From an uncultured delta proteobacterium (lineage in GTDB: Bacteria; Desulfobacterota; Desulfobacteria; Desulfobacterales; SpSt-501): a stretch of DNA of 64,000 nt. The stretch lies in contig CAVQUW010000025.1 in the NCBI GenBank assembly GCA_963716785.1, positions 70,601 to 134,600 on the forward strand. The letters are read 5' to 3'. Positions 1 to 64,000 of the stretch are shown one piece after another (positions within the stretch are counted from its first letter, which is position 1; each line of letters opens with the position of its first letter). A program made the translations under genes and the position numbers. The notes under the pieces were generated by a model, which was not told the origin of the DNA, did not search any database, and saw only the letters and a program-made list of their open reading frames with translations.

Positions 1-140
1 TCGGCGATGAAAGTGAAAGAGATAGGAAGGTACGGACCAACTCAAGGGGGGCTTGATCATGCCCGGGGTGTTGCCAAGGTGGGGGGGTGCCGGTCGGCTT
101 TATGCCGGCCGGCGTCATCACCCCCCTGTTTCGCCGGGGC

Positions 141-317
141 CTACCCGCCGGCAATGCATTTGCGGGAGCGGCGCCCGCTCTCGCGGGCGGCGATCCGGTA
201 GCACCGACGCCGGTCGGCGTGGCTCCGCGGGTTGAGGTCGCAGGCGTCCAGCCTTTCGACCAGGCGGGTGTGTTCGGCGCTGCAGCAGCGTTTGGCTTTT
301 TTGTCGATGTCCAACAT
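141..317 (-). CDS. hypothetical small basic protein (58 aa, 5 Cys including a CC pair)
   Basis: ATG at 317 is preceded by a GAGAGGTGA Shine-Dalgarno-like motif. It lies 87 nt downstream of, and co-oriented with, the Cys-rich peptide ORF. No family recognised. Confidence 0.4.
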   Translation of the reverse strand: MLDIDKKAKRCCSAEHTRLVERLDACDLNPRSHADRRRCYRIAARESGRRSRKCIAGG

Positions 318-404
318 GGCGTCACCTCTCTTCGGATATCGTCGGCACGCTCGGCCCCGGAGAACACACGGGGCCAAGCGGGCGATACGGATCAGGTGGC
401 CCGG

Positions 405-557
405 TCAGCAACAGCAGCAGTCCTCGACCGGGTGGGTGCAGGCGTCCTCCAGTGAACCCTGGTCGTCCATCGCATAGCAGCAGCAGAGGTTGGGCTCGCC
501 TGCGGCCTCTTCGTCACAAAACCTGCACTCGTTGAGATCTTCCTTGTTCGCGTCCAT
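405..557 (-). CDS. hypothetical acidic Cys-rich peptide, 50 aa (MDANKEDLNECRFCDEEAAGEPNLCCCYAMDDQGSLEDACTHPVEDCCCC)
   Basis: Internal ATG at 557 of the 405..722 ORF has a GAGGA Shine-Dalgarno 6-7 nt upstream. The peptide has 10 Cys and 14 Asp/Glu and ends TGC TGC TGT TGC TGA. No family recognised. Confidence 0.5.
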   Translation of the reverse strand: MDANKEDLNECRFCDEEAAGEPNLCCCYAMDDQGSLEDACTHPVEDCCCC

Positions 558-597
558 TTTTCCTCGCCTGTGATGGCGTCCGGTCCGATGAACAGAA

Positions 598-611
598 CCG
601 GTTGCAACCGG
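598..611. promoter_or_regulatory. perfect 14-nt palindrome CCGGTTGCAACCGG in the 5' leader of the Cys-rich peptide gene
   Basis: The sequence is self-complementary when read directly. It sits about 40-55 nt upstream of the ATG at 557. It could be an operator or an RNA hairpin. Confidence 0.3.
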
Positions 612-773
612 ATGGGTGATTGGAAAATCGACGGTCGGTCGCGGCCTCTCCTCCGGAGTCGTGTCGCATCTCGCGGGAAAAAAGAGCAGCCGCGCACCCG
701 CCTGGGCTCGTTTTACGCCCATAAATTAAGTCTGCGAACGTTTGAGGGTTTGTCAAGATGCCACGCGGCGGGG

Positions 774-1127
774 TCATTGCTGGTTCATGGCTTTTTCGGC
801 CTTCCCGGGGTTCGCAGTATCGGCCTTTACACGATGGGCCCTCCGGGGGCTTGGCTTTTCCGCGATTCGCGCCCGCACCGCCCGCAGCTGCGCGTTGACC
901 CTGCCGGCGGAGACGGCCATGACGATGGCCTGGACGGCGCCGATCTTTTCCTCCGAGAGGCCTTCTTTCCTGGCGACGCCAAGATAGTGCGCCATTCACG
1001 GGTCGCAGCCGAGGGCCATGGCGGCGGCCAGGTGCACCATCAGGGTGACGGCCGGTTCCAGGATCTCGTTGTTCCGCGCCGAATCGTAGAAGCTCACGTA
1101 GGCCTTTTGTTGTGGGTCGGGCAGCAT
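774..1127 (-). CDS. AhpD-like / carboxymuconolactone decarboxylase-family protein with in-frame TGA (candidate selenocysteine, motif C-D-P-U-M-A-H)
   Basis: ATG at 1127 has a GGAGGA RBS. 43 codons (MLPDPQQKAYVSFYDSARNNEILEPAVTLMVHLAAAMALGCDP) run into TGA at 996-998. The same frame continues MAHYLGVARKEGLSEEKIGAVQAIVMAVSAG. The TGA falls exactly where the second Cys of the family CxxC redox motif is expected. Confidence 0.65.
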
Positions 1128-1247
1128 GGTCCATCCTCCTCGGTTGTCCGTGGCAGCGGGTGAAAACCTTCTCTACTCTAATGCCGTCCGGGGTGTATCA
1201 CGGTGTCCCGGTGTCGTCGATGCCCGCGCGCGGCGGGCTTGATCAGG

Positions 1248-2033
1248 CTAATCGTCCGCGATGGCGTAAAGCCGGCAGGTGTTGGCGAAGACGATGCGGG
1301 CCAGCTCCGCCGGGTCCTCGCGGCGCACCTCGGCCAGACGGGTCAGGGTCGAGCGCACGAAGGCCGGCTCGTTGCGGCGGTATCGGCGGCGCTCGGGTTC
1401 CGGCACGAGATAGGGGGCGTCGGTTTCAACCAGCAGCTGATCGGCGGGGATGTCACGGACGAGACGGCGCAAAGCCTCCCCCCGCTGCTTCTGGGTCAGA
1501 ATGCCGGTGATGCCGATAAGCCAACCCCGGTCGAGGTAGGCCGTGAGCTCGGAGCGACTGCCGCTGAAGCAGTGCACCACGGCGCGGCCGGCCGGCGGCG
1601 GGCAGGCGCCAAGCAGCTCGAGGAAGCGGCCCTCGCTGTCGCGCTCATGGAAAATGAGCGGGAGATTCAGCTCGGCGGCGATTTCGAGCTGGCGCACAAA
1701 CCAGTGTTCCTGGGCCTCCCGGGGGGAGTGCATGCGGTTGAAATCAAGTCCCGTTTCGCCCCAGGCGCGGACCTCGGGCTGTTTGGCCAGTTCGGTCAGC
1801 GCTGCCAGCACGGCCTCGCTGCACTCCCGGGCGTCGTGGGGGTGGACCCCCACGGAGGCGGTGATCCCGGTGTGCGCGCGGGCGATCGCGACCGCCCGGC
1901 GCGAGGTCGCCTCGGTCACGCCGATGGTCATCAGGCGGCTGACGCCGTCGCCACGGGCGCGCGCGATCACCTCACCCAGATCGTTTTCAAAGACCGCGTC
2001 GTCGAGGTGGCAGTGGCTGTCGAACAGTTCCAT
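1248..2033 (-). CDS. tatD: TatD-family metal-dependent hydrolase/DNase
   Basis: 261 aa. N-terminal MELFDSHCHLDD motif and length are typical of TatD. Confidence 0.9.
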   Translation of the reverse strand: MELFDSHCHLDDAVFENDLGEVIARARGDGVSRLMTIGVTEATSRRAVAIARAHTGITASVGVHPHDARECSEAVLAALTELAKQPEVRAWGETGLDFNRMHSPREAQEHWFVRQLEIAAELNLPLIFHERDSEGRFLELLGACPPPAGRAVVHCFSGSRSELTAYLDRGWLIGITGILTQKQRGEALRRLVRDIPADQLLVETDAPYLVPEPERRRYRRNEPAFVRSTLTRLAEVRREDPAELARIVFANTCRLYAIADD

Positions 2034-2233
2034 CTCGGTATCCTATGGTGGATCGCCGCCTGCGGATCCATCCGGGTGCCAAGGGTCAAAAACGGGTGAT
2101 ATTACCACTAACTTGCTATGATTTCAATATTTTTACCTTGATTTCGGTCCGCGATTTTGTCACTATATACGCTTTTAAAGCGACAACCGTCAATATCCGC
2201 CGGACGACGGGGACGGCGAAGCGGAGGTGAAAT

Positions 2234-3086
2234 ATGTTCAAAATCGTCAAACGCGAGGAAATGTCCCAGGGCACCGTGGTGCTGAACGAGATCGAGGCGC
2301 CCCTGATCGCCCGCAAGGCCAAACCCGGCCAATTCGTGATCCTGAAGGCCAACGAGAACGGCGAGCGCATCCCGTTGACCATGGCCTACACCGACCCTGA
2401 AAAAGGCATCGTCGCCGTGATCTACCAGGTGGTCGGCAAGTCCACCGCGCTCTTCAAAACCCTCAAGGTGGGCGACGGCTACCAGGACGTCATCGGCCCC
2501 CTCGGCAAGCCGACCCACGTCGAGAAACTGGGCCAGGTGGTCTGTGTCGGCGGCGGCACCGGGGTGGCCGTGCTGCACCCCATCACCCGGGCGATGAAAG
2601 AAGCCGGCAACCACGTGACCGCCATCATCGGCGCCCGCACGAAAGACCTGCTCGATTCTGGAAGATCGCATGCGGGCCGCCTCCAACGAGCTCCACGTCT
2701 GTACCGACGACGGCTCCTACGGGCGCCACGGGTTCGTGACCCACGCCCTGAAGGACATCCTCGACAAGGGCAAGGTGGACCTGGTGGTCGCCATCGGGCC
2801 GGTGCCGATGATGAAGTTCGTCTGCAAGCTGACCAAGGAGTACCACACCCCCACCATGGTCAGCCTGAACCCGATCATGGTGGACGGCACCGGCATGTGC
2901 GGCGGCTGCCGGGTGTCCGTCGGCGGCAAGTCCCAATTCGCCTGTGTGGACGGGCCCGAGTTCGACGGTCACCAGGTGGATTTCGACGAGCTCATGCTGC
3001 GGCTTCAGGCCTACTGTGAAGACGAAAAGCGCTGCCACAACGAGTTCTGCATGCTGGAGGAGTCATGGCATTCAAAACACGCCTGA
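2234..3086 (+). pseudogene. nfnA: NfnA-type FAD/NAD-binding, [2Fe-2S] small subunit (sulfide/dihydroorotate dehydrogenase-like); frame broken by 1 nt near 2654
   Basis: The N-terminal part is ORF 2234.. (MFKIVKREEMSQGTVVLNEIEAPLIARKAKPGQFVILK...IGARTKDLL). It continues in ORF 2670..3086 (..EDRMRAASNELHVCTDDGS...CGGCRV...). Removing one g (ctc[g]att) restores LLILEDRM. Confidence 0.85.
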
Positions 3087-3203
3087 CCCATACTGACGGG
3101 TGAGCGTTTATTTATGTCGGAGAAAACCTGACCATTTAAAAGACAAATAAAAGATAAAAAATCAATCAACCCGGATATTGGCTGTTGATACGGAGGAATT
3201 CTT

Positions 3204-4625
3204 ATGCCGGTAGAAGCTTCCCAGAAGGAAAAGAAGCAAAAAAAGGGCAAACTGCCCATGCCCGAGCAGGATCCCAAGGTGCGCGCGCGCAATTTCCTGG
3301 AAGTCCCCACCGGCTACACGCCGGAGATGGCCAGGGAGGAAGCGGCCCGCTGCCTGCAGTGCAAGAACCCGGGCTGCGTGGACGGCTGCCCGGTGGGGAT
3401 CGACATCCCCGGGTTCATCCAGCTGATCAAGGACGGGGACTTCACCCGGTCCATCCGCCACATCTGGACCATGAACAGCCTGCCGGCGGTCTGCGGGCGG
3501 GTCTGCCCCCAGGAGATCCAGTGCGAAGGCAAGTGCATTCTCGCCAAGAAGGGGGAGCCGGTGGCCATCGGCAACCTGGAGCGCTTCGTCGCGGACTGGG
3601 AGCGGGAAAACGGCACCGGCGCCCTGCCGCCCAAGGCGGCGCCGACCGGCAAACGCGTGGCCGTGGTCGGCGCGGGGCCGGCCGGGCTGACCGTGGCCGG
3701 CGACATGATCCAGAAAGGCCACGAGGTGACCGTGTTCGAGGCCTTCCACAAGCCGGGCGGGGTGCTGCTCTACGGCATCCCCGAGTTCCGGCTTCCCAAG
3801 GAGATCGTGGCCCAGGAGGTGAACTTCCTCGAGCGTCTGGGGGTCAAGGTCGAGTGCAACGCGGTGGTGGGACGGACCGTCACCCTGGACGAGCTCTTCG
3901 CGGAGGGCTACGAGGCGGTCTTCGTCGGGGTCGGCGCCGGGCTGCCCAAGTTCATGAACATCCCCGGGGAGAACCTCGTCGGCGTGCTCTCGGCCAACGA
4001 ATACCTCACCCGCGCCAACCTGATGAAGGCCTACCTGTTCCCGAAAGTGGACACCCCGATCCCGCGCGGCAAGGACGTGGTGGTGCTCGGCGGCGGCAAC
4101 GTGGCCATGGACTCGGCGCGCACCGCCCTGCGCCTGGGGGCCGACCGGGTACGCATCGTCTACCGCCGCTCGCGCGAGGAGATGCCGGCGCGCGCGGCCG
4201 AGGTCCACCACGCCGAGGAGGAGGGCATCGAGTTCTTCCTGCTCACCAACCCGGTCCGCTACATCGGCAACGACAAGGGGCGGCTGGTCGGCATGGAGTG
4301 CCTGAAGATGGAGCTGGGCGAGCCGGACGCCTCCGGCCGCCGCCGCCCGGTCGCGGTCAAGGGCTCGGAATTTCAGATCGATTGCGACCTGTGCATCGTC
4401 GCGGTCGGAACCGGCGCCAACCCGCTGCTGACGAGCTCCGAGCCGAAGGTCAAGCTCAACAAGTGGGGCTACATCGAGGCCGACCCCGTGAGCGGCAAGA
4501 CCTTCAAGCCGGGGGTCTGGGCCGGCGGCGACATCGTCACCGGATCGGCCACGGTCATCCTGGCCATGGGCGCGGGCCGCAACGCGGCCAACTCGATGCA
4601 CGACTACCTGATGCGCGGATGGTAA
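3204..4625 (+). CDS. nfnB: NfnB / GltD-like NADPH-dependent oxidoreductase (2x[4Fe-4S], FAD)
   Basis: 473 aa. It has the CLQCKNPGCVDGCPVGIDIP cluster motif and the GAGPAG dinucleotide fold. It lies directly downstream of nfnA. Confidence 0.9.
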   Translation: MPVEASQKEKKQKKGKLPMPEQDPKVRARNFLEVPTGYTPEMAREEAARCLQCKNPGCVDGCPVGIDIPGFIQLIKDGDFTRSIRHIWTMNSLPAVCGRVCPQEIQCEGKCILAKKGEPVAIGNLERFVADWERENGTGALPPKAAPTGKRVAVVGAGPAGLTVAGDMIQKGHEVTVFEAFHKPGGVLLYGIPEFRLPKEIVAQEVNFLERLGVKVECNAVVGRTVTLDELFAEGYEAVFVGVGAGLPKFMNIPGENLVGVLSANEYLTRANLMKAYLFPKVDTPIPRGKDVVVLGGGNVAMDSARTALRLGADRVRIVYRRSREEMPARAAEVHHAEEEGIEFFLLTNPVRYIGNDKGRLVGMECLKMELGEPDASGRRRPVAVKGSEFQIDCDLCIVAVGTGANPLLTSSEPKVKLNKWGYIEADPVSGKTFKPGVWAGGDIVTGSATVILAMGAGRNAANSMHDYLMRGW

Positions 4626-4742
4626 TTAGTAAATAAAATCATTTAGATATAAGCTCGAAACGGAAACCTCAAAGGGAATACAAAAAAGTTCGAAGCCTGA
4701 CGGAGGGGTCTCTTCCGGGCTGTTTCAAGGCGGCAATCAGCG

Positions 4743-4790
4743 TTGACAAGTCTATTGAGCCGGGCGGGGGAATCGAGCTGCCCGGCTCAA
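4743..4790 (+). promoter_or_regulatory. TTGACA -35-like hexamer followed by an 11-bp perfect inverted repeat (TTGAGCCGGGC..GCCCGGCTCAA)
   Basis: TTGACA at 4743-4748. Repeat arms at 4755-4765 and 4780-4790, ending 24 nt before the ATG at 4814. No clear -10 hexamer. Confidence 0.3.
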
Positions 4791-4813
4791 CCATTTACGC
4801 GAGCCGAGACAAA

Positions 4814-5605
4814 ATGCACCCCTTTGACCGCGATATCGAAGTGGTCCCGGCAGGCCCCCTGCATTTCAAAGCGGGCATCGCCGACGGGTGGTCGATCAAC
4901 GGGGTCCCGAACGGCGGCTACCTGATGGCCCTCGCGGCCGATGCCATGCGCCGCTGCGCCGGCAAGTCCGCGACCCCGATCGTCACCGCCAATTTCAGCG
5001 CGCGCTGTGTACCGGGGGAGGCCGAGATCCGCGTCGAGAAGGTCTCCACATCGGCCCGGTTCGAGCGTCTGCAGGCGCGGCTCCTGCAAGGGGGGCAGGA
5101 GAAGTTCAGGGCCTTCGGCACCTTTGCCGCGGACAAAAACGAGTGCGCCCTCGAAAGACACGAGACCCCCGCGCCGCAACTGCCGACGATGGACGCCTGC
5201 ATCCCCATGCCCGCGCTGCCGGGCTACTCGCTGTTCGAACGGGCGGACGTGCGGCTGGACCCCGCCTGCGCGGGGTGGATGACGAGCGGGGTGCCGGCCG
5301 AGCGCTCGGAGCAGAGAGGCTGGTTTGCGTTCCGCGAGCTGCGGGACATCGATCTCCCCGCCGTCCTGCTGGCGTCCGACGCCTTCCCCCCTCCGGTTCT
5401 TGCCAGCCAGGGCCTGGTGGCCTGGGTGCCCACCCTCGAGCTTTCGGTCAATGTTCGCCGGCTGCCCCAGTCCGGACGCCTCAAGGGGGTCTTCCGCACC
5501 CGGTTCATCACCTGCGGCCTGCTCGAGGAGGACGGGGAGTTGTGGGACGAAACCGGCGCGCTGGTCGCGGTGTCGCGCCAGATCGCCCAGTACCGGCCCG
5601 CCTGA
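4814..5605 (+). CDS. acyl-CoA thioesterase (TesB-like double hotdog) family protein
   Basis: 263 aa. The GWSINGVPNGGYLMALAA motif and overall layout are typical of thioesterase-II-like proteins. Confidence 0.7.
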   Translation: MHPFDRDIEVVPAGPLHFKAGIADGWSINGVPNGGYLMALAADAMRRCAGKSATPIVTANFSARCVPGEAEIRVEKVSTSARFERLQARLLQGGQEKFRAFGTFAADKNECALERHETPAPQLPTMDACIPMPALPGYSLFERADVRLDPACAGWMTSGVPAERSEQRGWFAFRELRDIDLPAVLLASDAFPPPVLASQGLVAWVPTLELSVNVRRLPQSGRLKGVFRTRFITCGLLEEDGELWDETGALVAVSRQIAQYRPA

Positions 5606-5636
5606 CCTGGAAAAACGCGCTTCCCCCAAAAGCGAT

Positions 5637-6305
5637 CTATCGTGCAACCATTGCCCGCATCATGTCGCCGGCGTTCTCGGCGTGGTCCGCGATCGCCCCG
5701 ATGTTCTCCGCCAGCCGCACCACGTGGAAGACCGTGACGCCGTCCAGACCCATGTTGAAGACCTTCTCCTTGAGCTGGTCCTCCGCGTGGTCGGCGTCGT
5801 GCTCCTTCTGGCGGATCCCGCGGATCAGGGCCTTGACCTGCACGCGCTGGTCCTCGTTGTAGGAGCGGAAGTATTTGCGCGCCTCGATCACCATGACGGC
5901 CAGGGCGTCGACCGCCTCCAGCGAGGCCTCCACCAAGAGCAGGATTTCCCTGTGCAGCTCCTCGGGGATGCCCGGCTCCATGCGGAAGGAGAGCCAGTCG
6001 AGGGTGTCCTGCACGGCGTCGAGTACGTTGTCCTGCTCGCTCAGGTAGCGGAAGAGCTCGAACTTGTCGACCGGCATCAGGGTGCCCTTGGGCAGATGGC
6101 CGCGGATGCGCCGCTTGATGGCATCGGCCTGGTGCTCGAGATCGTCGACCACTTTCTTGAGCTCCAGGAAGCGGTGGCACTCGTTTGAGATGTGGCACTC
6201 GATGGCCTCCTGAAAGGCCAGGGTGCACTCCTTGACCTTGTCCAGGTGCTCGGTCAACCCTTCGAGGGGCGAGGTACGGAACAGCTTGAAAAACGGGAAA
6301 CGCAT
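5637..6305 (-). CDS. DUF47 / PhoU-like phosphate-transport regulator family protein
   Basis: ATG at 6305 with a GGAGGGG RBS (MRFPFFKLFRTSPL...). It is adjacent to, and co-oriented with, the PiT transporter, which is the classical pairing. Confidence 0.85.
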   Translation of the reverse strand: MRFPFFKLFRTSPLEGLTEHLDKVKECTLAFQEAIECHISNECHRFLELKKVVDDLEHQADAIKRRIRGHLPKGTLMPVDKFELFRYLSEQDNVLDAVQDTLDWLSFRMEPGIPEELHREILLLVEASLEAVDALAVMVIEARKYFRSYNEDQRVQVKALIRGIRQKEHDADHAEDQLKEKVFNMGLDGVTVFHVVRLAENIGAIADHAENAGDMMRAMVAR

Positions 6306-6318
6306 AACCCCTCCTTTT

Positions 6319-7545
6319 CTAAAAGAAGAGCCTGAGGATGGTGTAGACCGCGACACTGGTCAGCGCGGCGGCCGGGACGGTGAGCACCCAGTACAGAATG
6401 ATCTGGATCACGATGCGCAGATTGACGGCGTCGATCCCCCCGGCCAGACCGACACCGATGATCCCCCCAACGGCGGCGTGAGTGGTGGAGACCGGCAACC
6501 CGAGCTTTGAGGCCACCAGCACGGTGGTGGCGGCGGCGAAGTCGACCGAGAACCCGCGGGTGTTGGTGAGTGTCGTGATTCGCTCGCCCATGGTCTCCAT
6601 CACCCGCCGGCCGGCCATGGAGATCCCGGCCGCAATGCCGACCCCGCCGAAGAGCAGCAGAAACATCGGCACGGGCACCTTGCTGCCGATCTCGCCGTAG
6701 TTGACGTAGAAGTAGATCACCGCCAGCGGCCCGATGGCGTTGGCGACGTCGTTGGCCCCCTGGGCCAGGGCGACGTAGCAGGAGGTGCCGACCTGGATGA
6801 AGCGGAACACCCCCTCGGCGCCGTTCTCCGCATGCCTGCGGATCACGCGCGCCAGGGCCCGTTTGCCGGCGAACCCGATGGCGACGGCGGCGGCGAGCGA
6901 GATCAGCGCCGCGGTAGGCGTGCCCACCTGGATGGTTTTGCCGAGGGGGGTCTTGTAGAGAAAGGACATGACGACGATGAACACGGCCGCCCCGATGAAC
7001 AGGGGCGAATACTTCAAGGCCCCCAGATGCGGGTCCCGGCGCGACATGATCAGCCAGACGATCAGCTTGAACATCCCCAGCCCGATGGCGAGCGCGAAGA
7101 CCGGGGAGACCACCCAGGAGAGCACCACCGCGCCGAGGCCGGCCCATTTGATGGCGGAAAACCCGCTCGCGACGATGCCGAAGCCGACCATGGCTCCGAC
7201 GATGGAGTGGGTGGTGGAGACGGGCAGCGAGCGCCAGGTGGCGAAGCTCACCCACAGCGCGGCGGAAAGCAGCGCGGAGAGGGCGCCCAGGATGGTCGTC
7301 AGCGGGTCGGTGAGCGCCTCCGGGGCGACGATGCCGTGGCGGATGGTGTCGGTGACATGCGAGCCGATGAAGGCTGCGCCGACCACGTTCAGGGTCCCGG
7401 CGATCAGCACCGCCTGGCGCACGGTGATCGCTTTCGCGCCAACGGCCGAGGCCATGGAGTTGGCCAGGTCGTTGGCGCCGATGTTCCAGGCCATGTAGAG
7501 GCCGACGGCGTACCCGATGATCAGGATGAGCAGCTCTTGGGACAT
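6319..7545 (-). CDS. inorganic phosphate transporter, PiT family
   Basis: 408 aa from ATG 7545 (MSQELLILIIGYAVGLYMAWNIGANDLANSMA...). The duplicated GANDVAN signature is present. Confidence 0.9.
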   Translation of the reverse strand: MSQELLILIIGYAVGLYMAWNIGANDLANSMASAVGAKAITVRQAVLIAGTLNVVGAAFIGSHVTDTIRHGIVAPEALTDPLTTILGALSALLSAALWVSFATWRSLPVSTTHSIVGAMVGFGIVASGFSAIKWAGLGAVVLSWVVSPVFALAIGLGMFKLIVWLIMSRRDPHLGALKYSPLFIGAAVFIVVMSFLYKTPLGKTIQVGTPTAALISLAAAVAIGFAGKRALARVIRRHAENGAEGVFRFIQVGTSCYVALAQGANDVANAIGPLAVIYFYVNYGEIGSKVPVPMFLLLFGGVGIAAGISMAGRRVMETMGERITTLTNTRGFSVDFAAATTVLVASKLGLPVSTTHAAVGGIIGVGLAGGIDAVNLRIVIQIILYWVLTVPAAALTSVAVYTILRLFF

Positions 7546-7693
7546 TGTCCTCCCGGAGGATAGGCGGATTAATGACGACTGCGCCGAGCTAACACACCGG
7601 GTGGTGATTTGCAACGCTTATCCCCCCGCGATCGGGTCTGGAGCGTGCAACCTCCGGTTCACCGCTTGCCGGGAGCGCCGGAAGTTCCTCTTT

Positions 7694-8236
7694 TCAGCCG
7701 AAAAGGACCTCCCATTCAAAAAACCGTTCGACCTTGTCCGCGCCGTAGGGCTCGAGCGACGCGACGATCCGGTCAACGGTGTTCTCTCGTGCCACCCGTT
7801 CGCCGTTTTTTGAAAAAAATTTGTCGGCATAGCAGACGATCTGCTCTTCAATGGTGACGGGCAGCATGTCGCGTTCGGGCAGGGGCAGGTTGAAGCGGCG
7901 GATGTCCGCGGCGCTGATGCCCACCCCCACGTGCCGCTCGCAGACGAGCCCGTGGCGGGGGAAGCCGAGCGCGTCCAAGAGCTCCCGGCCGAGGACGCCG
8001 TGGCGCACGTAGGGCTCGGTGCCATGGCAGTCCAGGCCGGGGCTGTCGGTCAGGAAGATCCCGATGTCGTGGAGCAGGCAGGCGCTTTGGATGAAGGCGA
8101 GGTCCGGGCGCAAGTGCGCGACCCGCCCCGCCGCCTCCAGGGCCTTTCCGGCCACGAGCTCACCGTGCTCGGTCAGGACCCGGAAAGCCGCGGAGGCGGG
8201 GTCGTAGTAGCGGGTGATGATCTCGTAAGGGTCCAT
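7694..8236 (-). CDS. HD-domain phosphohydrolase
   Basis: 180 aa with an LLHDIG HD motif. Its start abuts the prfB stop. Confidence 0.8.
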   Translation of the reverse strand: MDPYEIITRYYDPASAAFRVLTEHGELVAGKALEAAGRVAHLRPDLAFIQSACLLHDIGIFLTDSPGLDCHGTEPYVRHGVLGRELLDALGFPRHGLVCERHVGVGISAADIRRFNLPLPERDMLPVTIEEQIVCYADKFFSKNGERVARENTVDRIVASLEPYGADKVERFFEWEVLFG

Positions 8237-9329
8237 TTACTTGGCCAGCAGCACGCCTTCGATAAAGGGGTCGATGCCGCCGTCGAGCACCTCGTTGATG
8301 TTGCCGATCTCAAGGCCGATGCGGTGATCCTTGACCAGCTGGTAGGGCTGCATCACGTAGGAGCGGATCTGGCTGCCCCAGGCGATCTCCTCCTTGCCTT
8401 CGTGCATCTCCTGCAGCCGTTCCTCCTGTTTCTGCTTTTCGCGCTGGTAGAGCCGGGAGCGCAGCACCTTCATGGCCAGCTCCTTGTTGCGGAACTGGGA
8501 TTTCTCCTGCTGGCACTGCACGACGATCCCGGAGGGCAGGTGGGTGATGCGTACCGCGCTGCTGGTCTTGTTGACGTGCTGGCCGCCGGCGCCGCTGGCG
8601 CGAAAAACATCGATGCGCAGGTCCTTTTCCTCGACATCGACCACGATTTCGTTGTCGAGCTCGGGGAAGACGAACACCGAGGCGAACGAGGTGTGGCGTT
8701 TGCCGCTGGCATTGAAGGGGGAGATGCGCACCAGCCGGTGGACACCGCCTTCGGATTTCAGATAGCCGAAGGCGTTTTCCCCGGAGGCGGTGAAGGTGGC
8801 GCTCTTGATCCCGGCTTCCTCGCCGGGCTGAAAGTCGATCAGCTCGAGCGTGTAGCCTTTGCGCTCCACCCAGCGCGAGTACATGCGAAAAAGGATTTCG
8901 GCCCAGTCCTGGGCCTCGGTGCCGCCGGCGCCGGCGTTGATCGAGACGATGGCGTTTCGGCCGTCGTCCTCACCGTCGAGCATCAGCTCGAGGGCGAAAG
9001 CATCCACCTGGCGCTTGAGGCCGGAAGCCTGCTGCGCCAGATCGCGCAAGGTCTCATCGTCGGACTCCTCAAGGGCCAGCTCAAGGAGCCCCTGGTGGTC
9101 CTCGAGCTCGGCGGTCAGGCGCTTGAAACGGTCAAGGTTGCCGCTCAGGGCGGTGCGCTCCTTCAGGACGGTCTTGGCCTCGTCCGGTTTGTTCCAGAAA
9201 CCTTCCTTGGCGATCAGGGTTTCGATTTCGGCCAGGCGCTTTTCCTTGTCCGGCAGGTCAAAGACAACCTCGGAGGTTTTCAAGCTTGGCAAAGACATCC
9301 TTCAGGGTCTGTTTGATCTCGTGCGACAT
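8237..9329 (-). CDS. prfB: peptide chain release factor 2, with programmed +1 frameshift
   Basis: Frame 0 reads MSHEIKQTLKDVFAKLENLRGCL then TGA. The +1 frame continues DLPDKEKRLAEIE...SPF...GGQHVNKTSSAVRITH (GGQ motif). Confidence 0.95.
9257..9263 (-). other. prfB: RF2 autoregulatory recoding site CTT TGA C
   Basis: On the minus strand the sequence reads CGA GGT TGT CTT TGA C. An internal SD-like GAGG lies 6 nt upstream of the slippery CTT. Confidence 0.9.
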
Positions 9330-9469
9330 GGCGGGTTCCTCCTTCCAATTAAAATATAATGGTTTATTGCGGCCCATCCGTGATTTGCGCGCGGTCGAAC
9401 ACCGCAGCCGCGGAAAGCCGGTGCCGGTTCGGCCTGCGCCGCCCGGCCTCTACGGCCGGATTTCGAATT

Positions 9470-11032
9470 TCAGCGCCGGCGGCGGCGCGCTCCCAGCCAA
9501 CTCAGGGCCACCGCCGCCAGCGCGACCCCCAGGCAGCCGGCGGCGAAGACGTCGCCCCACCGGGTATACACCGTTTGCGTCTCAAGCAGGGGCAGGGGCC
9601 TGACGACGGCGGCCTCCGTCATCAACGCGGTCGGGTCGAGCACCCGGCCCACCGGGTCGACGAACCCGCTGATGCCCGTGTTGGCGGCCCGGACCAGGGC
9701 GCGGCGGTTCTCCACCGCCCGCAGCACCACCAGGGAAAAATGCTGGTAAGGCCCGGCCGTCGTTCCGTACCAGGCGTCGTTGGTGATGTTCACCAAGAGC
9801 GTGGCGCCGTTCTGCGCCATGGCGCGCGACAGGGCCGGGAAAATGATCTCATAGCAGATCTGGATCCCGAGCCGGCGGCCCTGCCACTCTAAAGTGTGCC
9901 CCTTTTTCCCGGCCGCGAAATCGCCGACATGCTCTACGATTTTCCCGAGAAAAGGGAGGTATTCCTTGAACGGCGTGTATTCCCCGAAGGGCACCAGGTG
10001 CGCCTTGTCGTATTTGCCGATCACCTCGGCGCCCGGGCCCAATAAAAAAGCGCTGTTGTAATAATCCGTGGCCTTTTCCCGGGCACGGAACGACGGCGCC
10101 CCGATCAGAAAATGCGCTTCGGCCCCCGCGATCCCCGCGAGCAGCATGCGGGTCGGCGGGACCTCGTGGAACAGGTAAAAAGGCGCAGCCGACTCCGGCC
10201 AGACGACCAATTCGGGATTCAGCGAGAGGGCGGAGCGCGAAAGCCGGAGGTATTTTTCGATCGTGGCGATCTGGAAGGCCGGGTCCCACTTCTGAGACTG
10301 CTCGATGTTGCCCTGAACGGCGCCGATCCGCGCGGTCGGTGCCGCCGCGGCCAGCCGGTCGACCTCCGCGATGCGCACCGTCCCGTACACCCAGGCCGCG
10401 CCCGTCAGCACCCCGGCGGCGACCAGCCCCCCGAGCGCCATCCGGCCCGAGACCGCCTTGTTCTGCCAAGGGCGCCGGAAGCCCGCCAGCACCGCCGTCA
10501 GCAGCGCGGCATTGACAAAGGCCACCAGCGCCGAAATCCCGTACACCCCGAATATATCCGAGATTTGGATCAGATGCAATCGCCGATACTGAGAATACCC
10601 CAGCAGTTCCCAGGGAAAGCCGCTGAACAGAAAAGAGCGCAGGTATTCGGCGCCGACCCATGCCAGCGGGAAAAAGAGGAGCACCCGGGCCGGCGTCCTG
10701 GCGCACAGGGTCAGCGCGCCGGCCAGCGGGGCGGTGGACATCAGGCTGAGGACGCTGGCAAACAGGAACAGAATACCGATGGCGAGGGCGGCCGGGAGGT
10801 GCCCGTAGGTGACCATGGTGGGCACCAGCCAGTAGAGCAGCGAGGCGTAATGGGCGATGCCGAAGATCAGCCCGCGCCGGAAGGCCTCAGCGGGCGCGAC
10901 GTCCCTGAGCAGCCACAGCAGCGGGACCAGGGCCGCCCAGGCCGCCCAGTCCAGATCGATCTTGGGAAAGGCGGCGGTCGCGAGCAGGCCGCCGAGCACG
11001 GCGAGCGCCACGGTTTTGATTTCGGTCTTCAC
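9470..11032 (-). CDS. lnt: apolipoprotein N-acyltransferase
   Basis: 520 aa with a multi-TM N-terminus and a C-terminal nitrilase/CN-hydrolase domain (ICYEIIFP). Confidence 0.9.
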   Translation of the reverse strand: MKTEIKTVALAVLGGLLATAAFPKIDLDWAAWAALVPLLWLLRDVAPAEAFRRGLIFGIAHYASLLYWLVPTMVTYGHLPAALAIGILFLFASVLSLMSTAPLAGALTLCARTPARVLLFFPLAWVGAEYLRSFLFSGFPWELLGYSQYRRLHLIQISDIFGVYGISALVAFVNAALLTAVLAGFRRPWQNKAVSGRMALGGLVAAGVLTGAAWVYGTVRIAEVDRLAAAAPTARIGAVQGNIEQSQKWDPAFQIATIEKYLRLSRSALSLNPELVVWPESAAPFYLFHEVPPTRMLLAGIAGAEAHFLIGAPSFRAREKATDYYNSAFLLGPGAEVIGKYDKAHLVPFGEYTPFKEYLPFLGKIVEHVGDFAAGKKGHTLEWQGRRLGIQICYEIIFPALSRAMAQNGATLLVNITNDAWYGTTAGPYQHFSLVVLRAVENRRALVRAANTGISGFVDPVGRVLDPTALMTEAAVVRPLPLLETQTVYTRWGDVFAAGCLGVALAAVALSWLGARRRRR

Positions 11033-11155
11033 TTACTCCCTCGAATTTGAAGCAGCGGCAACGGGCGGCTATCTTCCTTGAAAACACCTTCGGCTGTCAA
11101 CAGGAATCGGGCCGCCGGAGGTGACCATCTGTGGCGATCCGTCTTTTTTTCCTAT

Positions 11156-11221
11156 GGGCTAAAAGCCTTCAGTCTTCAGTCTTCAGCCTGCTTTTAGTGC
11201 TAAAAGTCATCCCGCTTGACA
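11156..11221 (+). repeat. intergenic element family A, copy a (CTAAAAG stem, 3x CTTCAGY heptamers, AAGTCATC box)
   Basis: gggctaaaagCCTTCAGTCTTCAGTCTTCAGCCTgcttttagtgctaAAAGTCATCccgcTTGACa. Related copies at 26435 and 56346. Confidence 0.7.
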
Positions 11222-11244
11222 TTTGCCCTCGCGGCAGTGAATAT
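11216..11244 (+). promoter_or_regulatory. candidate sigma70 promoter (TTGACA-17 nt-GAATAT)
   Basis: TTGACA at 11216-11221 and GAATAT at 11239-11244, upstream of the gene at 11332. Confidence 0.4.
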
Positions 11245-11331
11245 CGCCATAGGTCGAATCAGCGCCGAAAACCCGAATCGCCGGGGCGGTCGCATGCCCC
11301 AGCATGTCCGCTCCGACAGAAAGGACCCGCC

Positions 11332-11709
11332 ATGCCGAACCCCATCGTTGTAGAGATCAAGACCGTTGCGCTGCGCGGCGAGTTTTTCGACACCCCGGCC
11401 GGCCGGGCCATGGCCGATGCTCTGCCCATTGAATGCCGTTGGTCGCGCTGGGGTGATGAATACTACGGGGCCACCCGGCCTGCTTTCGGTGTCTTCCCGG
11501 GCGAGACGACCGACCGCATGGAAGTGGGGGACCTGGCCTACCACGCGGAGAGCGGTTGGTTTTGCCTTTTTTTCGGGCCGACCCCGGCCAGCCGCGATCG
11601 GGAGCCGCGCGCCGCGGTCCCGGTCCTGAAGGTCGGAAGAGTCGACGGGGATTGGGACGCGGTCAAGGCTCTCGGGCCGGCGGTCGCGGCCACCGTCCGG
11701 GCGGCGTGA
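11332..11709 (+). CDS. cyclophilin-like-fold family protein
   Basis: 125 aa from ATG 11332 (MPNPIVVEIKTVALRGEFFDTPAGRAMADALP...GWFCLFFGPTP). This pattern is typical of the cyclophilin-like superfamily of small proteins. Confidence 0.6.
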   Translation: MPNPIVVEIKTVALRGEFFDTPAGRAMADALPIECRWSRWGDEYYGATRPAFGVFPGETTDRMEVGDLAYHAESGWFCLFFGPTPASRDREPRAAVPVLKVGRVDGDWDAVKALGPAVAATVRAA

Positions 11710-11737
11710 GCCGCCTCGCCCCGCGCCCTCTTCGGAT

Positions 11738-11767
11738 GTAAACCAATTGAGCCCACGGGTCGTCTAA
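11738..11767 (+). promoter_or_regulatory. ECF-type promoter (GTAAACC-N16/17-CGTCTAA)
   Basis: An AAC...CGTC spacing of 17 nt matches the generic ECF sigma autoregulated promoter architecture. It lies 60 nt upstream of the sigma gene ORF. Confidence 0.5.
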
Positions 11768-11827
11768 CCTGTTCAAAACTCAGCATTTGGACCCGGCAAG
11801 AGACCAAGAACGAAGATTCGCAAGCGG

Positions 11828-12604
11828 GTGACATCATCCATCATCGTGAAGGCGAGCGAACCGATAAGGCGTATCGAGGAACCGGCCGCGGTGAAAGCAC
11901 CGGATGGGGTTTCCGGCGGGTGCGAGAGTGTGGATAACCAGAAACCATCCGATTCGACCAACCGGGGCAGCCGGTCCGGCCCGGACCCAAAAGCGAGGCC
12001 TTCCGATCCATCGGATGAAGCCGAGCTGGTTCGACGCGCCCGCAATGACGACCCCCGGGCCATCGACCAGTTGCTGCGCCGTTACCAGCAGAAAGTCTAC
12101 GGGATCGCTTACCAGCTTTGCGGTTTCGACAAGGATGAGGCCCAGGACAGCGCCCAGGAGGCCATGCTGCAGGTGTTCCGCAACCTCAAGCAGTTCGAGG
12201 GGCGTTCGCGGTTTTCGACCTGGCTGCATCGGGTGGTCGTCAACAGCTGCCTGGACGCTCGTCGCCGCCGCCGGCGTTGGACCCAGGTCATCTTCCCCTG
12301 GCGGGCGGAGCGGCAAGAGGACGCCGATTCAAGGACCGCGCTCGAAAGAATCCCCGATCCGCAAGACGGGGGAGACGCCTTGTCGAGGGTGGGCGGCCGC
12401 GAGCTGCGGCGGGACTTGCTCGCGACGCTCAAGTCGCTCTCCGAAAAGCAGCGGACGGTCTTCGAGCTGAAGGTGCTGCAGGAGATGAGCATCGCAGAGA
12501 TCGCCGCCATCACCGGGATGGCCGAGGGGACGGTCAAAACGCATTTGTTCCGCGCCACCCAGGCGGTACGAACCCGGCTGAGCCGCTGGGCGGAAACGCT
12601 CTAG
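11828..12604 (+). CDS. RNA polymerase ECF sigma factor (start codon uncertain; about 60-aa low-complexity N-terminal extension if GTG 11828 is used)
   Basis: Region 2 (ELVRRARNDDPRAIDQLLRRYQQKVYGIAYQL) and region 4 (MSIAEIAAITGMAEGTVKTHLFRA) are both recognisable. Confidence 0.85.
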   Translation: MTSSIIVKASEPIRRIEEPAAVKAPDGVSGGCESVDNQKPSDSTNRGSRSGPDPKARPSDPSDEAELVRRARNDDPRAIDQLLRRYQQKVYGIAYQLCGFDKDEAQDSAQEAMLQVFRNLKQFEGRSRFSTWLHRVVVNSCLDARRRRRRWTQVIFPWRAERQEDADSRTALERIPDPQDGGDALSRVGGRELRRDLLATLKSLSEKQRTVFELKVLQEMSIAEIAAITGMAEGTVKTHLFRATQAVRTRLSRWAETL

Positions 12605-12666
12605 CAAGCGCTCTCCCCGTCGCTTCCCGCGGGGACTTTAGGACGAACCAGGAAAGGAGAGTTCCC

Positions 12667-13236
12667 ATGCAGGCCTGTCGCAGCCATAAAGAGACGTTGT
12701 TGCTTGATGTTTTTGGGGAAATCGCCGATCCAGGGGCGCGCCGCAACTGGGAAATTCACTTGAGGGACTGCGCGGGTTGCCGGCTGGAAAGAAGGCGGAT
12801 GGGGGATCTGATTGCGAATCTGAAGGCGGCGGGAACTCCGCCCGAGCTGACTCCGGCCAAGGCGCAGGCAATGGCGGCCCGCATCGAGGGGTCTCTCGGG
12901 GATCGGGTCAAAACAGCCGACCGCCCCCGCTGGAAGTTTATGGGGATGCCGGCCTTGGCGGCTGCCTGTGCGCTGGTGGTGATCAGCGTGGCGGGATACC
13001 TGGTTCAAGGACGGTTCTTCGAACCGGCGCGGGTCGCGGGGATCGGGTCTGAAATCCATGTGCCCGATCAGGATCTGGATGTGATCAAACACTTGGATTT
13101 TTTGAAGGAAATGGACACACTCGAAAAGCTGGTGCATGTCGTCGATCTGCCCGACAACGGCCAGGCGCCGGATGACGGGCAACAGCCTGAAACCCAGGGA
13201 AAGAAAACGGATGGCAACGACCATGGGTACGCATGA
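12667..13236 (+). CDS. anti-sigma factor (zf-HC2 type) with one TM segment
   Basis: MQACRSHKETLLLDVFGEIADPGARRNWEIHLRDCAGCRLE carries the H-x3-C-x2-C motif. A TM helix (PALAAACALVVISVAGYLV) follows. It lies immediately after the ECF sigma gene. Confidence 0.8.
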   Translation: MQACRSHKETLLLDVFGEIADPGARRNWEIHLRDCAGCRLERRRMGDLIANLKAAGTPPELTPAKAQAMAARIEGSLGDRVKTADRPRWKFMGMPALAAACALVVISVAGYLVQGRFFEPARVAGIGSEIHVPDQDLDVIKHLDFLKEMDTLEKLVHVVDLPDNGQAPDDGQQPETQGKKTDGNDHGYA

Positions 13237-13678
13237 ACGGTGTGGCCTGCTATGCCGCCGGGCGGCTCTTTGGTTGGCGGCGGCCTTGATGGTGCTCCAC
13301 ACGGGTGGGCAGGCCCTCGGGGCCGACACCCGGCCGTGGAAGGGGATTGCGCCGGCCGGCCTGCTGATGGCCGCCGGCAAGGACCAGGACTCGGGTGGCC
13401 GGAACCTGGACAGCCTTTCGCCTGAAGAAAAAGCCCGTCTTCAACGCCAGTACAAGGAATGGAAATCCATGCCGCCGGACCAGAAGGAAAACCTGCGCCG
13501 GCGCATGGACGAATGGAACAAGATGCCTTCCGGGGACCGCCAGCGCTATCAGGAGCGTTATCAAAAATGGAAACAGGTGCCGCCGGATGAGCGTCGCAAG
13601 CTCGAAAAAAACCTCCAGCAATGGGAGAATCTTTCACCGCAGGAGCGGGATACCATTCGGCAGCGCTTCAGGAACTGA
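13211..13678 (+). CDS. DUF3106-like secreted protein with repeated W-x-x-(M/L/V)-(P/S) motifs
   Basis: Signal-like N-terminus, then repeats such as YKEWKSMPPDQKENLRRRMDEWNKMPSGDRQRYQERYQKWKQVPPDERRKLEKNLQQWENLSPQER. This is a typical third gene of such ECF modules. The start could be 13211 or 13223. Confidence 0.7.
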   Translation: MATTMGTHERCGLLCRRAALWLAAALMVLHTGGQALGADTRPWKGIAPAGLLMAAGKDQDSGGRNLDSLSPEEKARLQRQYKEWKSMPPDQKENLRRRMDEWNKMPSGDRQRYQERYQKWKQVPPDERRKLEKNLQQWENLSPQERDTIRQRFRN

Positions 13679-13847
13679 TGATGGCTTTGTAAATGGCCCG
13701 ATTTCTGCGTTGCGCTTTCCAGCCAGGGTGGGAAGGTCGCTTCGGCGCGTCGGCTGAACCGCGATCGCGTCTGCCCTCCACCGATCACCGCCGGCCCCCC
13801 GTGTGCCCGGGCCCGGCCTTTGAGCATCACCCCTGCCTGAAAAACCC

Positions 13848-13892
13848 ATATTACCCGCCCCCGCCCACCAGACACCGCCGGCGGGTTTTTTG
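13848..13892 (+). terminator. candidate intrinsic terminator of the ECF operon
   Basis: A GC stem (ACCCGCC...GGCGGGT / CCGCCGGCGG) is followed by TTTTTT at 13886-13891. Confidence 0.45.
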
Positions 13893-13962
13893 TCTCGCCT
13901 GATACATGTTCGATCTTCAGACGTTCTTGTTTGGAATACCAAATATTGTGTGATAATTATGC

Positions 13963-13992
13963 TTGACACACTATATCTCTATTGGATATAAT
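13963..13992 (+). promoter_or_regulatory. near-consensus sigma70 promoter (TTGACA-18 nt-TATAAT) in an AT-rich patch
   Basis: TTGACA at 13963-13968 and TATAAT at 13987-13992. The surrounding 13.90-14.06 kb is conspicuously AT-rich. Confidence 0.6.
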
Positions 13993-13998
13993 TTTACA

Positions 13999-14204
13999 TA
14001 TTCGCAATAAACTGATAACTATCTGTTTTGAAATACAATTTAATCATAACCAGATAGGCTGGCCGGCCATCGCACGGTCGACTGCCTGAAGGAGCGGCAA
14101 ATCCGGTCTCAGGGCCGACACCCCGACCGCAAACCTGTATCGAGACAATCCCAAGGGGCATTTCCGCCGGGTCAGGCTGCCGAGGCAGATTCTTCGGTTT
14201 TTTT
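13999..14204 (+). promoter_or_regulatory. structured 5' leader / riboswitch candidate ending in an intrinsic terminator, upstream of the ATP-grasp gene
   Basis: A GC-rich core spans 14050-14185. The terminator is CCGAGG-cagatt-CTTCGG followed by T7 (14180-14204). An AGAGGAGG RBS and GTG 14271 follow. Confidence 0.55.
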
Positions 14205-14270
14205 ACTCGAAGGTTCGTGAATTGCCGGCATCGCCATACTGATCCGAGGGATGCACAGAGGAGGTTTGAA

Positions 14271-15304
14271 GTGGCCGACAAATTTCCTCCGGCGGAAATG
14301 AGCGTGTTGCTGTTGTGCGACATCGACCCGGAATGGACCCTTGCCGAAAAAGGGGAAGTCACCTCGGCCTACTCCCGTCTCAGCGAGGCACTTGCCGCCT
14401 CCGGTTACGCCATCGACCTGCTGCCGGTAATCGATTCGCATCTGCCCGAACGACTCAACTCATTCGACGCCCGGCGCCATCTGTTGTTCAACTGGTGCGA
14501 CGGGATCCCCGGTGTCCAGAACAGCGAGTGGATCGTGGTGCGGGAGCTCGAACAGCAGGGGTTTGTGTTCACCGGCTCCGGGTCCGCCACGCTTGCTTTG
14601 AGCTACGACAAGGAGCGCGTCAAGACGATCATGGACCGGTTGGGCATCCCCACCCCCCGCTGGCGGGTCTACCGCACTTCGCGGGAAAATGGATGGCACG
14701 CATTCCCGGCGATCGTCAAGCCTGCTTTCGGTCACTGCAGCGAGTGGCTCACCTCGGAGTCGGTGGTGATGGATGAGGCCGAGCTCAAAGCGCAGATCGC
14801 ATACCTGGTCGAGGACCTGAAGCTGCCCGCGCTGGTCGAGGACTTCATCGACGGCCGCGAGTTTCACGTTTCCCTGTGGGGCAACGGCCGGGTCGAGATG
14901 CTGCCCCCGGCGGAGATGGACTTTTCCGCCTTCTGCGATGTGCACGACCGCCTCTGCACCTACGACGCCAAGTTCATCCCGGGGTCCCGGCACTACGAAA
15001 ACATCCAGACCCTGCTGCCCTCCCCTCTCGGCGAAGGCGAGCGGGTCGAGCTCGAAAGCGTGTGCCGGGCCGCCTACAAGGCCATCGGCTGCCGGGACTA
15101 CGGCCGCATCGATCTGAGGCTGCGCGACGGGGTGTTCTACGTGCTCGACATCAACCCCAACCCGGACATCAGCGAGGACGCCAGCATGGCCAGCGCCGCC
15201 GTCAGCGCCGGCTACTCGCATGGGGACATGGCGAGCACCCTCATCCGGCTCGCGGCCAAACGCCACCCGGTCTTCGGGGGGACAACGGGTCGGAGCCCCA
15301 CTGA
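14271..15304 (+). pseudogene. D-alanine--D-alanine ligase-family ATP-grasp enzyme; reading frame lost at the G6 run 15276-15281
   Basis: GTG 14271 follows a GAGGAGG RBS. ATP-grasp motifs are present (PAIVKPAFGHCSEW, EDFIDGREFHVSLWG, RIDLRLRDGVFYVLDINPNPD). The frame has no stop until 16217. A shift at the G-run gives ..PVFGGDNGSEPH* ending at 15304. Confidence 0.75.
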
Positions 15305-15315
15305 GGGGCCCCGGC

Positions 15316-16313
15316 TCAATCCCGGTGCTGCCGCCAGGGCAGTGAAAATTTGGCCCGCCCCTCTTGGTCGAAGATTCCCCAATGCGGACCGACCCCGCCG
15401 GTCTCGGACTTCCAGGGCTCGTCGAACATCTCGAACAGGAACAGGGACAGGCTCCTCGGTCGCCGGAGTACCGGGAGAGGTCGGTGATGAACCGGCGCTG
15501 GTTGTCGACACCGGGGAGGGCCGGCCCGTTCGGCTGCCCGGCGCTCGGCCACCCGGTTTCACCGATGACGAGCGGCTTCCCGTACAACTGCCGCAAACGC
15601 CGCAGCGATGCGTCGAGGTTGCCGCTGACCGCGGTCTCGATCGGTGCGGGGGCGAAAAACGGGTGGATGTTCACCATGACGGCATCGCTGTGCGCCGCCA
15701 GCTGCCGGCCCTGGGTCAGGTGGTTTTTGACGGCCGCCAGCATGGACATCGCGGTGGTGACCACGACCGGCCGGCCGGCCAGGGCTTTTTTGACCTGGTC
15801 GAGGTCCGCGATCAGCTGATCGATGCCGACCGGCCGGCCGCAGGCCTCGGGTTCGCCGGCCAGACATTCGTTGCCGACGACGATGCCGGCCACGTTGGGC
15901 AAGGTCTGCGCCAGGCGCACGGCCTCCTCCAGCTGGGCGCGGGTGCTGCGGGGGTCGCCGCGGTCGTCGTGGTTGAGCCCGCACTCGTAGACGCCCAGGA
16001 AAAACGACAGGTGCGGGTGGCTGCGGGCGGCCAGGGCGGGCAGCCGGTTCAGGCCGTTGTCCAGGCCGTAGGTGCGGATGCGACGGAACCCGGCCCGCGA
16101 CATCTGCTCGAGATCCTCGGTCAGCTGGGCGTCGGAAACGGGTTTGCCGAGCCCCGGGTGCTGGCCGATGCGGTGAAAAGGGCCATAGTTGATCCCGGGT
16201 ACCGGCCGGTCCTGTGAATGCGTCAGGGCCGGGCAGATCAGCGCCGCGGCGGCTACCGCCAGCAGACGCCACAGCGGCCGCCACCCTCCGGCGGGGCGTC
16301 CCGTGCGGTTCAC
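15316..16313 (-). pseudogene. glycoside hydrolase family 17 (beta-1,3-glucanase-like), secreted; 1-nt frame break near 15453
   Basis: Signal peptide, then GINYGP..., NECL and ETGWPSAG motifs. The C-terminal FEMFDEPWK..GPHWGIFD is in another frame (ORF 15316..15552). Confidence 0.8.
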
Positions 16314-16825
16314 CGCTTGACCCGTTTCCAGCGCATCAGATACCCCTCGCGCACACCGAAGCGCGCCGCAAAACCGGCTTTGGCCTCGACCACGGTCAAG
16401 GCATCCCCGGTGGAGCCATAGGTTTGATCGGAGCGCGGGGTGGTCTGCGCGGCGATGTTCAGGACCCGGCCGCGGGCGTCGATGAAGATGATGTCGAGCG
16501 AGGTGGGCGTGTTGCGCATCCAGAAGACCTGCGGCGCGGCCCGCTCGAAAAGAAAAAGCATGCCGCCCATGTGATCGGGGAGCACCCGGCCCATCAGCCC
16601 GACGGCGCGGGTTTCAATGGTGTCGGCGATCTCCACCACCAGGCTGGCGGCGCTCGAACCGTCCGGGCGTAAAAACTCCACCACGGCATCCGGGCGGATG
16701 ACGGGACCGGCGTGGGCCGCGGTGACCGTGAGCAGGCAGACCGCCGCCAAGGCCGACAGCAGGCGATCGGGCCGCATGGGCCTGGGAGTGTCGGGTGATA
16801 TGCGCATCGCGCAGCCTTTCTTCAA
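16310..16825 (-). CDS. DUF192 domain protein (secreted)
   Basis: 171 aa with the DTIETRAVGLMGR...GMLFLF...FWMRNTPTSLDIIFID pattern. It overlaps the GH17 start by 4 nt. Confidence 0.8.
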   Translation of the reverse strand: MKKGCAMRISPDTPRPMRPDRLLSALAAVCLLTVTAAHAGPVIRPDAVVEFLRPDGSSAASLVVEIADTIETRAVGLMGRVLPDHMGGMLFLFERAAPQVFWMRNTPTSLDIIFIDARGRVLNIAAQTTPRSDQTYGSTGDALTVVEAKAGFAARFGVREGYLMRWKRVKR

Positions 16826-17059
16826 TCGGCCGTCGCGGCCCCCACGGGCCGGGGCCGGACACGGTTGACTTTTGCGGCGGATAGAATCTGACTTGCTGCA
16901 TTAGCATGGGATCGAGGCCAAACGCAAACCGAGCGGGCCGCAGGGCGTCCGGGTTGCCGGACCGGTTGCCGTGGTACTCTTGGTGACCCCCCGGCGCAAC
17001 AAACCACCAGTAGGGCGCCGGTGAACCGGGTGTATAAAACCCTTTTTCGAGGAGGGCGG

Positions 17060-18799
17060 ATGATCAATCTTCTGAGCCGCATGATCTGGGGCGTCGGGGA
17101 GGACATGCGCGGTGTTTGCACGCGGCCCTTCCTGATCGGAAAATCCGGGGACGTGGTGTACAAGGCCTTGAAGAAGCGGCTGGTCAGCGGCGCGATCCTG
17201 CTCGGAACGGTGGTGTACTTAGGCAACAAGGCCTTCGACCTGGATTTCAAGGGGCTCACCATCGCCCTGCTGACCTTGGGGGCGGCGGCCGCCGGTTTCA
17301 CGGCCCAGAAATGGGGCCGATATGTCCTCAACCGCAGCCTGAAATTTGCCGAGTCCCACGGCGCTAACCTGCTCGAGCAGATGAAGCAGAAGCGCTTCGA
17401 GCAGCGCTACCTGCCGGAGCTCTACGCGAGGGTCTACCGGCCTGAGGCGGAGGTGCTCTATCCCGCGCCGCAGCTCTCCGCGGCGGCCGAGCGCCACGAG
17501 ACTTTCTTGCGGGAGATGGTCGGCGAGCGTCTGAGGCGATACTCCGCCGACGAGGGCGTCCGCGCGCTGCTCGACCGGCACCCGGAGCGGCTCGGCAGCA
17601 TGGCCGTGCCGGGGCTTTCCGTGGCTGCCGCGCCCGGCATCGACCCGCGTTTTTTCGCCGGACCCGGGCGCGTGCGCGCCCTGATGCTGAGCGGCGCCGA
17701 GCTCGACCTGGGGGAGTATGTCGTGCGCCGCCGGGAAGTCTTGATGTCGGGGGCCGGTTTTGCGGCCGGGATCAAGTACATTCTCGCGCGCAGCGACCGG
17801 CAGCGTTACGAGCGCACCGACGCCGGCCTCGATCTGTTCTTTCTCGAAGACTACCTGGACGGGGCCCCCTTTCACCCGGGCAACACCGCCGTCATCGAGC
17901 AGGGGGCCCATGCGCTCATGCAGGAGATCGATGCGGCGGTCGGCAAACGCCCCCTGCCGGAGCGGTTGGACCGCAGCATCCAGCGGTTTTTGCAGAAGCG
18001 CTGGCACGCCACCATCACCACCTCGGTCCAGGCCAGCATCGGCAGTTTGTTACACGACCTGGTGAAGACGACCGGCGCGGAATCCCTGGCGGTCGAAGAC
18101 GTGCTCTGGCAGGACGAGGCCTCCCGCGGTCTGCTTCAGGAGAACCTGGCGGCCGAGTTCGCCCACGCGTCCGACCCCGAAGCCGCGGCCCGCGGGGTCG
18201 TGGCGGAGCTCGAGGCGGGCGGCCGCCGGATCCTGATGAAAATCTTCCACGAGACCCGCGAAAAGGGCGCGCGGGTGATCCGGCGCCAATACGGGTTCAG
18301 CGTCCAGGATTCGGTCATGCGGCGCCTGCGCTACGACCCGGAGTACGCCCTGGGCGAGCTTGAGCCGCGGCCCCTGGATGATCTGCACCGGGTCGGTGCC
18401 CCCCGGCGGGTGACGGGCCGGGCCGAAGCACTGATCGCTGCCGCGCGGGAGCTCATGGCCGGTTTCCCCGAAAGCCTGCCGGAGACGGGCTGGGCGGACT
18501 GGTGGTCGGCCTGCACGCCCGAGACCCGGCGCGCCTTGCGGGTCGCCTGTCTGATCGACCACGCGGGCTTCCGGCAGGCGTTCCGCCGCGGCCGGGCCCT
18601 CGCGCAGGCCCGGGCCATCGCCGAGCGGTTTACGGCCGAGGTTTCCCGCAATTTAAGGCGTCTGAGGCTTCACCACCAACTGGCCCTGTTTGAGTTTATC
18701 GACACCGTGGCGTTGCTCGACGAATTGGTGTACAAGAAAAGCGACTCCTTGGGTCACCCGGAAACGGATCTTTCACCACAGAGGCCTCAGAGGCCATAG
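17060..18799 (+). CDS. hypothetical protein, 579 aa, N-terminal membrane segments, no recognised domain
   Basis: ATG 17060 follows a GAGGAGGG RBS. The frame is long and uninterrupted with coding-like composition. It ends 10 nt before the MBL gene. Confidence 0.6.
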   Translation: MINLLSRMIWGVGEDMRGVCTRPFLIGKSGDVVYKALKKRLVSGAILLGTVVYLGNKAFDLDFKGLTIALLTLGAAAAGFTAQKWGRYVLNRSLKFAESHGANLLEQMKQKRFEQRYLPELYARVYRPEAEVLYPAPQLSAAAERHETFLREMVGERLRRYSADEGVRALLDRHPERLGSMAVPGLSVAAAPGIDPRFFAGPGRVRALMLSGAELDLGEYVVRRREVLMSGAGFAAGIKYILARSDRQRYERTDAGLDLFFLEDYLDGAPFHPGNTAVIEQGAHALMQEIDAAVGKRPLPERLDRSIQRFLQKRWHATITTSVQASIGSLLHDLVKTTGAESLAVEDVLWQDEASRGLLQENLAAEFAHASDPEAAARGVVAELEAGGRRILMKIFHETREKGARVIRRQYGFSVQDSVMRRLRYDPEYALGELEPRPLDDLHRVGAPRRVTGRAEALIAAARELMAGFPESLPETGWADWWSACTPETRRALRVACLIDHAGFRQAFRRGRALAQARAIAERFTAEVSRNLRRLRLHHQLALFEFIDTVALLDELVYKKSDSLGHPETDLSPQRPQRP

Positions 18800-18808
18800 A
18801 GAAAGAAG

Positions 18809-20398
18809 GTGGAACCAATGAACATCACTTTCTACGGGGCGGTACGGGAAGTCACCGGGTCCATGCACCTGATCACCACCGACAACGATCGCATACTGCT
18901 CGACTGCGGGCTTTTCCAGGGCCGGCGCCGGGAAACCGCCGAGAAAAACAAGGTGCTGCCCTTCGACTCCGGCATCCTCACCAACGTCGTGCTCTCCCAT
19001 GCCCACATCGACCATTCCGGCCGGATCCCGCTGCTGACCAAAAACGGCTTTGCCGGCCGCATCGTCTGCACCCGGGCCACCCATTCGGCCTGCGAGTACC
19101 TGCTGCCGGACTCGGCCAGCATCCAGGAATCCGACGCGAGCTACCTGAACTACAAGACCGTGCGCAACGCGCTCACCCAAAAAGGGGGCCACGGGAGGGG
19201 CAAGGGCGGCAGCGCCGCGGACCTGGACGAGATCAAGAAGGTGCTCAAGAAGGGCCGCCACGAGCTCAACCAGGAGGCCATCAGCGAGGCGATCGCCTCC
19301 CTGCGGCTGGAGGAGGTTCAGCCGCTTTACTCCATGGAGGATGCGAAGACGGCCCTCTCCCATTTCGACGGCACCCCTTATCGGCACACGGTCGCCATCG
19401 GTCAGGGCGTGAGCTGCACCTTCTACGATGCCGGGCACATCCTGGGCTCGGCCATCAGCATGATCACCGCGAGCGAAAACGGCCGCACCTTCAGGGTCTG
19501 CTACTCGGGCGACATCGGCCGTTTCGACAAGCCGATCCTCAAGGACCCGACGCTGGCCTTCGCCGAGGAGGACCGCGACGTGGACCTGATGCTCATGGAG
19601 AGCACCTACGGCGACCGCCGGCACGAGCCGGTGCGCGACCTCAAGGAGCCGCTGAAGCGCGTGATCGTCGAGACGCTTGCCCGCGGCGGCACGGTGCTGA
19701 TCCCGGCCTTCGCCTTCGGCCGCACCCAGACCCTGCTCTACGTGCTCCACGAGCTTTACAACGCAAAGGAGATCCCACGGGTGCCGGTCTACGTCGACAG
19801 CCCGCTCGCCACCAATCTCACCAAGGCCTTCGCCGAGCACCCGGAGGTCTACGACAAGGACACCCACGCCACCTTTCTGAGCAAGGGCGAGAACCCCTTC
19901 GTCTTCGATCAGATGCACTTCGTCAAGTCGGTGGCGGAGTCCATGGCCTTGAACCGCCAGGACAAGCCCCAGATCATCATTGCCGCCTCGGGGATGTGCG
20001 AGGCGGGGCGCATCCTCCACCATCTGCGTTTCAAGATCCACAACGAGAAGAACACGATCCTGCTGGTGGGCTACATGGCCAGAAACACCCTGGGCCGGCG
20101 CATCGAGGAGCAGGGGCTGGCCTACGAGCAGTCCGGCCGCAAAGGCGAGCCGCCGGTCATGAAGTTTTACAACAAGGAGTATCCCCTCAAGGCCCGCGTG
20201 GTCAAAATCGGCGGCTTCAGCGCCCACGCGGACCAGGGCGAGATGCTGCGCTTCCTCAAGCAAAGCAACCTGAGGGTCAAGAAAATCGCCCTGGTGCACG
20301 GCGAGGAGGACCAGGCGCTGCCCTTCGCCGAGGCGCTGACCCGCGAGGGCTTCCGGGTCACGGTCCCCCGCAAGGGCGAGACCCTGCGGCTGAAGTAG
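18809..20398 (+). CDS. MBL-fold / beta-CASP RNA-metabolising hydrolase
   Basis: 529 aa. LSHAHIDHSGRIP is the HxHxDH motif. Length and C-terminal domain are typical of beta-CASP ribonucleases. Confidence 0.85.
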   Translation: MEPMNITFYGAVREVTGSMHLITTDNDRILLDCGLFQGRRRETAEKNKVLPFDSGILTNVVLSHAHIDHSGRIPLLTKNGFAGRIVCTRATHSACEYLLPDSASIQESDASYLNYKTVRNALTQKGGHGRGKGGSAADLDEIKKVLKKGRHELNQEAISEAIASLRLEEVQPLYSMEDAKTALSHFDGTPYRHTVAIGQGVSCTFYDAGHILGSAISMITASENGRTFRVCYSGDIGRFDKPILKDPTLAFAEEDRDVDLMLMESTYGDRRHEPVRDLKEPLKRVIVETLARGGTVLIPAFAFGRTQTLLYVLHELYNAKEIPRVPVYVDSPLATNLTKAFAEHPEVYDKDTHATFLSKGENPFVFDQMHFVKSVAESMALNRQDKPQIIIAASGMCEAGRILHHLRFKIHNEKNTILLVGYMARNTLGRRIEEQGLAYEQSGRKGEPPVMKFYNKEYPLKARVVKIGGFSAHADQGEMLRFLKQSNLRVKKIALVHGEEDQALPFAEALTREGFRVTVPRKGETLRLK

Positions 20399-20472
20399 CC
20401 GCGGCTTCCGCACCCGACAGGCGGGCCCGCCTCAAGACCGCGCCGCGGCCCGCCAAAGACAAGGAGCACCGC

Positions 20473-21766
20473 GTGGGAGAGCGGCAAAGACTCCACCTCG
20501 CCTGGGTGATTCTCGGGATCTGCTTCGTCAACCTGTTCATCAACTACTCGGTGCGCCTGGGGTTCGGTGTGGTGTTGCCGGAGATGATCCGCACGATGGG
20601 GCTGAGCCGCACCGCGGCCGGCTCCATCTACAACGCCTACCTGTTCACCTACATCGCGGTCTCGCCGCTGACCGGCTATCTGACCGACCGCATGGGCGCC
20701 CGGCGCGTGATCAGCTTTTGCCTGATGCTGGTCGGCGCCGGCTCCATCCTGCTGGGCACCGCCGGGAACCTGTGGGCGGCCTGCGTGTTTTTCGGTCTTG
20801 CGGGTCTGGGGTCGACCGGTGTCTGGGTGCCGATCACGACACTGATCCAGCGCTGGTTCGCCTTCCGGCGCCGGGGCCTCGCGCTGGGGATCCTTTCCAC
20901 GGGGTACGGTCTGGGGTTTGCGGTGGTGGGGGCGGGCTTCCCCTGGGTGGTGACCCATCTGGACTGGCGCTGTGCGTGGTACATCCTCGGGGCGATGGCG
21001 CTCGTGATGACGGTGCCCAACGCGTTGTTCCTGAGAAGCGACCCGTCAGACCGCGGACTCAGTCCCTGGGGCCAGGGGCGTGAGACGTTCACCCCCGTGC
21101 CGGCCGGCGCGGCGAGGGTCCCGTTGAGGAGAGATCCTGCGGGAGCGCAACTTCTGGGCGGTCGGCGCCTCGTACTTCGCGGTGGCCTACGGTCTCTACG
21201 GCATCACGACCTTCATGGTGGACTACGCCGCGCACCAGCTCGGCATCCCCCTGGAAAAGGCCAGCCAGCTCGCCTCCATCCACGGGCTGTTTCAGGTCGT
21301 CGGCGTGCTGACCGTGCTGCCGGTGTCCGACGCCGTGGGGCGCCGACCGGCGATTATCGTTTCCAACGCGCTGATTGCCGTCCTGCTGGCGGCAATTCTG
21401 TTCGCGGGCGGCTCCTGGTGGCTGCTGTGTGTCCTGGTGGCGGGTCTGGCGGTCTGCTACGGGGCCACCTTCCCGATCTACGCGGCCTGTGCCGGGGACT
21501 ATTTCCCGCGGGAGGCGATCGGCACCGTCGCCGGCGCCTGGACCCCGTTCTACGGGCTCGGAGCGATCCTGACCCATTGGATCACGGGCTGGTTGCGGGA
21601 TGCGGGGGGCACCTATGACGTCGGGCTCGGCATCTGCGCGGTCATGGCCGCCGTGTCGGTCCTTCTGATGGTCATGGTCCGGCGGCCGGGCAGCCGGGTG
21701 CGACCTAATTGCCCCTCGAGCGGATCTCGTGGAGGAAATCGTCGTAGCGGCGGATCTCCGGCCTGA
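20473..21766 (+). pseudogene. MFS transporter (oxalate/formate antiporter-like); 1-nt frame break at 21127-21135
   Basis: GTG 20473 follows an AAGGAG RBS. TM1-6 lie in one frame (..LFLRSDPSDRGLSPWG..). TM7-12 lie in ORF 21182..21766 (EILRERNFWAVGASYFAVAYGLYGITTF...). Confidence 0.8.
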
Positions 21767-22394
21767 GTTTCAGGGCCTCCTTGGCATCGCTCATGGCGCG
21801 CTCCGCATCCCGCTTGTCCAGCCAGCATCGGCCCCTGCCGTAGTAGGCATCGTCGAGCTTCGAGTCCATGGCGATCGCCCGGCTGAAATCCCGGATCGCT
21901 TCGTCGTAACCGGCCGAGTGGTAATAGGCCCAGCCGCGATTGGTGGTGACGTACTTGGCGTTGACGTGGTCGGGAAGCAGCGCCAGCGCCACCGAATAGT
22001 CCCGGACGGCGTTGTCGAACTGGCGGTTGCCCTGAAATGCGTCCCCGCGCATTTCCAACACCAGAAATTTCATCTCCCGGTCGCCTTCCGGGGTCAGCTC
22101 GAGCGCCTTGGTCAGGTCGTACAGAGCCCGCTCATATTGCCGGTCCCTGAGATAGGCCCTGCCCCTGCCGTAGTAGACCTTGTGGTTCTCCCGGCCCTGG
22201 GGCGCAAGCTCGAGCACTTTGGAGAAGCTGTCGACCGAGCGGTCGTACTCCATTCTTTCATAAAACAGCAGCCCCTGCTCGTAGTACTCGTCGGCATACT
22301 TGTTGTAGCCGCTTGAGCAGGAGAGCACCCAGGCCGTCGTCAACAGCAGTGCGATCGTCAGTAAGAAAGGAAAATCGCGTTTGTTCATGATCAA
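21705..22394 (-). CDS. TPR-repeat lipoprotein
   Basis: 229 aa with lipobox LSC (..TTAWVLSCSS) followed by several TPR units. Confidence 0.8.
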   Translation of the reverse strand: MIMNKRDFPFLLTIALLLTTAWVLSCSSGYNKYADEYYEQGLLFYERMEYDRSVDSFSKVLELAPQGRENHKVYYGRGRAYLRDRQYERALYDLTKALELTPEGDREMKFLVLEMRGDAFQGNRQFDNAVRDYSVALALLPDHVNAKYVTTNRGWAYYHSAGYDEAIRDFSRAIAMDSKLDDAYYGRGRCWLDKRDAERAMSDAKEALKLRPEIRRYDDFLHEIRSRGN

Positions 22395-22442
22395 GCCTCC
22401 TTTGGCGCGGCGACCTGCATGCGGTGGGCCGGGTGCCGCCGG

Positions 22443-22562
22443 TTGAACCGCAACAGCGCGCGCATACCCCGCCGCTTGCGGCGGGGTATGCGCGCGAATC
22501 CAAAAACGACCCCAATCCTTACGGTCGAAGATTTCCCGCAGCTTGCTGCGGGGAGATTCAAT
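22443..22562 (+). repeat. 120-nt dual-hairpin intergenic element, family B, intact copy
   Basis: A 19-bp perfect hairpin (CGCGCGCATACCCCGCCGC-tt-GCGGCGGGGTATGCGCGCG), a central CGACC..GGTCG stem, and a second hairpin (TCCCGCAG-cttg-CTGCGGGG). Ungapped, it is 109/120 identical to 47552-47671. Confidence 0.8.
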
Positions 22563-22871
22563 CCAAGTGCGAGGGCCTGAGCGTGTGGAGAAGAACTGCC
22601 TGGGGTGCGGTGGGATCGCGGGTGTCGGATCTCATCCGCACCGCCTGGAGGGTAATACAGTCGAAATCGGGATGTCAAGCCCGTCGGTCGACCCACGGCC
22701 TCCTCGGCGGCAGGGAGACACCGCTTGACCGCGGGCGCGTCTGAAGCTATGTCGGATCGTGAAGGCGGGGTAGAGGCCGCCGAGGATTTGATGCGGCCGC
22801 CGGTGCGGGTCCCCACCGCTCGGCCCCGGGCCGACGCCGCCGCTGAGGCGGGAGAAGGGTTGGTTTCAAGC

Positions 22872-23297
22872 ATGCTGACGATCACCGGCGGGTTGAGCAT
22901 CGCGGAGAGTGAAATCGAGGAGAGCTTCGTGCGCGGCTCCGGTCCCGGCGGGCAGAACGTGAACAAGGTGGCCACCGCGGTCCAGCTGCGCTTCGATGTG
23001 CGGCACTCCCCGTCCCTGCCTCCCGAAGTGCGCGAGCGGCTGGTGCGTCTGGCCGGCAGCCGCATGACCACGGACGGGGTCCTGATCATCGAAGCCCGCC
23101 GGTTCCGGACCCAGGAGCGCAACCGCCAGGATGCCCGCGAGCGCCTGATCGCCCTCATCCTCAAGGCCACCGAGAAACCGAAGCCCCGGCGTCCCACCCG
23201 GCTGCCGGCCGGCGTCAAGCGCCGCCGGCTGGAAGGCAAGCGCCGGCGCGGGAGCCTCAAGCGCCAGCGCCGCTCCACCCCCGACAACCAGGAGTAG
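22872..23297 (+). CDS. arfB: alternative ribosome-rescue factor ArfB (peptidyl-tRNA hydrolase, GGQ)
   Basis: 141 aa from ATG 22872 (MLTITGGLSIAESEIEESFVRGSGPGGQNVNKVATAV...) with a basic C-terminal tail. Confidence 0.85.
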   Translation: MLTITGGLSIAESEIEESFVRGSGPGGQNVNKVATAVQLRFDVRHSPSLPPEVRERLVRLAGSRMTTDGVLIIEARRFRTQERNRQDARERLIALILKATEKPKPRRPTRLPAGVKRRRLEGKRRRGSLKRQRRSTPDNQE

Positions 23298-23336
23298 CCG
23301 GGGCGGTCTCGCCATTACCCCGAGCGGAGGTCCCAG

Positions 23337-23669
23337 ATGCCCTACGACGAAGAACTCGACGCCCGGATTTCCCAGCTCGTCGCGGGCTGGGCCACGACCC
23401 GCAAGAAGATGTTCGGCGGCACCTGCCACCTGCTTCGCGGCCACATGCTCTGCGGGGTCTACCGCGACTATCTGATCCTGCGCCTTGGCGAGCGCCAGGC
23501 CGAAGAGGCACTCGCGGGGCCGGCCGTAAAGCCTTTCGACATCACCGGCCGGCCGATGAAGGGCTGGGTGATGGTGGCGGGGCCGGGTTTGAGCCGACCG
23601 GAGCTCGGCCGGTGGATCGAAAAGGCGCGTACGTTCGTGGAGACGCTGCCACCGAAAGCGGCCGTCTGA
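23337..23669 (+). CDS. TfoX N-terminal domain family protein
   Basis: 110 aa. The KKMFGGTCHLLRGHMLCGVYRDYLILRL pattern is typical of TfoX_N. Confidence 0.7.
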   Translation: MPYDEELDARISQLVAGWATTRKKMFGGTCHLLRGHMLCGVYRDYLILRLGERQAEEALAGPAVKPFDITGRPMKGWVMVAGPGLSRPELGRWIEKARTFVETLPPKAAV

Positions 23670-23750
23670 GGACCGCGCAAGGGAAAACGTTCTGGAGCGC
23701 CAAAATCCCTGGAGCCGGCGCAGCGGGTCAACCAAACCGACCGCACGCCG

Positions 23751-24611
23751 TCAGTTGAGGGTCAGGCAGACGACACCGGCGACGATGAGCCCGGCGGCTA
23801 AGGCGCGGGAGAGCCCATGACCCTCCTTGAGCAGGCCGGCGCCCAGTGCCACGGCGATCAACACGCTGACCTCCCGCAGCGGGGCGACATAGCTGACCGG
23901 TGTAAACACCATGGCCACGAGCACCAGCAGGTAGGCGAGCGGGCTGAGCAGCGCCACGGCGAAGGCCTCCCGGCGGTGCTCCCGCCACACCTGGCCGACT
24001 TCCGCCCAACGGCGCCAGGCATAAGGGCTCAGCATGACGGCGCGGGTCAGGATCGAGCCGTATTCCAGAACCAGCGGCGGGATCATCAGCACACCGACCG
24101 AGTATTTGTCCCAGACGGTGTAGCCGGCGATGAAACAGCCCGTCAGCACGCCGAACAGGAGGGATTTGCGCAGCCCCTCTTTGCTGGACGATGAGCCGCC
24201 GAGCGACAGGACGATCACCCCCGTGATCACCAGGGCGGAGCCGATCAGGGCCGGTCCGGTCGGCCGCTCCCCGAGCAGCAGGATGGCGACGATGGTGGTC
24301 AGTGTGGGGCCTGTGCCGCGCGCGAGCGGGTAGATCAGAGACAGGTCCCCCTCGCGGTAGCCGCGCAGGAGCGTCAGGAAATAGCCCACGTGAATCGCGG
24401 CGCTGCCGGCGATGAACGCAAATTCGACGATACCGACCGCCGGTCGGGCCACTACGCAGAACGCGACGGCCACCGGGGCGTACAGGACGCTGCCGAGCGT
24501 CATAACCAGCCACAGGAAGACCGGCCCGCCCCCGGCCCGCTTGGCCCAGAAGTTCCATCCGGCGTGCAGCACCGCCGCGGTGAGCACCAGAGCTGCGGCC
24601 AGGCCGGTCAT
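23751..24611 (-). CDS. DMT-superfamily (EamA-like) transporter
   Basis: 286 aa, about 10 TM segments in a duplicated EamA-like architecture. Confidence 0.8.
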   Translation of the reverse strand: MTGLAAALVLTAAVLHAGWNFWAKRAGGGPVFLWLVMTLGSVLYAPVAVAFCVVARPAVGIVEFAFIAGSAAIHVGYFLTLLRGYREGDLSLIYPLARGTGPTLTTIVAILLLGERPTGPALIGSALVITGVIVLSLGGSSSSKEGLRKSLLFGVLTGCFIAGYTVWDKYSVGVLMIPPLVLEYGSILTRAVMLSPYAWRRWAEVGQVWREHRREAFAVALLSPLAYLLVLVAMVFTPVSYVAPLREVSVLIAVALGAGLLKEGHGLSRALAAGLIVAGVVCLTLN

Positions 24612-24830
24612 GATACGGTGTCTCCTTCCCGGGTGGGGTTGGCGGGTGAGGTCCCCCCGATATCACATCAGGCCCCGGTGCGAAACAAGTTTCTACTCCG
24701 TGCCCCGCCGGTCACGGGTGGCATTGGCAAAGCGCCTCGATTTTGATAGGGGGTAATAAGGGGCCGCGCCTGCCGCGCGCCCCGGAACCGATGCATCCCG
24801 CCAGCCCATGACGCGAGGGAGGTGCGCCCC

Positions 24831-26309
24831 ATGAAAGCACTCTTGGTTTACCCGGCCTTTCCAAACACCTTTTGGAGCTTCAAATACGCGTTGAAGTTCA
24901 TCCGCAAGAAGGCCGCCTATCCCCCGCTCGGCCTGCTCACGGTCGCGGCCATGCTGCCGCCGGATTGGGACAAGCGTCTGGTGGACGTGAACGTGGAAGC
25001 CCTCACGGACGAGGACCTGGCCTGGGCCGACCTGGTCTTTATCGGCGGCATGGCCGTTCAGAGGGGCTCGGCGGCGCAGATCATCGCCCGCTGCCGGGCC
25101 CTGGGTGTGCGGATCGTCGCCGGCGGGCCGTTGTTCACCGCCGAGCCGGACGCCTTCGGGGAGGTGGACCACCTGGTGCTCGACGAGGCCGAGTCGACCC
25201 TGCCGATGTTTTTTTCGGACCTGGGCCGGGGCTGCGCCAAACGGGTCTACCGGGCCGCTGGCTTCTGCCGGCTCGAGGAGACCCCCGTTCCGGCCTGGGA
25301 CCTGGTGTCGATGAACAAATACGCCTCCATGAGCCTGCAGTTCTCCCGGGGCTGCCCGTTCAACTGCGACTTCTGCAATGTCACCGTGCTCTTCGGCCGT
25401 GGGTCGCGCATCAAGTCCGCGCAGCGCATGATCGCCGAGCTCGACAGCCTCTACGCGGCGGGCTGGCGGGGCAACATTTTTTTTGTCGACGACAATTTCA
25501 TCGGCAACAAGCGCTACCTGAAAGCCGAGCTGCTGCCGGCCCTGATCGCATGGCGCCGGGGCAAGAAGGGCTGCGTCTTCTACACCGAGGCCTCCATCAA
25601 CCTGGCCGACGACCCCGAGCTCTTGCGGCTGATGGTCGCCGCCGGTTTCGATTCGGTCTTCATCGGGATCGAATCCCCGGACGAGGCGAGCCTCGCCGAA
25701 TGCAAAAAGACCCAGAACAAGAACCGCGATCTGCTCGAAAACGTGCGGGTCATCCAGCGCGCCGGCCTCCAGGTCCAGGGCGGGTTCATCGTGGGCTTCG
25801 ACAGCGACACGGGGTCGACCTTCGAGCAGGTGATCGATTTCATCCAGCGCAGCGGGATCGTGACCGCCATGGTGGGCATCCTCCAGGCCCCCCCGGGTAC
25901 CCGCCTCTTCGAACGGCTGAGAGGCGAAAACCGGGTGATCGGGCTGATCTCCGGCGACAACGTCGATGGGACCACCAACATCATCCCCAAAATGGGGTGC
26001 CAGCGGCTGATGGAGGGCTACCAGACGGTCATGGGGACCATCTATGCGCCCAAGCACTATTACCGGCGCGTCAAGACGTTCCTCAGGGAGTTCAGCGGCC
26101 CGCAGGTCCGGTTGCCGATGAATTTCCAGCGTTTCCTCGCCTTCTTCCGCTCCTGCTTCAGGCTCGGGATCGTCGGCAAAGAACGGTTCCATTACTGGTG
26201 GCTGCTGATCTGGACCTTGACCCGCAAACCACGGCAGTTTCCGCTGGCGATCACGCTGGCCATCTACGGGCACCACTTCCGGCGGGTCTGCGAGCTGCAC
26301 CTGCGGTGA
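24831..26309 (+). CDS. B12-binding-domain radical SAM enzyme (class B, DUF4070-type C-terminus)
   Basis: ATG 24831 follows a GAGGGAGG RBS. The N-terminal cobalamin-binding fold (LLVYPAFP..PPLGLLTVAAML) is followed by the CPFNCDFC radical-SAM cluster motif. Confidence 0.85.
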   Translation: MKALLVYPAFPNTFWSFKYALKFIRKKAAYPPLGLLTVAAMLPPDWDKRLVDVNVEALTDEDLAWADLVFIGGMAVQRGSAAQIIARCRALGVRIVAGGPLFTAEPDAFGEVDHLVLDEAESTLPMFFSDLGRGCAKRVYRAAGFCRLEETPVPAWDLVSMNKYASMSLQFSRGCPFNCDFCNVTVLFGRGSRIKSAQRMIAELDSLYAAGWRGNIFFVDDNFIGNKRYLKAELLPALIAWRRGKKGCVFYTEASINLADDPELLRLMVAAGFDSVFIGIESPDEASLAECKKTQNKNRDLLENVRVIQRAGLQVQGGFIVGFDSDTGSTFEQVIDFIQRSGIVTAMVGILQAPPGTRLFERLRGENRVIGLISGDNVDGTTNIIPKMGCQRLMEGYQTVMGTIYAPKHYYRRVKTFLREFSGPQVRLPMNFQRFLAFFRSCFRLGIVGKERFHYWWLLIWTLTRKPRQFPLAITLAIYGHHFRRVCELHLR

Positions 26310-26434
26310 GTGACCGGCGGGTCCCGCCCGCCGCCCTTTAAATCCGGCCCGAGCATCCTTATATTCGCCATGCTTGGCGATTGGGGCGCCGGTTGGAGGC
26401 GATGGCCTGCCGTGAGCCTTGTTTTATTTTGCCT

Positions 26435-26495
26435 CTGAGCTAACATTCTTCAGCCTTCAACCTTTTCTTTTGCTGACAGTCATTACGAAGTCATC
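26435..26495 (+). repeat. intergenic element family A, copy b (degenerate)
   Basis: ctGAGCTAAcattCTTCAGCCTTCAACCT...cgAAGTCATCaag, ending 18 nt before the ATG at 26513. Confidence 0.5.
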
Positions 26496-26512
26496 AAGTT
26501 TGCGGGTTTCGC

Positions 26513-27640
26513 ATGCGCTTCAACAACATCTGGTGTTATCGTCCGATTCTGGCTACGAAGGGGTTTCTCCGGGCCCTCCGGCATTCCCGCCGCAACCTGG
26601 TCGCCTACGACCGCGGCAGCCCGCCCAAATTCGGCCCTTACATGGCGGAGCTGGATGTGACCTATCGGTGCAATTGCCGCTGTCACATGTGCCAGCGTTG
26701 GCGGGACACTCGCGAAGGCGAGCTGGATCTTGCGGATTATGCCCGGCTGGCGGCGGAGTTTTCAGAGATTGGCGTCCACCAGGTCAGTATCGCCGGCGGG
26801 GAGCCGCTGATGCGGTCGGATGTGTTCGATATCATCGCCCATCATGCCGGACGTGATCTTTCCGTGAATCTCTGCACCAATGGGGTGCTGGTCGAACACC
26901 ATCACCGGGACATTCTGGCGAGCGGCGCGACCTGTGTGACCGTCAGCCTGGACGGTGCCACGGAAAAAAGCCACGACTGGATCCGGGGCACCCCCGGGTC
27001 CTACGCGCAGATCAGGCGGGGGATCGCCGCGCTGCTCGAGCACCGTCGCGGCCGGCGGCCCATCGTGCGCGTGCGCATGACGGTCTCCGGGGTCAACGCG
27101 GGCGAGATCCGCTCTTTTTACGGGCAGTGGCACGGCGTGGCCGACGACGTCCTGTTTCAACCGGCCCACCACTGTGGGCACTCCTATTACACCGGTCTGG
27201 ATGCGGGGGTGCTCAACCCGGACGCCGAGCTGCTGGCGGCTCAGCTCCAGGGGACCCCGCTGGCGCGGGACACCTACATGCGCCGGTGGGTCGAGGGTCT
27301 CAGGGAGCAGCGCTTCCCTCCCCGGGCTCCCTGCTATGCCGGGTACCTGATGGCGCGCATCGACCCGTGGGGCAATGTCTACCCGTGCCTGGAGCAGCAT
27401 GTGTGCGTGGGGTCGGTGCGCTCGGAGACCTTCGCACGGGTCTGGGGCTCGGTGGATTTTGAACGGGAGCGGGAGCGGTTGGCCTCCGAGCGGCCCTGCG
27501 CCTGCTGGTACAACAACACGGCGTTGATCGGCCATTTCGGCAGCCGCTTGAAAGGCACCCTTGTCCCCGCGACCGCCGGAAAGGGGGCGGCTGCCCCGGG
27601 CGCCGCCCTGAAGCCCAACGTGACCGGCAAATCGCCCTGA
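26513..27640 (+). CDS. radical SAM enzyme with C-terminal Cys-rich (SPASM/twitch-like) region
   Basis: 375 aa. CNCRCHMC fits CxxxCxxC, and a GGEPL motif is present. C-terminal cysteines: APCYAG, YPCLEQHVCVG, RPCACWY. Confidence 0.85.
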   Translation: MRFNNIWCYRPILATKGFLRALRHSRRNLVAYDRGSPPKFGPYMAELDVTYRCNCRCHMCQRWRDTREGELDLADYARLAAEFSEIGVHQVSIAGGEPLMRSDVFDIIAHHAGRDLSVNLCTNGVLVEHHHRDILASGATCVTVSLDGATEKSHDWIRGTPGSYAQIRRGIAALLEHRRGRRPIVRVRMTVSGVNAGEIRSFYGQWHGVADDVLFQPAHHCGHSYYTGLDAGVLNPDAELLAAQLQGTPLARDTYMRRWVEGLREQRFPPRAPCYAGYLMARIDPWGNVYPCLEQHVCVGSVRSETFARVWGSVDFERERERLASERPCACWYNNTALIGHFGSRLKGTLVPATAGKGAAAPGAALKPNVTGKSP

Positions 27641-27689
27641 GAAGCGCCACGGCGCGGCGCGCTTTACCCCTCCCGTCCTGAAAGGTGTT

Positions 27690-28772
27690 GTGACGATGAG
27701 ACGCACTCTGTGCATCGATATCGGCGCCGGGACCATGGACGTGTTGTGGTTCGACACGGAGTCGGTCTTTCACTACAAGGCCGTCGTGGTCTCACCGGTG
27801 CGGACCGTCGCCGAACGGGCCGCCCGGCTCCCGGGGGACCTGGTGGTCACCGGCTGCGAGATGGGCGGCGGTCCGGTCACGACGGTGCTGCGCGAGCGGG
27901 CCGCCGCCGGTCGGGTGGTCATGTCGGTCTCGGCGGCCGCGACCCTGGCGCACGACCCGGAGAAGGTGCGCGCCTGGGGCATCCGTGTCGTGGAGGACGA
28001 GGAGGCCGAGCGGTGGCGCCTCAAAAAGACGTTTTCACACCTGCTCCTCGAGGATGTCGAAGCCGAGCGTCTCCGCCAAATCGTCGACACCTTCGGGGTG
28101 CCGTTCGAATTCGACGCCGTCGCGGTCTGCGCCCAGGACCACGGGGTGCCGCCCCAGGGGATGTCCCACCTGGATTTCCGGCACCGGCTCTACCGGGAGC
28201 GCCTGGATGCCCGGCCCCACCCCCATGTCCTGCTGTTTGCCGTCGAGGAAATCCCGCCGGTGTTGAACCGCCTGCGGTCGATGGCCGCAACGGCCGCGCG
28301 GCTGCCCGCCGAGGAAGTGTTCGTGATGGACAGCGGCATGGCCGCCATCGTGGGGGCCTCCCTGGATGCGCACGCCCCGCCGGATGCACCGTTCGTGGTC
28401 CTGGATGTCGCCACCTCCCACACGGTCTGCGCTGCGGTGGCGGGGGGCGAGCTTGCCGGCGTGGTGGAGTATCACACGGCAGACATCACCCGGGAGCGGC
28501 TGGAGGGGTTGGTCGAGGGGCTTGCGGCCGGCCGGCTGGACCACCGGCAGATCCTCGCGGAGGGCGGCCACGGCGCCTATGTCCGCAAGACCGTCGGCCC
28601 GGCCGCGCTCGAAACCATCATCGCCACCGGCCCCAAGCGCCGGATCATCCGGGGCTCCCGTTTGCCGGTTGTCTTCGGCGCCCCCATGGGGGACAACATG
28701 CTGACCGGCTGCGTCGGGCTGCTCGAGGCCCTGCGGCTGAAAAAAGGCCTGCCGCCGCTCGCGATGGCCTGA
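27690..28772 (+). CDS. ASKHA-fold protein, DUF1786-like
   Basis: 360 aa. The N-terminal LCIDIGAGTMDVL phosphate-1 motif is typical of actin-like ATPases and DUF1786 members. Confidence 0.6.
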   Translation: MTMRRTLCIDIGAGTMDVLWFDTESVFHYKAVVVSPVRTVAERAARLPGDLVVTGCEMGGGPVTTVLRERAAAGRVVMSVSAAATLAHDPEKVRAWGIRVVEDEEAERWRLKKTFSHLLLEDVEAERLRQIVDTFGVPFEFDAVAVCAQDHGVPPQGMSHLDFRHRLYRERLDARPHPHVLLFAVEEIPPVLNRLRSMAATAARLPAEEVFVMDSGMAAIVGASLDAHAPPDAPFVVLDVATSHTVCAAVAGGELAGVVEYHTADITRERLEGLVEGLAAGRLDHRQILAEGGHGAYVRKTVGPAALETIIATGPKRRIIRGSRLPVVFGAPMGDNMLTGCVGLLEALRLKKGLPPLAMA

Positions 28773-28822
28773 GTGGCGCCGCCCGGCCGCCGCCGGGGCA
28801 AGGCGGCCGCCCCGCGCGGGGC

Positions 28823-29609
28823 CTACGGTGACAGGGCGCCGTGCGGTTTAAGCTCATAGCGGAGCGGCACCCGGACCCACATCGAGATTGTCTGATCCCC
28901 CCTGCGGGCGGGTTTGAACACCCAGTCCTTGACGGAGCGCACCGCCGATTCGTCCAGAATCGTGTGCCCGCTTGAAGACACCAGCCTCACGGTATCGACC
29001 CCGCCGGTCCGGTTGACCAGGACTTCCAGGAGAACGACCCCCTCATACCCCAATTGCCGGGCCCTCCGCGGGTATTCCAAGGCGCGGTTCTTCCCGTATT
29101 CGGGTTCCGCCTCCTCCAGCACCGGCGCGGGAGGGCTTGGCCCGGACGGTGCGACCGGCGCACTCGTCGGCCCCGTGGTGGGGACCGGCGGGGTGGAAGC
29201 GCGGCGGTCGTGGTCCGGACCGGGTTCCTCCGCGGGCACGGGGGCAGCCGGTGCGGGCGGGGGCGGGTCCGCAGGCTCTGGCGCCGCCTGCCGGACAACC
29301 GGGGGAGTGGTTTTTTTCACGGCCTTGACCGGCCTTGGCGCCACGGCGGGGACAGGGGCAGGGGCGGGGGCGACCGGCGCCGCTGGGGGGTTCGACGGCG
29401 GGCGCACCGGGGCCGTAAGCGGGAGCTCCGGAGGCGGGGAGAGGCGCCGTGGCTCGAGCGGACCGCGGAGGGGGCGGGTTCAGCAGAATCGTGACCGCCT
29501 CGGGCGCCGGCGGACGCGGGGGCCGGGAGCCCCCGCGGTCGAGGTCCTGGGTGAGCAGGAAGATGTGTATCCCGACGGCGATGGCGGCGGCCGCGGCAAG
29601 GCGTTTCAC
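28823..29609 (-). pseudogene. tonB: TonB energy transducer; 1-nt frame break in the Pro-rich linker (29400-29480)
   Basis: GTG 29609 overlaps the exbD stop (GTGA). The N-terminal TM (KRLAAAAAIAVGIHIFLL) is in one frame. The Pro-rich region and C-terminal domain (YPRRARQLGYEGVVLLEVLVNRTG) are in the +1 frame. The span is 787 nt, not a multiple of 3. Confidence 0.8.
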
Positions 29610-30016
29610 GGCGTTGGACCCGGCTCGGCCTGGAGCGATACGCGACCGAGCCCGGCGTGGCGGATCCGGTCCAGGACCTCGAAAAGGTTTTGGGTGCTGA
29701 GGTTTCGGTCGGCGAACAGCAGCACACCCGGAACGCGCTCCGCCTGGGCGCGCGCTTGCAGGGCGGCGGTCAGATCCGGGAGCGCCACCGCCACGCGGTC
29801 GATGAACACGGACCCGTCCGCCTTGACGGTGACGGTCAGGGTGACCTCCGCCTCGGTTTCGGCCGCATCCGAGGCGGGCAGGTGGACCGGCAGCCCGCGA
29901 TGGACCGTCATCGAGAGCATGGCGACCATGAAAAAGACCAGGAGCAGAAACAGCATGTCCATCAGGGGGATCATTTCGATGCGGACCCGTTTCCTGGCCG
30001 GCACTTTGATTTTCAT
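29606..30016 (-). CDS. exbD: ExbD/TolR biopolymer transport protein
   Basis: 136 aa with the MIPLMDMLFLLLVFFMV TM segment. Confidence 0.9.
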   Translation of the reverse strand: MKIKVPARKRVRIEMIPLMDMLFLLLVFFMVAMLSMTVHRGLPVHLPASDAAETEAEVTLTVTVKADGSVFIDRVAVALPDLTAALQARAQAERVPGVLLFADRNLSTQNLFEVLDRIRHAGLGRVSLQAEPGPTP

Positions 30017-30031
30017 CGACGCACCCCCGGG

Positions 30032-30641
30032 TCAGTCCTTCTGGACCTTTTTTTCGTAGACGATCTCGAGACTGGTGGCATACTTTTCGATGCGCAGCGC
30101 CGCCCTCTCGCACAGGGAATCGAAGAAGTTGTAAGGGATGACCGACAGGATCGCGATCGCAAGCCCGGCCGCGGTGGTGATCAGGGCCTGGGCGATCCCG
30201 GCGGTGACCTCCACCGGGCGCTCGATCCCGGTGGTCGCCGAGCACCTCGAAGGAGTGAATGATCCCGGTGACCGTGCCGAAAATCCCGAGCAGCGGCGCG
30301 ACCGTGATCATGGTGTCCAAAACGCCCATGAAGCGCCGCATGCGCCTGATCTGGTCGGCCGCGGCCGATTCCATGGCCTTGGTCATGGAAAAGTCCCGGT
30401 GCAGGATCCCGGTGACGATGATCTTGAGGGCATAGTCCCGGGTGCCGGCGGTCTTGAGCCGGATGGCCTCCCAGTCCGCCGATTCACACAGGGCCATGAC
30501 CTCGTTCAGCAGCGCCGCGTCGCTCCGCCGGTGGATGGTCCACCAGAAGATCGCCCGCTCCACGACCACCGTCAGCGCCGCCAGCGAGCAGGCCAGGAGC
30601 GGGACCATCACCGGCCCGCCGCGCACAAACAATTCCCACAT
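30032..30641 (-). pseudogene. exbB: ExbB/MotA/TolQ proton channel; 1-nt frame break near 30237
   Basis: ATG 30641 with a GGGAGGGAG RBS. The frame reads ..GIFGTVTGIIHSFEVLG, then the continuation TTGIERPVEVTAGIAQALITTAAGLAIAILSVIPYNFF is in another frame. Removing one g restores it. Confidence 0.85.
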
Positions 30642-30663
30642 GGGATCTCCCTCCCGTCTGAGG

Positions 30664-32718
30664 CTAAAATACGACCCGCATCCCGAAAACGTAATTGCGC
30701 TCCGGGGCCGGGTAAAAGTTGGTCTGGAGCGGTGTGCTGCCGATGACCGCATACTCGGAGTATTGCTCGTCGGTCAGGTTGTTCACACCGGCAAACACCC
30801 GCAGCATCTTCCACTCGTAGGAGAGCTTCAGGTCCAGGGTGAAGTAATCGTCCAGTTTTTCGAACTGGTTTTCGAAGTCGCTGACGGCATAGCTCGCCCC
30901 ATAGTAATTGAGGTCGGCCGCCAGCTCCACCCCCGGCAGGACATCGAAGATGCGCAGCCCGAAATTGGCGCGGTGGCGCGGGACCGCGGGGATGTCCTCC
31001 CCGTCGTAGGGGTCTTTTTCAAAGGTGGCTTGCTCGTAGGTGTAGTTCCCGACCAGGGCCAGATGACGGAACACCTCCGCCCGGGCCCCCAGCTCGAACC
31101 CCTGGTGGAGGGTCTTGGGGTGGTTTTCGTTGGTGAATACCGGGCGGTTGAAGAAGATTTCATCTTCGATTTCAGCCCGGAACACGGTCAGATTGGCCCT
31201 GAGCTTCGGGGTGAAGTAGTGGCGCAGCCCGATCTCGTAGTGGATCCCGGTCTGGGGTTTGAGGTCCGGGTTCACCCGGATCTGCCCGGTGGTGAAGTCG
31301 TAGACCACCAGCTCGTCCACCAGGGGGAACCGGAAACTGCGGTTGACCCGGGCGAAGGCCGAGGAGTTCTGGCCGTACAAAAAGGTCAACCCGGCGTGGT
31401 AGGCGTTCTCCGAGTCGGAGTGGGACTCGTTCAAGGGGGCCAGGGGAAAGGCGCTCAGGTCCTTGACGTCGAAGTCGTAGCGCACCTGCTCGTAGCGGGC
31501 GCCCAGGGTGATCAGAAGGTTGTTCAGCACGTAGAACTCGTTGTTGACATAGGGGCCGATCGTGTCCCGGTCCACATCCGAGATGCCGGTCGGCGAGGAG
31601 GGCAGCGGGGAGAAGAACCCCGAATAGGATTTGTTGTCCTGGTGGGTCTGGTACAGGTCGACCCCCGCGATCAGCTTGTTGGTGCGGTTGAAAACGGATC
31701 CCTGCCACACGTAGCGCGGTGTGAACGCCACGGTTTCGGTGTCGAAGTCGTTTTTATAAGGGAAGAAGGCGTCCGGGAACTTGGAGTCCCCGGAGCGGTC
31801 CCGATAGGAGACATCGGCCACGAGCTGCCCGTAGGACCCGACGTCCCAGTCGAATCCGGCCTTGAGGAAATAGTCCTGGGTGCTGCCCTCGTCCTCCGGG
31901 TTGACGCTCTGCTGGCGGTCGGATTTCACTTCCGCCTTCGTCAGCGCCCCCGGCAGGCCGAAGCGGTCCTCGTGGTAGGAGCCGGAGAGGTTGACCCGGA
32001 ACCGGTCCGTCGCATCCAGGGTGACCCTGCCGCCGAAATCCTCCGTGCTCAGGTCGTTGTTCTCCCGGTACCCGTCGCTTTCCGAGCGGCTGCCGTAGAT
32101 CGAAAAGGCGGTCTTGTCGACCCCGCCGCCGGCATGGGCGTCGACCTTGAAGCGGTCATAGCTGCCGAGGGTGACCCCGCCGCCGGCATTGAACTGGCGG
32201 GACGGGGACTTGGTGATGATGTTGATGACCCCCGCCACGGCGTTGTCCCCGTAAAGCACCGACCCGGGCCCGCGGACGACCTCGATCCGCTCGATCTGCT
32301 CGACCGGGATCTGGGCCCAGTCCGTGCCGCTCAGGTCGATTTCGTTGACACGGCGGCCGTCCACCAGAACCAGGGTGTTCGAGGCGGCGGTCTCGCCGAA
32401 CCCGCGCAAATCGACCTGGGCCGCCTTGCCGTTTCCGAGCAGGTCCCGGACGACGACGCCCTCTTCACGGCGCAAGAGGTCCACGGCGGTCTTGGCATTC
32501 GAGCGCCGGATCTCATCGGCGCCGATGACGCTGACGCTGGCGGGAACCCGCTGGATTTCCTCGGCGGTCCGGGTGCCGGTCACGACCACCTCCGGCATCA
32601 TGGCGGGCGCGGGTTCGGCGCCGCGCTCCGTCTGGGCCAGAGCGGCCAAAGGGCGGAACAGCATCGTGATCACGAGGACGGCCATCCACTTCTTCTGCAT
32701 TGCAACACTCCTTTTCAA
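30664..32718 (-). CDS. TonB-dependent outer-membrane receptor (cobalamin-type by operon context)
   Basis: 684 aa: signal peptide, plug domain (VVVTGTRTAEEIQRVPASVSVI), beta-barrel, C-terminal ..NYVFGMRVVF. Confidence 0.9.
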   Translation of the reverse strand: MKRSVAMQKKWMAVLVITMLFRPLAALAQTERGAEPAPAMMPEVVVTGTRTAEEIQRVPASVSVIGADEIRRSNAKTAVDLLRREEGVVVRDLLGNGKAAQVDLRGFGETAASNTLVLVDGRRVNEIDLSGTDWAQIPVEQIERIEVVRGPGSVLYGDNAVAGVINIITKSPSRQFNAGGGVTLGSYDRFKVDAHAGGGVDKTAFSIYGSRSESDGYRENNDLSTEDFGGRVTLDATDRFRVNLSGSYHEDRFGLPGALTKAEVKSDRQQSVNPEDEGSTQDYFLKAGFDWDVGSYGQLVADVSYRDRSGDSKFPDAFFPYKNDFDTETVAFTPRYVWQGSVFNRTNKLIAGVDLYQTHQDNKSYSGFFSPLPSSPTGISDVDRDTIGPYVNNEFYVLNNLLITLGARYEQVRYDFDVKDLSAFPLAPLNESHSDSENAYHAGLTFLYGQNSSAFARVNRSFRFPLVDELVVYDFTTGQIRVNPDLKPQTGIHYEIGLRHYFTPKLRANLTVFRAEIEDEIFFNRPVFTNENHPKTLHQGFELGARAEVFRHLALVGNYTYEQATFEKDPYDGEDIPAVPRHRANFGLRIFDVLPGVELAADLNYYGASYAVSDFENQFEKLDDYFTLDLKLSYEWKMLRVFAGVNNLTDEQYSEYAVIGSTPLQTNFYPAPERNYVFGMRVVF

Positions 32719-32744
32719 AATGCGGTTCGGGTTGACTGGTAGGG

Positions 32745-33536
32745 TTATTGGAATTTGCCGGGCACCAGGGTGACCCGGGGCAGCCCGCCGAAAGGGCTCT
32801 CATCCACCATCACCCGGCAGCCGTAGGCCGCCTCCAGGTCCCGGGGCGTCAGCACCTCCGCGGGCAGGCCCATGCGGGCGACCCGGCCATTGCCGAGCAG
32901 CAGCAGCCGGTCGGCGTACATGGCCGCCAGGTTGACGTCGTGGGAGACCATGACCACGGTCAGCGCCTTTTCCCGTTTCAGGCGCTCCATCAGGTCCATC
33001 AGCCGGATCTGGTGCGAGAGGTCGAGCGATGCGGTGGGCTCGTCGAGGAGGAGAATTTCCGGCTCCTGGCACAGGGCCCTCGCGATCGAGACCCGCTGCT
33101 GCTCCCCGCCGCTCAATTGATCGAGCTTGCGCGCGGCGAGGTGCTCCACCGCGGTCGTGGTCATGGCCTGACCGGCGGCCGTAAGATCGATCGCCCGCGG
33201 CAGGCCGAGCACGTTCTGGTGGGGCGCGCGTCCGAGCAGGACGGCTTCCGCGACCGTGAACGGGAAACTCACCTCCAGGGACTGAGGCACATAGGCGATC
33301 CTGCGTGCCAGGGACCGGTGCGAATAGCCGCGGATGTCCTTCCCGAACACCCTGATCCGCCCCGGCCCGGTCTTCAGAAGGCCGCAGATCAGCTTCATCA
33401 GGGTGGTTTTGCCGGAGCCGTTCGGCCCGATGATGACGAAAAAGTCGCCGGCGCCGATCGCGAGGCTCACGTCGTTGAGCACCGGCCGGCCGTCGAAGGC
33501 ATGGCTCAGGTTGTCGATTTCCACAGCCGTCTTCAT
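32745..33536 (-). CDS. btuD: ABC transporter ATP-binding protein (FecE/BtuD type)
   Basis: 263 aa with Walker A GPNGSGKTT, LSGGEQQR and LLLDEP. ATG 33536 overlaps the permease stop. Confidence 0.9.
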   Translation of the reverse strand: MKTAVEIDNLSHAFDGRPVLNDVSLAIGAGDFFVIIGPNGSGKTTLMKLICGLLKTGPGRIRVFGKDIRGYSHRSLARRIAYVPQSLEVSFPFTVAEAVLLGRAPHQNVLGLPRAIDLTAAGQAMTTTAVEHLAARKLDQLSGGEQQRVSIARALCQEPEILLLDEPTASLDLSHQIRLMDLMERLKREKALTVVMVSHDVNLAAMYADRLLLLGNGRVARMGLPAEVLTPRDLEAAYGCRVMVDESPFGGLPRVTLVPGKFQ

Positions 33537-34543
33537 TGCCGGGTCTTCTTGAGCAGCAGGATGAACAGAGGCGCCCCGACCAGGGCGGTGATCACGCCGG
33601 CCGGCATTTCGCCCTGCTGCGGGAGCGTGCGCGCCATCAGGTCGCAGAGCACCAGATACGCCCCGCCCCCCAGGACGCAGGCCGGCACCAGGACCCGATG
33701 GTCCGGGCCCCAGACGAACCGCAGCAGATGCGGGATCACCAGGCCGACAAAGCCGATCAGCCCGCTGTAGCTGACGATGGCGCTCACCATCAGGGAGGTG
33801 ACCACCAGCAGGGCCACGGTCGCCGATTTGAGGTGCAGCCCCATGCTGCGCGCCATCTCGTTGCCCATGAGCAGGAGGTTCATCGCGTGGGAAAAAAGGA
33901 AAATGACCCCGAAACAGGGGACCAGAACCAGGGCGAGGATCGCGACGGTCGCCCCGTCGGCCGAGGAAAGGTCGCCCATCAACCAGAAGATGATGTTGTG
34001 CAGCCGGGCATCCTGGGTCATCGACACCAGGAACATGATGACCGCCGCGCAGAAGGCGTTCACCATGACCCCCGAGAGCAGCAGGGCATCTTTTTTCAAC
34101 ACGGTCCGGCCGGAGGACATCGTCACGATCAGCACCAGGGTGGCCAGGCTTCCCAGAAAGGCGCAGGAGGTCACCCCGGGGAAGCGCGACAGCCCGAGCA
34201 GGATGCCGATAATGGCGCCGATGGCCGAACCGCCGGAAATCCCGAGGATGTAGGGCTCCGCCAGGGGGTTGCGCAGCAGGGCCTGGAACACGAGACCGCC
34301 GAGCGAGAGCGCCCCCCCGGTCAGGGCCGCCAGGAGCACCCGGGGCAGGCGGATGCGAAAGACGATGGTCTCGAGCGCCGGGTGCGCCTCCCCGGTTCCC
34401 AGCAAGGCGGCGAGCGAGGCGCGGACCCCTTCGCTGCCCGAGCCGCTGGAGAGACCCAGGGCAAGGGCGGCCGCCAGGACGAGGGACAGGGACGCCGCGG
34501 CCAGCAGGAGGCGCGTGATCAGCGGCCGGGAGGACACCGTCAT
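33533..34543 (-). CDS. btuC: FecCD/BtuC-family ABC permease
   Basis: 336 aa. ATG 34543 overlaps the btuF stop (ATGA). The multi-TM FecCD pattern is present. Confidence 0.9.
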   Translation of the reverse strand: MTVSSRPLITRLLLAAASLSLVLAAALALGLSSGSGSEGVRASLAALLGTGEAHPALETIVFRIRLPRVLLAALTGGALSLGGLVFQALLRNPLAEPYILGISGGSAIGAIIGILLGLSRFPGVTSCAFLGSLATLVLIVTMSSGRTVLKKDALLLSGVMVNAFCAAVIMFLVSMTQDARLHNIIFWLMGDLSSADGATVAILALVLVPCFGVIFLFSHAMNLLLMGNEMARSMGLHLKSATVALLVVTSLMVSAIVSYSGLIGFVGLVIPHLLRFVWGPDHRVLVPACVLGGGAYLVLCDLMARTLPQQGEMPAGVITALVGAPLFILLLKKTRQ

Positions 34544-35451
34544 GGCGCACCTCCGAAAATTTCCGGGTGGATGAATCGCGCGAGCTGCTCGAGCCCCTCC
34601 ACGAGCCGCGGGGACGGTCGGTCGAAGAGGTCCGAGTCGACGAGGTGGATGCGGCCGTCGCGGACGGCCGGGACACCCGGCCAGCGGCCCCACTCCCGCC
34701 GGGTCTGCTCGATCGAACCGCTCCGGTCCATGGAGCTGATGACGATCACCTCGGGGGCGAGGGCCAGCACCTGCTCGCGGCTGTAGCGCGGGTAGGCGGC
34801 GGGGCCGGCGGTGACGTTGCTCCCGCCGGCCAGGCCGATCAGTTCGTGGGCGAAGGTGTGGGTCCCGACGGAGACGATCGGGGCGTCGCCGATCTGGAAG
34901 AACACGCGCGGCCGGTGGCCCACCCCGGCGAGGCGGGCCGTGACCTGCTCGATCCGAAAGCGCATGTCCCGGGCCAGGCCCTCGGCCCGCTCCTCGGCGT
35001 CGAGCACGGTGCCCATGGCGAGAACGGCCTGAATGACCGTGGGCACGCTGCGCGGGTCGAGCGCGTAGACCGCCACCCCCAGTGCCTCGAGCCGGTCGAC
35101 CGTCGCCTTCGGGTTGCCGTCCTTGACGGCGATGCACAGGTCGGGTCGCAGGGCGATGATGCGCTCGAGGTCGAGGCGAACGTAGGAGCCGACTTTCGGC
35201 AGGCGCGCCGCGGCCGGCGGGAAATTGCTGTAGGTGGTCACGCCGCTCAGGCGCTGCTCCTGCCCGAGGGCGAAGACGATTTCGGTGATGCTGGGCGCCA
35301 GCGACACGACCCGTTGCGGGGCGTCGGGGACCTCCACCGTGCGCCCGGTCTGATCGATCAGCGTTTTGGCCTCCGCCGGGTCGCAGGGCAGGAAGGTGAG
35401 CGCGGCGACGGCCGCCGCGATTCGCATCATTGTGGTGAACGGGTTTTGCAT
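34540..35451 (-). CDS. btuF: periplasmic cobalamin/siderophore-type binding protein (BtuF-like)
   Basis: 303 aa. Signal peptide, then the RVVSLAPSITEIVFALG motif typical of class III binding proteins. Confidence 0.85.
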   Translation of the reverse strand: MQNPFTTMMRIAAAVAALTFLPCDPAEAKTLIDQTGRTVEVPDAPQRVVSLAPSITEIVFALGQEQRLSGVTTYSNFPPAAARLPKVGSYVRLDLERIIALRPDLCIAVKDGNPKATVDRLEALGVAVYALDPRSVPTVIQAVLAMGTVLDAEERAEGLARDMRFRIEQVTARLAGVGHRPRVFFQIGDAPIVSVGTHTFAHELIGLAGGSNVTAGPAAYPRYSREQVLALAPEVIVISSMDRSGSIEQTRREWGRWPGVPAVRDGRIHLVDSDLFDRPSPRLVEGLEQLARFIHPEIFGGAP

Positions 35452-35494
35452 CGATCGTCCCCGGCGGCGCCGGCCCGGGACGCGGCGCCGCCGA

Positions 35495-35536
35495 ATAAAA
35501 AAATCCCGGACCGAAATTGACTCGATCCGGGATTCG
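35495..35536 (-). terminator. riboswitch expression-platform terminator
   Basis: On the minus strand: AATCCCGGAtcgagtcaatttcgGTCCGGGATTTTTTTA, between the aptamer and the btuF start. Confidence 0.7.
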
Positions 35537-35574
35537 GAAAAACACCAGACGATCGTCGAACAATTCTCGGTCCA

Positions 35575-35775
35575 CGGAGATGCAGCGATCGTTCAGGCAG
35601 GTCTTCTGACTCCCCTCCCGTTGCAGCGGCCTTCCCGCACCCGGACTTCAGTGCAGTGGCGTTTCGAGGCTGAAACGGTCCTTGCGGCACCATGCGGTGC
35701 CAAAGGAGAGGGTCACAGCGGCGGGCCCGTCCTCGATTCTCACGAGGTTCCCTTTTAAGCTCCGGGTTTGGCGGG
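35575..35775 (-). promoter_or_regulatory. cobalamin (B12) riboswitch
   Basis: The minus strand carries AAAAGGGAACCTCGTGAGAATCGAGGACGGGCCCGCCGCTGTGACC, then GCCACTGCACTG...GGGAAGGCC, then the B12 box AGTCAGAAGACCTGCC (plus-strand 35596-35611). Confidence 0.85.
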
Positions 35776-35921
35776 AATCGTCGCCAAGGCGGCGATTCCG
35801 GGCGGCGCGCGGCCGCAAACCCGTTGGAGCGCCTGAACCTAATTCGGTCCAATAGACCGGGTGGGGATGAAAATCAAGCAAAAAAATCCAGGTGCCCGAG
35901 CGACCGGGTGCGGTGACACGC

Positions 35922-36902
35922 TCATTTGCCGGTCAACGGCTCCTCCTTGCGGCGGGTGAAATCGATCACAAAGGCGGTGTCGAGCTTTCTCGGCCTTCTG
36001 GTAATACCCCTCGAAGCCCGCGGCGATGAATTCCCGCTTGACGGCTTCGTATTCGGCCACACGAACCTGCCGGGCGATCGGTTCGTGGCGCTCGGCGCAG
36101 TAAAGCGGCCGGTACTGGGCCATGAGGCTGATGGAGATGTCCTGCGGGTCGAAGGCGCGTTTCAGGAAATCCAGAACGGCGCGGCTCACCGACTGGTCGT
36201 TCGGCAGCACCAGGTGGCGGATCAAGAGCCCCTGGCGGGCGATCCCGGCCGCATCGCGGCGGAGCGGCCCGACCTGCCGGAACATGCGCCGCACGGCCGC
36301 CTGGTTGACCGCGACGTAGTCCGGGGCGGAGGAGTAGCGCTGGCGCGGGCGCGTCGTCGCCGTACTTCATGTCCGGCAGCCAGATGTCCACCACCCCGGC
36401 CAGCAGATCGATGGTGCGCTCGAGCTCGTACCCACCGCAGTTGTAGACCAGCGGTACGGTGAGCCCCTCGGCCGGCTGCGTGCCGGACGGCCCGCATCAG
36501 CCAGGGCAGGAAGTGGGTCGGGGTGACGAGGTTGATGTTGTGACAGCCGGCGCGCTGGAGCCCGAGCATCTTTTGCGCCAGCTCCGCTACGGAAAACGGT
36601 CGGCCCTCCGCCTCGTGGCTGAGTTGGTAGTTCTGGCAGAAAACGCACTTCAGGGTGCAGTAGGTGAAAAAGACCGTCCCCGAGCCCCCGGTGCCGGAAA
36701 TGGGCGGCTCCTCGCCGTGGTGGGGGAAAATGCTCGAGACGACCGGCTCGGCCGGGGCGCCGCAAAACCCGCGTTCGCCGGCCGGGCGGTCGACCCCGCA
36801 GCGCCGCGGGCAGAGCTCGCAATGCGCCGCGATCCGGTCGAGGGCGCCGATGCGCTCATCCCAGTCGTTTTCGGACAAATAGGTGTATGCCGCGCTTGCC
36901 AT
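35922..36902 (-). pseudogene. radical SAM protein of the PflA/activase-like family; three separate +1 frame breaks
   Basis: CTLKCVFCQN cluster motif. The protein can be read through three frames: ..THFLPWLMRAVRHAA | AEGLTVPLVYNCGGYELERTIDLLAGVVDIWLPDMKYGDD | RPRQRYSSAPDYVAVNQAAVRRMFRQVG...EGYYQKAEK | LDTAFVIDFTRRKEEPLTGK*. Each junction is explained by one extra g (about 36471, 36352, 35985). Confidence 0.75.
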
Positions 36903-37133
36903 TGCAGTTGAACCCTCGCCCCCTCGATTTCCCGGACCCTGAAGCCGCCTGCTTCAGCTGTCGGGTGCCGTCAGCCATGAATGGCAAGCATACCGCTCCG
37001 GTGAGGTTTTTGGAAGCCCCTTGCCGCAAGCGGCCGGGAAAGGTCCCCTGTCACAGTGAAACCGGTCGCGCCGGATTGCCGCAGGCAACAGGTTGTGGTA
37101 TGATTGATAAAAATCACCCTGAAAGGCGGAAAA

Positions 37134-37532
37134 ATGGCGTTGGTCGAGGGAGAGCAGCCCGGCCCCAAAACGGTGCTGATCGTGGACGATGAGGACTTCA
37201 TCCGTCAGATCAGCTCGCAGATGCTTGCCAGGATCGGCCACACAACCCTGACGGCGGCGGACGGGACCGAGGCGCTGGCGCTCCTGGAGCGTCACAAGGA
37301 GAGCGTGGACGTGGTGCTCTTCGACATGCGCATGCCCGGGTTGAGCGGCGTCGAGCTGCTGGAGCGGATGAAAGCGGTCAAGGCCGGCCTCAAGTTCATC
37401 CTTTCGAGCGGCTTCGGCAAAGACAGCGCGGCCTCGGCCATCCTGGACAGGGGCTGCTCCGGGTTCATCCAGAAACCCTTCCGCCTGGCGGATCTGGCTA
37501 AAGCCATCGAATCTGTTTTGGCAGAGGGTTGA
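37134..37532 (+). CDS. stand-alone response regulator receiver domain protein
   Basis: TVLIVDDEDFIR...DVVLFDMRMPGLSG...KFILSSG receiver motifs. No output domain. Confidence 0.85.
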   Translation: MALVEGEQPGPKTVLIVDDEDFIRQISSQMLARIGHTTLTAADGTEALALLERHKESVDVVLFDMRMPGLSGVELLERMKAVKAGLKFILSSGFGKDSAASAILDRGCSGFIQKPFRLADLAKAIESVLAEG

Positions 37533-37757
37533 TTCCGAGATGACACTGTGCCCCTTCCCGCCTCGAAGGCGGGAAGGGGCACAGTGGTGATTCCAACCCC
37601 GACTGACACCCGAGGGGTCCTCCATGGCGGGATTGCCGGCCTCTCACCATGGCTACCACCCGTAAAGGCCGCTCCGCCCTCGAGTCGGCTTCCGCCTTGC
37701 CTGCAGCGTGATCCGAGGTCCGAATTTACTTCCTGCGTCGGTGCGGCGGGACCGGCG

Positions 37758-38912
37758 CTACGGGGTGATGAGCTTCGGGTCGGTCACGACCCCCAGGTAG
37801 CGGAACCGCCCCTGCTTGACCACCTGGACCTGGACTTCCTTGACGACCTCTCCGATCGAATCGAACCCCTTGATGGTGCCGGTCAAACCGTTATAGTCCT
37901 TGGTGGCGGCAATGGCGTCGCGCACGGGCTTGCCCTTGGTGGTCTTGGCTTTCTTGATCGCCTCGCAGATGATCATGAAGGCGTCGTAGGCGGAGGCGCC
38001 CACCATGTCGGGTTGAATGGCGAAGCGTTTTTCGTACTCCTTCAGAAACGCCTGGACCTCCGGTCGCTTGTCGTCCCGGTTGAGGTTGGTGACGATCACG
38101 AACCCCTCGGCCGCCTCGCCGGCGATTTCAAGGGTCTTGGGGGAGTCGGCCCCCTCCTCGCCCAGGATCTGGGTGTTCATCCCGAGCTCGCGGGCCTGCT
38201 TGAGCACCGGGCCGGTCTGGAAGTAGTAGCCGCTGGCGAAGATCAGGTCGGGGCCGACTTCCTTGATCTTGCTCAAGTAGGGTTTGAAATCCTTCTCCGA
38301 CATGGGGTAGGTCTGGGCGGACACGACCTGCGCCTTGCCTTGGGCATACTTGGCCACGTACTCGTTGAAGCCCTCGGCCAGGGTGCGGCCGAAGTCATTG
38401 TCGCTGGTCAGCAGGGCGATTTTCTTGGCCTTGAGCAGCTCTATGGCCGTGTAGGCCGCGGAGCGCCCCTCGACCGCCCCCAGAAACCCGTTGCGGAAGC
38501 AGAAGTCGCCGGACTTGGTCACGTCCGGGTGGATGGCATAGGCCGCCACGAGAGGGATGCCCTCGTCCTGGAACAGGGGGGCGGAGGCCCGGCTCGGCAT
38601 GCTGTAGGAGCCGGCGACGACACCGACCACCTTGTCCTGCTGGATGAGCTTCTGGGAGACGGTGACCGCCTCCTTGGCGTCGGCCCGGTCGTCATAGACC
38701 ACGAGCTCGACCTTTTTTCCGAGCAGCCCGCCCTGCTGGTTGATCTTCTCCACCGCCAGGTCCACCGAGTTCTTGACGCTGGCGCCGTCCGCCGCGGCAA
38801 AGCCTGTCAGCGGGGCCATCAGACCGATCTTGACCGTCTCGGCCGCCCAAGCCCCACTCAGACAGATAAAGGACACCAAGGCCGTTACGAGAAGAAATTT
38901 GATGGTTTTCAT
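37758..38912 (-). CDS. livK: branched-chain amino acid ABC transporter substrate-binding protein
   Basis: 384 aa. Signal peptide followed by the type-I periplasmic binding fold (KIGLMAPLTGFAAADG). Confidence 0.85.
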   Translation of the reverse strand: MKTIKFLLVTALVSFICLSGAWAAETVKIGLMAPLTGFAAADGASVKNSVDLAVEKINQQGGLLGKKVELVVYDDRADAKEAVTVSQKLIQQDKVVGVVAGSYSMPSRASAPLFQDEGIPLVAAYAIHPDVTKSGDFCFRNGFLGAVEGRSAAYTAIELLKAKKIALLTSDNDFGRTLAEGFNEYVAKYAQGKAQVVSAQTYPMSEKDFKPYLSKIKEVGPDLIFASGYYFQTGPVLKQARELGMNTQILGEEGADSPKTLEIAGEAAEGFVIVTNLNRDDKRPEVQAFLKEYEKRFAIQPDMVGASAYDAFMIICEAIKKAKTTKGKPVRDAIAATKDYNGLTGTIKGFDSIGEVVKEVQVQVVKQGRFRYLGVVTDPKLITP

Positions 38913-38920
38913 GTTTTCTC

Positions 38921-39056
38921 CTTTCTTGGTAGTTTTAGGTTTTAAGTTTTAAGTGTTAAGTGAAAGAAAAAGATGACTTTCCCCTCAGGCTCTCCCCAAA
39001 CCATTGCGAAAATCAAAAACTTGTTTTCTTAACACGTAACACTTAAAACTTGACAC
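38921..39056. repeat. inverted arrays of GTKTTAA heptamers flanking a 73-nt core containing the AAGTCATC box (minus strand)
   Basis: Left arm: GTTTTAG GTTTTAA GTTTTAA GTGTTAA GTGAAAG. Right arm: TTAACAC GTAACAC TTAAAAC TTGACAC, which is the reverse complement of GTGTCAA GTTTTAA GTGTTAC GTGTTAA. GATGACTT lies in the core. Confidence 0.7.
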
Positions 39057-39062
39057 TATCCA

Positions 39063-39773
39063 TTAATCCCCCAAATACGCCGCCTTGAGTTTCGGGTCGT
39101 CCAAAAGCTCCTTGGCGCGGCCCGTGAACACGCATACTCCGGTTTCGAGCACGTAGGCCCGGTGGGAGATCTCGAGCGAGGCCATGGCGTTCTGCTCCAC
39201 GAGCAGGATCGTCAGCCCCTGCTCGCGGTTGAGCCGGGCGAGCATTTCGAAGACCTGGTCGACCAGTTTGGGCATGAGCCCCATGGAGATTTCGTCCACC
39301 AGCAGCAGCTCCGGACCGGACACGAGGGCCCTCGCAATGGCCAGCTGCTGCTGCTGGCCGCCGGAGAGGTGGGACGCCGGCTGGTCGCTTTTTTCCGCCA
39401 AGATCGGAAACAGTCCCTGCAACCACTCCAGACGTTGGTCCACCGCAGGTGTTTTGCCCAGCCCATAGGCGCCGACCATCAGGTTTTCATGTACCGTGAG
39501 CCGCGGAAACAGCCGAGCCCGCTCGGGGACGAGCCGCATCCCGTTGCGTGCCCGCTGGAAAGAGGGCTGCGCCGTGATCTCGGCGCCCTTGAAGCGGATG
39601 GCTCCCCCGCGCACGGGAACCATGCCCATGACCCCGGCGAGAATGGAGGTCTTGCCGGCCCCGTTGGCGCCGATGATGGAGACGAGCTCACCCTTTTCCA
39701 GGTCGAAGCTCACACCCGATACCGCCCGGATGTCGCCGTAGGAGATTCGCAGGTCGTCGACTTCAAGCAGCAT
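39063..39773 (-). CDS. livF: branched-chain amino acid ABC transporter ATP-binding protein LivF
   Basis: 236 aa with GANGAGKT, LSGGQQQ and the characteristic C-terminal KAAYLGD. Confidence 0.9.
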   Translation of the reverse strand: MLLEVDDLRISYGDIRAVSGVSFDLEKGELVSIIGANGAGKTSILAGVMGMVPVRGGAIRFKGAEITAQPSFQRARNGMRLVPERARLFPRLTVHENLMVGAYGLGKTPAVDQRLEWLQGLFPILAEKSDQPASHLSGGQQQQLAIARALVSGPELLLVDEISMGLMPKLVDQVFEMLARLNREQGLTILLVEQNAMASLEISHRAYVLETGVCVFTGRAKELLDDPKLKAAYLGD

Positions 39774-40530
39774 GCGTGCGCCCCTTCCGGCCCAGGTAAG
39801 CTTCGATCACGGCCTCCTCGCGTCGGATCGCGGCCGGCTCGCCTTCGGCCAGCTTGCTCCCGTGGTCCAGCACGACCAACCGGTCGCAAAGCCCCATGGC
39901 CACCCGCATGTTGTGCTCGATCAGGAGCACGGTCAGTCCGTCGGCGCGGATGGCGCGAATGAGGGTCTCGAGCTGGGTGATCTCCTCGTGCCTCAAACCC
40001 GAGAACGATTCGTCGAGCAGCAGCAGCTTGCGGCCGACGGCAAGCGCCCGGGCGATTTCCAGGCGCCGCAGGTTTCCGAGAGGCAGCAGCCCGGACTTGC
40101 GATCGGCGAGCTCGGCGAGACCCACGCGTTCGAGCAGGGCCAGGGCGGCCTTTTGCTCCGCCCGCGTAGTCCAGCCGGACCACACCCGTCTCAGGCTCCC
40201 GTAGCGATGGATGCCCCGGGCCGCCAGGACGTTTTCAAGCACCGTCAGGTGCGCGAAGGGTTTCACGATCTGAAAGGTGCGGCCCACGCCGAGCCCCGCG
40301 ATGCGGTGCGAGGGGAGCCCGTCGGTGCGCCTCCCATCGAACAGGATCCGGCCGGCGGTGGGCTTGTACACCCCGCTGATCAGGTTGAAGCAGACGGTCT
40401 TGCCGGCGCCGTTGGGGCCGATCAGCCCGAGGATCTCCCCCGGCCGGATGGCGAAGCTGACCCCGTCGACGGCCTTGAGACCGTCGAAGTGCTTCGAGAG
40501 GTCGCAGATTTCAAGCAGCGGCGTGGTCAC
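39763..40530 (-). CDS. livG: branched-chain amino acid ABC transporter ATP-binding protein LivG
   Basis: GTG 40530 overlaps the livM stop (GTGA). GPNGAGKT and LLLDE motifs are present. Confidence 0.9.
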   Translation of the reverse strand: MTTPLLEICDLSKHFDGLKAVDGVSFAIRPGEILGLIGPNGAGKTVCFNLISGVYKPTAGRILFDGRRTDGLPSHRIAGLGVGRTFQIVKPFAHLTVLENVLAARGIHRYGSLRRVWSGWTTRAEQKAALALLERVGLAELADRKSGLLPLGNLRRLEIARALAVGRKLLLLDESFSGLRHEEITQLETLIRAIRADGLTVLLIEHNMRVAMGLCDRLVVLDHGSKLAEGEPAAIRREEAVIEAYLGRKGRTHAA

Positions 40531-41411
40531 TTGGTCCTCCGGGGCATCAGCTTGGCCAGGATCGAGCGGGCGGCGCTCCCCTCCCCCAGGAGGCCTCCGG
40601 GTTGAAAACGGATCATGAGCAGCAGAAGCGCGGTGTAGAACAGGATGCGGTAGTCGACCAGCGGCCGGAACAGCTCGGGCAGGATCCCGATGATGAGCGC
40701 GCCGAGAACCGGCCCCCAAAGGGTCCCGATGCCACCGACGACGACCATGCTCAAGAGCGACACCGACATGGGGAAGGCGAAGTCGGTGGCTGAGATGAAG
40801 CGCATGAAATGGGCGTAGAGCGCACCCCCCAGCCCGGCCATGCCGGTGCCGATCACGAAGGCGAGCAGCTTGAAGCGCACCGCCGAAATCCCCACGCTGG
40901 CGGCGGCCTCCTCCTCCTCCCGCAAGGCGAAGCAGGCCAGGCCCGCCCAGCAGCGGGTGAGCCACCAGCAGGCGAGCATCACGAGGGCCAGGAAGCCCAG
41001 GCACAGGCCGAAGAACTCGGGCCCGCGGAACCGGAACTCGAGCAGGGTGATGCGCGGGATCCCCCCGATCCCGAGCGCCCCGCCGAAGAAGGGCACATAG
41101 AGGAAGACCGCCTCCACGATGAAGTTGATGCCGATGGTGGTGATGGCGAGGAAATCCTCGCGCACCCTCAGGCTGGGGATGCCGAGCAGCAGACCGACGC
41201 TGGCGCTGATGGCGATGACGCAGGGCAGGGCCGTCCAGAAGGAGAGCCCCGCCTGGGTGGCCAGCAGGGCGGCGCTGTAGGCCCCGATCCCGAAGAACGC
41301 CGCGTGGCCAAGGGAGATCTGCCCCGCGAAGCCCACGATCACATTCAGGCCGCAGGCTACGATGGCGTTGATGGCGATGATGGTTCCGATCGTGATCAGG
41401 TATCCGCTCAC
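40527..41411 (-). CDS. livM: branched-chain amino acid ABC permease LivM
   Basis: 294 aa, multi-TM, GQISLGHAAFFGIGAY motif. Confidence 0.9.
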   Translation of the reverse strand: MSGYLITIGTIIAINAIVACGLNVIVGFAGQISLGHAAFFGIGAYSAALLATQAGLSFWTALPCVIAISASVGLLLGIPSLRVREDFLAITTIGINFIVEAVFLYVPFFGGALGIGGIPRITLLEFRFRGPEFFGLCLGFLALVMLACWWLTRCWAGLACFALREEEEAAASVGISAVRFKLLAFVIGTGMAGLGGALYAHFMRFISATDFAFPMSVSLLSMVVVGGIGTLWGPVLGALIIGILPELFRPLVDYRILFYTALLLLMIRFQPGGLLGEGSAARSILAKLMPRRTK

Positions 41412-41421
41412 GCCATCTCCT

Positions 41422-42285
41422 TTAACGCGAACCCATCAACCCCTGGGGCCGCCACATCAGCACCACGATCATGGCGATGAAGGCCAGGGCGTCGCGGGGC
41501 AGGGGGATGTCCGCAAAGCCGATGAGCAGGGTTTCGGCCATGCCGAGCAGCATGGCGGCGATCACCGCTCCGGGCACCGACCCCAGCCCGCCGACGACGA
41601 TCAGGGCGAGCGTCTTGTAGGCGGGGATCGCCCCCATGGTGGGGTAGACCTGGTTGTAGTAGATCCCCACCAGGATCCCGGCCACGGCGGCGACGGCGGA
41701 GCCGATCGCAAAGGTGATGCTGACGATGAAGTGGCTGTCGATCCCCATGGTGTCGGCGATGGTCATATCCTGGGAGGCGGCCCGCATGGCCAGCCCAAGC
41801 TCGGTGCGGGTGGTGACGAACCACAGAAGCGCCAGCACCGCGGCCGTGATGCCGTAGACGGCCGTCAGCGTGGGGGTCACGGTGAGGCCCCCGAGGTGCA
41901 GCTCCGGAAACGGCAGCTCAGCCGGAAAGGTCAGGATCTGGGGGCCGGCGATCAGCCGGCAGAGCTCCTCGACCGAAAGGAACACGGCGATGCTGCCGAT
42001 CAGGGGCACGAAGGGCGGGTACTTCAGCAGCGGGAAATAGACGAAGCGCTCGATGGCGACCCCGATCAGGGCGCAGGCGAGCATGCTGCCGACGACCGCG
42101 ACGAGCAGGCTGCCGCTCAGGTTGAACCAGAACACCCCCAGGTAGGCGCCGATGGTGTAAACGGCGGCATGGGCCACGTGCAGGATGCGCAGGATCCCGT
42201 AGACCAGGGCGAGCCCCAGGGTGATCAGGGCGTAGATGGAGCCTGTGGCGAGCCCGTTCAGCAACTGTTCAAGGAAGAGCTGCAT
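41422..42285 (-). CDS. livH: branched-chain amino acid ABC permease LivH
   Basis: 287 aa. MQLFLEQLLNGLATGSIYALITLGLALVYG is a typical LivH N-terminus. Confidence 0.9.
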   Translation of the reverse strand: MQLFLEQLLNGLATGSIYALITLGLALVYGILRILHVAHAAVYTIGAYLGVFWFNLSGSLLVAVVGSMLACALIGVAIERFVYFPLLKYPPFVPLIGSIAVFLSVEELCRLIAGPQILTFPAELPFPELHLGGLTVTPTLTAVYGITAAVLALLWFVTTRTELGLAMRAASQDMTIADTMGIDSHFIVSITFAIGSAVAAVAGILVGIYYNQVYPTMGAIPAYKTLALIVVGGLGSVPGAVIAAMLLGMAETLLIGFADIPLPRDALAFIAMIVVLMWRPQGLMGSR

Positions 42286-42335
42286 TTATTTTCGTCGGAA
42301 CTCCACCAGGGTCAGTATCCTTATTTTCAGACCCC

Positions 42336-42420
42336 GCCGCCCGCGCTGCCGCCGCCGGGAACGGGGTCGGCGGAGGCGGTTTTAGCGAGATAGTCTGTAG
42401 GGCTCGACTTTTCAGTACAT
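42336..42420 (-). pseudogene. degenerate 5' fragment of a cyclodeaminase-family gene (paralogous to 48032..48649)
   Basis: About 80 nt align to 48573-48650 at roughly 70 percent identity (..TDYLAKTASADPVPGGGSA..). The fragment carries an indel and an early stop. Confidence 0.6.
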
Positions 42421-42435
42421 TTACGCTTCTCAGTT

Positions 42436-42674
42436 AAGTTTGTCAAAGACGAGATGTCGATGGGTTTGATACCGGATTTCGCGGACGAGGTCTTCGATCT
42501 GGTGAAAGAACCGAACCGCGACGGGATGACGGTGCACCTGGTCGAGCGGAATGCAAAGAAGGTCCAGGCCGTGGCCGACCGGACCTATGTCCTCAAGACC
42601 GGCCGCATCGTGCTCCACGACAGCGCCGAGAACCTGGCAAGAACCCCGAGATCCAGAAGGCCTACCTCGGCGGA
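42436..42674 (+). pseudogene. 3' fragment of a LivF-type ABC ATPase gene
   Basis: It reads DEMSMGLIPDFADEVFDLVKEPNRDGMTVHLVERNAKKVQAVADRTYVLKTGRIVLHDSAENLA then, after a frameshift, NPEIQKAYLGG. Walker A and the rest of the N-terminal half are missing. Confidence 0.7.
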
Positions 42675-42693
42675 TGCCCCAAAGTTTTTGTTC

Positions 42694-43102
42694 CTACAAT
42701 GCTGTCCAAATCTGGATATAAAGAGCGTTTTCAGTGGTACCCAGAGAAAGTTTTGACTTTCAGGTTCTGTTTGAGAGCTTTAAAAAACAACTCGATCTGC
42801 CAGCGGTCTTTGTAGATGGCGCCGATGGTGCTGGCGGCAAATTCAAAGTGGTTGGTCAGCAGGGTGATCGACTTGCCGCTCACAGGGTCGATGGCCACGA
42901 TGCGCCGCAGAGGAAACGGGCATTTTTGTTGGGCTTTTTCGGCGGCTAACACGATGGTCCCATCGCTGTCCGACGAATACCAGCAAACCGCAACAAATCT
43001 GCAATTCCCCGAATCGATACCTTTGATCAGGTAATCTCCACCCCGTTTTGTCACAGGCAAGGATTCGACATAGGCACGAATGTCAACCCGGAAGAGAGCC
43101 AA
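42694..43102 (-). mobile_element. IS4-family DDE transposase remnant (internal fragment, frameshifted, both ends missing)
   Basis: ..AIYKDRWQIELFFKALKQNLKVKTF then, in a shifted frame, GTSENALYIQIWTAL*. There is no N-terminal half and I found no inverted repeats. Confidence 0.75.
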
Positions 43103-43166
43103 CCCAAGTTTTCCATCTACTATTGTCAGAACCCCTTATGCGTCCAATCGTCCGTATCGATTTATG

Positions 43167-43196
43167 TTGACATGTCAAAATCAACCATAGTATGAA
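43167..43196 (+). promoter_or_regulatory. candidate sigma70 promoter (TTGACA-18 nt-TATGAA); the -35 lies in the 12-nt palindrome TTGACATGTCAA
   Basis: Read directly from the sequence. It lies immediately upstream of the riboswitch. Confidence 0.5.
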
Positions 43197-43205
43197 AAAA
43201 GGACG

Positions 43206-43320
43206 ATAAAGGGGAGTAGCAATTGGCGGTCATTTCCGCCACCCCGCGTTTCGTCAATACGGAAGGGTCACCTCCCGGACGCGGGTAGCGATTTCACTTC
43301 GCGATTTGCAAGACCTTTAT
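43206..43320 (+). promoter_or_regulatory. yybP-ykoY (Mn2+) riboswitch
   Basis: The 5' conserved AAAGGGGAGTAGC and the 3' conserved TTTGCAAGACCTTTAT match the yybP-ykoY signature (compare the L. lactis yoaB leader). The length of about 115 nt fits. Confidence 0.8.
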
Positions 43321-43360
43321 TCGCAGATTCACTGCGCTGCGGATAAAGGTCTTTTTTTTT
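43310..43360 (+). terminator. riboswitch-coupled intrinsic terminator
   Basis: AAGACCTTTAT...ATAAAGGTCTT followed by T9. The 5' arm overlaps the 3' strand of aptamer P1. Confidence 0.8.
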
Positions 43361-43516
43361 GGCATTCTTTCCGCGGCGGCAAATAAGGCAAGAGATTTCT
43401 TCGAAGCCGATACATAGATCCGCCAAACCAGCACTATCGGCCGGACCAGGATCGACAATTTTCTCCCAATAACGCGGGCTGGTTCGCACATCTTTACAGA
43501 AACGGAGTGTAATCAC

Positions 43517-46246
43517 ATGGCACAAAACCAGTGGCATGCAATGTCGGCTGAAGAAGTCCTGAAGCGATTGGACGTCCCTGCTGAAGGTCTTAGCCACGCA
43601 GAGGCTGCCCGGCGTCTTGAGAAGTACGGACCCAATACCCTCAAGGAAAAAAAGAAAATCAGCCCCTGGCAGATTTACTTTGGTCAGTTTAAAAACTTTC
43701 TCATTATGCTGCTGCTGGCCGCAACGGCTATTTCCCTCGTGGTGGGAGAGACCCTGGACGCGGCTATCATATTCGCCATAGTTGTCGCCAGCACCCTGCT
43801 CGGATTCTATCAAGAATTCCGAGCGGAAAAGGCGATGGAGGCCCTGAAGGCCATGTCATCTCCTTCGGCGACGGTCATCCGTGAAGGAGAGGAAGTCGAG
43901 ATCGCCTCCGCCGATGTAGTGCCCGGTGATATAATGGTGTTGACTGCAGGAGACCGGATGCCAGCCGACGGGCGGCTTATAGAAGCGGTCAATACCCGCA
44001 TTGACGAAGCCTCGCTGACCGGGGAATCCTCTGCCGTCAGCAAGGATGCCCAAGCGATCCTGACGGGGGACACCTCCATAGGCGACCGCAAGAACGTTGT
44101 GTTCGCGGCGACGATAATGACATACGGGCGCGCTCGGGGCGTGGTGACCGGCACCGGAATGGAGACGGAGTTCGGCCGAATTGCTAAAATGCTTCAAGAA
44201 GTCGAAGAAGAGCCGTCCCCCCTGGCGGTGAAGATGGATTACATCGGCAGACGGCTCGGTATCGCGTGCCTGCTCGTATCCGCCATCGTCCTGGGGCTCG
44301 GAATCTTTCGCGGAAATCCCATCCTCGAAATGTTCATATGGGCAATCAGCCTGGCCATCGCAGCCGTCCCCGAAGCCCTGGCGGCCGTTGTGACCGGTGC
44401 GCTTGCCATCGGCGTACAGCGAGCAGCCAAACGGAAAGCCATTGTCCGCCGCTTGGCGGCGGTCGAAACTCTTGGGTGCACGACCGTTATCTGCACCGAC
44501 AAAACGGGCACCTTGACCAAGAACGAAATGACCATTCGTCAGATTTTCGTGGGAGGCCGGACTATAGAGATCGGCGGGGTGGGTTTCGAGCCCACCGGCA
44601 CGTTCAGCAACGATTCCACACCGCTGGACCCGCAGAGCGACCCGACCCTGAAATTGATGCTCATGGGAGGGCTGCTTTGCAGCGACGCCCATCTGCTGCA
44701 GGAAAATGGGACCTGGCGCGTTAAAGGCGACCCCACTGAAGGGGCCCTGGTAGTGGCCGCGGCTAAAGCGAATCTCAAAGCCGGGGAAATTAAGAAAACC
44801 TGGCCCCGCATAGGGGAAATTCCTTTTGAATCCGAGCGAAAGCGGATGAGCACTGTGCACCAGCCGCCACAGGGAGACCCTATCGCCTTCGTCAAGGGCG
44901 CGCCCGAGTCGATTATCGAGCGCTGCACCCATTGGGAAAGCAACGGGCGGCGTCAACCCCTGACGGAAGAAATTCGCCGCCGGATCCTCGACACCAACGA
45001 CCACATGGCGAAGTCCGCCTTGCGCGTTCTCGGGCTGGCCTGCCGGCCTGTCTCGAACAACGCGCCCAGCCACACACCTGAGACCCTGGAGGCGGACCTC
45101 ACCTTCCTGGGACTGGTAGGCATGATTGACCCGCCTCGCGAAGAGGTGAAAAAAGCCATCCGTGACTGCAAAGCAGCCGGAATCCGCACCGTCATGGTCA
45201 CAGGCGACCACAAGCTCACGGCTGCCGCCATCGCTCGCGAGTTGGGTATCCTCGGCGGAGGAGGAGCATCGCATGAGTTCAAGACGATCGAAGGTCGTGA
45301 ACTCGACAATATGAGCGAGAAAGAACTGGCGGCCATAGTGAAGGACGTGGCGGTCTATGCCCGCGTCTCGCCCGAGCACAAGTTGAAAATCGTCGGTGCA
45401 TGGAAAAGCTGGGACCACGTCGTCGCCATGACCGGCGACGGCGTTAACGACGCGCCGGCCCTCAAACGCGCCGACATCGGGATTGCTATGGGGATCACGG
45501 GGACAGACGTCACCAAGGAAGCCTCCGACATGGTCCTCATGGATGACAACTTCGCCACGATCGTGGCGGCAGTGGAAGAAGGACGAATCATCTACGACAA
45601 CATCAAAAAGTATCTTACCTTCCTCCTGTCGTGCAATGTTGCCGAGATTCTGGTTCTCGGAATAGCAGGCATGATCGGCTGGCCTCTGCCCCTGATCGCC
45701 TTGCAAATCCTGTGGGTCAATCTTGTCACCGACGGCCCACCGGCCTTGGCTCTGAGCGTGGAACCTGCCGAACCGGATCTCATGAGGCGGCCGCCGCGCG
45801 ATCCCAACGAGCCGGTGTTCTCGAGATCCGTTCTTGCCACTTTGTCTTCGATGAGCCTCCTGATTTTTGCCGGCCTGATGCCGATTTTCTACTTTTACTG
45901 GCAGGCGGAAGGCGTGGAGAAAGCCCAAACCATCACCCTCGCCACGTTGGTTGTTTACCAGCTGTTCTATGCTCTCAGCTGTCGATCGCTCCGCTTTACT
46001 TTGCCGCAGCTTGGGTTTTTCACCAATAAGTGGCTGTTGGCCGCGGTGTCGGCCTCAGGGCTCTTGACGCTGGCGGTGATATACATCCCGTCCTGGAGCA
46101 AGGCATTTGGAACGGTGCCGCTTACCTTTTGGGACTGGAACGTTTGTTTAATCGCCGCTGGTGGTAGTTTCCTGCTGGTTGAACTCGGAAAATGGATCAG
46201 CGGCCGAAAAAAAAGAACACAGGCCGCGCCGGTTCATGCGGATTGA
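43517..46246 (+). CDS. P-type ATPase, P2A (SERCA/PMR1-like Ca2+/Mn2+) cation transporter
   Basis: 909 aa with DKTGTLT, TGDHKLTA and MTGDGVNDAPALKRADIGIAMG. GC content is lower than the flanks. Confidence 0.9.
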   Translation: MAQNQWHAMSAEEVLKRLDVPAEGLSHAEAARRLEKYGPNTLKEKKKISPWQIYFGQFKNFLIMLLLAATAISLVVGETLDAAIIFAIVVASTLLGFYQEFRAEKAMEALKAMSSPSATVIREGEEVEIASADVVPGDIMVLTAGDRMPADGRLIEAVNTRIDEASLTGESSAVSKDAQAILTGDTSIGDRKNVVFAATIMTYGRARGVVTGTGMETEFGRIAKMLQEVEEEPSPLAVKMDYIGRRLGIACLLVSAIVLGLGIFRGNPILEMFIWAISLAIAAVPEALAAVVTGALAIGVQRAAKRKAIVRRLAAVETLGCTTVICTDKTGTLTKNEMTIRQIFVGGRTIEIGGVGFEPTGTFSNDSTPLDPQSDPTLKLMLMGGLLCSDAHLLQENGTWRVKGDPTEGALVVAAAKANLKAGEIKKTWPRIGEIPFESERKRMSTVHQPPQGDPIAFVKGAPESIIERCTHWESNGRRQPLTEEIRRRILDTNDHMAKSALRVLGLACRPVSNNAPSHTPETLEADLTFLGLVGMIDPPREEVKKAIRDCKAAGIRTVMVTGDHKLTAAAIARELGILGGGGASHEFKTIEGRELDNMSEKELAAIVKDVAVYARVSPEHKLKIVGAWKSWDHVVAMTGDGVNDAPALKRADIGIAMGITGTDVTKEASDMVLMDDNFATIVAAVEEGRIIYDNIKKYLTFLLSCNVAEILVLGIAGMIGWPLPLIALQILWVNLVTDGPPALALSVEPAEPDLMRRPPRDPNEPVFSRSVLATLSSMSLLIFAGLMPIFYFYWQAEGVEKAQTITLATLVVYQLFYALSCRSLRFTLPQLGFFTNKWLLAAVSASGLLTLAVIYIPSWSKAFGTVPLTFWDWNVCLIAAGGSFLLVELGKWISGRKKRTQAAPVHAD

Positions 46247-46320
46247 GTCGATAGTCGGTAAAGTCTGCAAGCGGCCATAGAGCGACCCAAGGAACGAACC
46301 ACTGAGCCTGAAATAAACTT

Positions 46321-46608
46321 TCAGAATCGGACTTCTCCATTTCTGGTGACTAACTCACTCTTCGGAAGTTCGGGCTCAGTGGCTCGGTGTTGCCTGAGTT
46401 TAAAGTTATAAGGATGAAAACGTGGGAGATACCCCTCTAAACTTCTAAGCAGGTCGATTCCAAAAAAGCAGATGGTTGGTGCTCGAAACACTGGTGGCTT
46501 TAATCGTTGTCGCTGTTGATTTGTTTTTTTGCAAACAAAAACCTGAATAAGGCCATGTCTTGCGAGCAAATACTTTTTGCTTAAGATCATGGATTCACCC
46601 ATCCGCAA
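46321..46608 (-). CDS. hypothetical protein (possibly a gene remnant)
   Basis: 95-aa ORF in the low-GC mosaic. No recognised motif and no convincing RBS. Confidence 0.2.
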   Translation of the reverse strand: MRMGESMILSKKYLLARHGLIQVFVCKKTNQQRQRLKPPVFRAPTICFFGIDLLRSLEGYLPRFHPYNFKLRQHRATEPELPKSELVTRNGEVRF

Positions 46609-46764
46609 TAAGCAATGAGGTTTTTTCGGCTTACGACTTTAGGATAGGGTGACATTTAACACTCTCAGAGATTTTTAGCTCCTGTCAACTGGAATAATAG
46701 ATGTGGCAATCCAGTTCGTTTGCGCGTCATTTCGTATTTCCCCCAACGGTAATGGGGTCTAATT

Positions 46765-47262
46765 ATGCAATTTCCTTATTGTGATGCGCTGAAAAAAAAA
46801 GCAATCCATTGGTCTGTGCTCGTAGCGATTGCACTGGCCGTTTTCGTTTGCGCTGGGTGCTCATACAAAATCGCCCTAATTCCACGTGACGGAGGACAAT
46901 CGTCCACATCAACCTTAAGAATAGAATCTATCGGGGAAGCTTTTAGTGGGCCGATTGAACTCATTGTGGATGGATTGAAATACAGAGGGACATATGTCGC
47001 CTCACTGAACGACTACGGCTTTACGCTTCTCAAAAAATACTGCCCCCGGGATGCGGATGTGTCGCGAGAACACTCAGACTGGTATGGCCAAGCCACCTTG
47101 AAAGAACCCTGGGGCCGAATACTTCAGTGTGAATACCAAGGCAGTTCATCAAAAGGGGGGTATGGGGTGTGCGTAAGCAGTGAAGGGGAGGTTTATGACA
47201 TGATTATTTCGAAATGGATCTTCTCCGAGTTGGTTGAGTCGAAAGGGGGAAATGTGATGTGA
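46765..47262 (+). CDS. hypothetical lipoprotein
   Basis: 165 aa. Signal peptide with lipobox (AVFVCAGCS). Low-GC codon usage is consistent with its island context. Confidence 0.55.
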   Translation: MQFPYCDALKKKAIHWSVLVAIALAVFVCAGCSYKIALIPRDGGQSSTSTLRIESIGEAFSGPIELIVDGLKYRGTYVASLNDYGFTLLKKYCPRDADVSREHSDWYGQATLKEPWGRILQCEYQGSSSKGGYGVCVSSEGEVYDMIISKWIFSELVESKGGNVM

Positions 47263-47344
47263 TATCAAGAAGAATGGACATCCGGAATCTCCGAGGATAT
47301 AGGTTGATTTGCGAGAAAAACCATATCCGAGAAGGAGGCCAGCG

Positions 47345-47476
47345 ATGTCCAGTGTTTCTATATCACGCTATTTCCCCTTTCGTCGAATCACAATTACCAA
47401 ACAGGTGGTCAATGATACCGCCTCAGAAGCCCTGATTGAAGCTGTTCCCGACCGACGCTTTCACCTTATTCATTGA
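47345..47476 (+). CDS. hypothetical 43-aa protein (MSSVSISRYFPFRRITITKQVVNDTASEALIEAVPDRRFHLIH)
   Basis: The ATG is preceded by a strong GAAGGAGG RBS at optimal spacing. The ORF is below the cutoff of the supplied ORF track. Confidence 0.3.
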   Translation: MSSVSISRYFPFRRITITKQVVNDTASEALIEAVPDRRFHLIH

Positions 47477-47551
47477 CCATAAAGGTTTCGATCCACTTCA
47501 AGGCCCATAATTAGGTGGCCTTACACAAAAAATGCAGTGGGGTAGAAAGAT

Positions 47552-47671
47552 TTGAACCGCAAAAGCGAGCGCATTCCCCGCCGCTTGCGACGGTGTTAGC
47601 GAGCGAATCCAAAAACGACCCCATTCCTTACGGTCGAAGATTCCCCGCAGCTTGCTGTGGGGAGATTCAAT
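47552..47671 (+). repeat. 120-nt dual-hairpin element, family B, partly decayed copy
   Basis: 109/120 identical to 22443-22562 with no gaps. 9 of the 11 differences fall in the first 51 nt, and 7 of them disrupt pairs of the first hairpin. The 3' 69 nt differ at only 2 positions. Confidence 0.8.
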
Positions 47672-47770
47672 TGTAGATTATCCATGAGATCCGACTTACA
47701 ATAGGTACTTTATATTCGGTGATATTTTTAAATGCTGAAATTGCTTAATTTTACATTCAGTGGCGTTTTG

Positions 47771-47983
47771 TCACGAAATTCGATGAAATGGCCACTTGAT
47801 CTGAAATTCAACCTCTTCTCCAGACATCCCGCGCTCATGTTCGATGTTGATGACGGCGTCGGGGGGTATCGAAATCCGCTCCCCTGCCACCTGAATCCGA
47901 AAAGGCCTACCTTGTTGCGGCGATTGAAGCCACCCGGCCTCCGCCTTTGACGGGGGAGGTCGGCGTGGGGGTTTGCAATCCAA
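47771..47983 (-). CDS. possible AbrB/SpoVT-like small DNA-binding protein (orphan antitoxin-like); start unclear
   Basis: FRIQVAGERISIPPDAVINIEHERGMSGEEVEFQIKW resembles the looped-hinge-helix pattern (G..v.IP..v...lg...Gd.v.f). There is no ATG and no partner toxin ORF. Confidence 0.25.
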   Translation of the reverse strand: MDCKPPRRPPPSKAEAGWLQSPQQGRPFRIQVAGERISIPPDAVINIEHERGMSGEEVEFQIKWPFHRIS

Positions 47984-48031
47984 CGCCCCTTGTCGTTCAT
48001 GGCCGGCAGACTCGGCTTTTTTACTGCTGCC

Positions 48032-48649
48032 TCAGATTTTCAACTGCGCCAGGATGATCTTCTCCTGCTTCTCGGCCTCGGCTTCCAGCCGGTCGGCCTC
48101 ACGGCCGAGCTCGGATTTGAACGCCTCCTCGCCGATGCTCCCGAGATTGATGCGCACATTGTAAACCGCCGTGCGCACGGCCATGCGCGCGGCGAGCACG
48201 CCGGCGGCGCCGTCGGAGGCGGCGTTGGGGTTGCCCCGGGCGACGACGATGCCGCCGAGCGCCATGACGGCGAGCGCGTCGCGGGCGACGCCGAGCGGCA
48301 CGCGGGCCGCCTGCTTGAAGGCCTCTTGGACGGCACGGCCGCGACCGGCCTTCTCCGCCTCCGTGGTCTTCGGCATTTGGAACGCCTTCAGCACCTGGGT
48401 GTAGGCGTCCGAATCGCGGTCGATGTCCCCGATCAGCTTCTGCCGCAGCGCGGCCGCCTTTTCGGCGACCGCCCGCATTTCGGCGTCGACGGCCTCGAAA
48501 TTCTTGCGCCCGATCGTGAGATTCGCCACCATCTCGGTTAATGCAGCGGCGAGCGCGGCATTCAAGGCGGCCGCGCTGCCGCCGCCGGGGAGGGGGTCCT
48601 TGGATGCGGTTCGGGCGAGATAGTCGGTAAGACTCAGGTCATTCAGCAC
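48032..48649 (-). CDS. cyclodeaminase/cyclohydrolase family protein (formiminotetrahydrofolate cyclodeaminase-like)
   Basis: 205 aa. LTDYLARTASKDPLPGGGSAAALNAALAAALTEMV is the signature N-terminus of FtcD C-domain homologues. Confidence 0.85.
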   Translation of the reverse strand: MLNDLSLTDYLARTASKDPLPGGGSAAALNAALAAALTEMVANLTIGRKNFEAVDAEMRAVAEKAAALRQKLIGDIDRDSDAYTQVLKAFQMPKTTEAEKAGRGRAVQEAFKQAARVPLGVARDALAVMALGGIVVARGNPNAASDGAAGVLAARMAVRTAVYNVRINLGSIGEEAFKSELGREADRLEAEAEKQEKIILAQLKI

Positions 48650-49935
48650 GTTTGCTCTCCTCGGTTGCGCTTGTCGAAAACGAGATTTCCTTTCTTGATC
48701 ACCTGTTCCACGGTGTTCACGCCGATGTGGTAAGGGATGAAGCGGTAGGAGGGGTTTTCGAGAATCACCGCATCCCCCTGCTTGCCGGGGTCGAGGCTGC
48801 CGATCGAACCCGCCCGGCCGAGGGCGGCGGCCGCGTTGATGGTCAGTGCGGTCACGATCTCCTCGGGGGTCAGACCCATGTAGAGGGCGGCCAGGGCCGC
48901 CACCAGCGGGATCGACTCCGAAAAACAGCTCCCGGGGTTGAAGTCGGTCGCCAGGGCCACGGCGCAGCCCGCATCGATCATGAAGCGGCCTCGGGCGTAG
49001 GGCTCCTTCAGGCTGAAAGCGGTCGCCGGCAGCAGGGTCGCCGTCACCCCGGCGGCGGCCATGGCGCGCAGCCCAGCATCGGAGGCGTGCAGGAGGTGGT
49101 CGGCCGACACCGCGCCGATCTGCGCGGCGAGCTCGGCGCCGCCCAACGGGACGATTTCGTCCGCGTGCAGTTTGGACTTCAAACCCGATTCGGCGGCCGT
49201 CGTCAGTAATCGCCGGGACTGCGCCACGGAGAAGACGCCCTTTTCGCAGAACACATCGCAGAACTCAGCCAGCCGGCGTTCCGCCACTTCCGGCACCGCC
49301 TCCGCCAGCAGGAAGTCGATGTAGGCGTCTTCGCGGCCCTTCCACTCCGGCAATACGGCATGGGCGCCCATGAAGGTCGCGACCACGTCCACCGGGTGCC
49401 GATGGTCGAGCTCGGCCATCGCCTCCAGCTGTTTGATCTCGGTGGCCCGGTCCAGCCCGTAGCCGCTCTTGCCCTCGACCGTCGTGACCCCGAAGGCGAG
49501 CATGGAATCCAGACGCTTCAGCCCCGCTTGGACCAATTCCTCGCGGGATGCCTTGCGGGTGGCGCCGACCGTGCTCAGGATCCCGCCACCGCGCGCCAGG
49601 ATGTCCATGTAGCTCACGCCCTTCAGCCGCCAGGCGAACTCCTCCGCCCGGTCGCCGGCGAAAATGAGGTGGGTGTGCGCATCGATGAAACCCGGCAGCA
49701 CGGCCTTGCCGGAGGCGTCGATCGTCTGGAATCGGGAAAGGTCCCTGCCGGCGGCTTCAAGCGCCGCCAGAACCTGCGCGGTTGTTCCCACCTGCGAGAC
49801 CAACCCCTGCTCGATCGCCACGGCGCCGTCGGCGATGATACCGATATCCGACATGGCGCGCCCCCGCTTGGCCGCAAAACCGCCGCAGGTGACGAGTTCT
49901 GAGGCGTTTTTGACGATCAGGTTTCCGTCACTCAT
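48643..49935 (-). CDS. hutI: imidazolonepropionase
   Basis: 430 aa from ATG 49935. PGFIDAHTHLIFAG metal-binding motif and amidohydrolase fold. Confidence 0.9.
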   Translation of the reverse strand: MSDGNLIVKNASELVTCGGFAAKRGRAMSDIGIIADGAVAIEQGLVSQVGTTAQVLAALEAAGRDLSRFQTIDASGKAVLPGFIDAHTHLIFAGDRAEEFAWRLKGVSYMDILARGGGILSTVGATRKASREELVQAGLKRLDSMLAFGVTTVEGKSGYGLDRATEIKQLEAMAELDHRHPVDVVATFMGAHAVLPEWKGREDAYIDFLLAEAVPEVAERRLAEFCDVFCEKGVFSVAQSRRLLTTAAESGLKSKLHADEIVPLGGAELAAQIGAVSADHLLHASDAGLRAMAAAGVTATLLPATAFSLKEPYARGRFMIDAGCAVALATDFNPGSCFSESIPLVAALAALYMGLTPEEIVTALTINAAAALGRAGSIGSLDPGKQGDAVILENPSYRFIPYHIGVNTVEQVIKKGNLVFDKRNRGEQTC

Positions 49936-50833
49936 AGATCCTGTACTCCAGCACCTGCTCCAGCGTGAAGTTTTCAAGCTGCAGATAATAGGCCGCGGTG
50001 TCGACCAGGGCCCGCATGGGCACCAGGCCGACGATCTCGCTGCCCACCACCGGGACCCCCCAGCGCCGCGCTTCGATATGGATCAACTCGAAGGCCCGGT
50101 AGAGGGCCGTCTTGGTGTAGTCGGTCATGTTCATCGAGACCTGGACGATGCCGCGGTCCTTCAGTTCGATGCCGAGCGCCTTGCAGTAGCGCAGCCCGCC
50201 GCTCAGATGACGCACCTTGCGGGCGATGTCGTTGGCGATCTCGATGTTTGCGGTGCCGAGGTTGACGTTGTAGGCGACGAGCGGCATGCGCGCGCCGACA
50301 GCCGTGACGCCGGCCGAGGGGTGGACGGCATCCGGGCCGAAATCGGGCTTCCACTCGGGCTTCAGGATCTTCTCCGGCATGCCTTCGAACTGCCCTTTGC
50401 GTATCTCGGCCAGGTTCCGGCGGTGGGGGGCGGAAGCCGATTCCTCGTAGAGGAAGATCGGCAGTCTCAGCCTGTCGGCGGCCTCGGCGGCCACTTCCCG
50501 TGCGAGCGCGACCGCCTCCTGCACGCTCATGTTTCTGACCGGAATGAACGGGACCACGTCCACGGCCCCCATGCGGGGGTGTTGACCTTTGTGGGTGCGC
50601 AGGTCGATGATCGCGACGGCTGCGGCCATGGCTTCCAGCACGGCGGCCTTAAGGGCTTCGGGTTCGCCCACGGTGGTGACCACGAGCCGGTTGTGGTCGT
50701 GGTCGCGCTGATAGTCGAGCAGCTTGACGCCCTTTTTTGCCCGAAAGGGCTGGACGATTTTATCGATTTTCTCGGCGTCGCGTCCCTCGCTGAAATTTGG
50801 GACGCACTCCACGATGCGGGTCATGACGGTCAT
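49928..50833 (-). CDS. glutamate formimidoyltransferase
   Basis: IVECVPNFSEGRD is a hallmark N-terminus. ATG 50833 overlaps the upstream gene's stop (ATGA). Confidence 0.9.
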   Translation of the reverse strand: MTVMTRIVECVPNFSEGRDAEKIDKIVQPFRAKKGVKLLDYQRDHDHNRLVVTTVGEPEALKAAVLEAMAAAVAIIDLRTHKGQHPRMGAVDVVPFIPVRNMSVQEAVALAREVAAEAADRLRLPIFLYEESASAPHRRNLAEIRKGQFEGMPEKILKPEWKPDFGPDAVHPSAGVTAVGARMPLVAYNVNLGTANIEIANDIARKVRHLSGGLRYCKALGIELKDRGIVQVSMNMTDYTKTALYRAFELIHIEARRWGVPVVGSEIVGLVPMRALVDTAAYYLQLENFTLEQVLEYRIYE

Positions 50834-53799
50834 CGGTGATCTCCTTTGAGCAGCAGGATCAAGGCCCCTGTCAGCAGCGCGAGCAGCAGAACCATCCAGC
50901 CGACCGGAGCGGGCGGGCCCGGTTTTAACAGCTCCCCGAGGCTTACCCGAAACGGCGTGTTGCCGACGACGAGGCCGAGGCCGACCGCGGCCGGGTCGGA
51001 ACCCTCCGGAAGCTGGAGCCGGCGGCTGTAGGTGCCGTCCAGATGGTCGACGACCGGTTCCGGAAACTCCCCGAGGCCGGACTCCCACAGGATCTGGTGC
51101 GCCTGTCCCGGCCCCAACAGGTTGCCGAAGGCATCGGCCGGTCTGAGCGAAATCTCGTAGTGGTCCCCTTTCACCGCCGCCGGCAGCCGGACGGCGACGG
51201 CGGCGATCGATTCGGTGCTCACGCCGATGTGCCGCTCCACCCGGTGGCTGCGTTCGAAGGCGATCCCGCCCGCGGTGCGGCCGGAGGCGATGAACTCGAA
51301 GGCATAGGTCCCGGGGATGTTCGTGCCCTCCAGCCGGCCGGTGAACACCCCGTCGCCGGCGGCGGCATCTCCGTTGGCACCGTCGTCGTAAAGCGAGATG
51401 GTGTCCACGACCCGTCGGCCGGGAAATTGCCGCCCGTCGCCCTGCTCGGACAGAAAGAGGACCTTGCGCATCAGCGGCGTCAGAGGTTCCTGACCGCGCT
51501 GCTCCGGCACGCGGGCCAGCTCCGCGGGGGAGACGGGTGCCGCCGCCAGCCAGTTGCCGAGCCCCTCGACCGGGCGTGCCACCCGTACCCGGACGCTCGC
51601 CGGTCCGGCAAGCGGCCGGCCGGAGGCGGTCAGGCGGGCGCTCAGGGTGAGGGCGGACCCGGTGCGCATAGACTTGCCCTGAACCGCGGCGCGCAGTGCC
51701 AGGCCCGAATCGGTCAGGACACTCCACTGGTAGGGTTCGGCCCGGCCCTTGGCGGCATCGGCCAGCCGCAGTTCCAGCGTCCAGGGCTCCGGGGCGACCC
51801 GGCCCGGGACCCTCAGAAAGGCCGCGTCGATCGTTACGAGGCTGAAGGTGTCGCCCCGGCGCAGGCGGACCCCCTCGGCGGCCGGGTCCAATGGGAGCTC
51901 ACGGCCGTCCGAGCCGCGGATGGCCGGCCGCACCCGGTCTTGCCCCGGTGTGGCCCAGCTCACGTAGAAGGCCACCTTGCGGTCGTGTTCGGTGATGGAC
52001 ACTTCGTGGCGGCGGCGCTCCCCCGGCCGGATCAGCCCCGCGGGGTCGGCGGCGGCCTCGAGCTCGAGGGCGTCGACCAGGATGGACTTGTAGGCGGCCT
52101 GAAGTGCGGTGGCCGGGTCCCAGGCCCCGGGGTCGAAGCCCGACGCCGTGGTGACGTCGTAATAGCCGCCGGTGTCCCCGGCGAGCTCGGCCAGGAGGTC
52201 GTGGGGGACCTCGCCCGGTTGGCCGAAGCCGATGGCGTAGGTCCGGACGGATGCCGCGGCGAGCTGGTCGGCCACGGAGCGGATGTCGTCGATGCCCGAG
52301 GCGGAGGGGCAGTTGTGAAAGCCGTCGCTCAACAGGACGATCGCCTTGCGCGCCTCGTCGCCCAACACGGCCCCTGCCGCGGTCAGACCGGCCAGCAGGG
52401 GGGTGCTGCCGGCGGCCTGCAGGCCGGCGATGGTGGTCTGGGTGGCCGTGTCGACCGCGGCCGGCGTGGCGGTGGTCAGCGGGGTGAGGACTTCGCCGGT
52501 GCAGCCGGAAAGGGGCTGGCGCGGGAAGCGCACGATCGCGAAGTCGGCTTGGCAAGGGTTGAAGAAGGCGAGCATGTCCAAAAACGGGACGGCGGCGCGG
52601 CGGGCGAGGGTCAGCCGCCGGTGGGATTCCTCCACCCCGGGTGTTCCCGCGTGGCTCCAGTTCATGCTGCCGGAGGTGTCGAAGAGCAGGGCCACGGCGG
52701 CCTCGGGCGACCCGCCGGCCGGCGGCGGGACGACGGGGACATCCCCGGCGATCGTGATGTCCGGGGGCGGGGTCTGGTGGTGGACCACGCTGTAGAGGGT
52801 GCGGTAGATCACCTCCCGGTGATGGACCGTGTTCTGGTGACGGGCGAATTTGTCCCGGGTCTCCTGGGTCAGGAACGGTTCGATGTAGTCCGGGATCGAA
52901 TCCGAAGGCGGGGCGGCGGGGACCTGGATGGTGTCGATGTTGACCGCATCCGGGGCCAGGTTCCGGGCGCGCACGCGGCCCATGCAGTCGTTGGAGACCG
53001 TGCTGCCGCCGACGAAATCACCATTGCCGGCCGCGTAGATGGCGACGTAAAGCACCCCCTGCCCGACCGGCGCCCCGTCGGGGCGGCTGCCCGGGGCTTC
53101 CCCGGCCGGGGGGGCGTTGAGGTTTTCGATGAAATCGACGCTGGCGTCGTCAAACGGGCTGCAGAAGTAATTGTGGCCGTTGTTCAACTGCCGGGCGGAA
53201 AACTGCTCCGGCTTGGAATCAAGACCCGGCCAGCGCAGGCCGTGGTTGGGCGGGGCGATGGCGATGAACTCGGAAACCGGGATCGGCGCTCCGGCGGCGT
53301 GCAGGTCCCTGAGATACTTGCGGGTGCTGAGGGTCCCTTTGCTGTAGGCGATGACGGCCACCTTCAGGTCGGGGTTGTCCGGCTCCGTCAGCCGGTGGCG
53401 GTCCAGGATCAACTCGATGGCCGCGCCGATTTCGGCGGCGTCGATGTCGATCGAGCGCCGGTGATCGTCCGGCGTGTCGCCGAAATGGATGTAATAGGGC
53501 TCGATTCCCAGGCAGCCGTTCTCCGGCAGGTCCAGGGTCTGCTTGAAGGAGGTCAGGCCCGCAAGGGTGTCATGGAAGTTCTTTTTGTAGTTGGGGGCGC
53601 TCGCCTGCGGGTCCGGGTCGTGGCCGTGGACGAAGAGCACGGCCGTCCGGTGGGCGGGCGGGGTCAGGCTGTCGGCCGCAAGCGGGGTCTGCCCGTCCGC
53701 GGTGAACACCGTCACCGCAAAGGCCATGGCGGGGAGCAGCACGACGAGGCTCGAGAGGGTCCCCGAAAAGGTCGCAAGCCGCAAGGCGTATTTGATCAT
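50830..53799 (-). CDS. secreted multidomain protein: lipase-like alpha/beta hydrolase + vWA (MIDAS) + beta-rich region + C-terminal TM anchor
   Basis: 989 aa from ATG 53799: signal peptide, VLFVHGHD and IAYSKGT (AxSxG nucleophile-like), the DTSGSM MIDAS motif with ..VLLSDGFHN, and the C-terminal VGWMVLLLALLTGALILLLKGDHR. Confidence 0.7.
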   Translation of the reverse strand: MIKYALRLATFSGTLSSLVVLLPAMAFAVTVFTADGQTPLAADSLTPPAHRTAVLFVHGHDPDPQASAPNYKKNFHDTLAGLTSFKQTLDLPENGCLGIEPYYIHFGDTPDDHRRSIDIDAAEIGAAIELILDRHRLTEPDNPDLKVAVIAYSKGTLSTRKYLRDLHAAGAPIPVSEFIAIAPPNHGLRWPGLDSKPEQFSARQLNNGHNYFCSPFDDASVDFIENLNAPPAGEAPGSRPDGAPVGQGVLYVAIYAAGNGDFVGGSTVSNDCMGRVRARNLAPDAVNIDTIQVPAAPPSDSIPDYIEPFLTQETRDKFARHQNTVHHREVIYRTLYSVVHHQTPPPDITIAGDVPVVPPPAGGSPEAAVALLFDTSGSMNWSHAGTPGVEESHRRLTLARRAAVPFLDMLAFFNPCQADFAIVRFPRQPLSGCTGEVLTPLTTATPAAVDTATQTTIAGLQAAGSTPLLAGLTAAGAVLGDEARKAIVLLSDGFHNCPSASGIDDIRSVADQLAAASVRTYAIGFGQPGEVPHDLLAELAGDTGGYYDVTTASGFDPGAWDPATALQAAYKSILVDALELEAAADPAGLIRPGERRRHEVSITEHDRKVAFYVSWATPGQDRVRPAIRGSDGRELPLDPAAEGVRLRRGDTFSLVTIDAAFLRVPGRVAPEPWTLELRLADAAKGRAEPYQWSVLTDSGLALRAAVQGKSMRTGSALTLSARLTASGRPLAGPASVRVRVARPVEGLGNWLAAAPVSPAELARVPEQRGQEPLTPLMRKVLFLSEQGDGRQFPGRRVVDTISLYDDGANGDAAAGDGVFTGRLEGTNIPGTYAFEFIASGRTAGGIAFERSHRVERHIGVSTESIAAVAVRLPAAVKGDHYEISLRPADAFGNLLGPGQAHQILWESGLGEFPEPVVDHLDGTYSRRLQLPEGSDPAAVGLGLVVGNTPFRVSLGELLKPGPPAPVGWMVLLLALLTGALILLLKGDHR

Positions 53800-54023
53800 C
53801 ACGTGCCTTTCCCGCGCGCTCGGTGTTCCGCGCGTGCCCGGAAGCCGGTGTTGATAATAGGGTGTGGATGGATTAAGGATGGCTATGTCATCAGCTTCAT
53901 AGCACAAACCGAAGCGGACGGACAACCCGCAGCACGAACAGCGGCGGCCGAAGTCTCCCGGACGCATCCAGAGGGCCGGCGGTGTTCCGTTCCGACCGGT
54001 CGACACCTAAGGGGGCTCTCATC

Positions 54024-55139
54024 ATGAACAGCATGTTGCATTCCAGGCGGATCCGATGGGTGGTCTTGGGTGTGCTGGCGACACTCGCCGGACCAGGAAT
54101 TGCCGCGTGTGCCGAAAACCCCGGCGACGAGTTTCTGCGGGGCTACGCCACGGCCGTGGTCCAGATGAACTTTCCGGCGGCGGCCAAAACCCTGCGGGTG
54201 GAGAACGGGGTGGTGTTCGTGCAGAGCGCCGCGGTGTCCGCGGAGGAGCAGGCCCATCTCACGCGGATGCTGGCCGAGGCGCCCGGTTTTGTGCGGCTGG
54301 AGCGGGTCGACGACCTCGCCGCCATGACCGCCGCGGCCCCGGAAAAAAAGCCTTCGGGCGCCGGGTCCCTGCCGATTTTTCTGGCGAAGAAACCGCTGTT
54401 TCAGCCGCTTTTGGCCGACCCGCGCTGGCCGCATTTCTCCGCCGCCTACCAGCGCTATGTCGACGATGAACAACTGCGCAATGTGGCGGCTACCTCCTTC
54501 GGGGAGACTTTCAGCCTGGTGCGTTTCGGCGGCCCCTGGGAGGCGACCATGGAGCTGGGCATCCATGCGGGTGTCTTCGCCATTTTCGACCTGGACGCCG
54601 AGTCCTCGGACCTGATCAACGCCGACTACTTGGTGGGGCTGCCGCTGACGACCAAATGGGGCAATTTTTCCAACCTGACGAGCGTCTTCCACCAGAGCTC
54701 GCATTTGGGCGATGAGTTCCTGCTGCGCGGCCGCGCGGACAAGCGCGTGAACCTGAGCTACGAGGCCGTCGGGAGCCTCTTCTCCTACCACCTGCCCGCC
54801 GGGTTGCGTGTCTACGGCGGCGGCGGGTACATCTTCCGCCGGGAGCCGGGGAGTCTCGAGCCCTGGTCCACCCAGGTCGGCCTCGAGTTCACGAGCCCCT
54901 GGCCGTTCCTGGGGGGCGCCCTGAGGCCGGTGGCCGGGGTGGATGTGCAGAACCGCGAGGAGAGCGGCTGGGATACGGACCTCTCCCTGCGCGCCGGGTT
55001 CCAGTTTCAGAACCCCGATTTCTTCAGCCGCAAGATGCAGCTGCTGTTCGAATACTACAAGGGCCAGTCGCCGAACGGCCAGTTCTATGAACGCGACATC
55101 GAGTCGTTCGGCATCGGGGTGCACTTTTTCATCGAATGA
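54024..55139 (+). CDS. DUF1207 domain protein with N-terminal BON-like region
   Basis: Signal peptide. The PLFQPLLADPRWPHFSAAY motif is characteristic of DUF1207. Confidence 0.75.
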   Translation: MNSMLHSRRIRWVVLGVLATLAGPGIAACAENPGDEFLRGYATAVVQMNFPAAAKTLRVENGVVFVQSAAVSAEEQAHLTRMLAEAPGFVRLERVDDLAAMTAAAPEKKPSGAGSLPIFLAKKPLFQPLLADPRWPHFSAAYQRYVDDEQLRNVAATSFGETFSLVRFGGPWEATMELGIHAGVFAIFDLDAESSDLINADYLVGLPLTTKWGNFSNLTSVFHQSSHLGDEFLLRGRADKRVNLSYEAVGSLFSYHLPAGLRVYGGGGYIFRREPGSLEPWSTQVGLEFTSPWPFLGGALRPVAGVDVQNREESGWDTDLSLRAGFQFQNPDFFSRKMQLLFEYYKGQSPNGQFYERDIESFGIGVHFFIE

Positions 55140-55190
55140 GCCGGTGATCGCATTGATACCGCCATCACCGGCCGCCAACGGAGGCATTCA

Positions 55191-55647
55191 ATGATTTATG
55201 ATACCTTTGAACACATCGCCTGGTATGCGCCGCCCGGCAGCCGGCTTTGCGACGCGATCGTGTTTGCGCGCGACGCCGGCCGCTCCATCGCCGACGGCCG
55301 GCATGCGATCGACGGGGAGCGGCTGTATGCGCTGGTGTCGACCTATGAGACCCTTCCCCGCACCGAGCGCCGCTTCGAGGCCCATCGACGCTATTTCGAC
55401 GTCCAGGTGCTGATCGAGGGGGCCGAGGCCATCGACGTGTGCCCGCCCCCCGCGCCGGAGCCGCTCGAGGCTTACGACGAAGGCAAGGACGTCCTCTTCA
55501 CGCCGCCGCCGCCAAGCTTTGTATCGCTTGCGCTGACAACCGGGGCGCTTCGCCGTTTTTTACCCGCAGGACCTCCACCGGCCGGGGTGTCACCTGGGTG
55601 GGGGGTGCCGGGTGCGGAAGATCGTCGTCAAGGGCCTGATCGAATAA
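55191..55647 (+). pseudogene. YhcH/YjgK/YiaL (DUF386) family protein; 1-nt frame break in the G-run 55542-55545
   Basis: MIYDTFEHIAWY...RFEAHRRYFDVQVLIEGAE. After one g is removed the frame continues ..LTTGRFAVFYPQDLHRPGCHLGG..KIVVKGLIE*. Confidence 0.8.
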
Positions 55648-55716
55648 CCGCGTCGCACGGCGCCCGTTCCCGTCCAAAATTGATCGCCGACGTGGAAATC
55701 CGGGGGTCTTCTTTTT

Positions 55717-55807
55717 TGTGGGGGCGGCATCCTTTGGGTCATGGAGTGACAGCCTTTGTGGGAGTGGCTTCCGGCCACGACGATCGCGGCAGGATGCCGC
55801 TCCCACA
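55717..55807. repeat. REP-like cluster of three TGTGGGAG(Y)GGC motifs, two forming a 51-nt hairpin
   Basis: tgtgggggcggcatcc starts at 55717. The hairpin is TGTGGGAGTGGC...GCCGCTCCCACA at 55757-55807. Confidence 0.5.
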
Positions 55808-55950
55808 GAAAAAATTAAACATCTTTGAAAGTCAAGTTTTTGGAAGCGCGTCACGCTTGACGACAAGATCTGAGGCATCCGATCCCGTGAGGTCCGGCAA
55901 AAAAAATCCTCGCCCCGGTGGGCGAAAAAATAAAGAGGAGAAAGCAGGCA

Positions 55951-56340
55951 ATGGACAAGAACAAGTACGAGCAAGGGATGGCGGTGCGCCGCGAGGTGCT
56001 CGGCGACGAGTATGTCAACAAGGCCGTGGCCGCGACGAGTGAGTTCATGCGGCCGATGCAGGAGCTGGTGGCCGAAAACTGCTGGGGCCACATCTGGACC
56101 CGGCCGGGGCTGCCCCGCAAGACGCGCAGCCTGATCACCCTGGCGACGCTCGCGGCCCTGCGCGCCAGCGGTGAGCTGAAGCTTCACGTGCTCGGGGCCC
56201 TGCGCAACGGCTGCACGCCGGAGGAGATCCAGGAGGTCCTGCTGCAGTCCGCGGTCTACTGCGGCGTACCGGCCGGGATCGAGGCCTTCCGGGCGGCCCG
56301 GGAGGTCGTGGAGGCCTGGCAGCAGGGGCAGAGCGGCTGA
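55951..56340 (+). CDS. carboxymuconolactone decarboxylase family protein (PcaC-like)
   Basis: ATG 55951 follows an AGAGGAG RBS. The pattern GMAVRREVLGDEYV...WTRPGLPRKTRSLITLA...HV.GALRNG.T.EEI.EVLLQ.AVYCG.PA is present. Confidence 0.85.
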   Translation: MDKNKYEQGMAVRREVLGDEYVNKAVAATSEFMRPMQELVAENCWGHIWTRPGLPRKTRSLITLATLAALRASGELKLHVLGALRNGCTPEEIQEVLLQSAVYCGVPAGIEAFRAAREVVEAWQQGQSG

Positions 56341-56345
56341 ACCTC

Positions 56346-56406
56346 CTGAGCTAAAAACCTTCGGTCTTCAGCCTTCAGCCTTTTTACCAAGTCATCGCTT
56401 TTGACG
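56346..56406 (+). repeat. intergenic element family A, copy c
   Basis: ctGAGCTAAAAACCTTCGGTCTTCAGCCTTCAGCCTttttaccAAGTCATCgcttTTGACg. The stem pair shows a compensatory change relative to copy a. Confidence 0.7.
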
Positions 56407-56467
56407 GCTGTCTCGAAATGCGCTAAGGCCCGGTGCAGGAGAATCGTCGTTAAAAAAGGAGGTGCCC

Positions 56468-56746
56468 ATGGCAAAGGACCCGGGAATCGGAATGAGGGTG
56501 AAGGCGACGGTCGTCGACGCGCAAGGGACCTGCAGCGCCGGCCACCGGGTGGGGGACACATTCGAGATCAGCTGCCATGACCCCGGCGGCCTGTGCGGGT
56601 GGTTCTACCACGACATCTTCCCGGCCCTCTCCACGTTTCAGTTCGGCGGCCGCTACCCTTGGTGGGAGGGGGATCGCATCGAGGTGCGCTGCCCCGACCC
56701 CCACAACCTGGTGACCCTCACGCTGGAGCGCACCCCTCGCGGTTGA
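56468..56746 (+). CDS. TIGR04076-family small protein
   Basis: ATG 56468 follows an AGGAGG RBS. The pattern CSAGHRVGDTFEIS...GGLCGWFYHDIFPALSTFQFGGRYPWW....IEVRCPDP is typical of the family. Confidence 0.75.
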   Translation: MAKDPGIGMRVKATVVDAQGTCSAGHRVGDTFEISCHDPGGLCGWFYHDIFPALSTFQFGGRYPWWEGDRIEVRCPDPHNLVTLTLERTPRG

Positions 56747-56834
56747 GCCGCGCGCAACGGGGGGCCGGGGCTCGAAGACCCTCGGGATGACCCCGGGCCC
56801 CATGGAACCCGGCTTCGGCCGGAAGGGAGGTGCC

Positions 56835-57950
56835 ATGACCCATCGAAGCGCCTACGATCGCCTGATCGCCCACATGCAGGAGTGGATCATCGGGATGCCG
56901 GACACGGCCGAGCTGCGCGAGCTTCTCGCGGCGCGGCTGACCCCGGAGGAAGCCGGGCTGATTGCCGATCTACCCCTGCTGCCGCACACTGCCGGGCAGG
57001 TGGCCGATGCCTGGGGCTGCTCGCTCGAAGAGGTGCAGACCCGGCTCGACCCTCTGGCGCGCAAGGGGGTCGTCTTCCGCCACGAATCCCGGGGCACGCT
57101 GCGCTACGCGCTGAACGAGTCCATGTTCATGTTCTTTCGCAGCCCCTTCTGGTCCGGCCGCGACGACGCCGACACCCGAAGGCTCGCGCAGCTTTCCAAC
57201 CGGTACTTCTACCCGGTCTACGGGCAGGAGTTCGGTCGGGGCCCGACCACGGGCCTCAGGGCCCTGCCGGTGCGCCGGACGATCGAGGACCCGCGTCGCA
57301 TCCGGCCTTTCGAGGACGCGCTCGCGGTGCTGGCCGGCGAGGAGGTCATCTGCGTCGCCCACTGCCCCTGCCGCCGGCGTAAAAACCTCGACCCCGAGGC
57401 GACGCCCTGCACGCACGAGACGCTCAACTGCCTGCACTTCGGGCGGCTGGCGCGCTACATGCTCGCCCAGGGCATGGGGGAAGAGATCGGCCGCCGGCAG
57501 GCCGAAGGCATCCTGGCCGCCTCCGCGGACGCCGGGCTCGTGCACGGGATCTCCGGGCACAAGGGGGCGCCGGATTCGATCTGCAACTGCTGCTCGTGCT
57601 GCTGCATCTACGTGCAGTCGGCCAACGTCCTGGGGCTGCATGGCCACCAGCGTTCGAATTACTTTGCCGAGGTGGATGCGGCGGTCTGCGTGGGGTGCGG
57701 TAAATGCGCAGAGCGCTGCCCCATGCGGGCCGTGCGGCTTGCGGCTTCGGCGGCGGCCCCCAAAAAGACCGGGAAGATCTCGGTCGTCGCAGCCGAACGG
57801 TGCATCGGCTGCGGCCTCTGCAGCCACAAGTGCCCCACCGGCGCGATCCGGCTGACCCACCGGCCGCAGGCGGAGGACATCGCCGAGACCGAGCGCGAGA
57901 TGGCGCGGCGCATGGCGCGCGAGCGGGGGCGCGCGGCGCGCGGACTCTAA
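56835..57950 (+). CDS. 4Fe-4S dicluster domain-containing protein
   Basis: 371 aa. Cys clusters: CPCRRR..C..C, CNCCSCCC, CVGCGKCAERCP, CIGCGLCSHKCP. Confidence 0.8.
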   Translation: MTHRSAYDRLIAHMQEWIIGMPDTAELRELLAARLTPEEAGLIADLPLLPHTAGQVADAWGCSLEEVQTRLDPLARKGVVFRHESRGTLRYALNESMFMFFRSPFWSGRDDADTRRLAQLSNRYFYPVYGQEFGRGPTTGLRALPVRRTIEDPRRIRPFEDALAVLAGEEVICVAHCPCRRRKNLDPEATPCTHETLNCLHFGRLARYMLAQGMGEEIGRRQAEGILAASADAGLVHGISGHKGAPDSICNCCSCCCIYVQSANVLGLHGHQRSNYFAEVDAAVCVGCGKCAERCPMRAVRLAASAAAPKKTGKISVVAAERCIGCGLCSHKCPTGAIRLTHRPQAEDIAETEREMARRMARERGRAARGL

Positions 57951-58027
57951 CCCATTCCCGGCAATCCCGAAAACCCCTTTCGGTTCGGCGCGGTGGCGTG
58001 ATGATGGTGTCAACCAGCGAGGAGCGG

Positions 58028-59292
58028 ATGCTGATCGGCTGCATTGCCGATGATCTGACCGGGGCCACCGACCTTGCGGTCACCTTGATGCGCGCAGGGC
58101 TTGCGGTCATCCAGATCAACGGGGTCCCGGCGCCGCAGCAGCGCCTGCCGCCCGGCGACGCCGTCGTCGTGGCGCTCAAGTCCCGGACCATCCCCTCAGC
58201 GGCGGCGGTGGCGCAGTCGCTTGCGGCGCTCTCCTGGCTGCGCGCCCGGGGTGCTGCGCGCATCTTCTTCAAGTACTGCTCGACCTTCGACTCCACCCCG
58301 CAAGGCAACATCGGTCCGGTGGCCGATGCCCTGCTGAATGCTCTGGGGAGCGACTTCACGGTCGCCACCCCGGCCTATCCCCGCAACCAGCGCACGGTGT
58401 ACCAGGGGCACCTCTTCGTGGGCGGGGTGCTGCTTTCGGAATCCGGGATGCGTCATCACCCCCTGACCCCCATGACCGATGCCAACCTGGTGCGGGTGCT
58501 GGCGGCGCAGACGGACGGCAAGGTGGGTCTTGTCCCCTACCCGGTCGTGGAAGAGGGCCCGGCGGCCGTTCGCCTCCGGCTGGAGGCGCTGCGGGGGGAG
58601 GGGTTCCGCCATGCCGTCATCGACGCCGTCTCGGACGAGCACCTGATCGCGGCCGGTGCGGCCTGCGCGGACCTCGCGCTGGCGACCGGCGGGGCGGGTT
58701 TGGCCATGGGGATCGCCCACCACCTGGTCAAGACGGGGAAGCGCGGCCGCCTTGGCGCGGCCCCCGGTGCATTGCCGACCGTTACGGGCCCCTCCGCCAT
58801 CCTTGCCGGCAGCTGTTCCGCCGCCACCTTGGCCCAGGTCAAAGCGGTCGTCGACAAGCTGCCGGCGCTCAAAATCGACCCCTTGCGCCTGGCAGGCGAT
58901 GAAGAGGCTCTCGCCGCGGTCATGGAATGGGCCGTGGCCAATCTGGGCCCGGACCCGATTCTCGTTTATGCCACGGCGGAGGCCAAGGAACTGGCCGAGG
59001 TCCAGGAAAAACTGGGCGCGACAGGTCGGCCGAAATCGTCGAAGGGGCGTTTCGCGCCCTGGCAAAGCGTTTGGCGCAGGCCGGGGTGCGGCGTTTCGTG
59101 GTGGCCGGGGGCGAGACCTCCGGCGCGGTGGTGGAAGCACTGGAGGCGCGGGCGCTTCTGATCGGCCCGGAGATCGCCCCCGGGGTCCCGTGGACCGCCA
59201 CGGTGGAGGAACCCGTGCGCCTCCTGGCGCTGAAGTCCGGCAATTTCGGGGGCCCGGATTTCTTCACCCGGGCTTTCGAGGTTCTGGGGTGA
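58028..59292 (+). pseudogene. four-carbon acid sugar kinase family protein (YgbK/OtnK-like); 1-nt deletion-type frame break at 59012-59019
   Basis: MLIGCIADDLTGATDLA... is the N-terminal domain. After EVQEKLG the frame shifts, and RDRSAEIVEGAFRALAKRLAQAGVRRFVVAGGETSGAVV continues in ORF 58927..59292. Confidence 0.8.
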
Positions 59293-59320
59293 GGGAAGTG
59301 CACGAAGCCGGCCGTGCGAT

Positions 59321-60673
59321 TTAAAACCTCAGCGTGAAAACGGTTTCCCCGCCCGGTGCGGAGCCGACGCTGAGAGTGCCCTTGTGAAGGCGCATGATCT
59401 GGCGCGACAGACTCAACCCGATCCCCGACCCGCCCGGCTTGGTGGTGAAAAAGGGGATGAAGATCCTCTCCGCCACGTCCTCCGGTATGCCCCGGCCGTT
59501 GTCGATGACCTTGATCACGGGGTTCCCCTGAGCGTCGGTTTCGGCCGACAGCAGGATGCGCGCCTTCCCGCGCGCGGTCACCGCCTCGAGGGCGTTCTTG
59601 CACAGGTTGATCAGCACCTGTTCGATCAGCGCCGGGTCGGCAGTGAGCTCGAGGGAGCCCGGCGCGACCCGGGTCTGGAAATCGACGTCCTTCCGGGCGA
59701 GTTGATCCCGCATGAAACCCTCCACGCGCGCCACGAGCTCACCCACCCGGACGATCTGAAACTGCGGCTGGGGGATGCGGGTCAGCTCCCGGTATTTTTC
59801 GATGAAGGCGATCAAACCCCTGCTGCGCTTCTCGATGGTCTCCACCGCATCACAGACGTCGCGGATCTTCTCGCCGCGGGCATCCTCAGGTTCCTCCACC
59901 CCGCACTCGCCGGCCAGCAGGCCGTTGGCGGTGGAGGCCAGGGAGGCGATCGGGGCGATCGAGTTCATGATTTCGTGGGTCAGGACCCGGATCAGGTTCT
60001 GCCAGGAGACCATCTCCTTTTCCTCTAGCTCCCGGTGGATGTCCTGCATGGCCACCAGCAGCAGCGGCCGCCGGCGCAGCACGAAGCCGGTGGCGTAGAT
60101 CGAAAACTGCAGCAGGCCGTCGTCGCGCTGGAACCGGACGAGACGGTTTTCACCGGGGGCAAGTGCGATCAGCGCCTCCGCAAGCTTCGGGTTGTCCGGC
60201 GCCAGGTCTTCGATTCGGCGCAGGTGCGGGATTTTCAACATCCGCCGGGCGGCGTTGTTGATCAGCTCCACCTTCCCGTCGGCTTCAAACGCGAGCAGCC
60301 CGACGCCCACGTGGTCGATGATCGTCTGCAGAAAGCGGAAGTGCTCCTCCTTTTCGAGCTTGGCACGGCGGAACTCGGCCGTCACCTCGTTCAAGGCGGC
60401 GGTCAGCTCCTCGAAGCCGGAGCCCTGGGGGCCGTCGGTGAAAGAGCGCGAAAAGTCGGAGTATCGGATGGAGGTGAGCAGCCGTGCCAGGTCCCGGTTG
60501 GTCCGGGTCACGAAGCGACCCAGCGCGACGACCTGCCAGGCCGCCGCCAGCGCGGCAAGCGTCCCGGCCGCCCAGAATTGCTTCAGCAGGAGGAGGTGGA
60601 AGATGAGGAAGACGGTGGCGGCCAGCAGGGCGACCCGGGCGATGCAGTTGATGAGAAATCGTCTGTGCGGCAT
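59321..60673 (-). CDS. sensor histidine kinase (2 TM, HAMP-like, PAS-like, HisKA/HATPase)
   Basis: ATG 60673. H-box LTHEIMNSIAPI. The N, G1 and G2 boxes are present (NLCKNALEA, VIDNGRGI, GGSGIGLS). Confidence 0.85.
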   Translation of the reverse strand: MPHRRFLINCIARVALLAATVFLIFHLLLLKQFWAAGTLAALAAAWQVVALGRFVTRTNRDLARLLTSIRYSDFSRSFTDGPQGSGFEELTAALNEVTAEFRRAKLEKEEHFRFLQTIIDHVGVGLLAFEADGKVELINNAARRMLKIPHLRRIEDLAPDNPKLAEALIALAPGENRLVRFQRDDGLLQFSIYATGFVLRRRPLLLVAMQDIHRELEEKEMVSWQNLIRVLTHEIMNSIAPIASLASTANGLLAGECGVEEPEDARGEKIRDVCDAVETIEKRSRGLIAFIEKYRELTRIPQPQFQIVRVGELVARVEGFMRDQLARKDVDFQTRVAPGSLELTADPALIEQVLINLCKNALEAVTARGKARILLSAETDAQGNPVIKVIDNGRGIPEDVAERIFIPFFTTKPGGSGIGLSLSRQIMRLHKGTLSVGSAPGGETVFTLRF

Positions 60674-60710
60674 GCGCGGGTCCGTTCGGGTGAAGGTGTC
60701 ACCAGTCGGG

Positions 60711-62093
60711 CTATAGGCCGTATTTCTCCAGGCGCCGGTAGAGCGAGGTGCGCGTGATCCCGAGCTCCCGGGCTGCGTGGGAAATGTTGCCGTCATGCTT
60801 CTTGAGCGCTTTGCGCACCACGGCTTTTTCGACCTCCTCGAGGTGGTAGCTCTCGAAGACGATGCCTTCGTGCTCCCGGCCGGTTTCAGGAAACAGGAAG
60901 TCCGCCGGCCGGAGAACGGGCGCCTCCGACAGGATCACCGCCCGCTCCAGGGTGTGCCGCAGTTCGCGGACGTTGCCCGGCCACTGGTAGCGCTCGAGCT
61001 TTTTCATGGCCGCCGGGCCGATCCCGGTGACGGCTTTCTTGTACTTGCGGGCGTAAACCCCCAGGAAGTGCAGCGCCAGCGGCGGGATGTCGCCCTCGCG
61101 CTCCCGCAGCGGCGGAAGCCTGATTTCCACGGTGTTCACGCGGTAGAGCAGGTCCTGCCGGAACTCGCCGCGCGACACCATGTCGTAGACCGGCATGTTG
61201 GTGGCGCAGACGAGCCGGATGTCGATGCCGCGGGCGGTATGGGAACCCACGCGCGTGACCTGGCGGCTTTCGAGCACGTTCAGCAGCTTCGCCTGCATGG
61301 CCGGGGAGAGGTTGCCGATCTCATCCAGGAACAGCGTCCCCCCGGAGGCGAGCTCGAAGCGGCCGGCGCGGTCCTCGCGCGCATCGGTGAAGGCGCCCCT
61401 GACGTGGCCGAAGAGCTCGCTTTCGAAGAGGGTCTCGACCACGGCCCCCATGTCGACGCTGATGAAGACCTCCCCCGCCCGGGCGGACTGCCGGTGCAGC
61501 GCCCTCGCCACGAGCTCCTTGCCGGTGCCGTTCTCTCCCAGGATCAGCACGTTGGCGTCGGTTCCGGCCACCTTCGCAATCGTCGCGAACACCGCCTGCA
61601 TGGCCGGGCTCGCCCCGATCATGTCGTGAAACTTCTGGTCGATGTCGGCGTTCATCTGCTTCTGGCGCGAACGCAGCCGGTCGACCTCGAGGCGCGACAG
61701 CCGCAGGTTCAAGGCCGAGTTGAGGGTCGCGATGAGCTTTTCGTTCTGCCAGGGCTTGAGCACGAAATCGGAGGCGCCGGCCTTGACGGCCCTTACCGCC
61801 GTCTCGACATCGCCGTAGGCCGTGATCAGAATGACCACCGCCGCGGGGTCCATCCGGAGAATTCGCTCCAGCCACATGAACCCCTCGGTGCCGCTCGTCG
61901 CGTCGACCGTGAAGTTCATGTCGAGCAGGATCACGTCGTAGCACTCATTTTTCATCAAGGCGGGGATTTTCTCGGGGTCCTGCTCGGTGTGGACGAGGCG
62001 AAAGTGCTGCTTCAGGAGAAGCCGGGCAGCCAGCAGCAGGTCCTGATTGTCGTCGACGACCAGAATGTTTCCGACTTTCTGGGTCATGGGCAT
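60711..62093 (-). CDS. sigma54-dependent response regulator (NtrC family)
   Basis: Receiver domain (ILVVDDNQDLL), AAA+ domain (GENGTGKE, GAFTDA as the GAFTGA variant, ESELFGH) and a C-terminal HTH. Confidence 0.9.
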   Translation of the reverse strand: MPMTQKVGNILVVDDNQDLLLAARLLLKQHFRLVHTEQDPEKIPALMKNECYDVILLDMNFTVDATSGTEGFMWLERILRMDPAAVVILITAYGDVETAVRAVKAGASDFVLKPWQNEKLIATLNSALNLRLSRLEVDRLRSRQKQMNADIDQKFHDMIGASPAMQAVFATIAKVAGTDANVLILGENGTGKELVARALHRQSARAGEVFISVDMGAVVETLFESELFGHVRGAFTDAREDRAGRFELASGGTLFLDEIGNLSPAMQAKLLNVLESRQVTRVGSHTARGIDIRLVCATNMPVYDMVSRGEFRQDLLYRVNTVEIRLPPLREREGDIPPLALHFLGVYARKYKKAVTGIGPAAMKKLERYQWPGNVRELRHTLERAVILSEAPVLRPADFLFPETGREHEGIVFESYHLEEVEKAVVRKALKKHDGNISHAARELGITRTSLYRRLEKYGL

Positions 62094-62370
62094 GTTCCTG
62101 TCCGTAAAGCGATCCTGCGGCAAACGCGGCAGCAACTCCTCCCGCTGCGCCCGCCTCGAGCATCAAGGCTTGTCGCCCGCCATTTTATGCCATTTTTGTT
62201 CCACACCTCGCTTTCGACGGGTGGGGATGCCTCGAAAGCCCACCGGGAACGACAGGCCTCACCCGATAAGTTCGGCCCGTAGGGCGATCACGGAAAAATG
62301 AGCCCCCGTTTCGCAAAAAGGGTTGCCGCATTTTCCGTCCGCGGACGCCCCGCCGAGGTGTCCGCTTCCG

Positions 62371-62383
62371 TACACCCGGTGTA
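62371..62383. promoter_or_regulatory. palindrome TACACC-C-GGTGTA, candidate enhancer (UAS) for the NtrC-type activator
   Basis: A perfect 6-bp inverted repeat about 145 nt upstream of the -24/-12 promoter. Confidence 0.3.
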
Positions 62384-62525
62384 GCGCGGGCGTACATGCG
62401 CCGCCGCCACCAGGCGTGCCGGAGACGAGATCATGCATACCATATTTTCTCGAAGGGTTGAAATGACCGGCGGTTTTTCATATCTATGACCTATCTCAAC
62501 TTCCTCTGCGGAAAAGCTTCCCGAT

Positions 62526-62541
62526 TGGCACACCCGTTGCT
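62526..62541 (+). promoter_or_regulatory. sigma54 promoter (TGGCAC-N5-TTGCT)
   Basis: TGGCAC at 62526-62531, 5-nt spacer, TTGC at 62537-62540. It lies 28 nt upstream of the ATG at 62569 and is divergent from the NtrC/kinase pair. Confidence 0.8.
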
Positions 62542-62568
62542 CTCCAGTAACGCGCAGGGAGTCTTCCC

Positions 62569-63288
62569 ATGATCAAGACCAGGAATCTGACCAAGGTCTT
62601 CCGCAACGCCGAGGTGGAGACCACCGCGCTGAGCGGCATCAACATCGAGATCCGCCGGGGCGAATTCGTAGCCGTCATGGGCCCCTCGGGCTGCGGGAAA
62701 TCGACCTTTCTGCACCTGGCCGGCATGCTCGACACCCCGACCTCCGGGGAGTACTTCTTCATGGACGAGGAAGTCTCCGGCTACCCCGAGAAGAAGCGCG
62801 CGGCGCTGCGCAAGGGCAACATCGGCTTCGTCTTCCAGAGTTTCAACCTGATCGACGAGCTCACCGTCCGCGAAAACGTCGCGCTGCCGCTGCTCTACCT
62901 GAAGGTCCCCGCCGCCGAGCGTGAAAAGCGGGTCGACGACGTGCTCCGCCGGATGGGGCTTGCCGCCCACAGGAACCACTACCCGCCGCAGGTCTCCGGC
63001 GGGGAGCAGCAGCGCGCGGCGGTCGCCCGGGCCGTCGTCGTCGGCCCGAAGGTCGTCCTGGCCGACGAGCCCACCGGCAACCTGGACTCCGCTCACGGCG
63101 AGGAGGTGATGAAGCTGCTGGTCGAGCTGAACGAGGGCGGCGCCACGGTGGTCATGGCGACCCACTCCGCGGACTACGCGGACTACGCCCACCGCGTGAT
63201 CCATCTCTTCGACGGCCACGTCGTCACCGAGAACCTGAAACGGAAGTACGACCGGCACATGCGGCCGCTCGCGCCGGTGCCGGGCTGA
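62569..63288 (+). CDS. ABC transporter ATP-binding protein (MacB/LolD/FtsE type)
   Basis: 239 aa with GPSGCGKST, SGGEQQR and LADEPTGNLD. Confidence 0.9.
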   Translation: MIKTRNLTKVFRNAEVETTALSGINIEIRRGEFVAVMGPSGCGKSTFLHLAGMLDTPTSGEYFFMDEEVSGYPEKKRAALRKGNIGFVFQSFNLIDELTVRENVALPLLYLKVPAAEREKRVDDVLRRMGLAAHRNHYPPQVSGGEQQRAAVARAVVVGPKVVLADEPTGNLDSAHGEEVMKLLVELNEGGATVVMATHSADYADYAHRVIHLFDGHVVTENLKRKYDRHMRPLAPVPG

Positions 63289-63325
63289 TGCGTTCGGTGC
63301 AACCCGAGCCCTGGGCAATTTGCCG

Positions 63326-64000
63326 ATGTTCGCCAACTATTTCAACGCCGCGCTTCGGAACCTTCTCCGGCACAAGCTCCACGCGCTGGTGAGCCTCCTC
63401 GGCCTTGCCGCCGCGATGGCGGCCGCCATGCTGGTCCTGCTCTTCGTCGTCGACGACCTGCGCTTCGACAGGTTCCACCGGTATTCCGACCGCATCTTCC
63501 GCGTGATACGGACCTACCGAACCGCCGAGTCCGCTCTGCCAGTCGCGCTCAGTCCCGAGCCCCTCGCCGCTGCGCTCAAGAACGATCTTCCGGAGATCGA
63601 GGATGCGGTCAGCATCAATAATTTCGACGAATACCACGTCCGACATGCCGGCCGGTGGGTGAGCGATGTGAGGGCCATCTTCACATACCCCGCCTTTTTC
63701 CGGATCTTCTCATTCGAGGTCCTCCGGCGCTCCGGAAGAGCTCTTCTTGAGGACCCGAATTCCGCCGTTCTCACCACGGAGGCCTGCCGCCGGCTGTTCG
63801 CGGACGAGGACCCCCTCGGGAAAACCATCTTCATCGAGCGCGTCGGCGAGGTGCGGGTCGATGCGGTCATCGAAAACCCGAGGCGAACCCACATCCCCTT
63901 CGGGGTGATCATACCGATGGCACGATATCCCGCCCCGGGCTACGTGGGACAGCTGGAAGAATAGCAATTTCTATGTCTACGTGCTGCTCCGGGAGGGAGT
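63326..64000 (+). pseudogene. MacB/FtsX-like ABC permease, N-terminal part (runs off the window); frame break about 63930-63950
   Basis: MFANYFNAALRNLLRHKLHALVSLLGLA is a typical N-terminus. The frame stops at 63964, but the shifted frame continues WDSWKNSNFYVYVLLREG to the window end. Confidence 0.75.

Follow-up and report, generated by a model that had tools for sequence, protein, structure and literature searches.

The window analysed here, a stretch of 64,000 nucleotides of DNA, carries on its minus strand a short gene of the CMD/AhpD type that contains a TGA codon in frame, and the question is whether this codon ends the gene or is read as selenocysteine (Sec). We assume, with a probability of about 0.9, that the best explanation is one intact gene encoding a 117-residue single-domain selenoprotein of the CMD/AhpD fold with a Cys41-Asp-Pro-Sec44 redox centre. 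The gene is real and of a kind already described in selenoproteome surveys since 2005.

The reading frame and its TGA codon across homologues

The start of the open reading frame, as read from the sequence, is an ATG at positions 1127-1125 of the minus strand, which is preceded by a Shine-Dalgarno motif (AGGAGG, 1135-1140, minus strand) 7 nt upstream. After 43 sense codons ending in ..AAAMALGCDP the frame meets the TGA at 996-998 (minus strand), which corresponds to residue 44, and continues unchanged as MAHYLGVARKEGLSEEKIGAVQAIVMAVSAG... for 73 codons up to a terminal TGA at 776-774. Based on translation, the Pfam match and homologues, the complete CDS covers 774-1127 on the minus strand and codes for 117 residues with UGA as codon 44. 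A sequence-only reading of this DNA had described the frame with its ribosome binding site, start codon, 43 codons, TGA and continuation, and each of these elements was found in place. The redox pair in the predicted product is C41-D-P-U44, and the TGC codon of Cys41, with which the C-x-x-U motif begins, is located at 1005-1007 (minus strand) and forms an invariant column in the alignments A1 and A3. In the public annotation the locus is represented by a 73-aa C-terminal fragment (P0001) alone, on a contig of 287,665 bp.

For profile searches Sec was written as Cys in the query product. The protein matched Pfam CMD (PF02627) with 42.2 bits in comparison to a gathering cutoff of 23 (E = 8e-11), and the match spans residues 7-85 and profile positions 4-83 of 84. 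Among the 5.8 billion protein sequences searched, 96 homologues with an identity of 60-77% were found. In the alignment of these homologues 82 sequences have Cys in the column of the TGA, 10 have "W", and four are fragments that start or stop precisely at this position. The earlier identification of a CMD/AhpD-like gene with TGA at the second position of the CxxC motif is therefore confirmed by the Pfam match and by the 82 of 96 homologues in which Cys is aligned with the TGA.

The DNA was readable for three of the fragments and three of the "W" proteins, and in all six cases TGA is present at this codon. The "W" entries arose because gene callers used a code in which TGA stands for Trp, and in the same records translation also runs past a second TGA, at which the gene really ends. 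Taken at face value, the 10 homologues recorded with W would be in line with an alternative genetic code that reads TGA as Trp or Gly, but we consider such a code extremely improbable, since all three readable records have TGA there and pass the second TGA as well. Moreover, TGA terminates 32 of the 54 coding-like frames of the window, including genes with complete Pfam domains and the end of this gene itself, and the G+C content of the window (64.6%) is unlike that of recoded lineages. To our knowledge, none of the known TGA-recoded lineages resembles the window in this respect.

When one genome for each species was scanned with the Sec-type alignment, 73 loci were recognisable and 71 of them had TGA. 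With the loci from metagenomes, which were scanned with Cys forms as seed, the collection increased to 145 loci, of which 114 have TGA and 31 have TGC or TGT at the equivalent of codon 44; this corresponds to 99 distinct TGA forms and 27 distinct Cys forms. The TGA carriers belong to at least 10 phyla and, according to the record titles, include Desulfobacterota, Acidobacteriota, Gemmatimonadota, Chloroflexota and Fidelibacterota as well as Zixibacteria, Bacteroidota/Ignavibacteria, Nitrospinota and Thermoleophilia. Consequently, the assumption that such proteins come mainly from deltaproteobacteria does not hold, as many other phyla carry TGA forms. The closest relative, L001, which is 87-89% identical and syntenic, has the same TGA.

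To get information about coding constraint on both sides of the UGA, substitutions were counted over all pairs of 70 loci. The 37 codons behind the UGA show 23%, 12.5% and 64% of the substitutions at codon positions 1, 2 and 3, which is indistinguishable from the 25%, 12.5% and 62% in the 38 codons in front of it, and none of the 70 loci contains a stop within the 37 codons. A comparison of the window with L001 revealed 1, 1 and 5 differences behind the UGA at the three codon positions.

Scanning the whole window for in-frame TGA codons with coding-like composition on both sides yielded four sites, and a SECIS-type hairpin is present at two of them only: the TGA at 996-998, which passed the codon-position test, and the TGA at 405-407, which failed it. 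The latter is located in the frame directly downstream of the selenoprotein gene, which encodes a 50-residue Cys-rich peptide (...NLCCCY...HPVEDCCCC) in front of the TGA; beyond it there are 28 codons and then MLDIDKKAKRCC...KCIAGG. The RNA 3' of this TGA folds strongly and lies within the bSECIS constraints. L001 provides the only homologue of this frame in the protein database and has TGG at the codon. In the 28-codon linker the differences to L001 are distributed evenly over the codon positions (13, 14, 14), whereas both flanks are biased toward the third position (9, 6, 18 and 11, 6, 22), and a conserved SD-like GAAGAGAGGTG precedes the ATG of a second small gene. A role of TGA 405-407 as second Sec codon was rejected on the basis of Trp instead of Cys in the homologue, the unbiased linker and the SD-like sequence with its ATG. 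The region appears to consist of two tiny genes parted by a structured spacer, with 405-407 as a presumably genuine stop.

These comparisons also bear on the idea that TGA 996-998 is a nonsense mutation and the locus a pseudogene of an ordinary Cys-form CMD gene. The truncated 73-aa ORF on the public record and the presence of other disrupted genes in the window speak for it, but 114 loci from many phyla have TGA at exactly that codon, and it is implausible that assembly artefacts produced these forms across independent projects. Furthermore, the third-position bias persists past TGA 996-998 and is lost after the stop at 405-407, and the covarying hairpin described below is specific to the TGA forms. 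Taken together, a nonsense mutation is very improbable.

The hairpin downstream of the UGA

The putative bSECIS core is a 7-bp stem with a GUC loop at 968-984 of the minus strand, identified by the bSECIS criteria, by covariation and by its absence in Cys forms. It consists of the 5' arm UCUUGGC (984-978), the loop (977-975) and the 3' arm GCCAGGA (974-968), and the distance from the UGA is 11 nt to the stem and 18 nt to the loop. The bSECIS model comprises a loop of 3-9 nt, a stem of 4-16 bp, a UGA-to-loop distance of 16-37 nt, an MFE of at most -7.5 kcal/mol and a G at loop position 1 or 2, in most cases with G or U as the next base (PMC13188914). The hairpin is within all five limits, with a loop of 3 nt, a stem of 7 bp, GU in the loop, a distance of 18 nt and an MFE of -8.0 kcal/mol for the hairpin only. 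Of the two pairings that had been proposed from the sequence, CUUGGC-GUC-GCCAGG is thus present, within the bSECIS limits, supported by covariation and extended by one more U-A pair; for the other one, GGCGC...GUCGCC with a bulged U, we found no support. The bSECIS of the E. coli fdhF type is likewise located just 3' of the UGA within the coding sequence and has an apical loop starting with G-U (PMC13188914), but the window sequence is unrelated to it and its hairpin is short, with 7 bp and a 3-nt loop.

Over 67 distinct sequences 98.5% of the stem cells are paired, and compensatory changes were found at four of the seven pairs: pair 15-31 (CG 56, UA 10), pair 16-30 (CG 33, UA 30, UG 4), pair 19-27 (GC 62, AU 5) and pair 18-28 (UA 66, CG 1). 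The covariation score of 0.324, in comparison to 0.197 in shuffles, was reached by none of 500 shuffles, and if the partner was slid by 1-3 columns as a control, just 18-58% of the cells were paired. As several of the paired positions are synonymous (third bases of Tyr, Gly and Ala codons), protein constraint cannot explain the pairing.

The hairpin also separates the two forms of the gene, since the mean number of pairs formed is 6.92 of 7 in the 99 TGA forms and 2.74 in the 27 Cys forms. The Leu codon of the stem is CTT or TTT and never CTG in the TGA forms, whereas 22 of the 27 Cys forms have CTG, and the Ala codon of the stem is GCC in 92 of the 99 TGA forms. The hairpin is built from the codons for Tyr-Leu/Phe-Gly-Val-Ala-Lys/Arg and therefore comes with a peptide that is specific for the Sec forms, Y-[LF]-G-V-A-[KR], in contrast to Y-L-G-Q-x-E-K in the Cys forms. 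The window has the complete Sec-type signature, with Leu CTT, Gly GGC, Val, Ala GCC, Arg AGG and the peptide YLGVARK, which speaks against a mere miscalled base at the TGA.

A sequencing or assembly error that changed a true TGC or TGT into TGA has to be considered nevertheless, as at least one indel of a single base is present in the assembly nearby: the neighbouring DHODB-like gene is broken by one extra G at position 2654, judged by the intact orthologue in L001. The sequence quality is therefore imperfect. However, the errors observed are indels and not substitutions, and this contrast between an in-frame stop and the indel in the broken gene had been recognised correctly in the sequence-only reading. 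In addition, the Cys forms, with their YYLGQxEK peptide, have no such signature, and L001 has the same TGA. Hence, we give very little credence to a base substitution.

Some approaches were not informative by themselves. The fold of the 71 nt 3' of the UGA is unremarkable when taken alone (z = -1.26), and the signal becomes clear only by comparison across loci. Neither a permissive Rfam search of the locus, with matches at chance level, nor a search of the whole window at the gathering threshold identified a matching SECIS family; a cobalamin riboswitch is present elsewhere in the window according to Rfam. By all available comparative criteria, we assume that the recoding signal is a working one.

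Translation would begin at ATG 1127, and at the UGA at 996-998 the hairpin 11 nt downstream, with its 7-bp stem and GUC loop, would act as bacterial SECIS. According to the established bacterial mechanism, the hairpin would recruit SelB-GTP-Sec-tRNA(Sec), Sec would be inserted and the ribosome would go on to the TGA at 774-776, where termination is expected, as no such hairpin follows. Pfam scans that covered practically every coding-like frame of the 64-kb window detected no selA, selB or selD domains, and a tRNA scan of the window detected no tRNA and hence no tRNA-Sec. As none of the Sec machinery is encoded within the window, the capacity of the organism for Sec decoding is one that we infer. 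A scan for tRNA-Sec around 60 related loci found none, a result that carries no weight either way.

The lack of these genes in the window would also be expected if the host had lost the Sec machinery and the gene, intact as it is, were a recent relic that yields just a 43-residue peptide. Yet 64 kb is far too small for the absence of four unlinked genes to count, and the hairpin is perfect, with 7 of 7 pairs and the GUC loop. The frame downstream of the UGA is open, and the 1, 1 and 5 differences to L001 by codon position give no sign of decay. A relic is therefore improbable. The reading as an intact selenoprotein gene implies that the organism probably uses selenocysteine and corrects the annotation, with a 117-residue selenoprotein as the real product in place of the 73-aa fragment on the public record.

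Fold, redox centre and relatives of the product

For structural comparison an AlphaFold model of the family was built on the Cys homologue P0002 (64% identical) and alignment A3, and not on the window protein. The model, with a pLDDT of 89.2, contains four helices with the C-x-x-C motif at the N-terminus of the third. A Foldseek search of the PDB with this model revealed that the top 32 matches all belong to the CMD/AhpD family; the best ones are 3bey, RclX (7y4r) and TM1620 (1vke), and the AhpD of M. tuberculosis (1gu9) is more distant. TM values to the closest solved structures are 0.64-0.73 with 3bey as the best, and a sequence-profile search is in agreement with the fold search (3bey, E = 2e-9). 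Like the window protein, 3bey (O27018, Methanothermobacter), 7y4r (RclX) and 1vke/1p8c (TM1620) are minimal CMD proteins with a length of about 96-133 residues; they contain CxxC and the canonical His, and none of them is a selenoprotein. The deposited entries of 3bey, RclX and TM1620 have six chains apiece.

The AhpD of M. tuberculosis (1knc/1gu9) and PA0269 share with the P0002 model the all-helical CMD fold and a CxxC motif at a helix N-terminus. However, the window protein is a single domain of 117 residues in comparison to about 175 residues in M. tuberculosis AhpD, and the Foldseek E-values of the P0002 model to AhpD are weak (0.24-0.9). The relay of AhpD has the form Glu...C-x-x-C-x-x-x-His, in which both Cys and the His, four residues past the second Cys, are invariant in AhpD-like proteins (PMC3141380). 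In the window protein the position of the relay His is occupied by Tyr48, a nearly invariant residue of the family that aligns with the His of 3bey, whereas the column of His47 varies, with H, Y, S, E or N in the homologues. For this reason, the CxxC(x2-3)H arrangement that had been read from the sequence is not a feature of the family. With Tyr in place of the relay His, the chemistry may differ from that of AhpD; the window protein resembles AhpD in fold and redox pair without being an AhpD itself. No AhpC/peroxiredoxin domain was found in the window by Pfam scan, and the 30 neighbour clusters that are most common around the 145 loci include none either.

In M. tuberculosis AhpD the second Cys of the motif, Cys133, is exposed and attacks and cross-links AhpC, and Cys130 is partly buried; in Burkholderia AhpD the roles of the two Cys are perhaps reversed (PMC6626918). 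Because the second Cys is the attacker in the M. tuberculosis enzyme, Sec44 would be the counterpart of Cys133 and thus the exposed attacking residue, although the analogy is not certain. By the same analogy, Sec would not replace the resolving Cys, as had been proposed, but the attacking residue (PMC6626918). The product is most likely a thiol/selenol-disulfide oxidoreductase, which would cycle between the selenolate/thiol and the selenenylsulfide state.

AhpD-like selenoproteins, named as precedent in the sequence-only reading, are indeed on record. A "CMD domain-containing protein, CXXU" is known since 2005 from the selenoproteome survey of the Sargasso Sea (PMC1088965), an "AhpD-like 2, pfam02627, CxxU" protein was listed in the GOS selenoproteome survey (PMC2398784), and a "CMD-like protein PF02627 CxxU" appears in a 2026 review (PMC13188914). 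The survey CMD/"AhpD-like 2" selenoproteins have in common with the window gene the Pfam domain, the CxxU motif with Sec as second residue, the existence of Cys homologues and a SECIS-like hairpin 3' of the UGA with a G in a small apical loop. In contrast to them, the window copy comes from an uncultured lineage with 64.6% G+C and lies in a context of TatD and Cys-rich orphan genes. The subfamily of the window gene and the survey selenoproteins are likely the same, a match by description and not by aligned sequence. Another CMD gene of the window (55891-56337) was considered as paralogue and dismissed, as it contains no CxxC/U.

The best partial matches in NCBIfam were the AhpD-like domains of MduS, ArsM_AhpD_UU and GSU3128, which are curated selenoprotein families. 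Residues 4-109 align with the C-terminal AhpD-like domain of MduS with an E-value of 1e-13 and with the AhpD-like domain of ArsM_AhpD_UU with 4e-10. The scores are 51.1 bits for MduS (NF045649, cutoff 380), 38.9 for ArsM_AhpD_UU (NF041537, cutoff 510) and 22.8 for the GSU3128 family (NF041047, cutoff 110), all below the respective full-length cutoff. As judged from sequence, the window protein is a relative of these AhpD-like domains and, because the scores are far under the cutoffs, a member of none of the three families. MduS and ArsM_AhpD_UU were reportedly defined by Haft and Tolstoy in 2025, and the latter is the arsenite methyltransferase/AhpD-domain selenoprotein. Both have CxxU in their AhpD-like domains as in the window protein, but they include a methyltransferase domain, whereas the window protein has neither such a domain nor an adjacent arsM gene. 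A relative at another locus (L003) appears to be a true methyltransferase fusion.

Gene neighbourhood and metal(loid) systems

In the window, the gene order is a TatD-family gene, the selenoprotein gene and then the two tiny Cys-rich orphan genes. The TatD-family gene (1248-2033, minus strand; Pfam TatD_DNase, E = 5e-73) is located upstream in the same orientation with a gap of 120 nt to the selenoprotein gene, and this neighbour is kept in L001. A promoter-like match is present at 2099-2127, and it is possible that both genes are co-transcribed. A consensus scan detected a terminator-like hairpin with a T run at 685-702 (minus strand), about 70 nt past the stop codon, which is weak evidence, since three terminator-like sites were found in the region in comparison to 2.2 expected from shuffling, i.e., no excess.

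A different picture is seen in the family as a whole. The neighbours of the 145 loci were clustered and the commonest clusters were named by NCBIfam matches above the curated cutoffs. These are HgcA (457 bits, cutoff 275), HgcB (131 bits, cutoff 99), arsenite methyltransferase (ArsM, 375 bits, cutoff 263), ACR3 (382 bits, cutoff 283) and an ArsR/SmtB regulator (102 bits, cutoff 55). Of the 100 loci whose upstream sequence is long enough, 36 encode at least one of HgcA, HgcB, ArsM, ACR3 and ArsR within 3.6 kb, usually in the same orientation and 25-150 nt in front of the gene, and relatives of the window gene directly follow stand-alone arsM genes. Another 19 TGA forms follow a DDAH-like gene that stays below its NCBIfam cutoff. 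The association with ArsM also fits the methyltransferase/AhpD fusion families of NCBIfam. In a literature search that covered work other than Haft and Tolstoy 2025, no report was found that joins hgcAB with a CMD/AhpD neighbour.

This family context points to a role in the service of thiophilic metal(loid) systems, namely arsenite methyltransferase, HgcAB and ACR3, in which the protein may re-reduce cysteines of these systems or serve as a carrier that binds As(III) or Hg(II) and passes it on. The window locus and L001 have no hgcAB, arsM or acr3 neighbours, and therefore the proposed metal(loid) role rests on the relatives. A more far-reaching and rather tentative possibility, to which we give less than even odds, is that the CxxU/CxxC mini-AhpD subfamily serves specifically as an accessory to systems for metal(loid) methylation and efflux. 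In that role the mini-AhpD could be the missing redox or metal-handover partner, either by bringing the catalytic cysteines of ArsM back to the reduced state or, at HgcAB, by delivering or releasing Hg(II) or As(III). If this is true, the window copy, which is separated from those genes and lies next to Cys-rich orphan genes, would represent the same module put to use in a different setting.

With regard to the family, the CxxU/CxxC mini-AhpD proteins form a predominantly Sec-containing subfamily in at least 10 phyla that is systematically mis-called in databases, either as split ORFs or with "W" via the wrong genetic code. The placement of the family next to hgcAB and arsM is a more interesting lead than the single gene of the window, and its recurrent position behind hgcAB, arsM and acr3 provides a testable lead on how Hg- and As-methylating systems may be reduced or supplied with substrate.

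Cysteine-rich genes downstream of the selenoprotein gene

The selenoprotein gene is followed directly by two tiny Cys-rich genes on the minus strand (141-560), the first encoding MDANKEDLNEC...CCCC and the second MLDIDKKAKRCC...KCIAGG. Both share one reading frame and are separated by a TGA (405-407) and an 85-nt spacer, which folds strongly. The sole homologue of this pair found anywhere is located in the closest syntenic relative of the window (L001, protein entry P0097), where TGG replaces the TGA and a single 137-aa ORF results. We favour the interpretation that TGA 405-407 acts as a true stop between two separate genes, because this is indicated by the codon-position test and by a conserved SD plus ATG.

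Further features of the window

The window contains a second CMD-family gene (55891-56337, plus strand; Pfam E = 5e-24), followed by a gene for a 4Fe-4S protein (56715-57947). The CxxC/U motif is absent from the product of this CMD-family gene, which carries a WGHIWTRPGL motif instead, and the gene is an unrelated paralogue.

Adjoining a GltD-like gene, the gene for a DHODB-type Fe-S/FAD subunit (2234-3086, plus strand) carries an extra G at position 2654 that shifts its frame in comparison with the intact and 91% identical L001 orthologue; an assembly indel is the probable cause. The gene for release factor 2 (8240-9301, minus strand) consists of 354 open codons without a start codon at the 5' end. 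Its first ~25 codons would be expected in another frame, by analogy with prfB, which is subject to a programmed +1 frameshift. In the case of the ExbB gene (30035-30307, minus strand), the match is restricted to the C-terminal third of the Pfam profile.

A cobalamin riboswitch (35579-35791, minus strand; Rfam RF00174, 69 bits) is positioned upstream of a gene for a periplasmic binding protein (34543-35592). Together with the nearby genes for a TonB-dependent receptor (30667-32799), ExbB/ExbD (29609-30307) and TonB (28826-29479), this arrangement looks like a B12 uptake cluster. Furthermore, an island of low G+C content (42286-48645; 0.55 versus 0.65 for the window) harbors a DDE transposase fragment and the gene for a P-type cation ATPase of 942 residues (43418-46243, plus strand), and was probably acquired horizontally. 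For two long coding-like ORFs of 1058 (50833-54006, minus strand) and 635 residues (16892-18796, plus strand), Pfam yields no hit at E <= 1e-5.

Genomic context and annotation of the mini-AhpD family

In about one third of the related loci, the CxxU/CxxC mini-AhpD gene is located immediately 3' of hgcA-hgcB, arsM, acr3 or arsR. Examples are L003, L015, L039, L046, L062, L088-L095, L098-L100, L121 and L142 for hgcAB, and L019, L025, L035, L038, L045-L047, L051, L056, L061, L066 and L068 for arsM. The gene follows hgcAB or acr3 in 20 of the 31 Cys forms, and all arsM-linked copies (20/20) are TGA forms. A literature search found no paper linking hgcAB with a CMD/AhpD gene. In L003 (949-1896), the stop of a UbiE-type methyltransferase gene directly adjoins an AhpD-like reading frame with an internal TGA; this region is probably a two-Sec fusion resembling the methyltransferase/AhpD-like selenoprotein family MduS, called as three separate ORFs.

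Errors in the public gene calls for the mini-AhpD family are systematic and take two forms. Some entries are cut in two at the TGA, as in the fragments P0001, P0092, P0095 and P0096. In others a code with TGA=Trp was applied, so that the codon is rendered as 'W' and the translation runs on through the real TGA stop (P0032, P0052, P0063, P0064, P0066, P0068, P0072, P0074, P0075 and P0088). The DNA confirms the miscall in the three readable 'W' entries (P0032, P0064, P0066) and in three fragments (P0092, P0095, P0096).

Follow-up and report, generated by a model that had tools for sequence, protein, structure and literature searches.

A family of intergenic CTTCAGY heptamer repeats with gain and loss between close relatives of an uncultured delta proteobacterium

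The window, the whole 64,000-nucleotide stretch of the contig that was analysed, carries the CTTCAGY unit at three intergenic sites within 64 kb. We refer to these sites as copies a, b and c of Family A. Copy a adjoins the promoter of a cyclophilin-like/ECF-sigma operon and copy c that of a TIGR04076 gene. The features are as follows (L numbers denote loci of other genomes).

11118-11209, no strand: indel segment found in the window but in neither L029 nor L025 (BLAST break points, alignment).
About 11150-11211, plus strand: Family A copy a, intergenic (leave-one-out nhmmer, alignment).
11216-11244, plus strand: TTGACA-N17-GAATAT, the resident sigma-70-like promoter of the cyclophilin-like/ECF-sigma operon, also kept in L029 and L025.
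26337-26365, plus strand: promoter-like TTTAAA-N17-TATATT upstream of copy b, conserved in relatives including L014, L019 and L020.
About 26429-26495, plus strand: Family A copy b, intergenic (leave-one-out nhmmer, alignment).
38921-39060, minus strand: related but distinct liv spacer element, between the ABC ATPase and binding-protein genes.
About 56338-56396, plus strand: Family A copy c, intergenic (leave-one-out nhmmer, alignment).
56401-56429, plus strand: resident promoter TTGACG-N17-TAAGGC of the TIGR04076 gene, with a counterpart in L024.

Copy a is composed of a left box, GGGCTAAAAGC (11156-11166), the array CTTCAGT CTTCAGT CTTCAGC (11167-11187), and CTGCTTTTAGT GCTAAAAGTCATC. Copy b, the most diverged, reads GAGCTAACATT, CTTCAGC CTTCAAC (26448-26461) and CTTTTCTTTTGCTGACAGTCATTACGAAGTCATC; copy c reads CCTGAGCTAAAAAC, CTTCGGT CTTCAGC CTTCAGC (56359-56379) and CTTTTTACCAAGTCATC. 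TRF places period-7 arrays of 2.4-3.6 units each at 11167-11186, 26448-26464 and 56358-56382. An earlier, sequence-only reading of this DNA had described 2-3 CTTCAG(T/C) heptamers per copy; the period-7 arrays stand, but the strict unit does not, as b contains CTTCAAC and c starts with CTTCGGT. Similarly, of the sequence said to be shared, the heptamers and the link to the box AAGTCATC are borne out, but GCTAAAA is not present throughout (GCTAACA in b). Alignment of the three copies gives 42 invariant columns and a mean column identity of 68%, and a similarity test detects no significant left-flank homology among the copies beyond the element. The flanking boxes resemble degenerate heptamer units, either direct (TTTTAGT, GCTRAMA, AGTCAT) or inverted (GRGCTRAA approximates the reverse complement of TTYAGCYC), which would permit a weak hairpin in some copies.

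In the window, all three copies are in sense orientation relative to the downstream gene. The distances from the end of the element to the start codon are 110 nt (a), 17 nt (b) and 61 nt (c), in line with the 20-110 nt proposed earlier, and the arrays lie 49-145 nt from the ATG. Copy c starts 5 nt past the stop codon of a CMD-family gene. Two of the three downstream genes, those after a and c, have ordinary Shine-Dalgarno (SD) sequences.

The box AAGTCATC occurs four times in the window against 1.03 expected, a count reached in 2 of 100 shuffles. Three of the occurrences lie 7-24 nt 3' of a heptamer array; the fourth, at 38972-38979 on the minus strand, confirms the earlier observation that the box also occurs in the liv spacer. 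Allowing up to two mismatches, the heptamer 13-mer by itself shows no enrichment in the window (7 versus 3.67 expected); the significance of Family A stems from its joint architecture. In the liv element, inverted NYTRAMA heptamer arrays (38931-38961 and 39028-39057) pair as a long hairpin, and AAGTCATC sits in an inner stem. The RNA fold of this element has an energy of -41.9 kcal/mol (z = -3.98; none of 200 shuffles as stable), and a search of Rfam returns no family for it, only sub-threshold generic hairpin matches.

The three plus-strand copies are related to one another by leave-one-out nhmmer searches, in which the held-out copy is the top non-training hit with E-values of 3e-8 (a), 1e-3 (b) and 1.9e-9 (c). 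Searching with a model of all three copies recovers a fourth, unselected copy in L021 (8695-8762, minus strand; E = 1.7e-6). L021 belongs to a related species; its copy is inverted, lies at a non-orthologous site adjoining the same CMD gene, and is antisense to its downstream gene. At the level of sequence, Family A is a genuine repeat family of related copies. Further copies are found neither in the window nor in about 150 kb from relatives. Scanning genome contigs for an array with AAGTCATC yields nine loci from at least six phyla, none with the GCTAA box, and AAGTCATC at these loci is explained by chance or coding sequence. A metagenome scan for TGRGCTAAMA with an array yields two distinct loci, neither with AAGTCATC, about the number estimated for chance.

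The copy a site differs between the window and its closest relative, L029, by a segment of 92 nt in place of 15 nt, whereas the flanks are nearly identical (left, 99.0%; right, 94.3% over 3.7 kb). The right two thirds of the segment is the family element; the left ~32 nt resembles no other copy. The more distant L025 shows the same empty state as L029, making a recent gain of copy a in the lineage of the window the parsimonious reading. Between the filled site (window) and the one available empty site (L029) there is no target-site duplication, and 15-21 nt are replaced. Recombination thus fits better than cut-and-paste transposition. At each of two loci the empty site resembles the element ends (CCAATGGGG versus CCTATGGGC at locus a; CTCCTGGTC versus CTCCTGAGC at locus c), which could mean microhomology-guided replacement, a target preference or chance.

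Copy b is intact in L018, with heptamer substitutions, degenerate in L019 (TTTGAGC CTTACAGC), and missing from L014 and L020. Judged from this series of states, kept in the closest relative, decayed in a second and absent at greater distance, copy b is older than copy a and is now decaying. The promoter-proximal AGTCATCAA of copy b is also found in L014 and L019, both of which lack an intact array, and on this comparison is ancestral and locus-specific. In addition, AGTCATCAA...GCATG is conserved in L014, L018 and L019 while the heptamers drift, suggesting selection on a locus-specific leader and not on the heptamers. Comparison of the aligned sites shows gain and loss of Family A between close relatives, and the earlier description of the element as mobile fits this presence and absence.

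The promoters next to the copies do not follow the element. L029 and L025 keep TTGACA-N17-GA(A/T)TAT without it (a consensus scanner missed the 11216-11244 promoter because its -10 matches only three of six positions), and L024 has TTGACG-N17-TAAGCT in the same place with no CTTCAG array upstream. By this comparison the promoters at a and c are independent of the element. TTGAC, previously counted as a shared part of the repeat, is instead the -35 of these resident promoters, and the proposal of a mobile promoter cassette is rejected since the -35 and -10 at a and c persist at orthologous sites without the repeat. Nor do the copies share a position relative to transcription, as had been supposed. 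Copy a lies upstream of a -35, copy c between a stop codon and a -35, and copy b downstream of the promoter-like CTTTAAA-N17-TATATT, which is kept in four relatives (TATGTT in L019). If this promoter-like element is used, copy b is probably part of a 5' leader. In copies a and c the spacing AAGTCATC-N4-TTGAC is the same, for which random placement would give roughly 1 in 30 by a rough estimate.

Two other candidates were set aside. The boxes do not match sigma-28, ECF or sigma-54 promoters by eye, and small opposite-strand ORFs starting from the ATG in GATGACTT are not consistent in length and lack an SD.

We give a probability of about 0.5 to the reading that Family A is a slippage-prone, indel-polymorphic dispersed DNA repeat beside resident promoters, low in copy number and lineage-restricted. 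The element, ~55-65 nt with a short head-to-tail CTTCAGY array as its core, would act at the DNA level. Replication slippage on the 7-nt units would create the arrays and change their length. Ectopic recombination or templated repair, or alternatively a putative trans-acting enzyme, may copy whole elements into intergenic DNA that is AT-rich and close to promoters, and the copies would then decay. Insertion would adjoin resident promoters without supplying one. Effects on neighbouring genes would be secondary, for example through ~60 nt of AT-rich sequence placed immediately before a -35, or through an unstructured pyrimidine-rich tract added to a leader, and a dedicated function would be absent. 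The identical AAGTCATC-N4-TTGAC spacing at a and c and the common sense orientation of the three window copies are points against this explanation. If the window copies are debris of slippage and recombination, they are ordinary for this genome but still serve as a strain marker, and they warn against reading promoter-adjacent repeats as regulatory.

A regulatory role of CTTCAGY arrays is unproven, and two forms of it have to be weighed against the dispersed-repeat reading. One, which we regard as rather unlikely, is that the heptamers and inverted units are cooperative sites for a nucleoid-associated or ribbon-helix-helix-type protein upstream of the -35, in which case gain of a copy would bring a promoter into a regulon. 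Copies a and c do occupy roughly -40 to -100 relative to conserved promoters, at the same box-to--35 spacing, and the omega repressor of pSM19035 uses tandem 7-nt sites in direct and inverted orientation. Heptamer arrays of Geobacter metallireducens are annotated as sites of putative IHF/HU-type global regulators (PMC2700814), although the annotation in that source is itself putative. However, the conserved promoter-like element lies upstream of copy b, which ends 17 nt from a start codon; the L021 member is inverted; in L019 adjacent bases stay conserved whereas the heptamers drift freely; the closest relative has an intact promoter with no element beside it; and each array has only 2-3 units.

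The other form is a leader signal, in which an unstructured, pyrimidine-rich (CUUCAGY)n tract recruits ribosomes or an S1/Csp-like RNA-binding protein, as proposed for TAACTGA. The evidence comes mostly from viral contigs, where at least 120 loci carry (CTTCAGY)x3, compared with 14 and 23 for the composition-matched controls. Neutral slippage does not by itself account for this excess, a further point against the debris explanation. A sense ATG-ORF start lies within 25 nt in 48 of 137 viral arrays, compared with 22 on the antisense side (background in the 25-79 nt bins, 21 and 28), and a same-strand ORF ends within 60 nt upstream in 31 of the 48. The leaders are rich in C (43%) and T (30%) and poor in G (7%), with an SD-like tetramer in just 3/48. 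The arrays often lie 5-25 nt upstream of SD-less start codons of phage structural genes, and the downstream genes include endolysins, major head, tail fibre and tape measure. This over-representation points to a translation-initiation or gene-boundary signal in poorly studied hosts. The same array-before-gene layout is seen at the bacterial loci L001 (Verrucomicrobiia), L007 and L009. By comparison, TAACTGA arrays in IMG/VR are start-proximal in only 9 of 71 cases. Read on the opposite strand, CTTCAG and CTCCAG give CTGAAG and CTGGAG, which are AcuI/Eco57I and BpmI/GsuI sites.

In the window, the probable leader position of copy b, the absence of a terminator between copy c and the preceding stop codon, and the common sense orientation of a, b and c are consistent with a leader signal. 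On the other hand, copy a lies upstream of a conserved -35, and so is not transcribed from that promoter; the arrays are 49-145 nt and not 5-25 nt from the ATG; the genes after a and c have ordinary SD sequences; the L021 copy is antisense; and orthologous genes exist in relatives without the array. We therefore hold a leader function for Family A to be doubtful.

That CTTCAGY arrays in general form a conserved cis-acting signal rather than slippage debris is likewise rather unlikely. CTTCAGY would then be a second, previously undescribed privileged heptamer besides TAACTGA, and its reader a widely conserved factor, whether a DNA/RNA-binding protein or the ribosome together with S1. In phages of SD-poor hosts it would serve as a gene-start leader, and Family A would be the Desulfobacterota version. 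The recent gain of copy a immediately 5' of the -35 would in that case be a natural regulatory rewiring of the cyclophilin-like/ECF-sigma operon by a 60-nt element. The filled and empty alleles at a defined promoter (the window versus the SRR22388213 relative) make the effect of the element directly testable, and copy b offers a time series from intact through decayed to absent.

Far less probable is a structured cis-regulatory RNA, a riboswitch-like hairpin kept by covariation. The arms pair as CTAAAAG with CTTTTAG in copy a, as TAAAAA with TTTTTA in copy c and as TGAAA with TTTCA in L021. Between a and c the G-C to A-U change claimed earlier is present, and L021 adds a second double change, from A-U to G-C. 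Two compensatory double substitutions thus preserve arm pairing among a, c and L021, which favours a structured RNA and is a further point against the slippage/debris explanation. However, the stem is 9 bp in a, 6 bp in c and has no equivalent in b, the minimum free energy structures of the four copies disagree, and the fold z-scores against shuffles are -0.39 (a), +0.87 (b) and +0.32 (c). The folding model shows no stable RNA fold in Family A, at odds with its earlier description as structured. In addition, the arms are 5-9 AT-rich pairs round a 22-25-nt loop, and their complementarity is equally explained if they are inverted heptamer units. Rfam gives no match at gathering thresholds or at E-values up to 10 over the whole window, in line with the earlier reading, which recognised no known Rfam family, and short sub-regions give only noise.

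The remaining alternative, a chance likeness of AT-rich intergenic DNA with no family behind it, suits the lack of enrichment of the 13-mer but is refuted by leave-one-out E-values as low as 1.9e-9, the independent match in L021 and the co-occurrence of arrays with AAGTCATC.

Among known systems, BOX, Correia and REP/REPIN elements are, like Family A, short and non-coding, and they too are polymorphic in presence between close relatives. Pneumococcal BOX is also modular with a variable number of internal units, and Neisseria Correia elements often adjoin promoters. Unlike these, Family A is much smaller and has no clear terminal inverted repeats and no strong palindrome. In particular, its copies do not form the stable 20-40-nt palindrome of REP/REPIN (fold z about 0; arms of 0-9 AT-rich pairs), and no GTAG/CGTC head is visible in them. 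The sequence-only reading would have called copies without orientation bias and covariation a plain REP-like repeat; the bias is unsupported, since the L021 member is antisense and CTTCAG arrays of other phyla occur in both orientations, but arm covariation is seen. As candidate end repeats of MITE type, copy a has GCTAAAAGC/GCTTTTAGT, copy c has 6 nt and the L021 copy 5 nt, and b has none; the replacement of 15 nt by 92 nt at copy a left no target-site duplication. Compared with omega-type ribbon-helix-helix heptads (WATCACW, upstream of or overlapping the -35), the position fits a and c only and the unit differs.

Of known kinds, Family A comes closest to the dispersed tandem heptanucleotide repeats, represented by cyanobacterial STRR, TAACTGA and the Geobacter metallireducens MTYCTGA arrays. 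It shares their exact 7-nt head-to-tail units and the recurrence of one unit at several non-coding sites. To our knowledge, no function has been proven and no means of spreading established for any of these three. The STRR repeats CCCCAGT, CAACAGT and TTGGTCA, reportedly described by Mazel et al. in 1990, resemble Family A as tandem 7-nt non-coding units of NNNCAGT flavour and of unknown function; by description, they belong to another phylum, and their arrays are longer and far more numerous. Heptanucleotides are cited as the most abundant 5-11-nt simple-repeat class in prokaryotes, with polymerase slippage as the proposed origin (Mrazek 2007, per PMC4679880). In marine Beggiatoaceae, Cyanobacteria and Bacteroidetes, TAACTGA is described as an intergenic direct repeat of two to six tandem heptamers, dispersed and phylogenetically patchy as in Family A (MacGregor 2015, PMC4679880). 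According to that account such repeats often lie just upstream of SD-less start codons, as CTTCAGY does in viral contigs, whereas the heptamer differs and the window arrays lie 49-145 nt from starts, with SD sequences at 2/3 of the genes.

The Geobacter account lists species-specific multicopy tandem-heptamer arrays, some as inverted pairs, that are absent from G. sulfurreducens, among them class 3 putative global-regulator sites with five tandem MTYCTGA units in inverted pairs, as well as Gmet_H4 elements (Aklujkar et al. 2009, PMC2700814). Like Family A, these arrays are species-specific, dispersed and intergenic, in a formerly "deltaproteobacterial" lineage, and their function is as unproven. 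Their pyrimidine-rich unit (CTCCTGA/ATTCTGA) recalls CTTCAGY, their inverted pairs with spacer resemble the liv element, and their absence from the sister species parallels the gain and loss of Family A. They differ in unit sequence, in having five units rather than 2-3, and in lacking flanking boxes. CTTCAGY is not identical to TAACTGA, MTYCTGA, GGGACCG or the STRR units described; it matches MTYCTGA at five of seven positions in either orientation, and a full-text literature search for the array sequence returned no relevant paper. Therefore, we take CTTCAGY to be a new unit within the heptanucleotide-repeat kind.

Family A, correctly spotted in the sequence-only reading, is a real family. 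A direct check of the sequence finds the three stretches that had been described:

about 11150-11211, plus strand: copy a, upstream of a cyclophilin-like gene
about 26429-26495, plus strand: copy b, upstream of a radical SAM gene
about 56338-56396, plus strand: copy c, between a CMD-family gene and a TIGR04076 gene

The shared parts of the alignment are, in order, CCTnTGrGCTAAmA, two to three CTTCAGY-type heptamers, CCT with a T-rich stretch, and AAGTCATC. Copies a, b, and c align with 42 invariant columns and a mean identity of 68%, and Tandem Repeats Finder detects arrays of period 7 at all three sites. The earlier description of the copies needs correction in copy b, which reads GCTAACA and has one CTTCAAC unit. 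Against 1.03 expected, the window has four occurrences of AAGTCATC, three downstream of a heptamer array and one in the liv spacer. A profile built from copies a, b, and c retrieves a fourth copy, not selected by pattern, from the minus strand of L021, a locus from a relative (8695-8762; E 1.7e-6). Its sequence, GGGCTGAAAACCTTAGGTCTTCAGCCTTCAGCCTGTATTTCACCAGTCGTAG, is very near copy c. No additional copies are found in the window or in ~150 kb from relatives. The names of best hits, e.g. "Desulfobacterales bacterium" and "Desulfobacca sp.", point to a probable origin of the window in Desulfobacterota.

Relatives compared and their nucleotide identity to the window
Logan sample SRR22388213, loci L018 and L029: 92-99%
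NCBI MAG GCA_975971425.1, loci L019 and L024: 81-89%
JGI samples 3300036987 and 3300037046, loci L014, L021, and L025: 80-92%
ENA contig, locus L020: 82-86%

Locus L029 is 99.0% identical to the window up to position 11117 and 94.3% identical from 11210 on. Between these flanks it has 15 nt, CCAATGGGGGGAAGG, vs 92 nt in the window. The more distant relative L025 has the same short version at this site, indicating that the empty state is ancestral and the element was gained in the window. Comparison of the window with L029 reveals no target-site duplication, and the insert's leftmost 32 nt show no resemblance to the other copies. The promoter at copy a, TTGACA-N17-GAATAT (11216-11244), is intact in L029 and reads TTGACA-N17-GATTAT in L025. 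Upstream of the orthologous TIGR04076 gene, L024 has TCATC-N3-TTGACG-N17-TAAGCT and no CTTCAG array. Since the promoters at copies a and c remain in relatives that lack the element, neither a promoter cassette nor TTGAC as part of the repeat, both proposed earlier, is borne out. The CMD-family/TIGR04076 spacer (window 56341-56467; L021 9777-9941; L024 7734-9836) is a hotspot, with a hicAB pair replacing the copy c region in L021, an HU gene and a ClC channel gene in L024, and the Family A copy alone in the window.

A promoter-like element, CTTTAAA-N17-TATATT (26337-26365), lies upstream of copy b, just 3' of a GC-rich hairpin, and is conserved in L014, L019, and L020 (TATGTT in L019). Therefore, copy b probably sits in a 5' leader. 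The 140-290 nt of the radical-SAM/SPASM leader, from the promoter-like element to the ATG, are otherwise unrelated between versions. Conservation in L014, L018, and L019 covers the 30 nt preceding the ATG, with AGTCATCAA among them, indicating that this part of the copy b "box" is locus-specific and ancestral. Copy b is kept in L018 with two heptamer substitutions, decayed in L019 (GAGC TTTGAGC CTTACAGC TTTGGGCTGAA...ACAGTCATCAA), and absent from L014 and L020. L018, a Logan contig from the closest relative, has its position 1 within the heptamers of copy b, which would fit an assembly broken at a repeat found elsewhere in that genome.

Intergenic CTTCAG arrays are also present in Desulfobacterota, Verrucomicrobiia, Pirellulaceae, Fimbriimonadales, and Prevotellaceae, and they can face either way with respect to the genes. 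Tandem heptamers of other kinds accompany several of these loci at a distance of no more than a few kb (TCGGCAG x7, TTTTAGC x5, GCCAATA x5, CCTACAG, AAATCCG). One spacer of the Pirellulaceae locus L009 (5443-5580) carries CTTCAGY x8, CTCCAGC x4, and CCTACAG x5, all CTNCAG-type units, directly upstream of a gene start. Arrays of three units are found in viruses as well.

Three tandem heptamer units in IMG/VR
CTTCAGY: at least 120 loci (L030-L149; e.g. L058, L071, L098, L109)
CTCTAGY, composition-matched control: 14 loci
CATCTGY, composition-matched control: 23 loci
TAACTGA, published heptamer: 107 loci

In IMG/VR, (CTTCAGY)x3 is at least 5-8 times commoner than the two composition-matched controls, with up to seven arrays per viral contig among the matches listed. 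Among these same matches, a sense ATG-ORF lies within 25 nt after the array in 48 of 137 cases vs 22 on the antisense side, and the corresponding 25-79 nt bins hold 21 and 28. Also among the matches listed, a same-strand ORF ends within 60 nt upstream of the array in 31 of the 48, C, T, and G make up 43%, 30%, and 7% of the leaders, an SD-like tetramer is present in only 3 of 48, and the downstream genes include those for endolysins, major head protein, tail fibre, and tape measure. The viral arrays often occupy the short gaps between structural or lysis genes of phages, with an SD-less ATG 5-25 nt downstream and C/T-rich leaders. A locus from Verrucomicrobiia, L001, has the same layout as the viral loci, CTTCAGCCTTTTTACCCCCATG, which suggests, as a guess, Verrucomicrobiota as hosts of the viral contigs. 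For the viral TAACTGA x3 loci (L187 onward; n=107, mean GC 0.39), a crude count gives start-codon-proximal forward arrays in 9/71 and an antisense ORF start 25-79 nt away in 32/71.

The best-supported reading, with a probability of about 0.5, is that Family A is a dispersed DNA repeat, prone to slippage and polymorphic for indels, that settles in AT-rich DNA near promoters. A purely neutral model does not explain the AAGTCATC-N4-TTGAC spacing, which is identical at copies a and c, the fact that 3/3 window copies are in sense orientation, two compensatory changes, or the privileged status of the CTTCAGY heptamer in phages. Because of these points, we keep two further models, both unlikely and neither ahead of the other, in which Family A would be a DNA-binding array or an RNA leader. 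The dispersed repeat gains interest from its natural pair of filled and empty alleles (window vs L029) and from the phage observation; low copy number and decay in relatives limit that interest.

That Family A is a structured RNA is highly improbable, and the earlier description as a structured element does not hold. Fold z-scores are near zero (-0.39, +0.87, and +0.32 for copies a, b, and c), none beats dinucleotide shuffles, and the minimum-energy structures of four family members are mutually discordant. The stem proposed earlier is real in copies a (nine pairs) and c (six pairs), but copy b has no equivalent; the L021 copy has five pairs. Double substitutions that preserve pairing number two (n=2), G-C in copy a vs A-U in copy c and A-U in copy c vs G-C in L021. 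The left arm in L021, GGCTGAA, matches the heptamer TTCAGCC exactly when reverse-complemented, so that the left box GRGCTRAA reads as a degenerate heptamer in inverted orientation. Copy a has additional heptamer-like units in TTTTAGT and GCTAAAA, and AAGTCATC agrees with the unit junction CAGTCTTC at all but 2/8 positions. As the boxes are heptamer-like units, the arm complementarity can be a by-product of the build of the element and need not reflect selection for an RNA helix. Rfam contains no Family A match at any threshold, as had been anticipated. Chance resemblance, with no family behind it, is excluded; in leave-one-out profiles the held-out copy is the best non-training match (E 3e-8 for a, 1e-3 for b, and 1.9e-9 for c).

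At gathering score, the window matches a single Rfam family, a cobalamin riboswitch (RF00174; 35579-35791, minus strand; 69.3 bits). A 120-nt direct repeat (22443-22562 and 47552-47671, 91% identity; partial copy at L024 ~7560-7610) has no match in Rfam; within it are two hairpins rich in GC, GCGCGCATACCCCGCCGCTTGCGGCGGGGTATGCGCGC and TTCCCGCAGCTTGCTGCGGGGA. Its second copy sits on the margin of a low-GC island (~42400-48000; 40-55% GC vs ~66% in the remaining window) that contains a 909-aa ORF (43517-46246). Homology to the window picks up again at ~47950-47990 in L021 and L024, and a DDE transposase adjoins that point in L021.

The liv spacer (38921-39060, minus strand), flanked by an ABC ATPase gene and a Peripla_BP_6 binding-protein gene, has two inverted arrays of NYTRAMA heptamers, e.g. 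CTTAACA and CTTAAAA. On the gene strand, the arrays fold into a long predicted hairpin (-41.9 kcal/mol, z = -3.98; 0/200 shuffles as stable), and AAGTCATC is within an inner stem. The liv element has heptamer types in common with the Family A flanks (GCTAACA, GCTAAAA), yet is a different element.

Among prokaryotic simple repeats with units of 5-11 nt, heptanucleotides form the most abundant class, with slippage as the proposed cause (Mrazek 2007, as summarised in PMC4679880). TAACTGA repeats of Beggiatoaceae lie upstream of SD-less start codons, with a patchy phylogeny and unknown function (PMC4679880). In G. metallireducens, multicopy arrays are species-specific and include runs of five MTYCTGA units in eight inverted pairs; the arrays are absent from G. 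sulfurreducens and were guessed to be sites for IHF/HU-type regulators (PMC2700814). Among the papers covered by a full-text search, none gives the sequence of the CTTCAG array in a context of relevance here. Family A is a new sequence variant of this known but unexplained kind of repeat, and the liv element resembles in its build the paired arrays of heptamers in G. metallireducens.

Follow-up and report, generated by a model that had tools for sequence, protein, structure and literature searches.

A real, inherited promoter and a cis-acting leader precede an ATP-grasp gene in one lineage of uncultured Desulfobacterota, and we describe them here in a 64-kb window (the whole stretch of DNA analysed) and in the orthologous loci of its relatives. 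We give an even chance to the view that this is a narrowly distributed, unclassified cis-regulatory leader or attenuator, set under a promoter that is very strong and possibly gated by a regulator. An unclassified leader or attenuator is the best-supported reading of the data, and the leader is new, matching no described riboswitch class. In the mechanism that we favor, the consensus sigma-70 promoter would start transcription at about position 14000, and the leader, which occupies the ~270 nt between promoter and gene, would act in cis as a control region made of hairpins. These would begin with a 5′-proximal hairpin and a GC-rich one, continue with a core and with a hairpin that a U run follows, and end with a hairpin that abuts a very strong ribosome-binding site (RBS). 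The coordinates are collected in Table 1.

Table 1. Elements of the promoter, leader and downstream gene in the window, with the basis of each assignment.
Feature	Position	Strand	Basis
AT-rich conserved block 5′ of the −35 hexamer, TTTGGAATACCAAATATTGTGTGATAATTATGC	13930–13962	+	Alignment A1, BLASTN
Sigma-70-type promoter, TTGACA-18-TATAAT	13963–13992	+	Scan score 12/12
5′-proximal leader block: TAAC and AU-rich hairpin	14016–14057	+	Inverted repeat, A1 conservation
First GC-rich hairpin, counterpart of P1 of other clades	14055–14088	+	RNAfold
Clade W core, predicted three-way junction	14078–14183	+	RNAalifold
Core stem S1	14078–82 with 14179–83	+	RNAalifold
Core stem S2	14084–89 with 14172–77	+	RNAalifold
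Core stem S3	14095–98 with 14166–69	+	RNAalifold
Core hairpin S4	14104–08 with 14125–29; 14112–14 with 14121–23	+	RNAalifold
Core hairpin S5	14142–45 with 14161–64; 14150–52 with 14156–58	+	RNAalifold
Intrinsic-terminator-like hairpin, GCCGAGG/cagatt/CTTCGGT and T run	14179–14204	+	Terminator scan
Hairpin Pr, GCATC(G)CC with GGGATGC, just 5′ of the RBS	14228–14254	+	Helix 3, cross-clade
Shine-Dalgarno AGAGGAGG (14257–14264) and GTG start (14271–14273)	14257–14273	+	Direct reading
Ddl-family ATP-grasp ligase gene	14271–15304	+	PF07478, E 7e-18

The ATP-grasp gene and its promoter

The sequence-only reading had assigned the downstream gene to the Ddl family of ATP-grasp ligases, and the match to PF07478 bears this out. 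The best matches in the PDB are D-Ala-D-Ala ligases (~1e-14), at levels far under the NCBIfam cut-offs for real Ddl, and the product is a distant, uncharacterised Ddl-family protein. Its homologs are 335–350 aa long, typically ~344 aa. In the window the open reading frame (14271–16217) reads through the convergent gene to give 648 aa because a G6 run (15276–15281) is one base short; with one G added, the product becomes 344 aa long and ends in ...EPH*, as in all homologs, so that the true stop is probably the TGA at 15302–15304. An identical 648-aa read-through product is present in the public protein collection (P0121). The GH17 homolog on the minus strand (15319–16220) falls into two reading frames, with the break near 15470. 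This and the G-run problem together suggest either that the assembly has indel errors at homopolymers or that the genes are decaying, and one-base homopolymer details of the window therefore need care.

The ATP-grasp gene is alone on its strand and faces a convergent gene, that of the GH17 glycosidase; in L159 and L161, too, the downstream gene is on the opposite strand. The gene order is cyclophilin-like, ECF sigma, a 190-aa protein and DUF3106, followed by the promoter, leader and ATP-grasp gene, with GH17 and DUF192 converging; it spans 11131–16801 of the window and recurs in loci L001–L020 and L159–L164. It is kept in all clades whose ATP-grasp protein is at least 70% identical, and is absent around the 45–57% identical orthologs checked (five Smithella-type loci). 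The loci at or above 70% identity are orthologous regions from one lineage of uncultured Desulfobacterales-like bacteria. Within the neighbourhood the ATP-grasp gene is the most conserved, and the promoter and leader are always tied to it at a fixed distance. They are absent 5′ of the 45–57% identical orthologs (Smithella, spirochaetes, Bacteroidales), where the upstream gaps are short and variable.

Two further observations concern the DNA between DUF3106 and the promoter. A GC-rich palindrome, CCGCCGGCGGG, followed by T6 (13876–13895, plus strand), lies ~200 nt past the DUF3106 stop; it was seen by eye and not called by the terminator scan, and the upstream operon probably ends there. A 69-aa open reading frame (13693–13902, plus strand), called as a gene in L159 (6394–6603), is probably non-coding, because the alignment of the window with L159 has several 1-nt gaps there.

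The perfect consensus TTGACA-N16–18-TATAAT occurs once in the 64 kb, as the promoter in question, and not at all in 100 shuffles. It lies exactly where the sequence-only reading had placed it, and the AT-rich patch noted around it is real, the GC fraction being 0.36–0.39 across 13875–14099 against ~0.65 in the surrounding DNA. The same promoter is found at ~60 orthologous, syntenic loci (70–94% protein identity). Every orthologous locus has the extended −35 sequence CTTGACACAC together with TATA(A/C)T, separated by a spacer of 17 or 18 nt. Thus the hexamers, a spacing within 16–18 nt and the conservation in orthologs all identify a sigma-70 promoter.

The invariance of the promoter reaches well past both hexamers at the ~60 loci. 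In an alignment of 56 orthologous sequences (alignment A1), most of the invariant columns fall in the hexamers and in the AT-rich block immediately upstream, which BLASTN finds at 80–97% identity in ~60 loci and of which a 34-nt motif occurs a single time in the window. The invariant nucleotides of the promoter region (13930–13992) are ...ACCAAAT.T.GT.T.AT....CTTGACACAC.AT...TATA.T, and those outside it are A14018, T14029 and the RBS (TG...AGAGGAGG). The pairwise identity of the 80-nt promoter between relatives is 0.71–0.96, compared with 0.39–0.91 at the 4-fold sites of the same pairs. It is at least 0.80 in 15 of the 18 comparisons that exclude the window's cross-clade pairs; the three values for those pairs (0.31–0.39) are meaningless, because the comparison is ungapped and the 18-nt spacer is misregistered against the 17-nt spacer of the other clades.

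Transcription would start at ~13999–14001. The block upstream of the −35 hexamer could be an UP element and/or the binding site of a regulator. The flanks of the promoter (~−75 to the −35 hexamer, and around TAAC at ~+18) are conserved beyond the needs of RNA polymerase itself, so that initiation probably has a very high efficiency and may depend on a DNA-binding regulator as its gate. The strings GATAAT and GATAAC-TATC, in the promoter and at ~+18, have what we take to be a Fur-box-like resemblance.

Conservation and turnover of the leader

The AU-rich hairpin of the 5′-proximal block is formed by CTATCTGTTT and AACCAGATAG (14019–14028 with 14048–14057), a 10-nt inverted repeat that is 90% complementary. 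The TAAC (14016–14019) is nearly invariant in alignment A1 and is followed by a conserved CTGAC-type block; the 5′-proximal block is kept even where lineages have deleted the middle of the leader (group F). For the GC-rich hairpin that follows, RNAfold gives −15.4 kcal/mol (14052–14090), and its outer stem (14055–14059 with 14084–14088) competes with stem S2 of the core. At the other end of the leader, hairpin Pr is paired in 95% of cells over 34 leaders, with one pair varying between U-A, U-G and C-G, and its 3′ arm together with the RBS (TGC.GAGAGGAGG) is nearly invariant in alignment A1. The Shine-Dalgarno sequence ends 6 nt before the GTG, the RBS columns are invariant in the same alignment, and all orthologs have GTG or ATG at the matching position. 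The RBS and start codon are thus at the positions given by the sequence-only reading, as are the four strings that it had quoted from the core (14088–14100, 14107–14113, 14151–14160 and 14171–14181).

No open reading frame with a start codon and RBS was found within the leader, hence there is no leader peptide; a short AUG reading frame after AAGGAGC in some clade A leaders is not conserved. Two other candidates were rejected. An alternative pairing of the conserved GUAUC with the arm GAUGC of the RBS hairpin is broken in L161 (GGAUC and GGUGC), and a sigma-54-like TGGCA-N-TTGCA 5′ of the RBS hairpin has a GG-to-GC spacing that varies with the clade (9–15 nt) and thus does not qualify as a conserved −24/−12 element.

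How general is the leader among relatives? Protein-guided scans gave 164 loci. The length of the leader is held at ~290 nt (286–302 nt in clades A–D, 269–278 nt in clade W) despite turnover of its sequence. The exceptions are clade E (~231 nt) and five individual leaders (L007 3860–3997, L087 3860–3997, L103 2428–2565, L112 197–331 and L065 3843–3997) from which a middle part of 150–170 nt has been lost. The lost part comprises hairpin P1, the central domain and the left half of hairpin T. What these five loci retain is the promoter, the 5′ block, the last ~85 nt of the leader with the RBS-proximal hairpin, and the gene. The end points of the deletions differ, which suggests independent events.

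Over its whole length the leader changes at about the rate of 4-fold sites (identity 0.81 compared with 0.80 between the window and L159), and inside clades A and C its identity is 0.63–0.71, compared with 0.58–0.69 at synonymous sites. Between 14030 and 14250 there is no invariant column in the 56 leaders. The central domain has been remodelled between clades and several lineages are without it, and RNAalifold on the all-clade MAFFT alignment returns 0 pairs, that is, no consensus fold. Nor is the whole leader more stable than shuffled sequence in the window (z −0.4 to −0.62), and the term 'structured' can therefore not be derived from energy alone. The mean folding z of 31 leaders is −1.1, and it falls below −2 in 6 of them.

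Nevertheless, three hairpins are in register across the clades. P1 lies early in the leader, T occupies positions −93 to −77 relative to the start codon, and Pr is directly next to the RBS. In these three hairpins 77% of cells are paired, compared with 31–48% when the partner strand is slid, and the covariation score of 0.233 stands against 0.06–0.09 in the slid controls and is reached by 0 of 500 shuffles. P1 changes on both sides in 9 of its 10 pairs across clades, and its loop passes from the conserved UGCCACAAU to GAAA. The leader is thus conserved in position, in length and in three hairpins upstream of orthologous ATP-grasp genes. The sequence-only reading had named the combination of no Rfam match and no conservation of the leader as fatal to it; conservation is what we find. 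An aptamer-like core conserved across lineages is not supported, since no column is invariant, the center varies by clade and has been lost in several lineages, and near-invariant aptamer nucleotides were not found across the carrier lineages in the 56 orthologous leaders.

A long-range interaction with the RBS was sought with RNAduplex, pairing the RBS region with the upstream leader and comparing with shuffles. A distal anti-Shine-Dalgarno sequence is significant in clade A alone, with z down to −2.9 and its site fixed at −125 to −107; the window (z +0.5) and the other clades give nothing significant, and a universal distal anti-Shine-Dalgarno element is rejected. In clade A (L019 3710–4006, L096 2278–2585) AAGGAGC, a downstream GCUCCGC and the RBS region GCGGAGAGGAGG form a possible trio of Shine-Dalgarno mimic, anti-Shine-Dalgarno and Shine-Dalgarno. 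L096 has CUCCAC with GUGGAG where its relatives have CUCCGC with GCGGAG, a compensatory change, and L005 holds the uncompensated intermediate.

These data bear on a reading in which control is exerted essentially at the level of DNA, by a regulator bound to the conserved flanks of the promoter. On this view the leader would amount to an extended 5′ UTR that drifts in sequence, its hairpins would serve only mRNA stability or the efficiency of translation, and the hairpin followed by T7 would be incidental. By far the strongest conservation lies around the promoter, including its spacer and the segment from ~−75 to the −35 hexamer; the leader as a whole changes at a near-neutral rate, its middle is dispensable in several lineages that keep the 5′ block and the RBS-proximal part, its folding energy is ordinary and its terminator, as described below, is not conserved. 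However, a pure spacer would not show the conservation of the 96-nt core of clade W, which is above that of neutral sites, and the constant length of ~290 nt and the covariation of the internal hairpins also speak against this. We consider control at the DNA level rather unlikely.

The clade W core and the terminator-like hairpin

Clade W comprises four distinct leaders. Besides that of the window they come from L159, with a protein identity of 94%, and from L160 and the L161 type, both at 88%. Across 14087–14182 the mean pairwise identity of these four sequences in 12-nt windows is 0.81–1.0, and at least 0.89 in all windows but one, compared with 0.42–0.75 in the flanks of the core and 0.72–0.80 at 4-fold sites. 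This 96-nt core is under purifying selection in clade W, and to this extent, within four distinct sequences, the sequence-only reading is supported.

RNAalifold predicts a three-way junction for the core, in which a long closing stem (S1-S2-S3) carries two hairpins (S4 and S5). Of its 30 pairs, 24 never vary among the four sequences and two are compensatory (U-A to C-G in S1, G-C to A-U in S3), both marking one and the same split. Three further changes lead to wobble pairs and the remainder lie in loops, so that every substitution but one fits the predicted fold. The cells of the fold are 99% paired, compared with 27–54% in slid controls, in a fold that was derived from these same four sequences. 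In 476 kb of sequence, which takes in the leaders of the other clades, a covariance model of the core (R1) matches clade W alone; the core was thus rejected as an element present elsewhere in the window or in clades A–E.

The terminator-like hairpin described by the sequence-only reading lies where it was placed, with CCGAGG/cagatt/CTTCGG at 14180–14197 followed by T7 at 14198–14204. The hairpin (14179–14198) has seven pairs, four of them G-C, and a loop of 6, with a stability of −8.4 kcal/mol. A G+C-rich hairpin with a U run thus lies between promoter and RBS, as in an attenuator; such sites are not rare by chance, with 2 found and 0.8 ± 1.0 expected in 800 nt. At −93 to −77 relative to the start codon, clades W, A, B and C have a hairpin in which 83% of cells are paired. 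What qualifies as a terminator there is present in 11 of 52 leaders: 2 of the 3 from clade W, 4 of the 13 from A and 5 of the 10 from C, whereas clades B, D, E and F have no such leader. L159 has a hairpin and U6 formed by a different sequence. L160 and L161 (88% identical) keep the U run, without a stable hairpin before it, and do not qualify. The proposed layout of promoter, leader, terminator and RBS is real in this window, and transcription attenuation as a conserved mechanism is not supported, given the 11 of 52 leaders and the failure of L160 and L161.

In the predicted structure of the window the 3′ strand of S1 (14179–83) overlaps the left arm of the terminator, the GC-rich hairpin at 14055–88 competes with S2, and a three-state attenuator can be drawn. 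The minimum-energy fold, however, contains S2 and S3 as well as the terminator; S1 alone competes with the terminator, and in the window S1 is weak, having an A.C mismatch. The proposed switch is therefore thermodynamically marginal.

Within these limits we favor the following mechanism for the leader/attenuator. In the window and in L159 the hairpin and U run (14179–14204 in the window, with U7) are a plausible intrinsic terminator, at which a share of the transcripts probably ends, and its use may be modulated by the closing stem of the core. Read-through would be favored when the closing stem extends through S1 (14078–82 with 14179–83) and holds the left arm of the terminator; termination would be favored when the upstream hairpin (14055–88) captures the S2 strand instead. 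The balance might be shifted by a protein, by a small molecule or by nothing specific, and the transcripts that read through would be translated from the GTG at 14271. Against this explanation we count the ordinary folding energy, a leader rate equal to that of 4-fold sites, the lack of an all-clade consensus fold, a terminator that is not conserved, the coexistence of core and terminator, and the fact that the middle can be deleted with the gene kept.

The same elements could be read as a narrow new metabolite riboswitch, in which the core (14084–14177) is a ligand-binding three-way-junction aptamer and an ON switch for the ligase, the ligand stabilising the S1 extension of the closing stem and so preventing the terminator. 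The order of promoter, conserved core, terminator and RBS fits this, as do the purifying selection on the core, the predicted junction with two compensatory pairs in its closing stems and its variable positions in loops or wobbles, and the overlap of S1 with the terminator arm. Moreover, the expression platform varies among close relatives while the core is constant, as in riboswitch families. Yet there are four distinct sequences, from which the fold itself was taken and in which both compensatory pairs mark one split; the core model has no matches in clades A–E or elsewhere, and the orthologous leaders are built differently in their center, with no invariant nucleotides. Recurrent natural deletions take out the core region, and the fold of minimum energy has room for terminator and core together. 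The terminator lacks conservation, the folding energy is ordinary, and none of 4227 Rfam families matches. On balance we find a new riboswitch of this kind improbable. About equally improbable is the version in which the core (~14084–14177) is a narrow undescribed aptamer that switches on the ligase by blocking the hairpin at 14179–14204 and the centers of the sister clades are variants of the same sensor with translational platforms.

Very unlikely, in our judgement, is a trans-acting sRNA of ~205 nt (~14000–14204), independent or derived from the leader, with the ligase expressed by read-through only. Strong promoters with an AT-rich upstream region are linked to highly expressed RNAs, and the consensus promoter has such a region, as expected of a strong one. 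The conserved body ending in a hairpin and T7 would also suit an sRNA, as would the U run, which is kept at the terminator position in all four clade W sequences. However, the element invariably keeps a fixed spacing to the RBS of the same gene, for which there is no other promoter, and conservation extends over the 55 nt past the terminator along with the RBS hairpin. In addition, no conserved single-stranded seed is common to the clades, and the terminator is missing in most relatives.

If the leader/attenuator is indeed regulatory, then this orphan Ddl-like ligase would be a tightly controlled and probably highly expressed function in a widespread group of uncultured relatives of sulfate reducers from sediments and wetlands, and the core RNA would offer a handle on the substrate of the enzyme or on its signal. 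The locus also shows how much remodelling a leader can undergo with no change in its promoter, its length and its terminal hairpins, and it counsels caution when a layout of promoter, hairpin and terminator that is known from one genome is to be called a riboswitch.

Relation to known RNA families

The 4227 covariance models of Rfam 15 were run on the window at the gathering score, and on both strands of 13880–14300 at E ≤ 10. In the latter (421 nt) the only matches are GlsR14 (a snoRNA, E 0.45) and SpF59 (a Streptococcus sRNA, E 6.5), which are noise. No family was found in 15 homologous loci at the gathering score, nor in two more at E ≤ 5. The sole Rfam family in the window at the gathering score is a cobalamin riboswitch (RF00174, 35579–35791, minus strand, 69.3 bits, E 5e-15), 21 kb from the leader. 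A full-text search of the literature found no RNA motif described as linked to this ATP-grasp gene family.

The sequence-only reading had remarked on resemblances to the glycine riboswitch (RF00504) and to GEMM-I, the c-di-GMP-I riboswitch (RF01051). Neither gives a match at E ≤ 10 in 13880–14300 or any in the homologous loci; given these empty scans the resemblances are chance strings. The short purine-rich strings of the leader (GAAGGAGC, CTCAGG) recall the conserved cores of the glycine riboswitch. Unlike that riboswitch, the leader has no tandem aptamer and the GGAGAG/CUCUC helix cannot be drawn, and the gene downstream is a Ddl-like ATP-grasp ligase and not one of glycine cleavage or transport. 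The likeness to GEMM-I is confined to the loose strings GGCAAA and CCGCAAACC; GEMM-I has an architecture of two hairpins, whereas the core is predicted to be a three-way junction.

The leader can also be compared with transcription-attenuation ON riboswitches and attenuators of the adenine pbuE/ydhL type. It shares with them the order of promoter, stem-closed domain, intrinsic terminator and RBS, and in its predicted fold, too, the closing stem shares its 3′ strand with the terminator's left arm. It differs in that the terminator is contested by just the outermost 4–5 pairs, which give way to it in the minimum-energy fold, and in that the domain has no Rfam match and the terminator is missing in most orthologs.

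Finally, some mRNA leaders depend on proteins, such as the ribosomal-protein leaders and those with CsrA-type GGA sites. Like these, the leader is structured and lineage specific, with a hairpin at the RBS and a Shine-Dalgarno-like AAGGAGC (14089–14095) whose conservation covers clades W and A as well as part of B and C. The spacing of its motifs differs from that of known CsrA sites. The set of AAGGAGC, GCUCCGC and GCGGAGAGG, which in clade A resembles a Shine-Dalgarno mimic, an anti-Shine-Dalgarno and a Shine-Dalgarno sequence, was not found in the window.

Follow-up and report, generated by a model that had tools for sequence, protein, structure and literature searches.

Two copies of a probable non-autonomous IS200/IS605-type element in an uncultured delta proteobacterium and the repeat family to which they belong

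The window analysed in this work, i.e., the whole stretch of 64,000 nucleotides from an uncultured delta proteobacterium, harbors two copies of a hairpin-bearing repeat. The ungapped alignment of positions 22443-22562 and 47552-47671, which share the same orientation, contains 109 identities out of 120 (91%), exactly the values given in the initial annotation. The two sites are recovered by nhmmer with E-values of 4e-44 and 5e-43, and a 37-nt core occurs just at these two sites within the window (0 expected, 100 shuffles). The first copy is located, as had been proposed, in the gap between a TPR lipoprotein gene (21705-22388/22394, minus strand) and arfB (plus strand, starting at about 22872). 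The second one had been placed at the right edge of a low-GC mosaic; it is embedded in the low-GC block, about 350-450 nt before the GC content climbs again near 48.0-48.1 kb.

A search with a 22-nt pattern retrieved the element on at least 120 metagenome contigs, and nhmmer gave 175 hits, including 99 full-length ones; a single contig harbors as many as about four separate copies. The GC content of the host contigs ranges from 39% to 68%, and three plasmid records of Ca. Manganitrophus were each found by BLAST to contain one copy. The copies are mostly intergenic, their orientation relative to the neighbouring genes is near random, and identical copies from one metagenome have different, unrelated flanks. 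Shorter forms of about 51 nt also exist (L092 and L101), consisting of the left leader, one hairpin and the TCAA tail. Given that members of the family occur in hundreds of unrelated contexts, it is extremely improbable that the two repeats of the window delimit a 25-kb island, whether as attL/attR-type direct repeats or as the ends of a segmental duplication, as their common orientation, their distance of 25 kb and the vicinity of one copy to the low-GC island might suggest. Moreover, the interior from 22.5 to 42 kb has a GC content of about 61-72% (1-kb windows), the same as the surrounding genome, no tRNA gene was found in the window, and the low-GC block has a boundary repeat of its own, a truncated FTCD_C N-terminus (42338-42405 vs 48568-48635).

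The boundaries of the element emerge from the conservation profile and from empty sites. On the left side, TGAA is present in 86/91 distinct copies, with a T before it in 55/91; on the right, TCAA closes 90 of the 91 copies, the next base being T in 71, A in 16, C in 4 and G in 0. The flanks are random, i.e., they hold no information content in the conservation profile, and neither a target-site duplication nor long terminal inverted repeats appear in the flank/end profile of the family. Two pairs of filled and empty sites witness a precise insertion directly 3' of TGAA, without target duplication. In the first pair, L136 reads ...ATACTTGAA(CCGC...GCTTCAA)CTAAAGTC, with the element in parentheses, and its paralogue ...ATACTTGAA/CTGAAGTC, the slash marking the empty site; this insertion of 114 nt lies in frame within a PDDEXK_3 gene. 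In the second, GTGTGAA(CCGC...CTTCAA)TCTGTGG in L080 corresponds to GTGTGAA/TCTGTGG in L027. The insertion boundaries retain a 2-nt (AA) ambiguity, so that a 2-bp duplication would formally still be compatible with these alignments. A classical MITE moved by a DDE transposase, having either 5-bp TIRs (TTGAA and TTCAA are mutually reverse-complementary) or a 2-bp AA duplication, might fit this ambiguity; it is nevertheless a very improbable explanation, given that the two ends are unequally conserved (the outermost T on the left in 60% of the copies, TTCAA on the right in 99%), that the complementarity between the element ends reaches 5 nt at most, the ends being dissimilar past it (MITEs have TIRs of at least 10 bp and duplicate their target over a fixed length), and that the profile contains no flanking duplication. 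Nor would DDE MITEs be expected to show the complementarity of guides and cleavage sites and the bias towards co-orientation described below.

The mobile unit is composed of 114 nt and comprises just a left and a right end, each with one subterminal hairpin. In copy 1, whose features all lie on the plus strand like those of copy 2, the mobile segment (22448-22561) begins with the left end, closes with TCAA and is flanked on the left by the target motif TTGAA (22443-22447), whose TGAA is the predicted, TAM-like left cleavage site, outside the mobile segment. The perfect 19-bp palindrome noticed from the beginning is confirmed as the left-end hairpin (22457-22496, arms 22457-22475 and 22478-22496). 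The 3' strand of a helix supported by covariation and referred to as P1 (CGGT, 22522-22525) pairs with ACCG (22447-22450) at the 5' end. The right guide GATT (22530-22533), identified by guide counts, precedes the right-end hairpin (22534-22553, TCCCGCAG-CTTG-CTGCGGGG), whose pairs covary across the family, and the element ends with TCAA (22558-22561), the right cleavage motif (TEM-like) predicted from the family counts. The covariance model R1 recognizes copy 1 over the span 22444-22561 (133.4 bits, E = 7e-28), and the folding of its plus strand has z = -7.5.

Copy 2, scored by R1 at 129 bits (E = 8e-27), is consensus-like: following the left flanking motif TTGAA (47552-47556), defined by sequence and family counts, its 114-nt mobile segment (47557-47670) includes the left guide CATT (47572-47575), the inner stem of the left hairpin, with two mismatches (47576-47595), an outer helix around this hairpin (47564-47570/47599-47605), P1 (47556-47559/47631-47634), the right guide GATT (47639-47642), the right hairpin (47643-47662) and TCAA (47667-47670). 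The string CATTCCCC...GTTAG is common to copy 2 and to the Manganitrophus copies.

The comparison with the family modifies the initial view of copy 2 as a decayed copy, which is largely reversed, the perfect hairpin of copy 1 being the derived state. Seven substitutions had been thought to destroy the first hairpin of copy 2. Two of them are indeed copy 2 changes that weaken it, whereas the other five are private to copy 1 and perfect its hairpin: copy 1 has seven private substitutions, five of which (model positions 16, 23, 45, 46 and 50) turn mismatches or loop bases into pairs, and copy 2 has four, two in the left hairpin. In the 3' 69 nt the differences are three rather than two, the third being A/T at 22515/47624. 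The central CGACC/GGTCG stem is found solely in the two copies of this genome and is not conserved across the family, and the likeness of the two hairpin modules, formerly attributed to an internal duplication, is better explained by one transposase binding both ends. Where the family has CATT, copy 1 has CATA (22463-22466), buried in the stem; since the perfect palindrome buries its left guide, copy 1 is probably no longer mobilisable. The two copies share 11 derived positions and are sisters that arose within this lineage.

The two subterminal hairpins of the family, CCCCGCnG-CTTG-CnGCGGGG, are alike and lie on the same strand in direct orientation. The four bases 5' of the inner hairpins are CATT on the left and GATT on the right; GATT is present in 83/87 copies in which the right guide was located, a count due in part to the search pattern, which covered GATT and bases of the right hairpin and thus partly imposed their invariance. 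It is known that in IS608 the four bases immediately preceding a hairpin foot act as its guide, TTAC (CL, 19 nt from the foot) being recognized by AAAG (GL) and TCAA (CR) by GAAT (GR), and that, within GL, A+16 pairs with T-3 and A+17 with T-4 (PMC3201880; PMC5934647). If this register is extended to all four guide positions, which is our own reading of these two papers, CATT:TGAA and GATT:TCAA would each form 4/4 Watson-Crick pairs. The cleavage sites differ from each other by a single G/C exchange, to which a C/G exchange between the guides corresponds, and the left guide occupies +16 to +19 in the largest subfamily, as in IS608. In the IS605 elements of Geobacillus, the two motifs likewise differ only slightly, the right one being TTCAC (PMC10055086).

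Taken together, both repeats likely represent one family of non-autonomous IS200/IS605-type elements, that is, a palindrome-associated transposable element (PATE), a reading to which we assign a probability of roughly three in four. Among the three possibilities initially offered (sRNA, REP/MITE-like element or recombination site), the second comes nearest, the repeat being dispersed, non-coding, hairpin-bearing and mobile, and the sRNA is unsupported; the anatomy is, more precisely, of the IS200/IS605 type. As in IS608, subterminal hairpins occur on one strand at both ends, the left cleavage site is external and doubles as the target, the right one (TCAA) is formed by the final four bases, the guide tetranucleotides stand directly 5' of the hairpins (the right pair being GATT/TCAA here vs GAAT/TCAA in IS608), the left one at the same distance, and there are neither terminal inverted repeats nor target duplication. 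Unlike IS608, the element lacks tnpA and tnpB and is just 114 nt long, its target is TGAA rather than TTAC, right cleavage would fall 8-9 nt, instead of 10 nt, from the hairpin foot, and it possesses both an extra covarying outer helix on the left hairpin and P1, which pairs the start of the left end with a stretch upstream of the right guide. PATEs are gene-less IS200/IS605 derivatives, known for example from Geobacillus stearothermophilus and Haloquadratum walsbyi, which, like the present elements, are non-autonomous, consist of a left and a right end, occur in multiple copies and are presumably mobilised by TnpA in trans (PMC10055086; see also PMC3119063). The present sequence family appears unrelated to them, literal string searches in papers having given 0 hits and Rfam having no matching family, and its hosts are uncultured lineages of 39-68% GC. 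Regarding the target site, the element can be likened to ISDra2 of Deinococcus radiodurans, whose target TTGAT (TTGAT/G, PMC5934647) is one base off TTGAA and which also prefers certain bases after the cleavage site (T/A in the present family); ISDra2, however, is autonomous and carries tnpA and tnpB.

By analogy with IS608, a Y1 (HUH) transposase supplied by another locus of the genome would bind both hairpins in single-stranded DNA, locate the flanking TGAA on the left and the terminal TCAA on the right by pairing with CATT and GATT, and excise the plus strand as a circle. At the replication fork, this circle would re-insert into single-stranded DNA, 3' of a TGAA, and leave no target duplication. 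Copy 1 would have landed in this way in the divergent TPR/arfB intergenic region; copy 2 would have landed in the low-GC island or arrived with it. For IS200/IS605-type elements, the expected direction is that of a top strand lying on the lagging-strand template (PMC5027513). The GC skew is positive in the orientation of the element in 53/82 contigs (p = 0.011), as well as in the window, a modest effect measured by a local-skew proxy, and its direction is that expected. Furthermore, neighbouring copies are co-oriented in 18 cases vs 5 (p = 0.011). Dozens of copies in random orientation had been indicated as the mark of a plain REP: the copies are indeed many, but neighbours mostly share their orientation.

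Neither the 64-kb window nor about 775 kb of related loci yielded a Y1 transposase with matching ends, and none recurs near the element around the approximately 140 copies examined; the ends of a lone Y1_Tnp gene (IS200-like), in L030, are unrelated to it. The lack of a linked transposase would be expected also of a REP/BIME-like repeat kept by a domesticated RAYT, a host-resident single-copy enzyme using the same Y1/HUH hairpin chemistry. REPs and BIMEs are likewise short GC-rich intergenic hairpin repeats served by a Y1 enzyme in trans; the mostly intergenic position of the copies, the REP-like appearance of the single-hairpin forms and the strand bias would agree with such an origin. We consider it unlikely, since the two hairpins are direct and not inverted as in REP pairs, BIMEs or REPINs, the two ends differ from each other, carrying at an IS608-like spacing separate left and right cleavage motifs of the kind prescribed by the IS608 rule, which REPs lack, and the element contains no GTAG-type tetranucleotide (REPs are palindromes of 20-40 nt with a conserved 5' GT[AG]G, and they flank their RAYT gene). 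Besides, a search of about 840 kb with a reconstructed YafM seed, a weak test, detected no RAYT-like ORF.

The secondary structure is maintained by compensatory changes. Paired cells amount to 89.2% vs 80.5% in shuffles, 16 pairs have changes on both sides, and the covariation score is 0.230 vs 0.070 in shuffles and at most 0.044 in slid controls. In P1, three of the four pairs covary among 81 distinct copies (e.g., CG:40/UA:32/AU:4 and GC:34/UA:21/CG:18). Two of the covarying helices, P1 and the outer one on the left hairpin, are foreign to the IS608 paradigm and might hint at a further function. A CRISPR mini-array, with its identical repeats and variable spacers, does not fit the element, whose inter-hairpin sequence shows conservation within subfamilies and covariation with the 5' end.

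The two helices, exceeding the known needs of TnpA, might suggest that the element is primarily a structured RNA, either a multi-copy sRNA or an omega-RNA-like scaffold reading into the right flank for a TnpB/IscB acting in trans. A CUUG loop closed by G-C belongs to a stable class of RNA tetraloops, and it is present on the plus strand, which in some copies folds better than the minus strand. PATEs are also reported often to encode omega-RNAs (PMC10055086). Still, this explanation appears quite unlikely. Rfam 15 gave nothing meaningful at E <= 10 for either copy of the window or for a consensus-like one, the only gathering-score match in the window being a cobalamin riboswitch away from the element; no conserved promoter- or terminator-like site surrounds copy 1, and the only terminator-like site near copy 2 is outside the element. 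The near-random orientation relative to genes does not favor it either. The G.U pairing once adduced for reading the plus strand as RNA is not general, G.T and A.C mismatches being equally frequent in hairpin 2 of the family (20 vs 20). Inspection by eye of the ORFs beside nine copies truncated at their 5' end revealed nothing recognisable as TnpB, and 114 nt is short in comparison with known omega-RNA scaffolds.

The family, which seems not to have been described previously, is scattered among many uncultured sediment and groundwater bacteria, and gene-less elements of the IS200/IS605 type are an ordinary kind of selfish DNA. We also put forward, as a tentative and rather unlikely proposal, that the element may be more than passive transposon ends. 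P1 and the outer left helix, which are kept by compensatory change across subfamilies, might reflect either a self-synapsing single-stranded DNA fold showing both cleavage sites to one transposase dimer, or a minimal omega-RNA-like scaffold, with transcription continuing into the right flank, that guides TnpB/IscB in trans. If the latter were true, each copy would amount to a gene for a guide RNA with the TAM TTGAA.

The two related stretches noticed in the initial annotation (copy 1, 22443-22562; copy 2, 47552-47671) were recovered both in an ungapped alignment, with 109/120 identical positions, and in a repeat search; a 37-nt core has two occurrences in the window, exactly in copies 1 and 2, with 0 expected on the basis of 100 shuffles. 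The perfect 19-bp palindrome of copy 1 was also found (arms 22457-22475 and 22478-22496), and the folding of this copy is far more stable than that of its shuffles (z = -7.5). As proposed, copy 1 is located between a TPR lipoprotein gene (start at 22388 or 22394, minus strand) and arfB (RF-1 domain; likely start at 22872, plus strand), the gap between the two genes being divergent. A Logan contig of 1513 nt from ERR12037370, the sole other contig read that encodes an identical TPR protein, ends 101 nt 5' of the TPR start codon (window ~22489), within the copy 1 hairpin, which is consistent with a short-read assembly break at the repeat.

Copy 2 had been placed at the right edge of a low-GC block; its association with the block holds, its position being inside the block (~42.4-48.0 kb). 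Together with the 68-nt direct repeat that bounds it (42338-42405 and 48568-48635, 81% identical), the block covers 42327-48649, with 47-60% GC vs. ~65%. An intact FTCD_C gene (48032-48649, minus strand) has the right copy of this direct repeat as its N-terminus, and the left copy belongs to a truncated FTCD_C N-terminus of 39 aa (42327-42446, minus strand); the block looks like an insertion that duplicated the 5' end of FTCD_C or recombined there. It contains a DDE_Tnp_1 transposase fragment (42731-43102, minus strand) and a P-type cation ATPase gene (43517-46246, plus strand). Elsewhere in the window, a cobalamin riboswitch (35579-35791, minus strand; 69.3 bits vs. a gathering score of 31.5) represents the only Rfam family above threshold, and an AT-rich inverted repeat (GTTTTAAGTTTTAAGTGTTAAGTG...; 38939-39056, with 42-nt arms, 74% complementary and 34 nt apart) lies in otherwise GC-rich surroundings.

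A 22-mer from the central region of the element had no exact match in genome contigs or metagenome contigs, since this region proved to be specific to the lineage of this genome. A BLASTN search against plasmids disclosed one copy in each of three records from Ca. Manganitrophus (Nitrospirota); it is 76% identical, has the same boundaries, and is placed between converging GDT1-family and TPR genes. The columns invariant between the Manganitrophus and the window copies were used as a search pattern (TCGAAGATTYCCCGCNGCTTGC), which matches at least 120 metagenome contigs; the profile built from these matches gave, among the matches listed, 175 hits from 124 sources, 99 of them full length, the invariance of model positions 82-103 being partly imposed, since the pattern demanded those bases. 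Among the same listed matches, a single contig harbors up to ~4 separate copies (after merging split hits), and the GC content of the host contigs ranges from 39% to 68% vs. ~55-60% for the element. Identical copies with unrelated flanks exist inside one metagenome. No match was retrieved from phage records or IMG/VR viral contigs, and no published description of the family was found by seeking the literal element sequence in papers. The element is absent from the TPR-arfB loci of the GTDB representatives (L001-L019, at most 59% protein identity), which are too distant to be used as empty sites; the best TPR orthologues (58-59% identical) belong chiefly to Desulfobacterales or Deltaproteobacteria MAGs, the window organism being without a close representative.

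In the listed copies, conservation begins sharply at (t)TGAA and ends at CTTCAA, which is followed by T in 71 cases, A in 16, C in 4 and G in 0. The two ends are not symmetric: among the listed distinct copies, TGAA is present in 86/91, preceded by T in only 60%, and TTCAA in 90/91. The flank profile revealed neither information content nor visible target duplication. For each copy, the left and right flanks were fused and used as a query for contiguous matches, which yielded two filled/empty pairs. The first one consists of two paralogous PDDEXK_3 (GxxExxY-type) genes of contig L136 (4051-4422 and 1055-1462), one of which carries the element inserted in frame. In the empty paralogue ...ATACTTGAA is directly joined to CTGAAGTC..., and in the filled one ...ATACTTGAA is followed by the element (CCGCAAAAG...GAGCTTCAA) and then by CTAAAGTC...; the 114 inserted nt correspond to 38 codons with no stop, and the reading frame remains open. 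In the second pair, the filled site of contig L080 (GTGTGAA, the element CCGC...CTTCAA, then TCTGTGGCTGAATAG) corresponds to an empty site in contig L027, where GTGTGAA is directly followed by TCTGTGGCTGAATAG; this empty site was available because the element had inserted into a second dispersed repeat (...GTTCATCTGTGTGAATCTGTGGCTGAATAG...). The latter repeat was observed in L080 (3740-3830 and 3952-3970) and L027 (826-948), and also in L037, L049, and L108. On the basis of these pairs and of the boundaries, the mobile segment extends from the first base after TGAA through the terminal TCAA. The insertion occurs without target duplication, the sole ambiguity being a 2-nt AA shift.

In IS608, the left cleavage site, identical to the target (TTAC), precedes the foot of the left hairpin by 19 nt and does not belong to the element, and the right one (TCAA), which does, follows the foot of the right hairpin by 10 nt; the guides (GL AAAG and GR GAAT) lie directly 5' of the feet, guide base 1 pairing with site base 2 and base 2 with base 1 (A+16:T-3, A+17:T-4) (PMC3201880; PMC5934647). 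The extension of this register to all four positions is our own reading of PMC3201880 and PMC5934647. In the family described here, the tetranucleotide 5' of the inner stems is CATT on the left (~68/88 listed copies) and GATT on the right; the IS608 mapping gives C:G, A:T, T:A, T:A for CATT:TGAA and G:C, A:T, T:A, T:A for GATT:TCAA, the lone G vs. C difference between the cleavage motifs being mirrored by C vs. G between the guides. Judging from these pairings, the ends of the element appear to obey the IS608 rule. The largest subfamily has its left guide at positions +16 to +19 and the first hairpin base at +20, a spacing identical to that of IS608, and in another subfamily the left guide is one base closer; the right cleavage site, however, is 8-9 nt from the hairpin foot rather than 10. 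Left and right motifs that are nearly alike are also found in Geobacillus IS605 elements, whose right motif is TTCAC (PMC10055086).

Concerning the secondary structure, RNAalifold on MAFFT alignments recovered almost nothing, since the subfamilies differ in length by 1 nt and their 5' ends were misaligned as a result, and it was replaced by a hand-defined structure, a covariance model built with it (R1), and pair counts; the realigned set comprised 85 strong matches (81 distinct). Standard pairs account for 89.2% of the cells vs. 80.5% in shuffles, a value reached in 0/500 of them; pairs changed on both sides are 16 vs. 8.6 in shuffles, and the covariation score is 0.230 vs. 0.070 in shuffles and at most 0.044 in slid controls. 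The pair counts support both inner hairpins, an outer left-hairpin helix and the helix P1. The outer helix (6-7 bp) is GCGAGC/GCGAGC with tandem G.A mismatches in most copies; the Manganitrophus type, L081 and the GGCC type have Watson-Crick pairs there instead. In P1, the bases that directly follow TGA are paired with those immediately preceding CGAAGATT (4-6 bases), in the variants ACCG/CGGT, ACTG/CAGT, ATCTG/CAGAT, ATCTTT/AAAGAT, ATCC/GGAT, AAATG/CATTT, AAACC/GGTTT, and ATGTG/CGCAT. Both P1 and the outer left helix lie outside the IS608 paradigm; in an element this short, P1 would place the left junction beside the right end. No variation was seen in the GAAG/CTTC helix that surrounds the right hairpin, a constancy better accounted for by the functions of its bases as guide and cleavage site. 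For the extra conserved helices, a residual possibility is a role in a self-synapsing DNA fold or in an omega-RNA-like transcript. Wobble pairs had initially been taken as an indication of the RNA strand; since G.T and A.C are equally frequent in the right hairpin across the family (20 vs. 20), they are uninformative in this respect.

The anatomy of the element agrees with that of IS200/IS605-type non-autonomous elements (palindrome-associated transposable elements, PATEs) in every feature that the sequence allows to be tested, and we assign a probability of roughly three in four to its being one of them, i.e., a new sequence family of a known type. The element lacks the properties of a REP/BIME, a DDE MITE, a CRISPR, an att site, or any Rfam family. 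The attC reading was dropped on account of ends that are not mutually complementary, and the CRISPR one on account of a conserved spacer between the hairpins; a hammerhead was discarded with no ribozyme core and no family matching the element in the Rfam search, and a terminator with no T-run.

The listed copies are mostly intergenic, and the upstream gene is on the same strand in 64 cases vs. 47 on the opposite one, which is near random. Neighbouring listed copies on one contig have the same orientation in 18 cases vs. 5 (p = 0.011), and the GC skew is positive in the element orientation in 53 of the 82 listed contigs (p = 0.011); the plus strand of the window is G-rich throughout. The active strand of IS200/IS605 members is reported to be on the lagging-strand template (PMC5027513), and the direction of both trends matches this expectation, the effect being modest and GC skew serving as an indirect proxy.

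As for a partner enzyme, the neighbours of the listed copies disclosed no recurrent protein family beyond generic signalling domains, a reconstructed YafM query seed retrieved no RAYT-like ORF in ~840 kb, and the ORFs upstream of 5'-truncated copies, inspected by eye, are ordinary-looking genes with no recognisable TnpB features. The sole Y1 transposase in the ~840 kb (L030, 8606-9109; Pfam Y1_Tnp, E = 5e-40) is an IS200-like tnpA located 540 nt from a copy; it was rejected as a partner, its own end hairpins being unrelated and the proximity a coincidence. This tnpA is flanked on both sides (L030, 8380-9260) by another GC-rich repeat, CCCTCACCC(C/T)G(G/A)CCCTCTCCCGAAACGGGAGAGGGAGCGAGGCAG, which is an unrelated REP-like family of the same organism.

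Several derivatives of the element were found, including head-to-tail dimers in which TTCAA is directly followed by TCTGAC... (L094/L106, L124, L132, L035), internal deletions without the left hairpin (L054, L060, L119, L122), 5'-truncated copies keeping a TGAA a short distance upstream (L086, L107, L126), and copies with extra hairpins of 20-50 nt at the left-hairpin tip. Single-hairpin forms of ~51 nt, composed of the left leader with CATT, one hairpin and the TCAA tail (AGCTTCAA), are present in L092 (861-911 and 2140-2190) and L101 (1769-1839), those of L092 being both just 3' of same-strand ORFs, inside a duplicated segment. They resemble REP units and apparently arose by deletion between the two hairpins, which are near-identical. 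In the window, a stretch carrying the hairpin TCCCCGTCGCTTCCCGCGGGGAC (12593-12647, plus strand) weakly matches the left portion of the element in nhmmer (E = 0.02); it immediately precedes a ribosome-binding site and an ATG (12668), and may be either a decayed solo hairpin module or a chance match.

Copies 1 and 2 have in common 11 positions departing from the subfamily consensus, including the central CGACCCC and a C-to-A change in GAGATTCAA, and are therefore sisters born within this lineage. The central CGACC/GGTCG stem initially described is indeed present in both, and it is private to this genome and absent from the wider family. The 3' 69 nt, reported to differ at two positions, differ at three, and the view of copy 2 as the copy with a damaged hairpin is largely reversed, most differences being private changes of copy 1. 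Five of the seven private changes of copy 1 (A16C, A50C, T23A, T45A, A46T) replace both the tandem G.A and the internal ATT/TTA loop with Watson-Crick pairs, giving rise to the perfect palindrome; the same changes alter the left guide to CATA and bury it, and copy 1 has probably lost its mobility. Of the four private changes of copy 2, two (G38A and G42T) are mismatches in the left inner stem; apart from these four changes the copy is consensus-like, sharing CATTCCCC...GTTAG with the Manganitrophus copies. The ATT/TTA loop, closed as ATA/TAT in copy 1, is closed elsewhere as TAA/TTA (L039, L105, L073) or ATT/AAT (L090, L140), and every such conversion removes the left guide sequence. These independent closures suggest a recurrent correction of the quasi-palindrome.

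The window repeats are most likely selfish-DNA insertions, rather than regulatory RNAs or island boundaries, and they date the arrival of copy 2 relative to the low-GC island loosely at best. Repeats of this sort also break short-read assemblies. The family is compact and widely spread in at least two phyla; on sequence grounds, its guides and cleavage sites appear to follow the code of IS608, the target, TGAA, being new. The family offers a clean natural test of that code and illustrates the recurrent "perfecting" of a quasi-palindrome; moreover, in uncultured Desulfobacterota-like and Nitrospirota genomes, the element may serve as a marker for the cognate Y1 transposase and for any TnpB with the TAM TTGAA.
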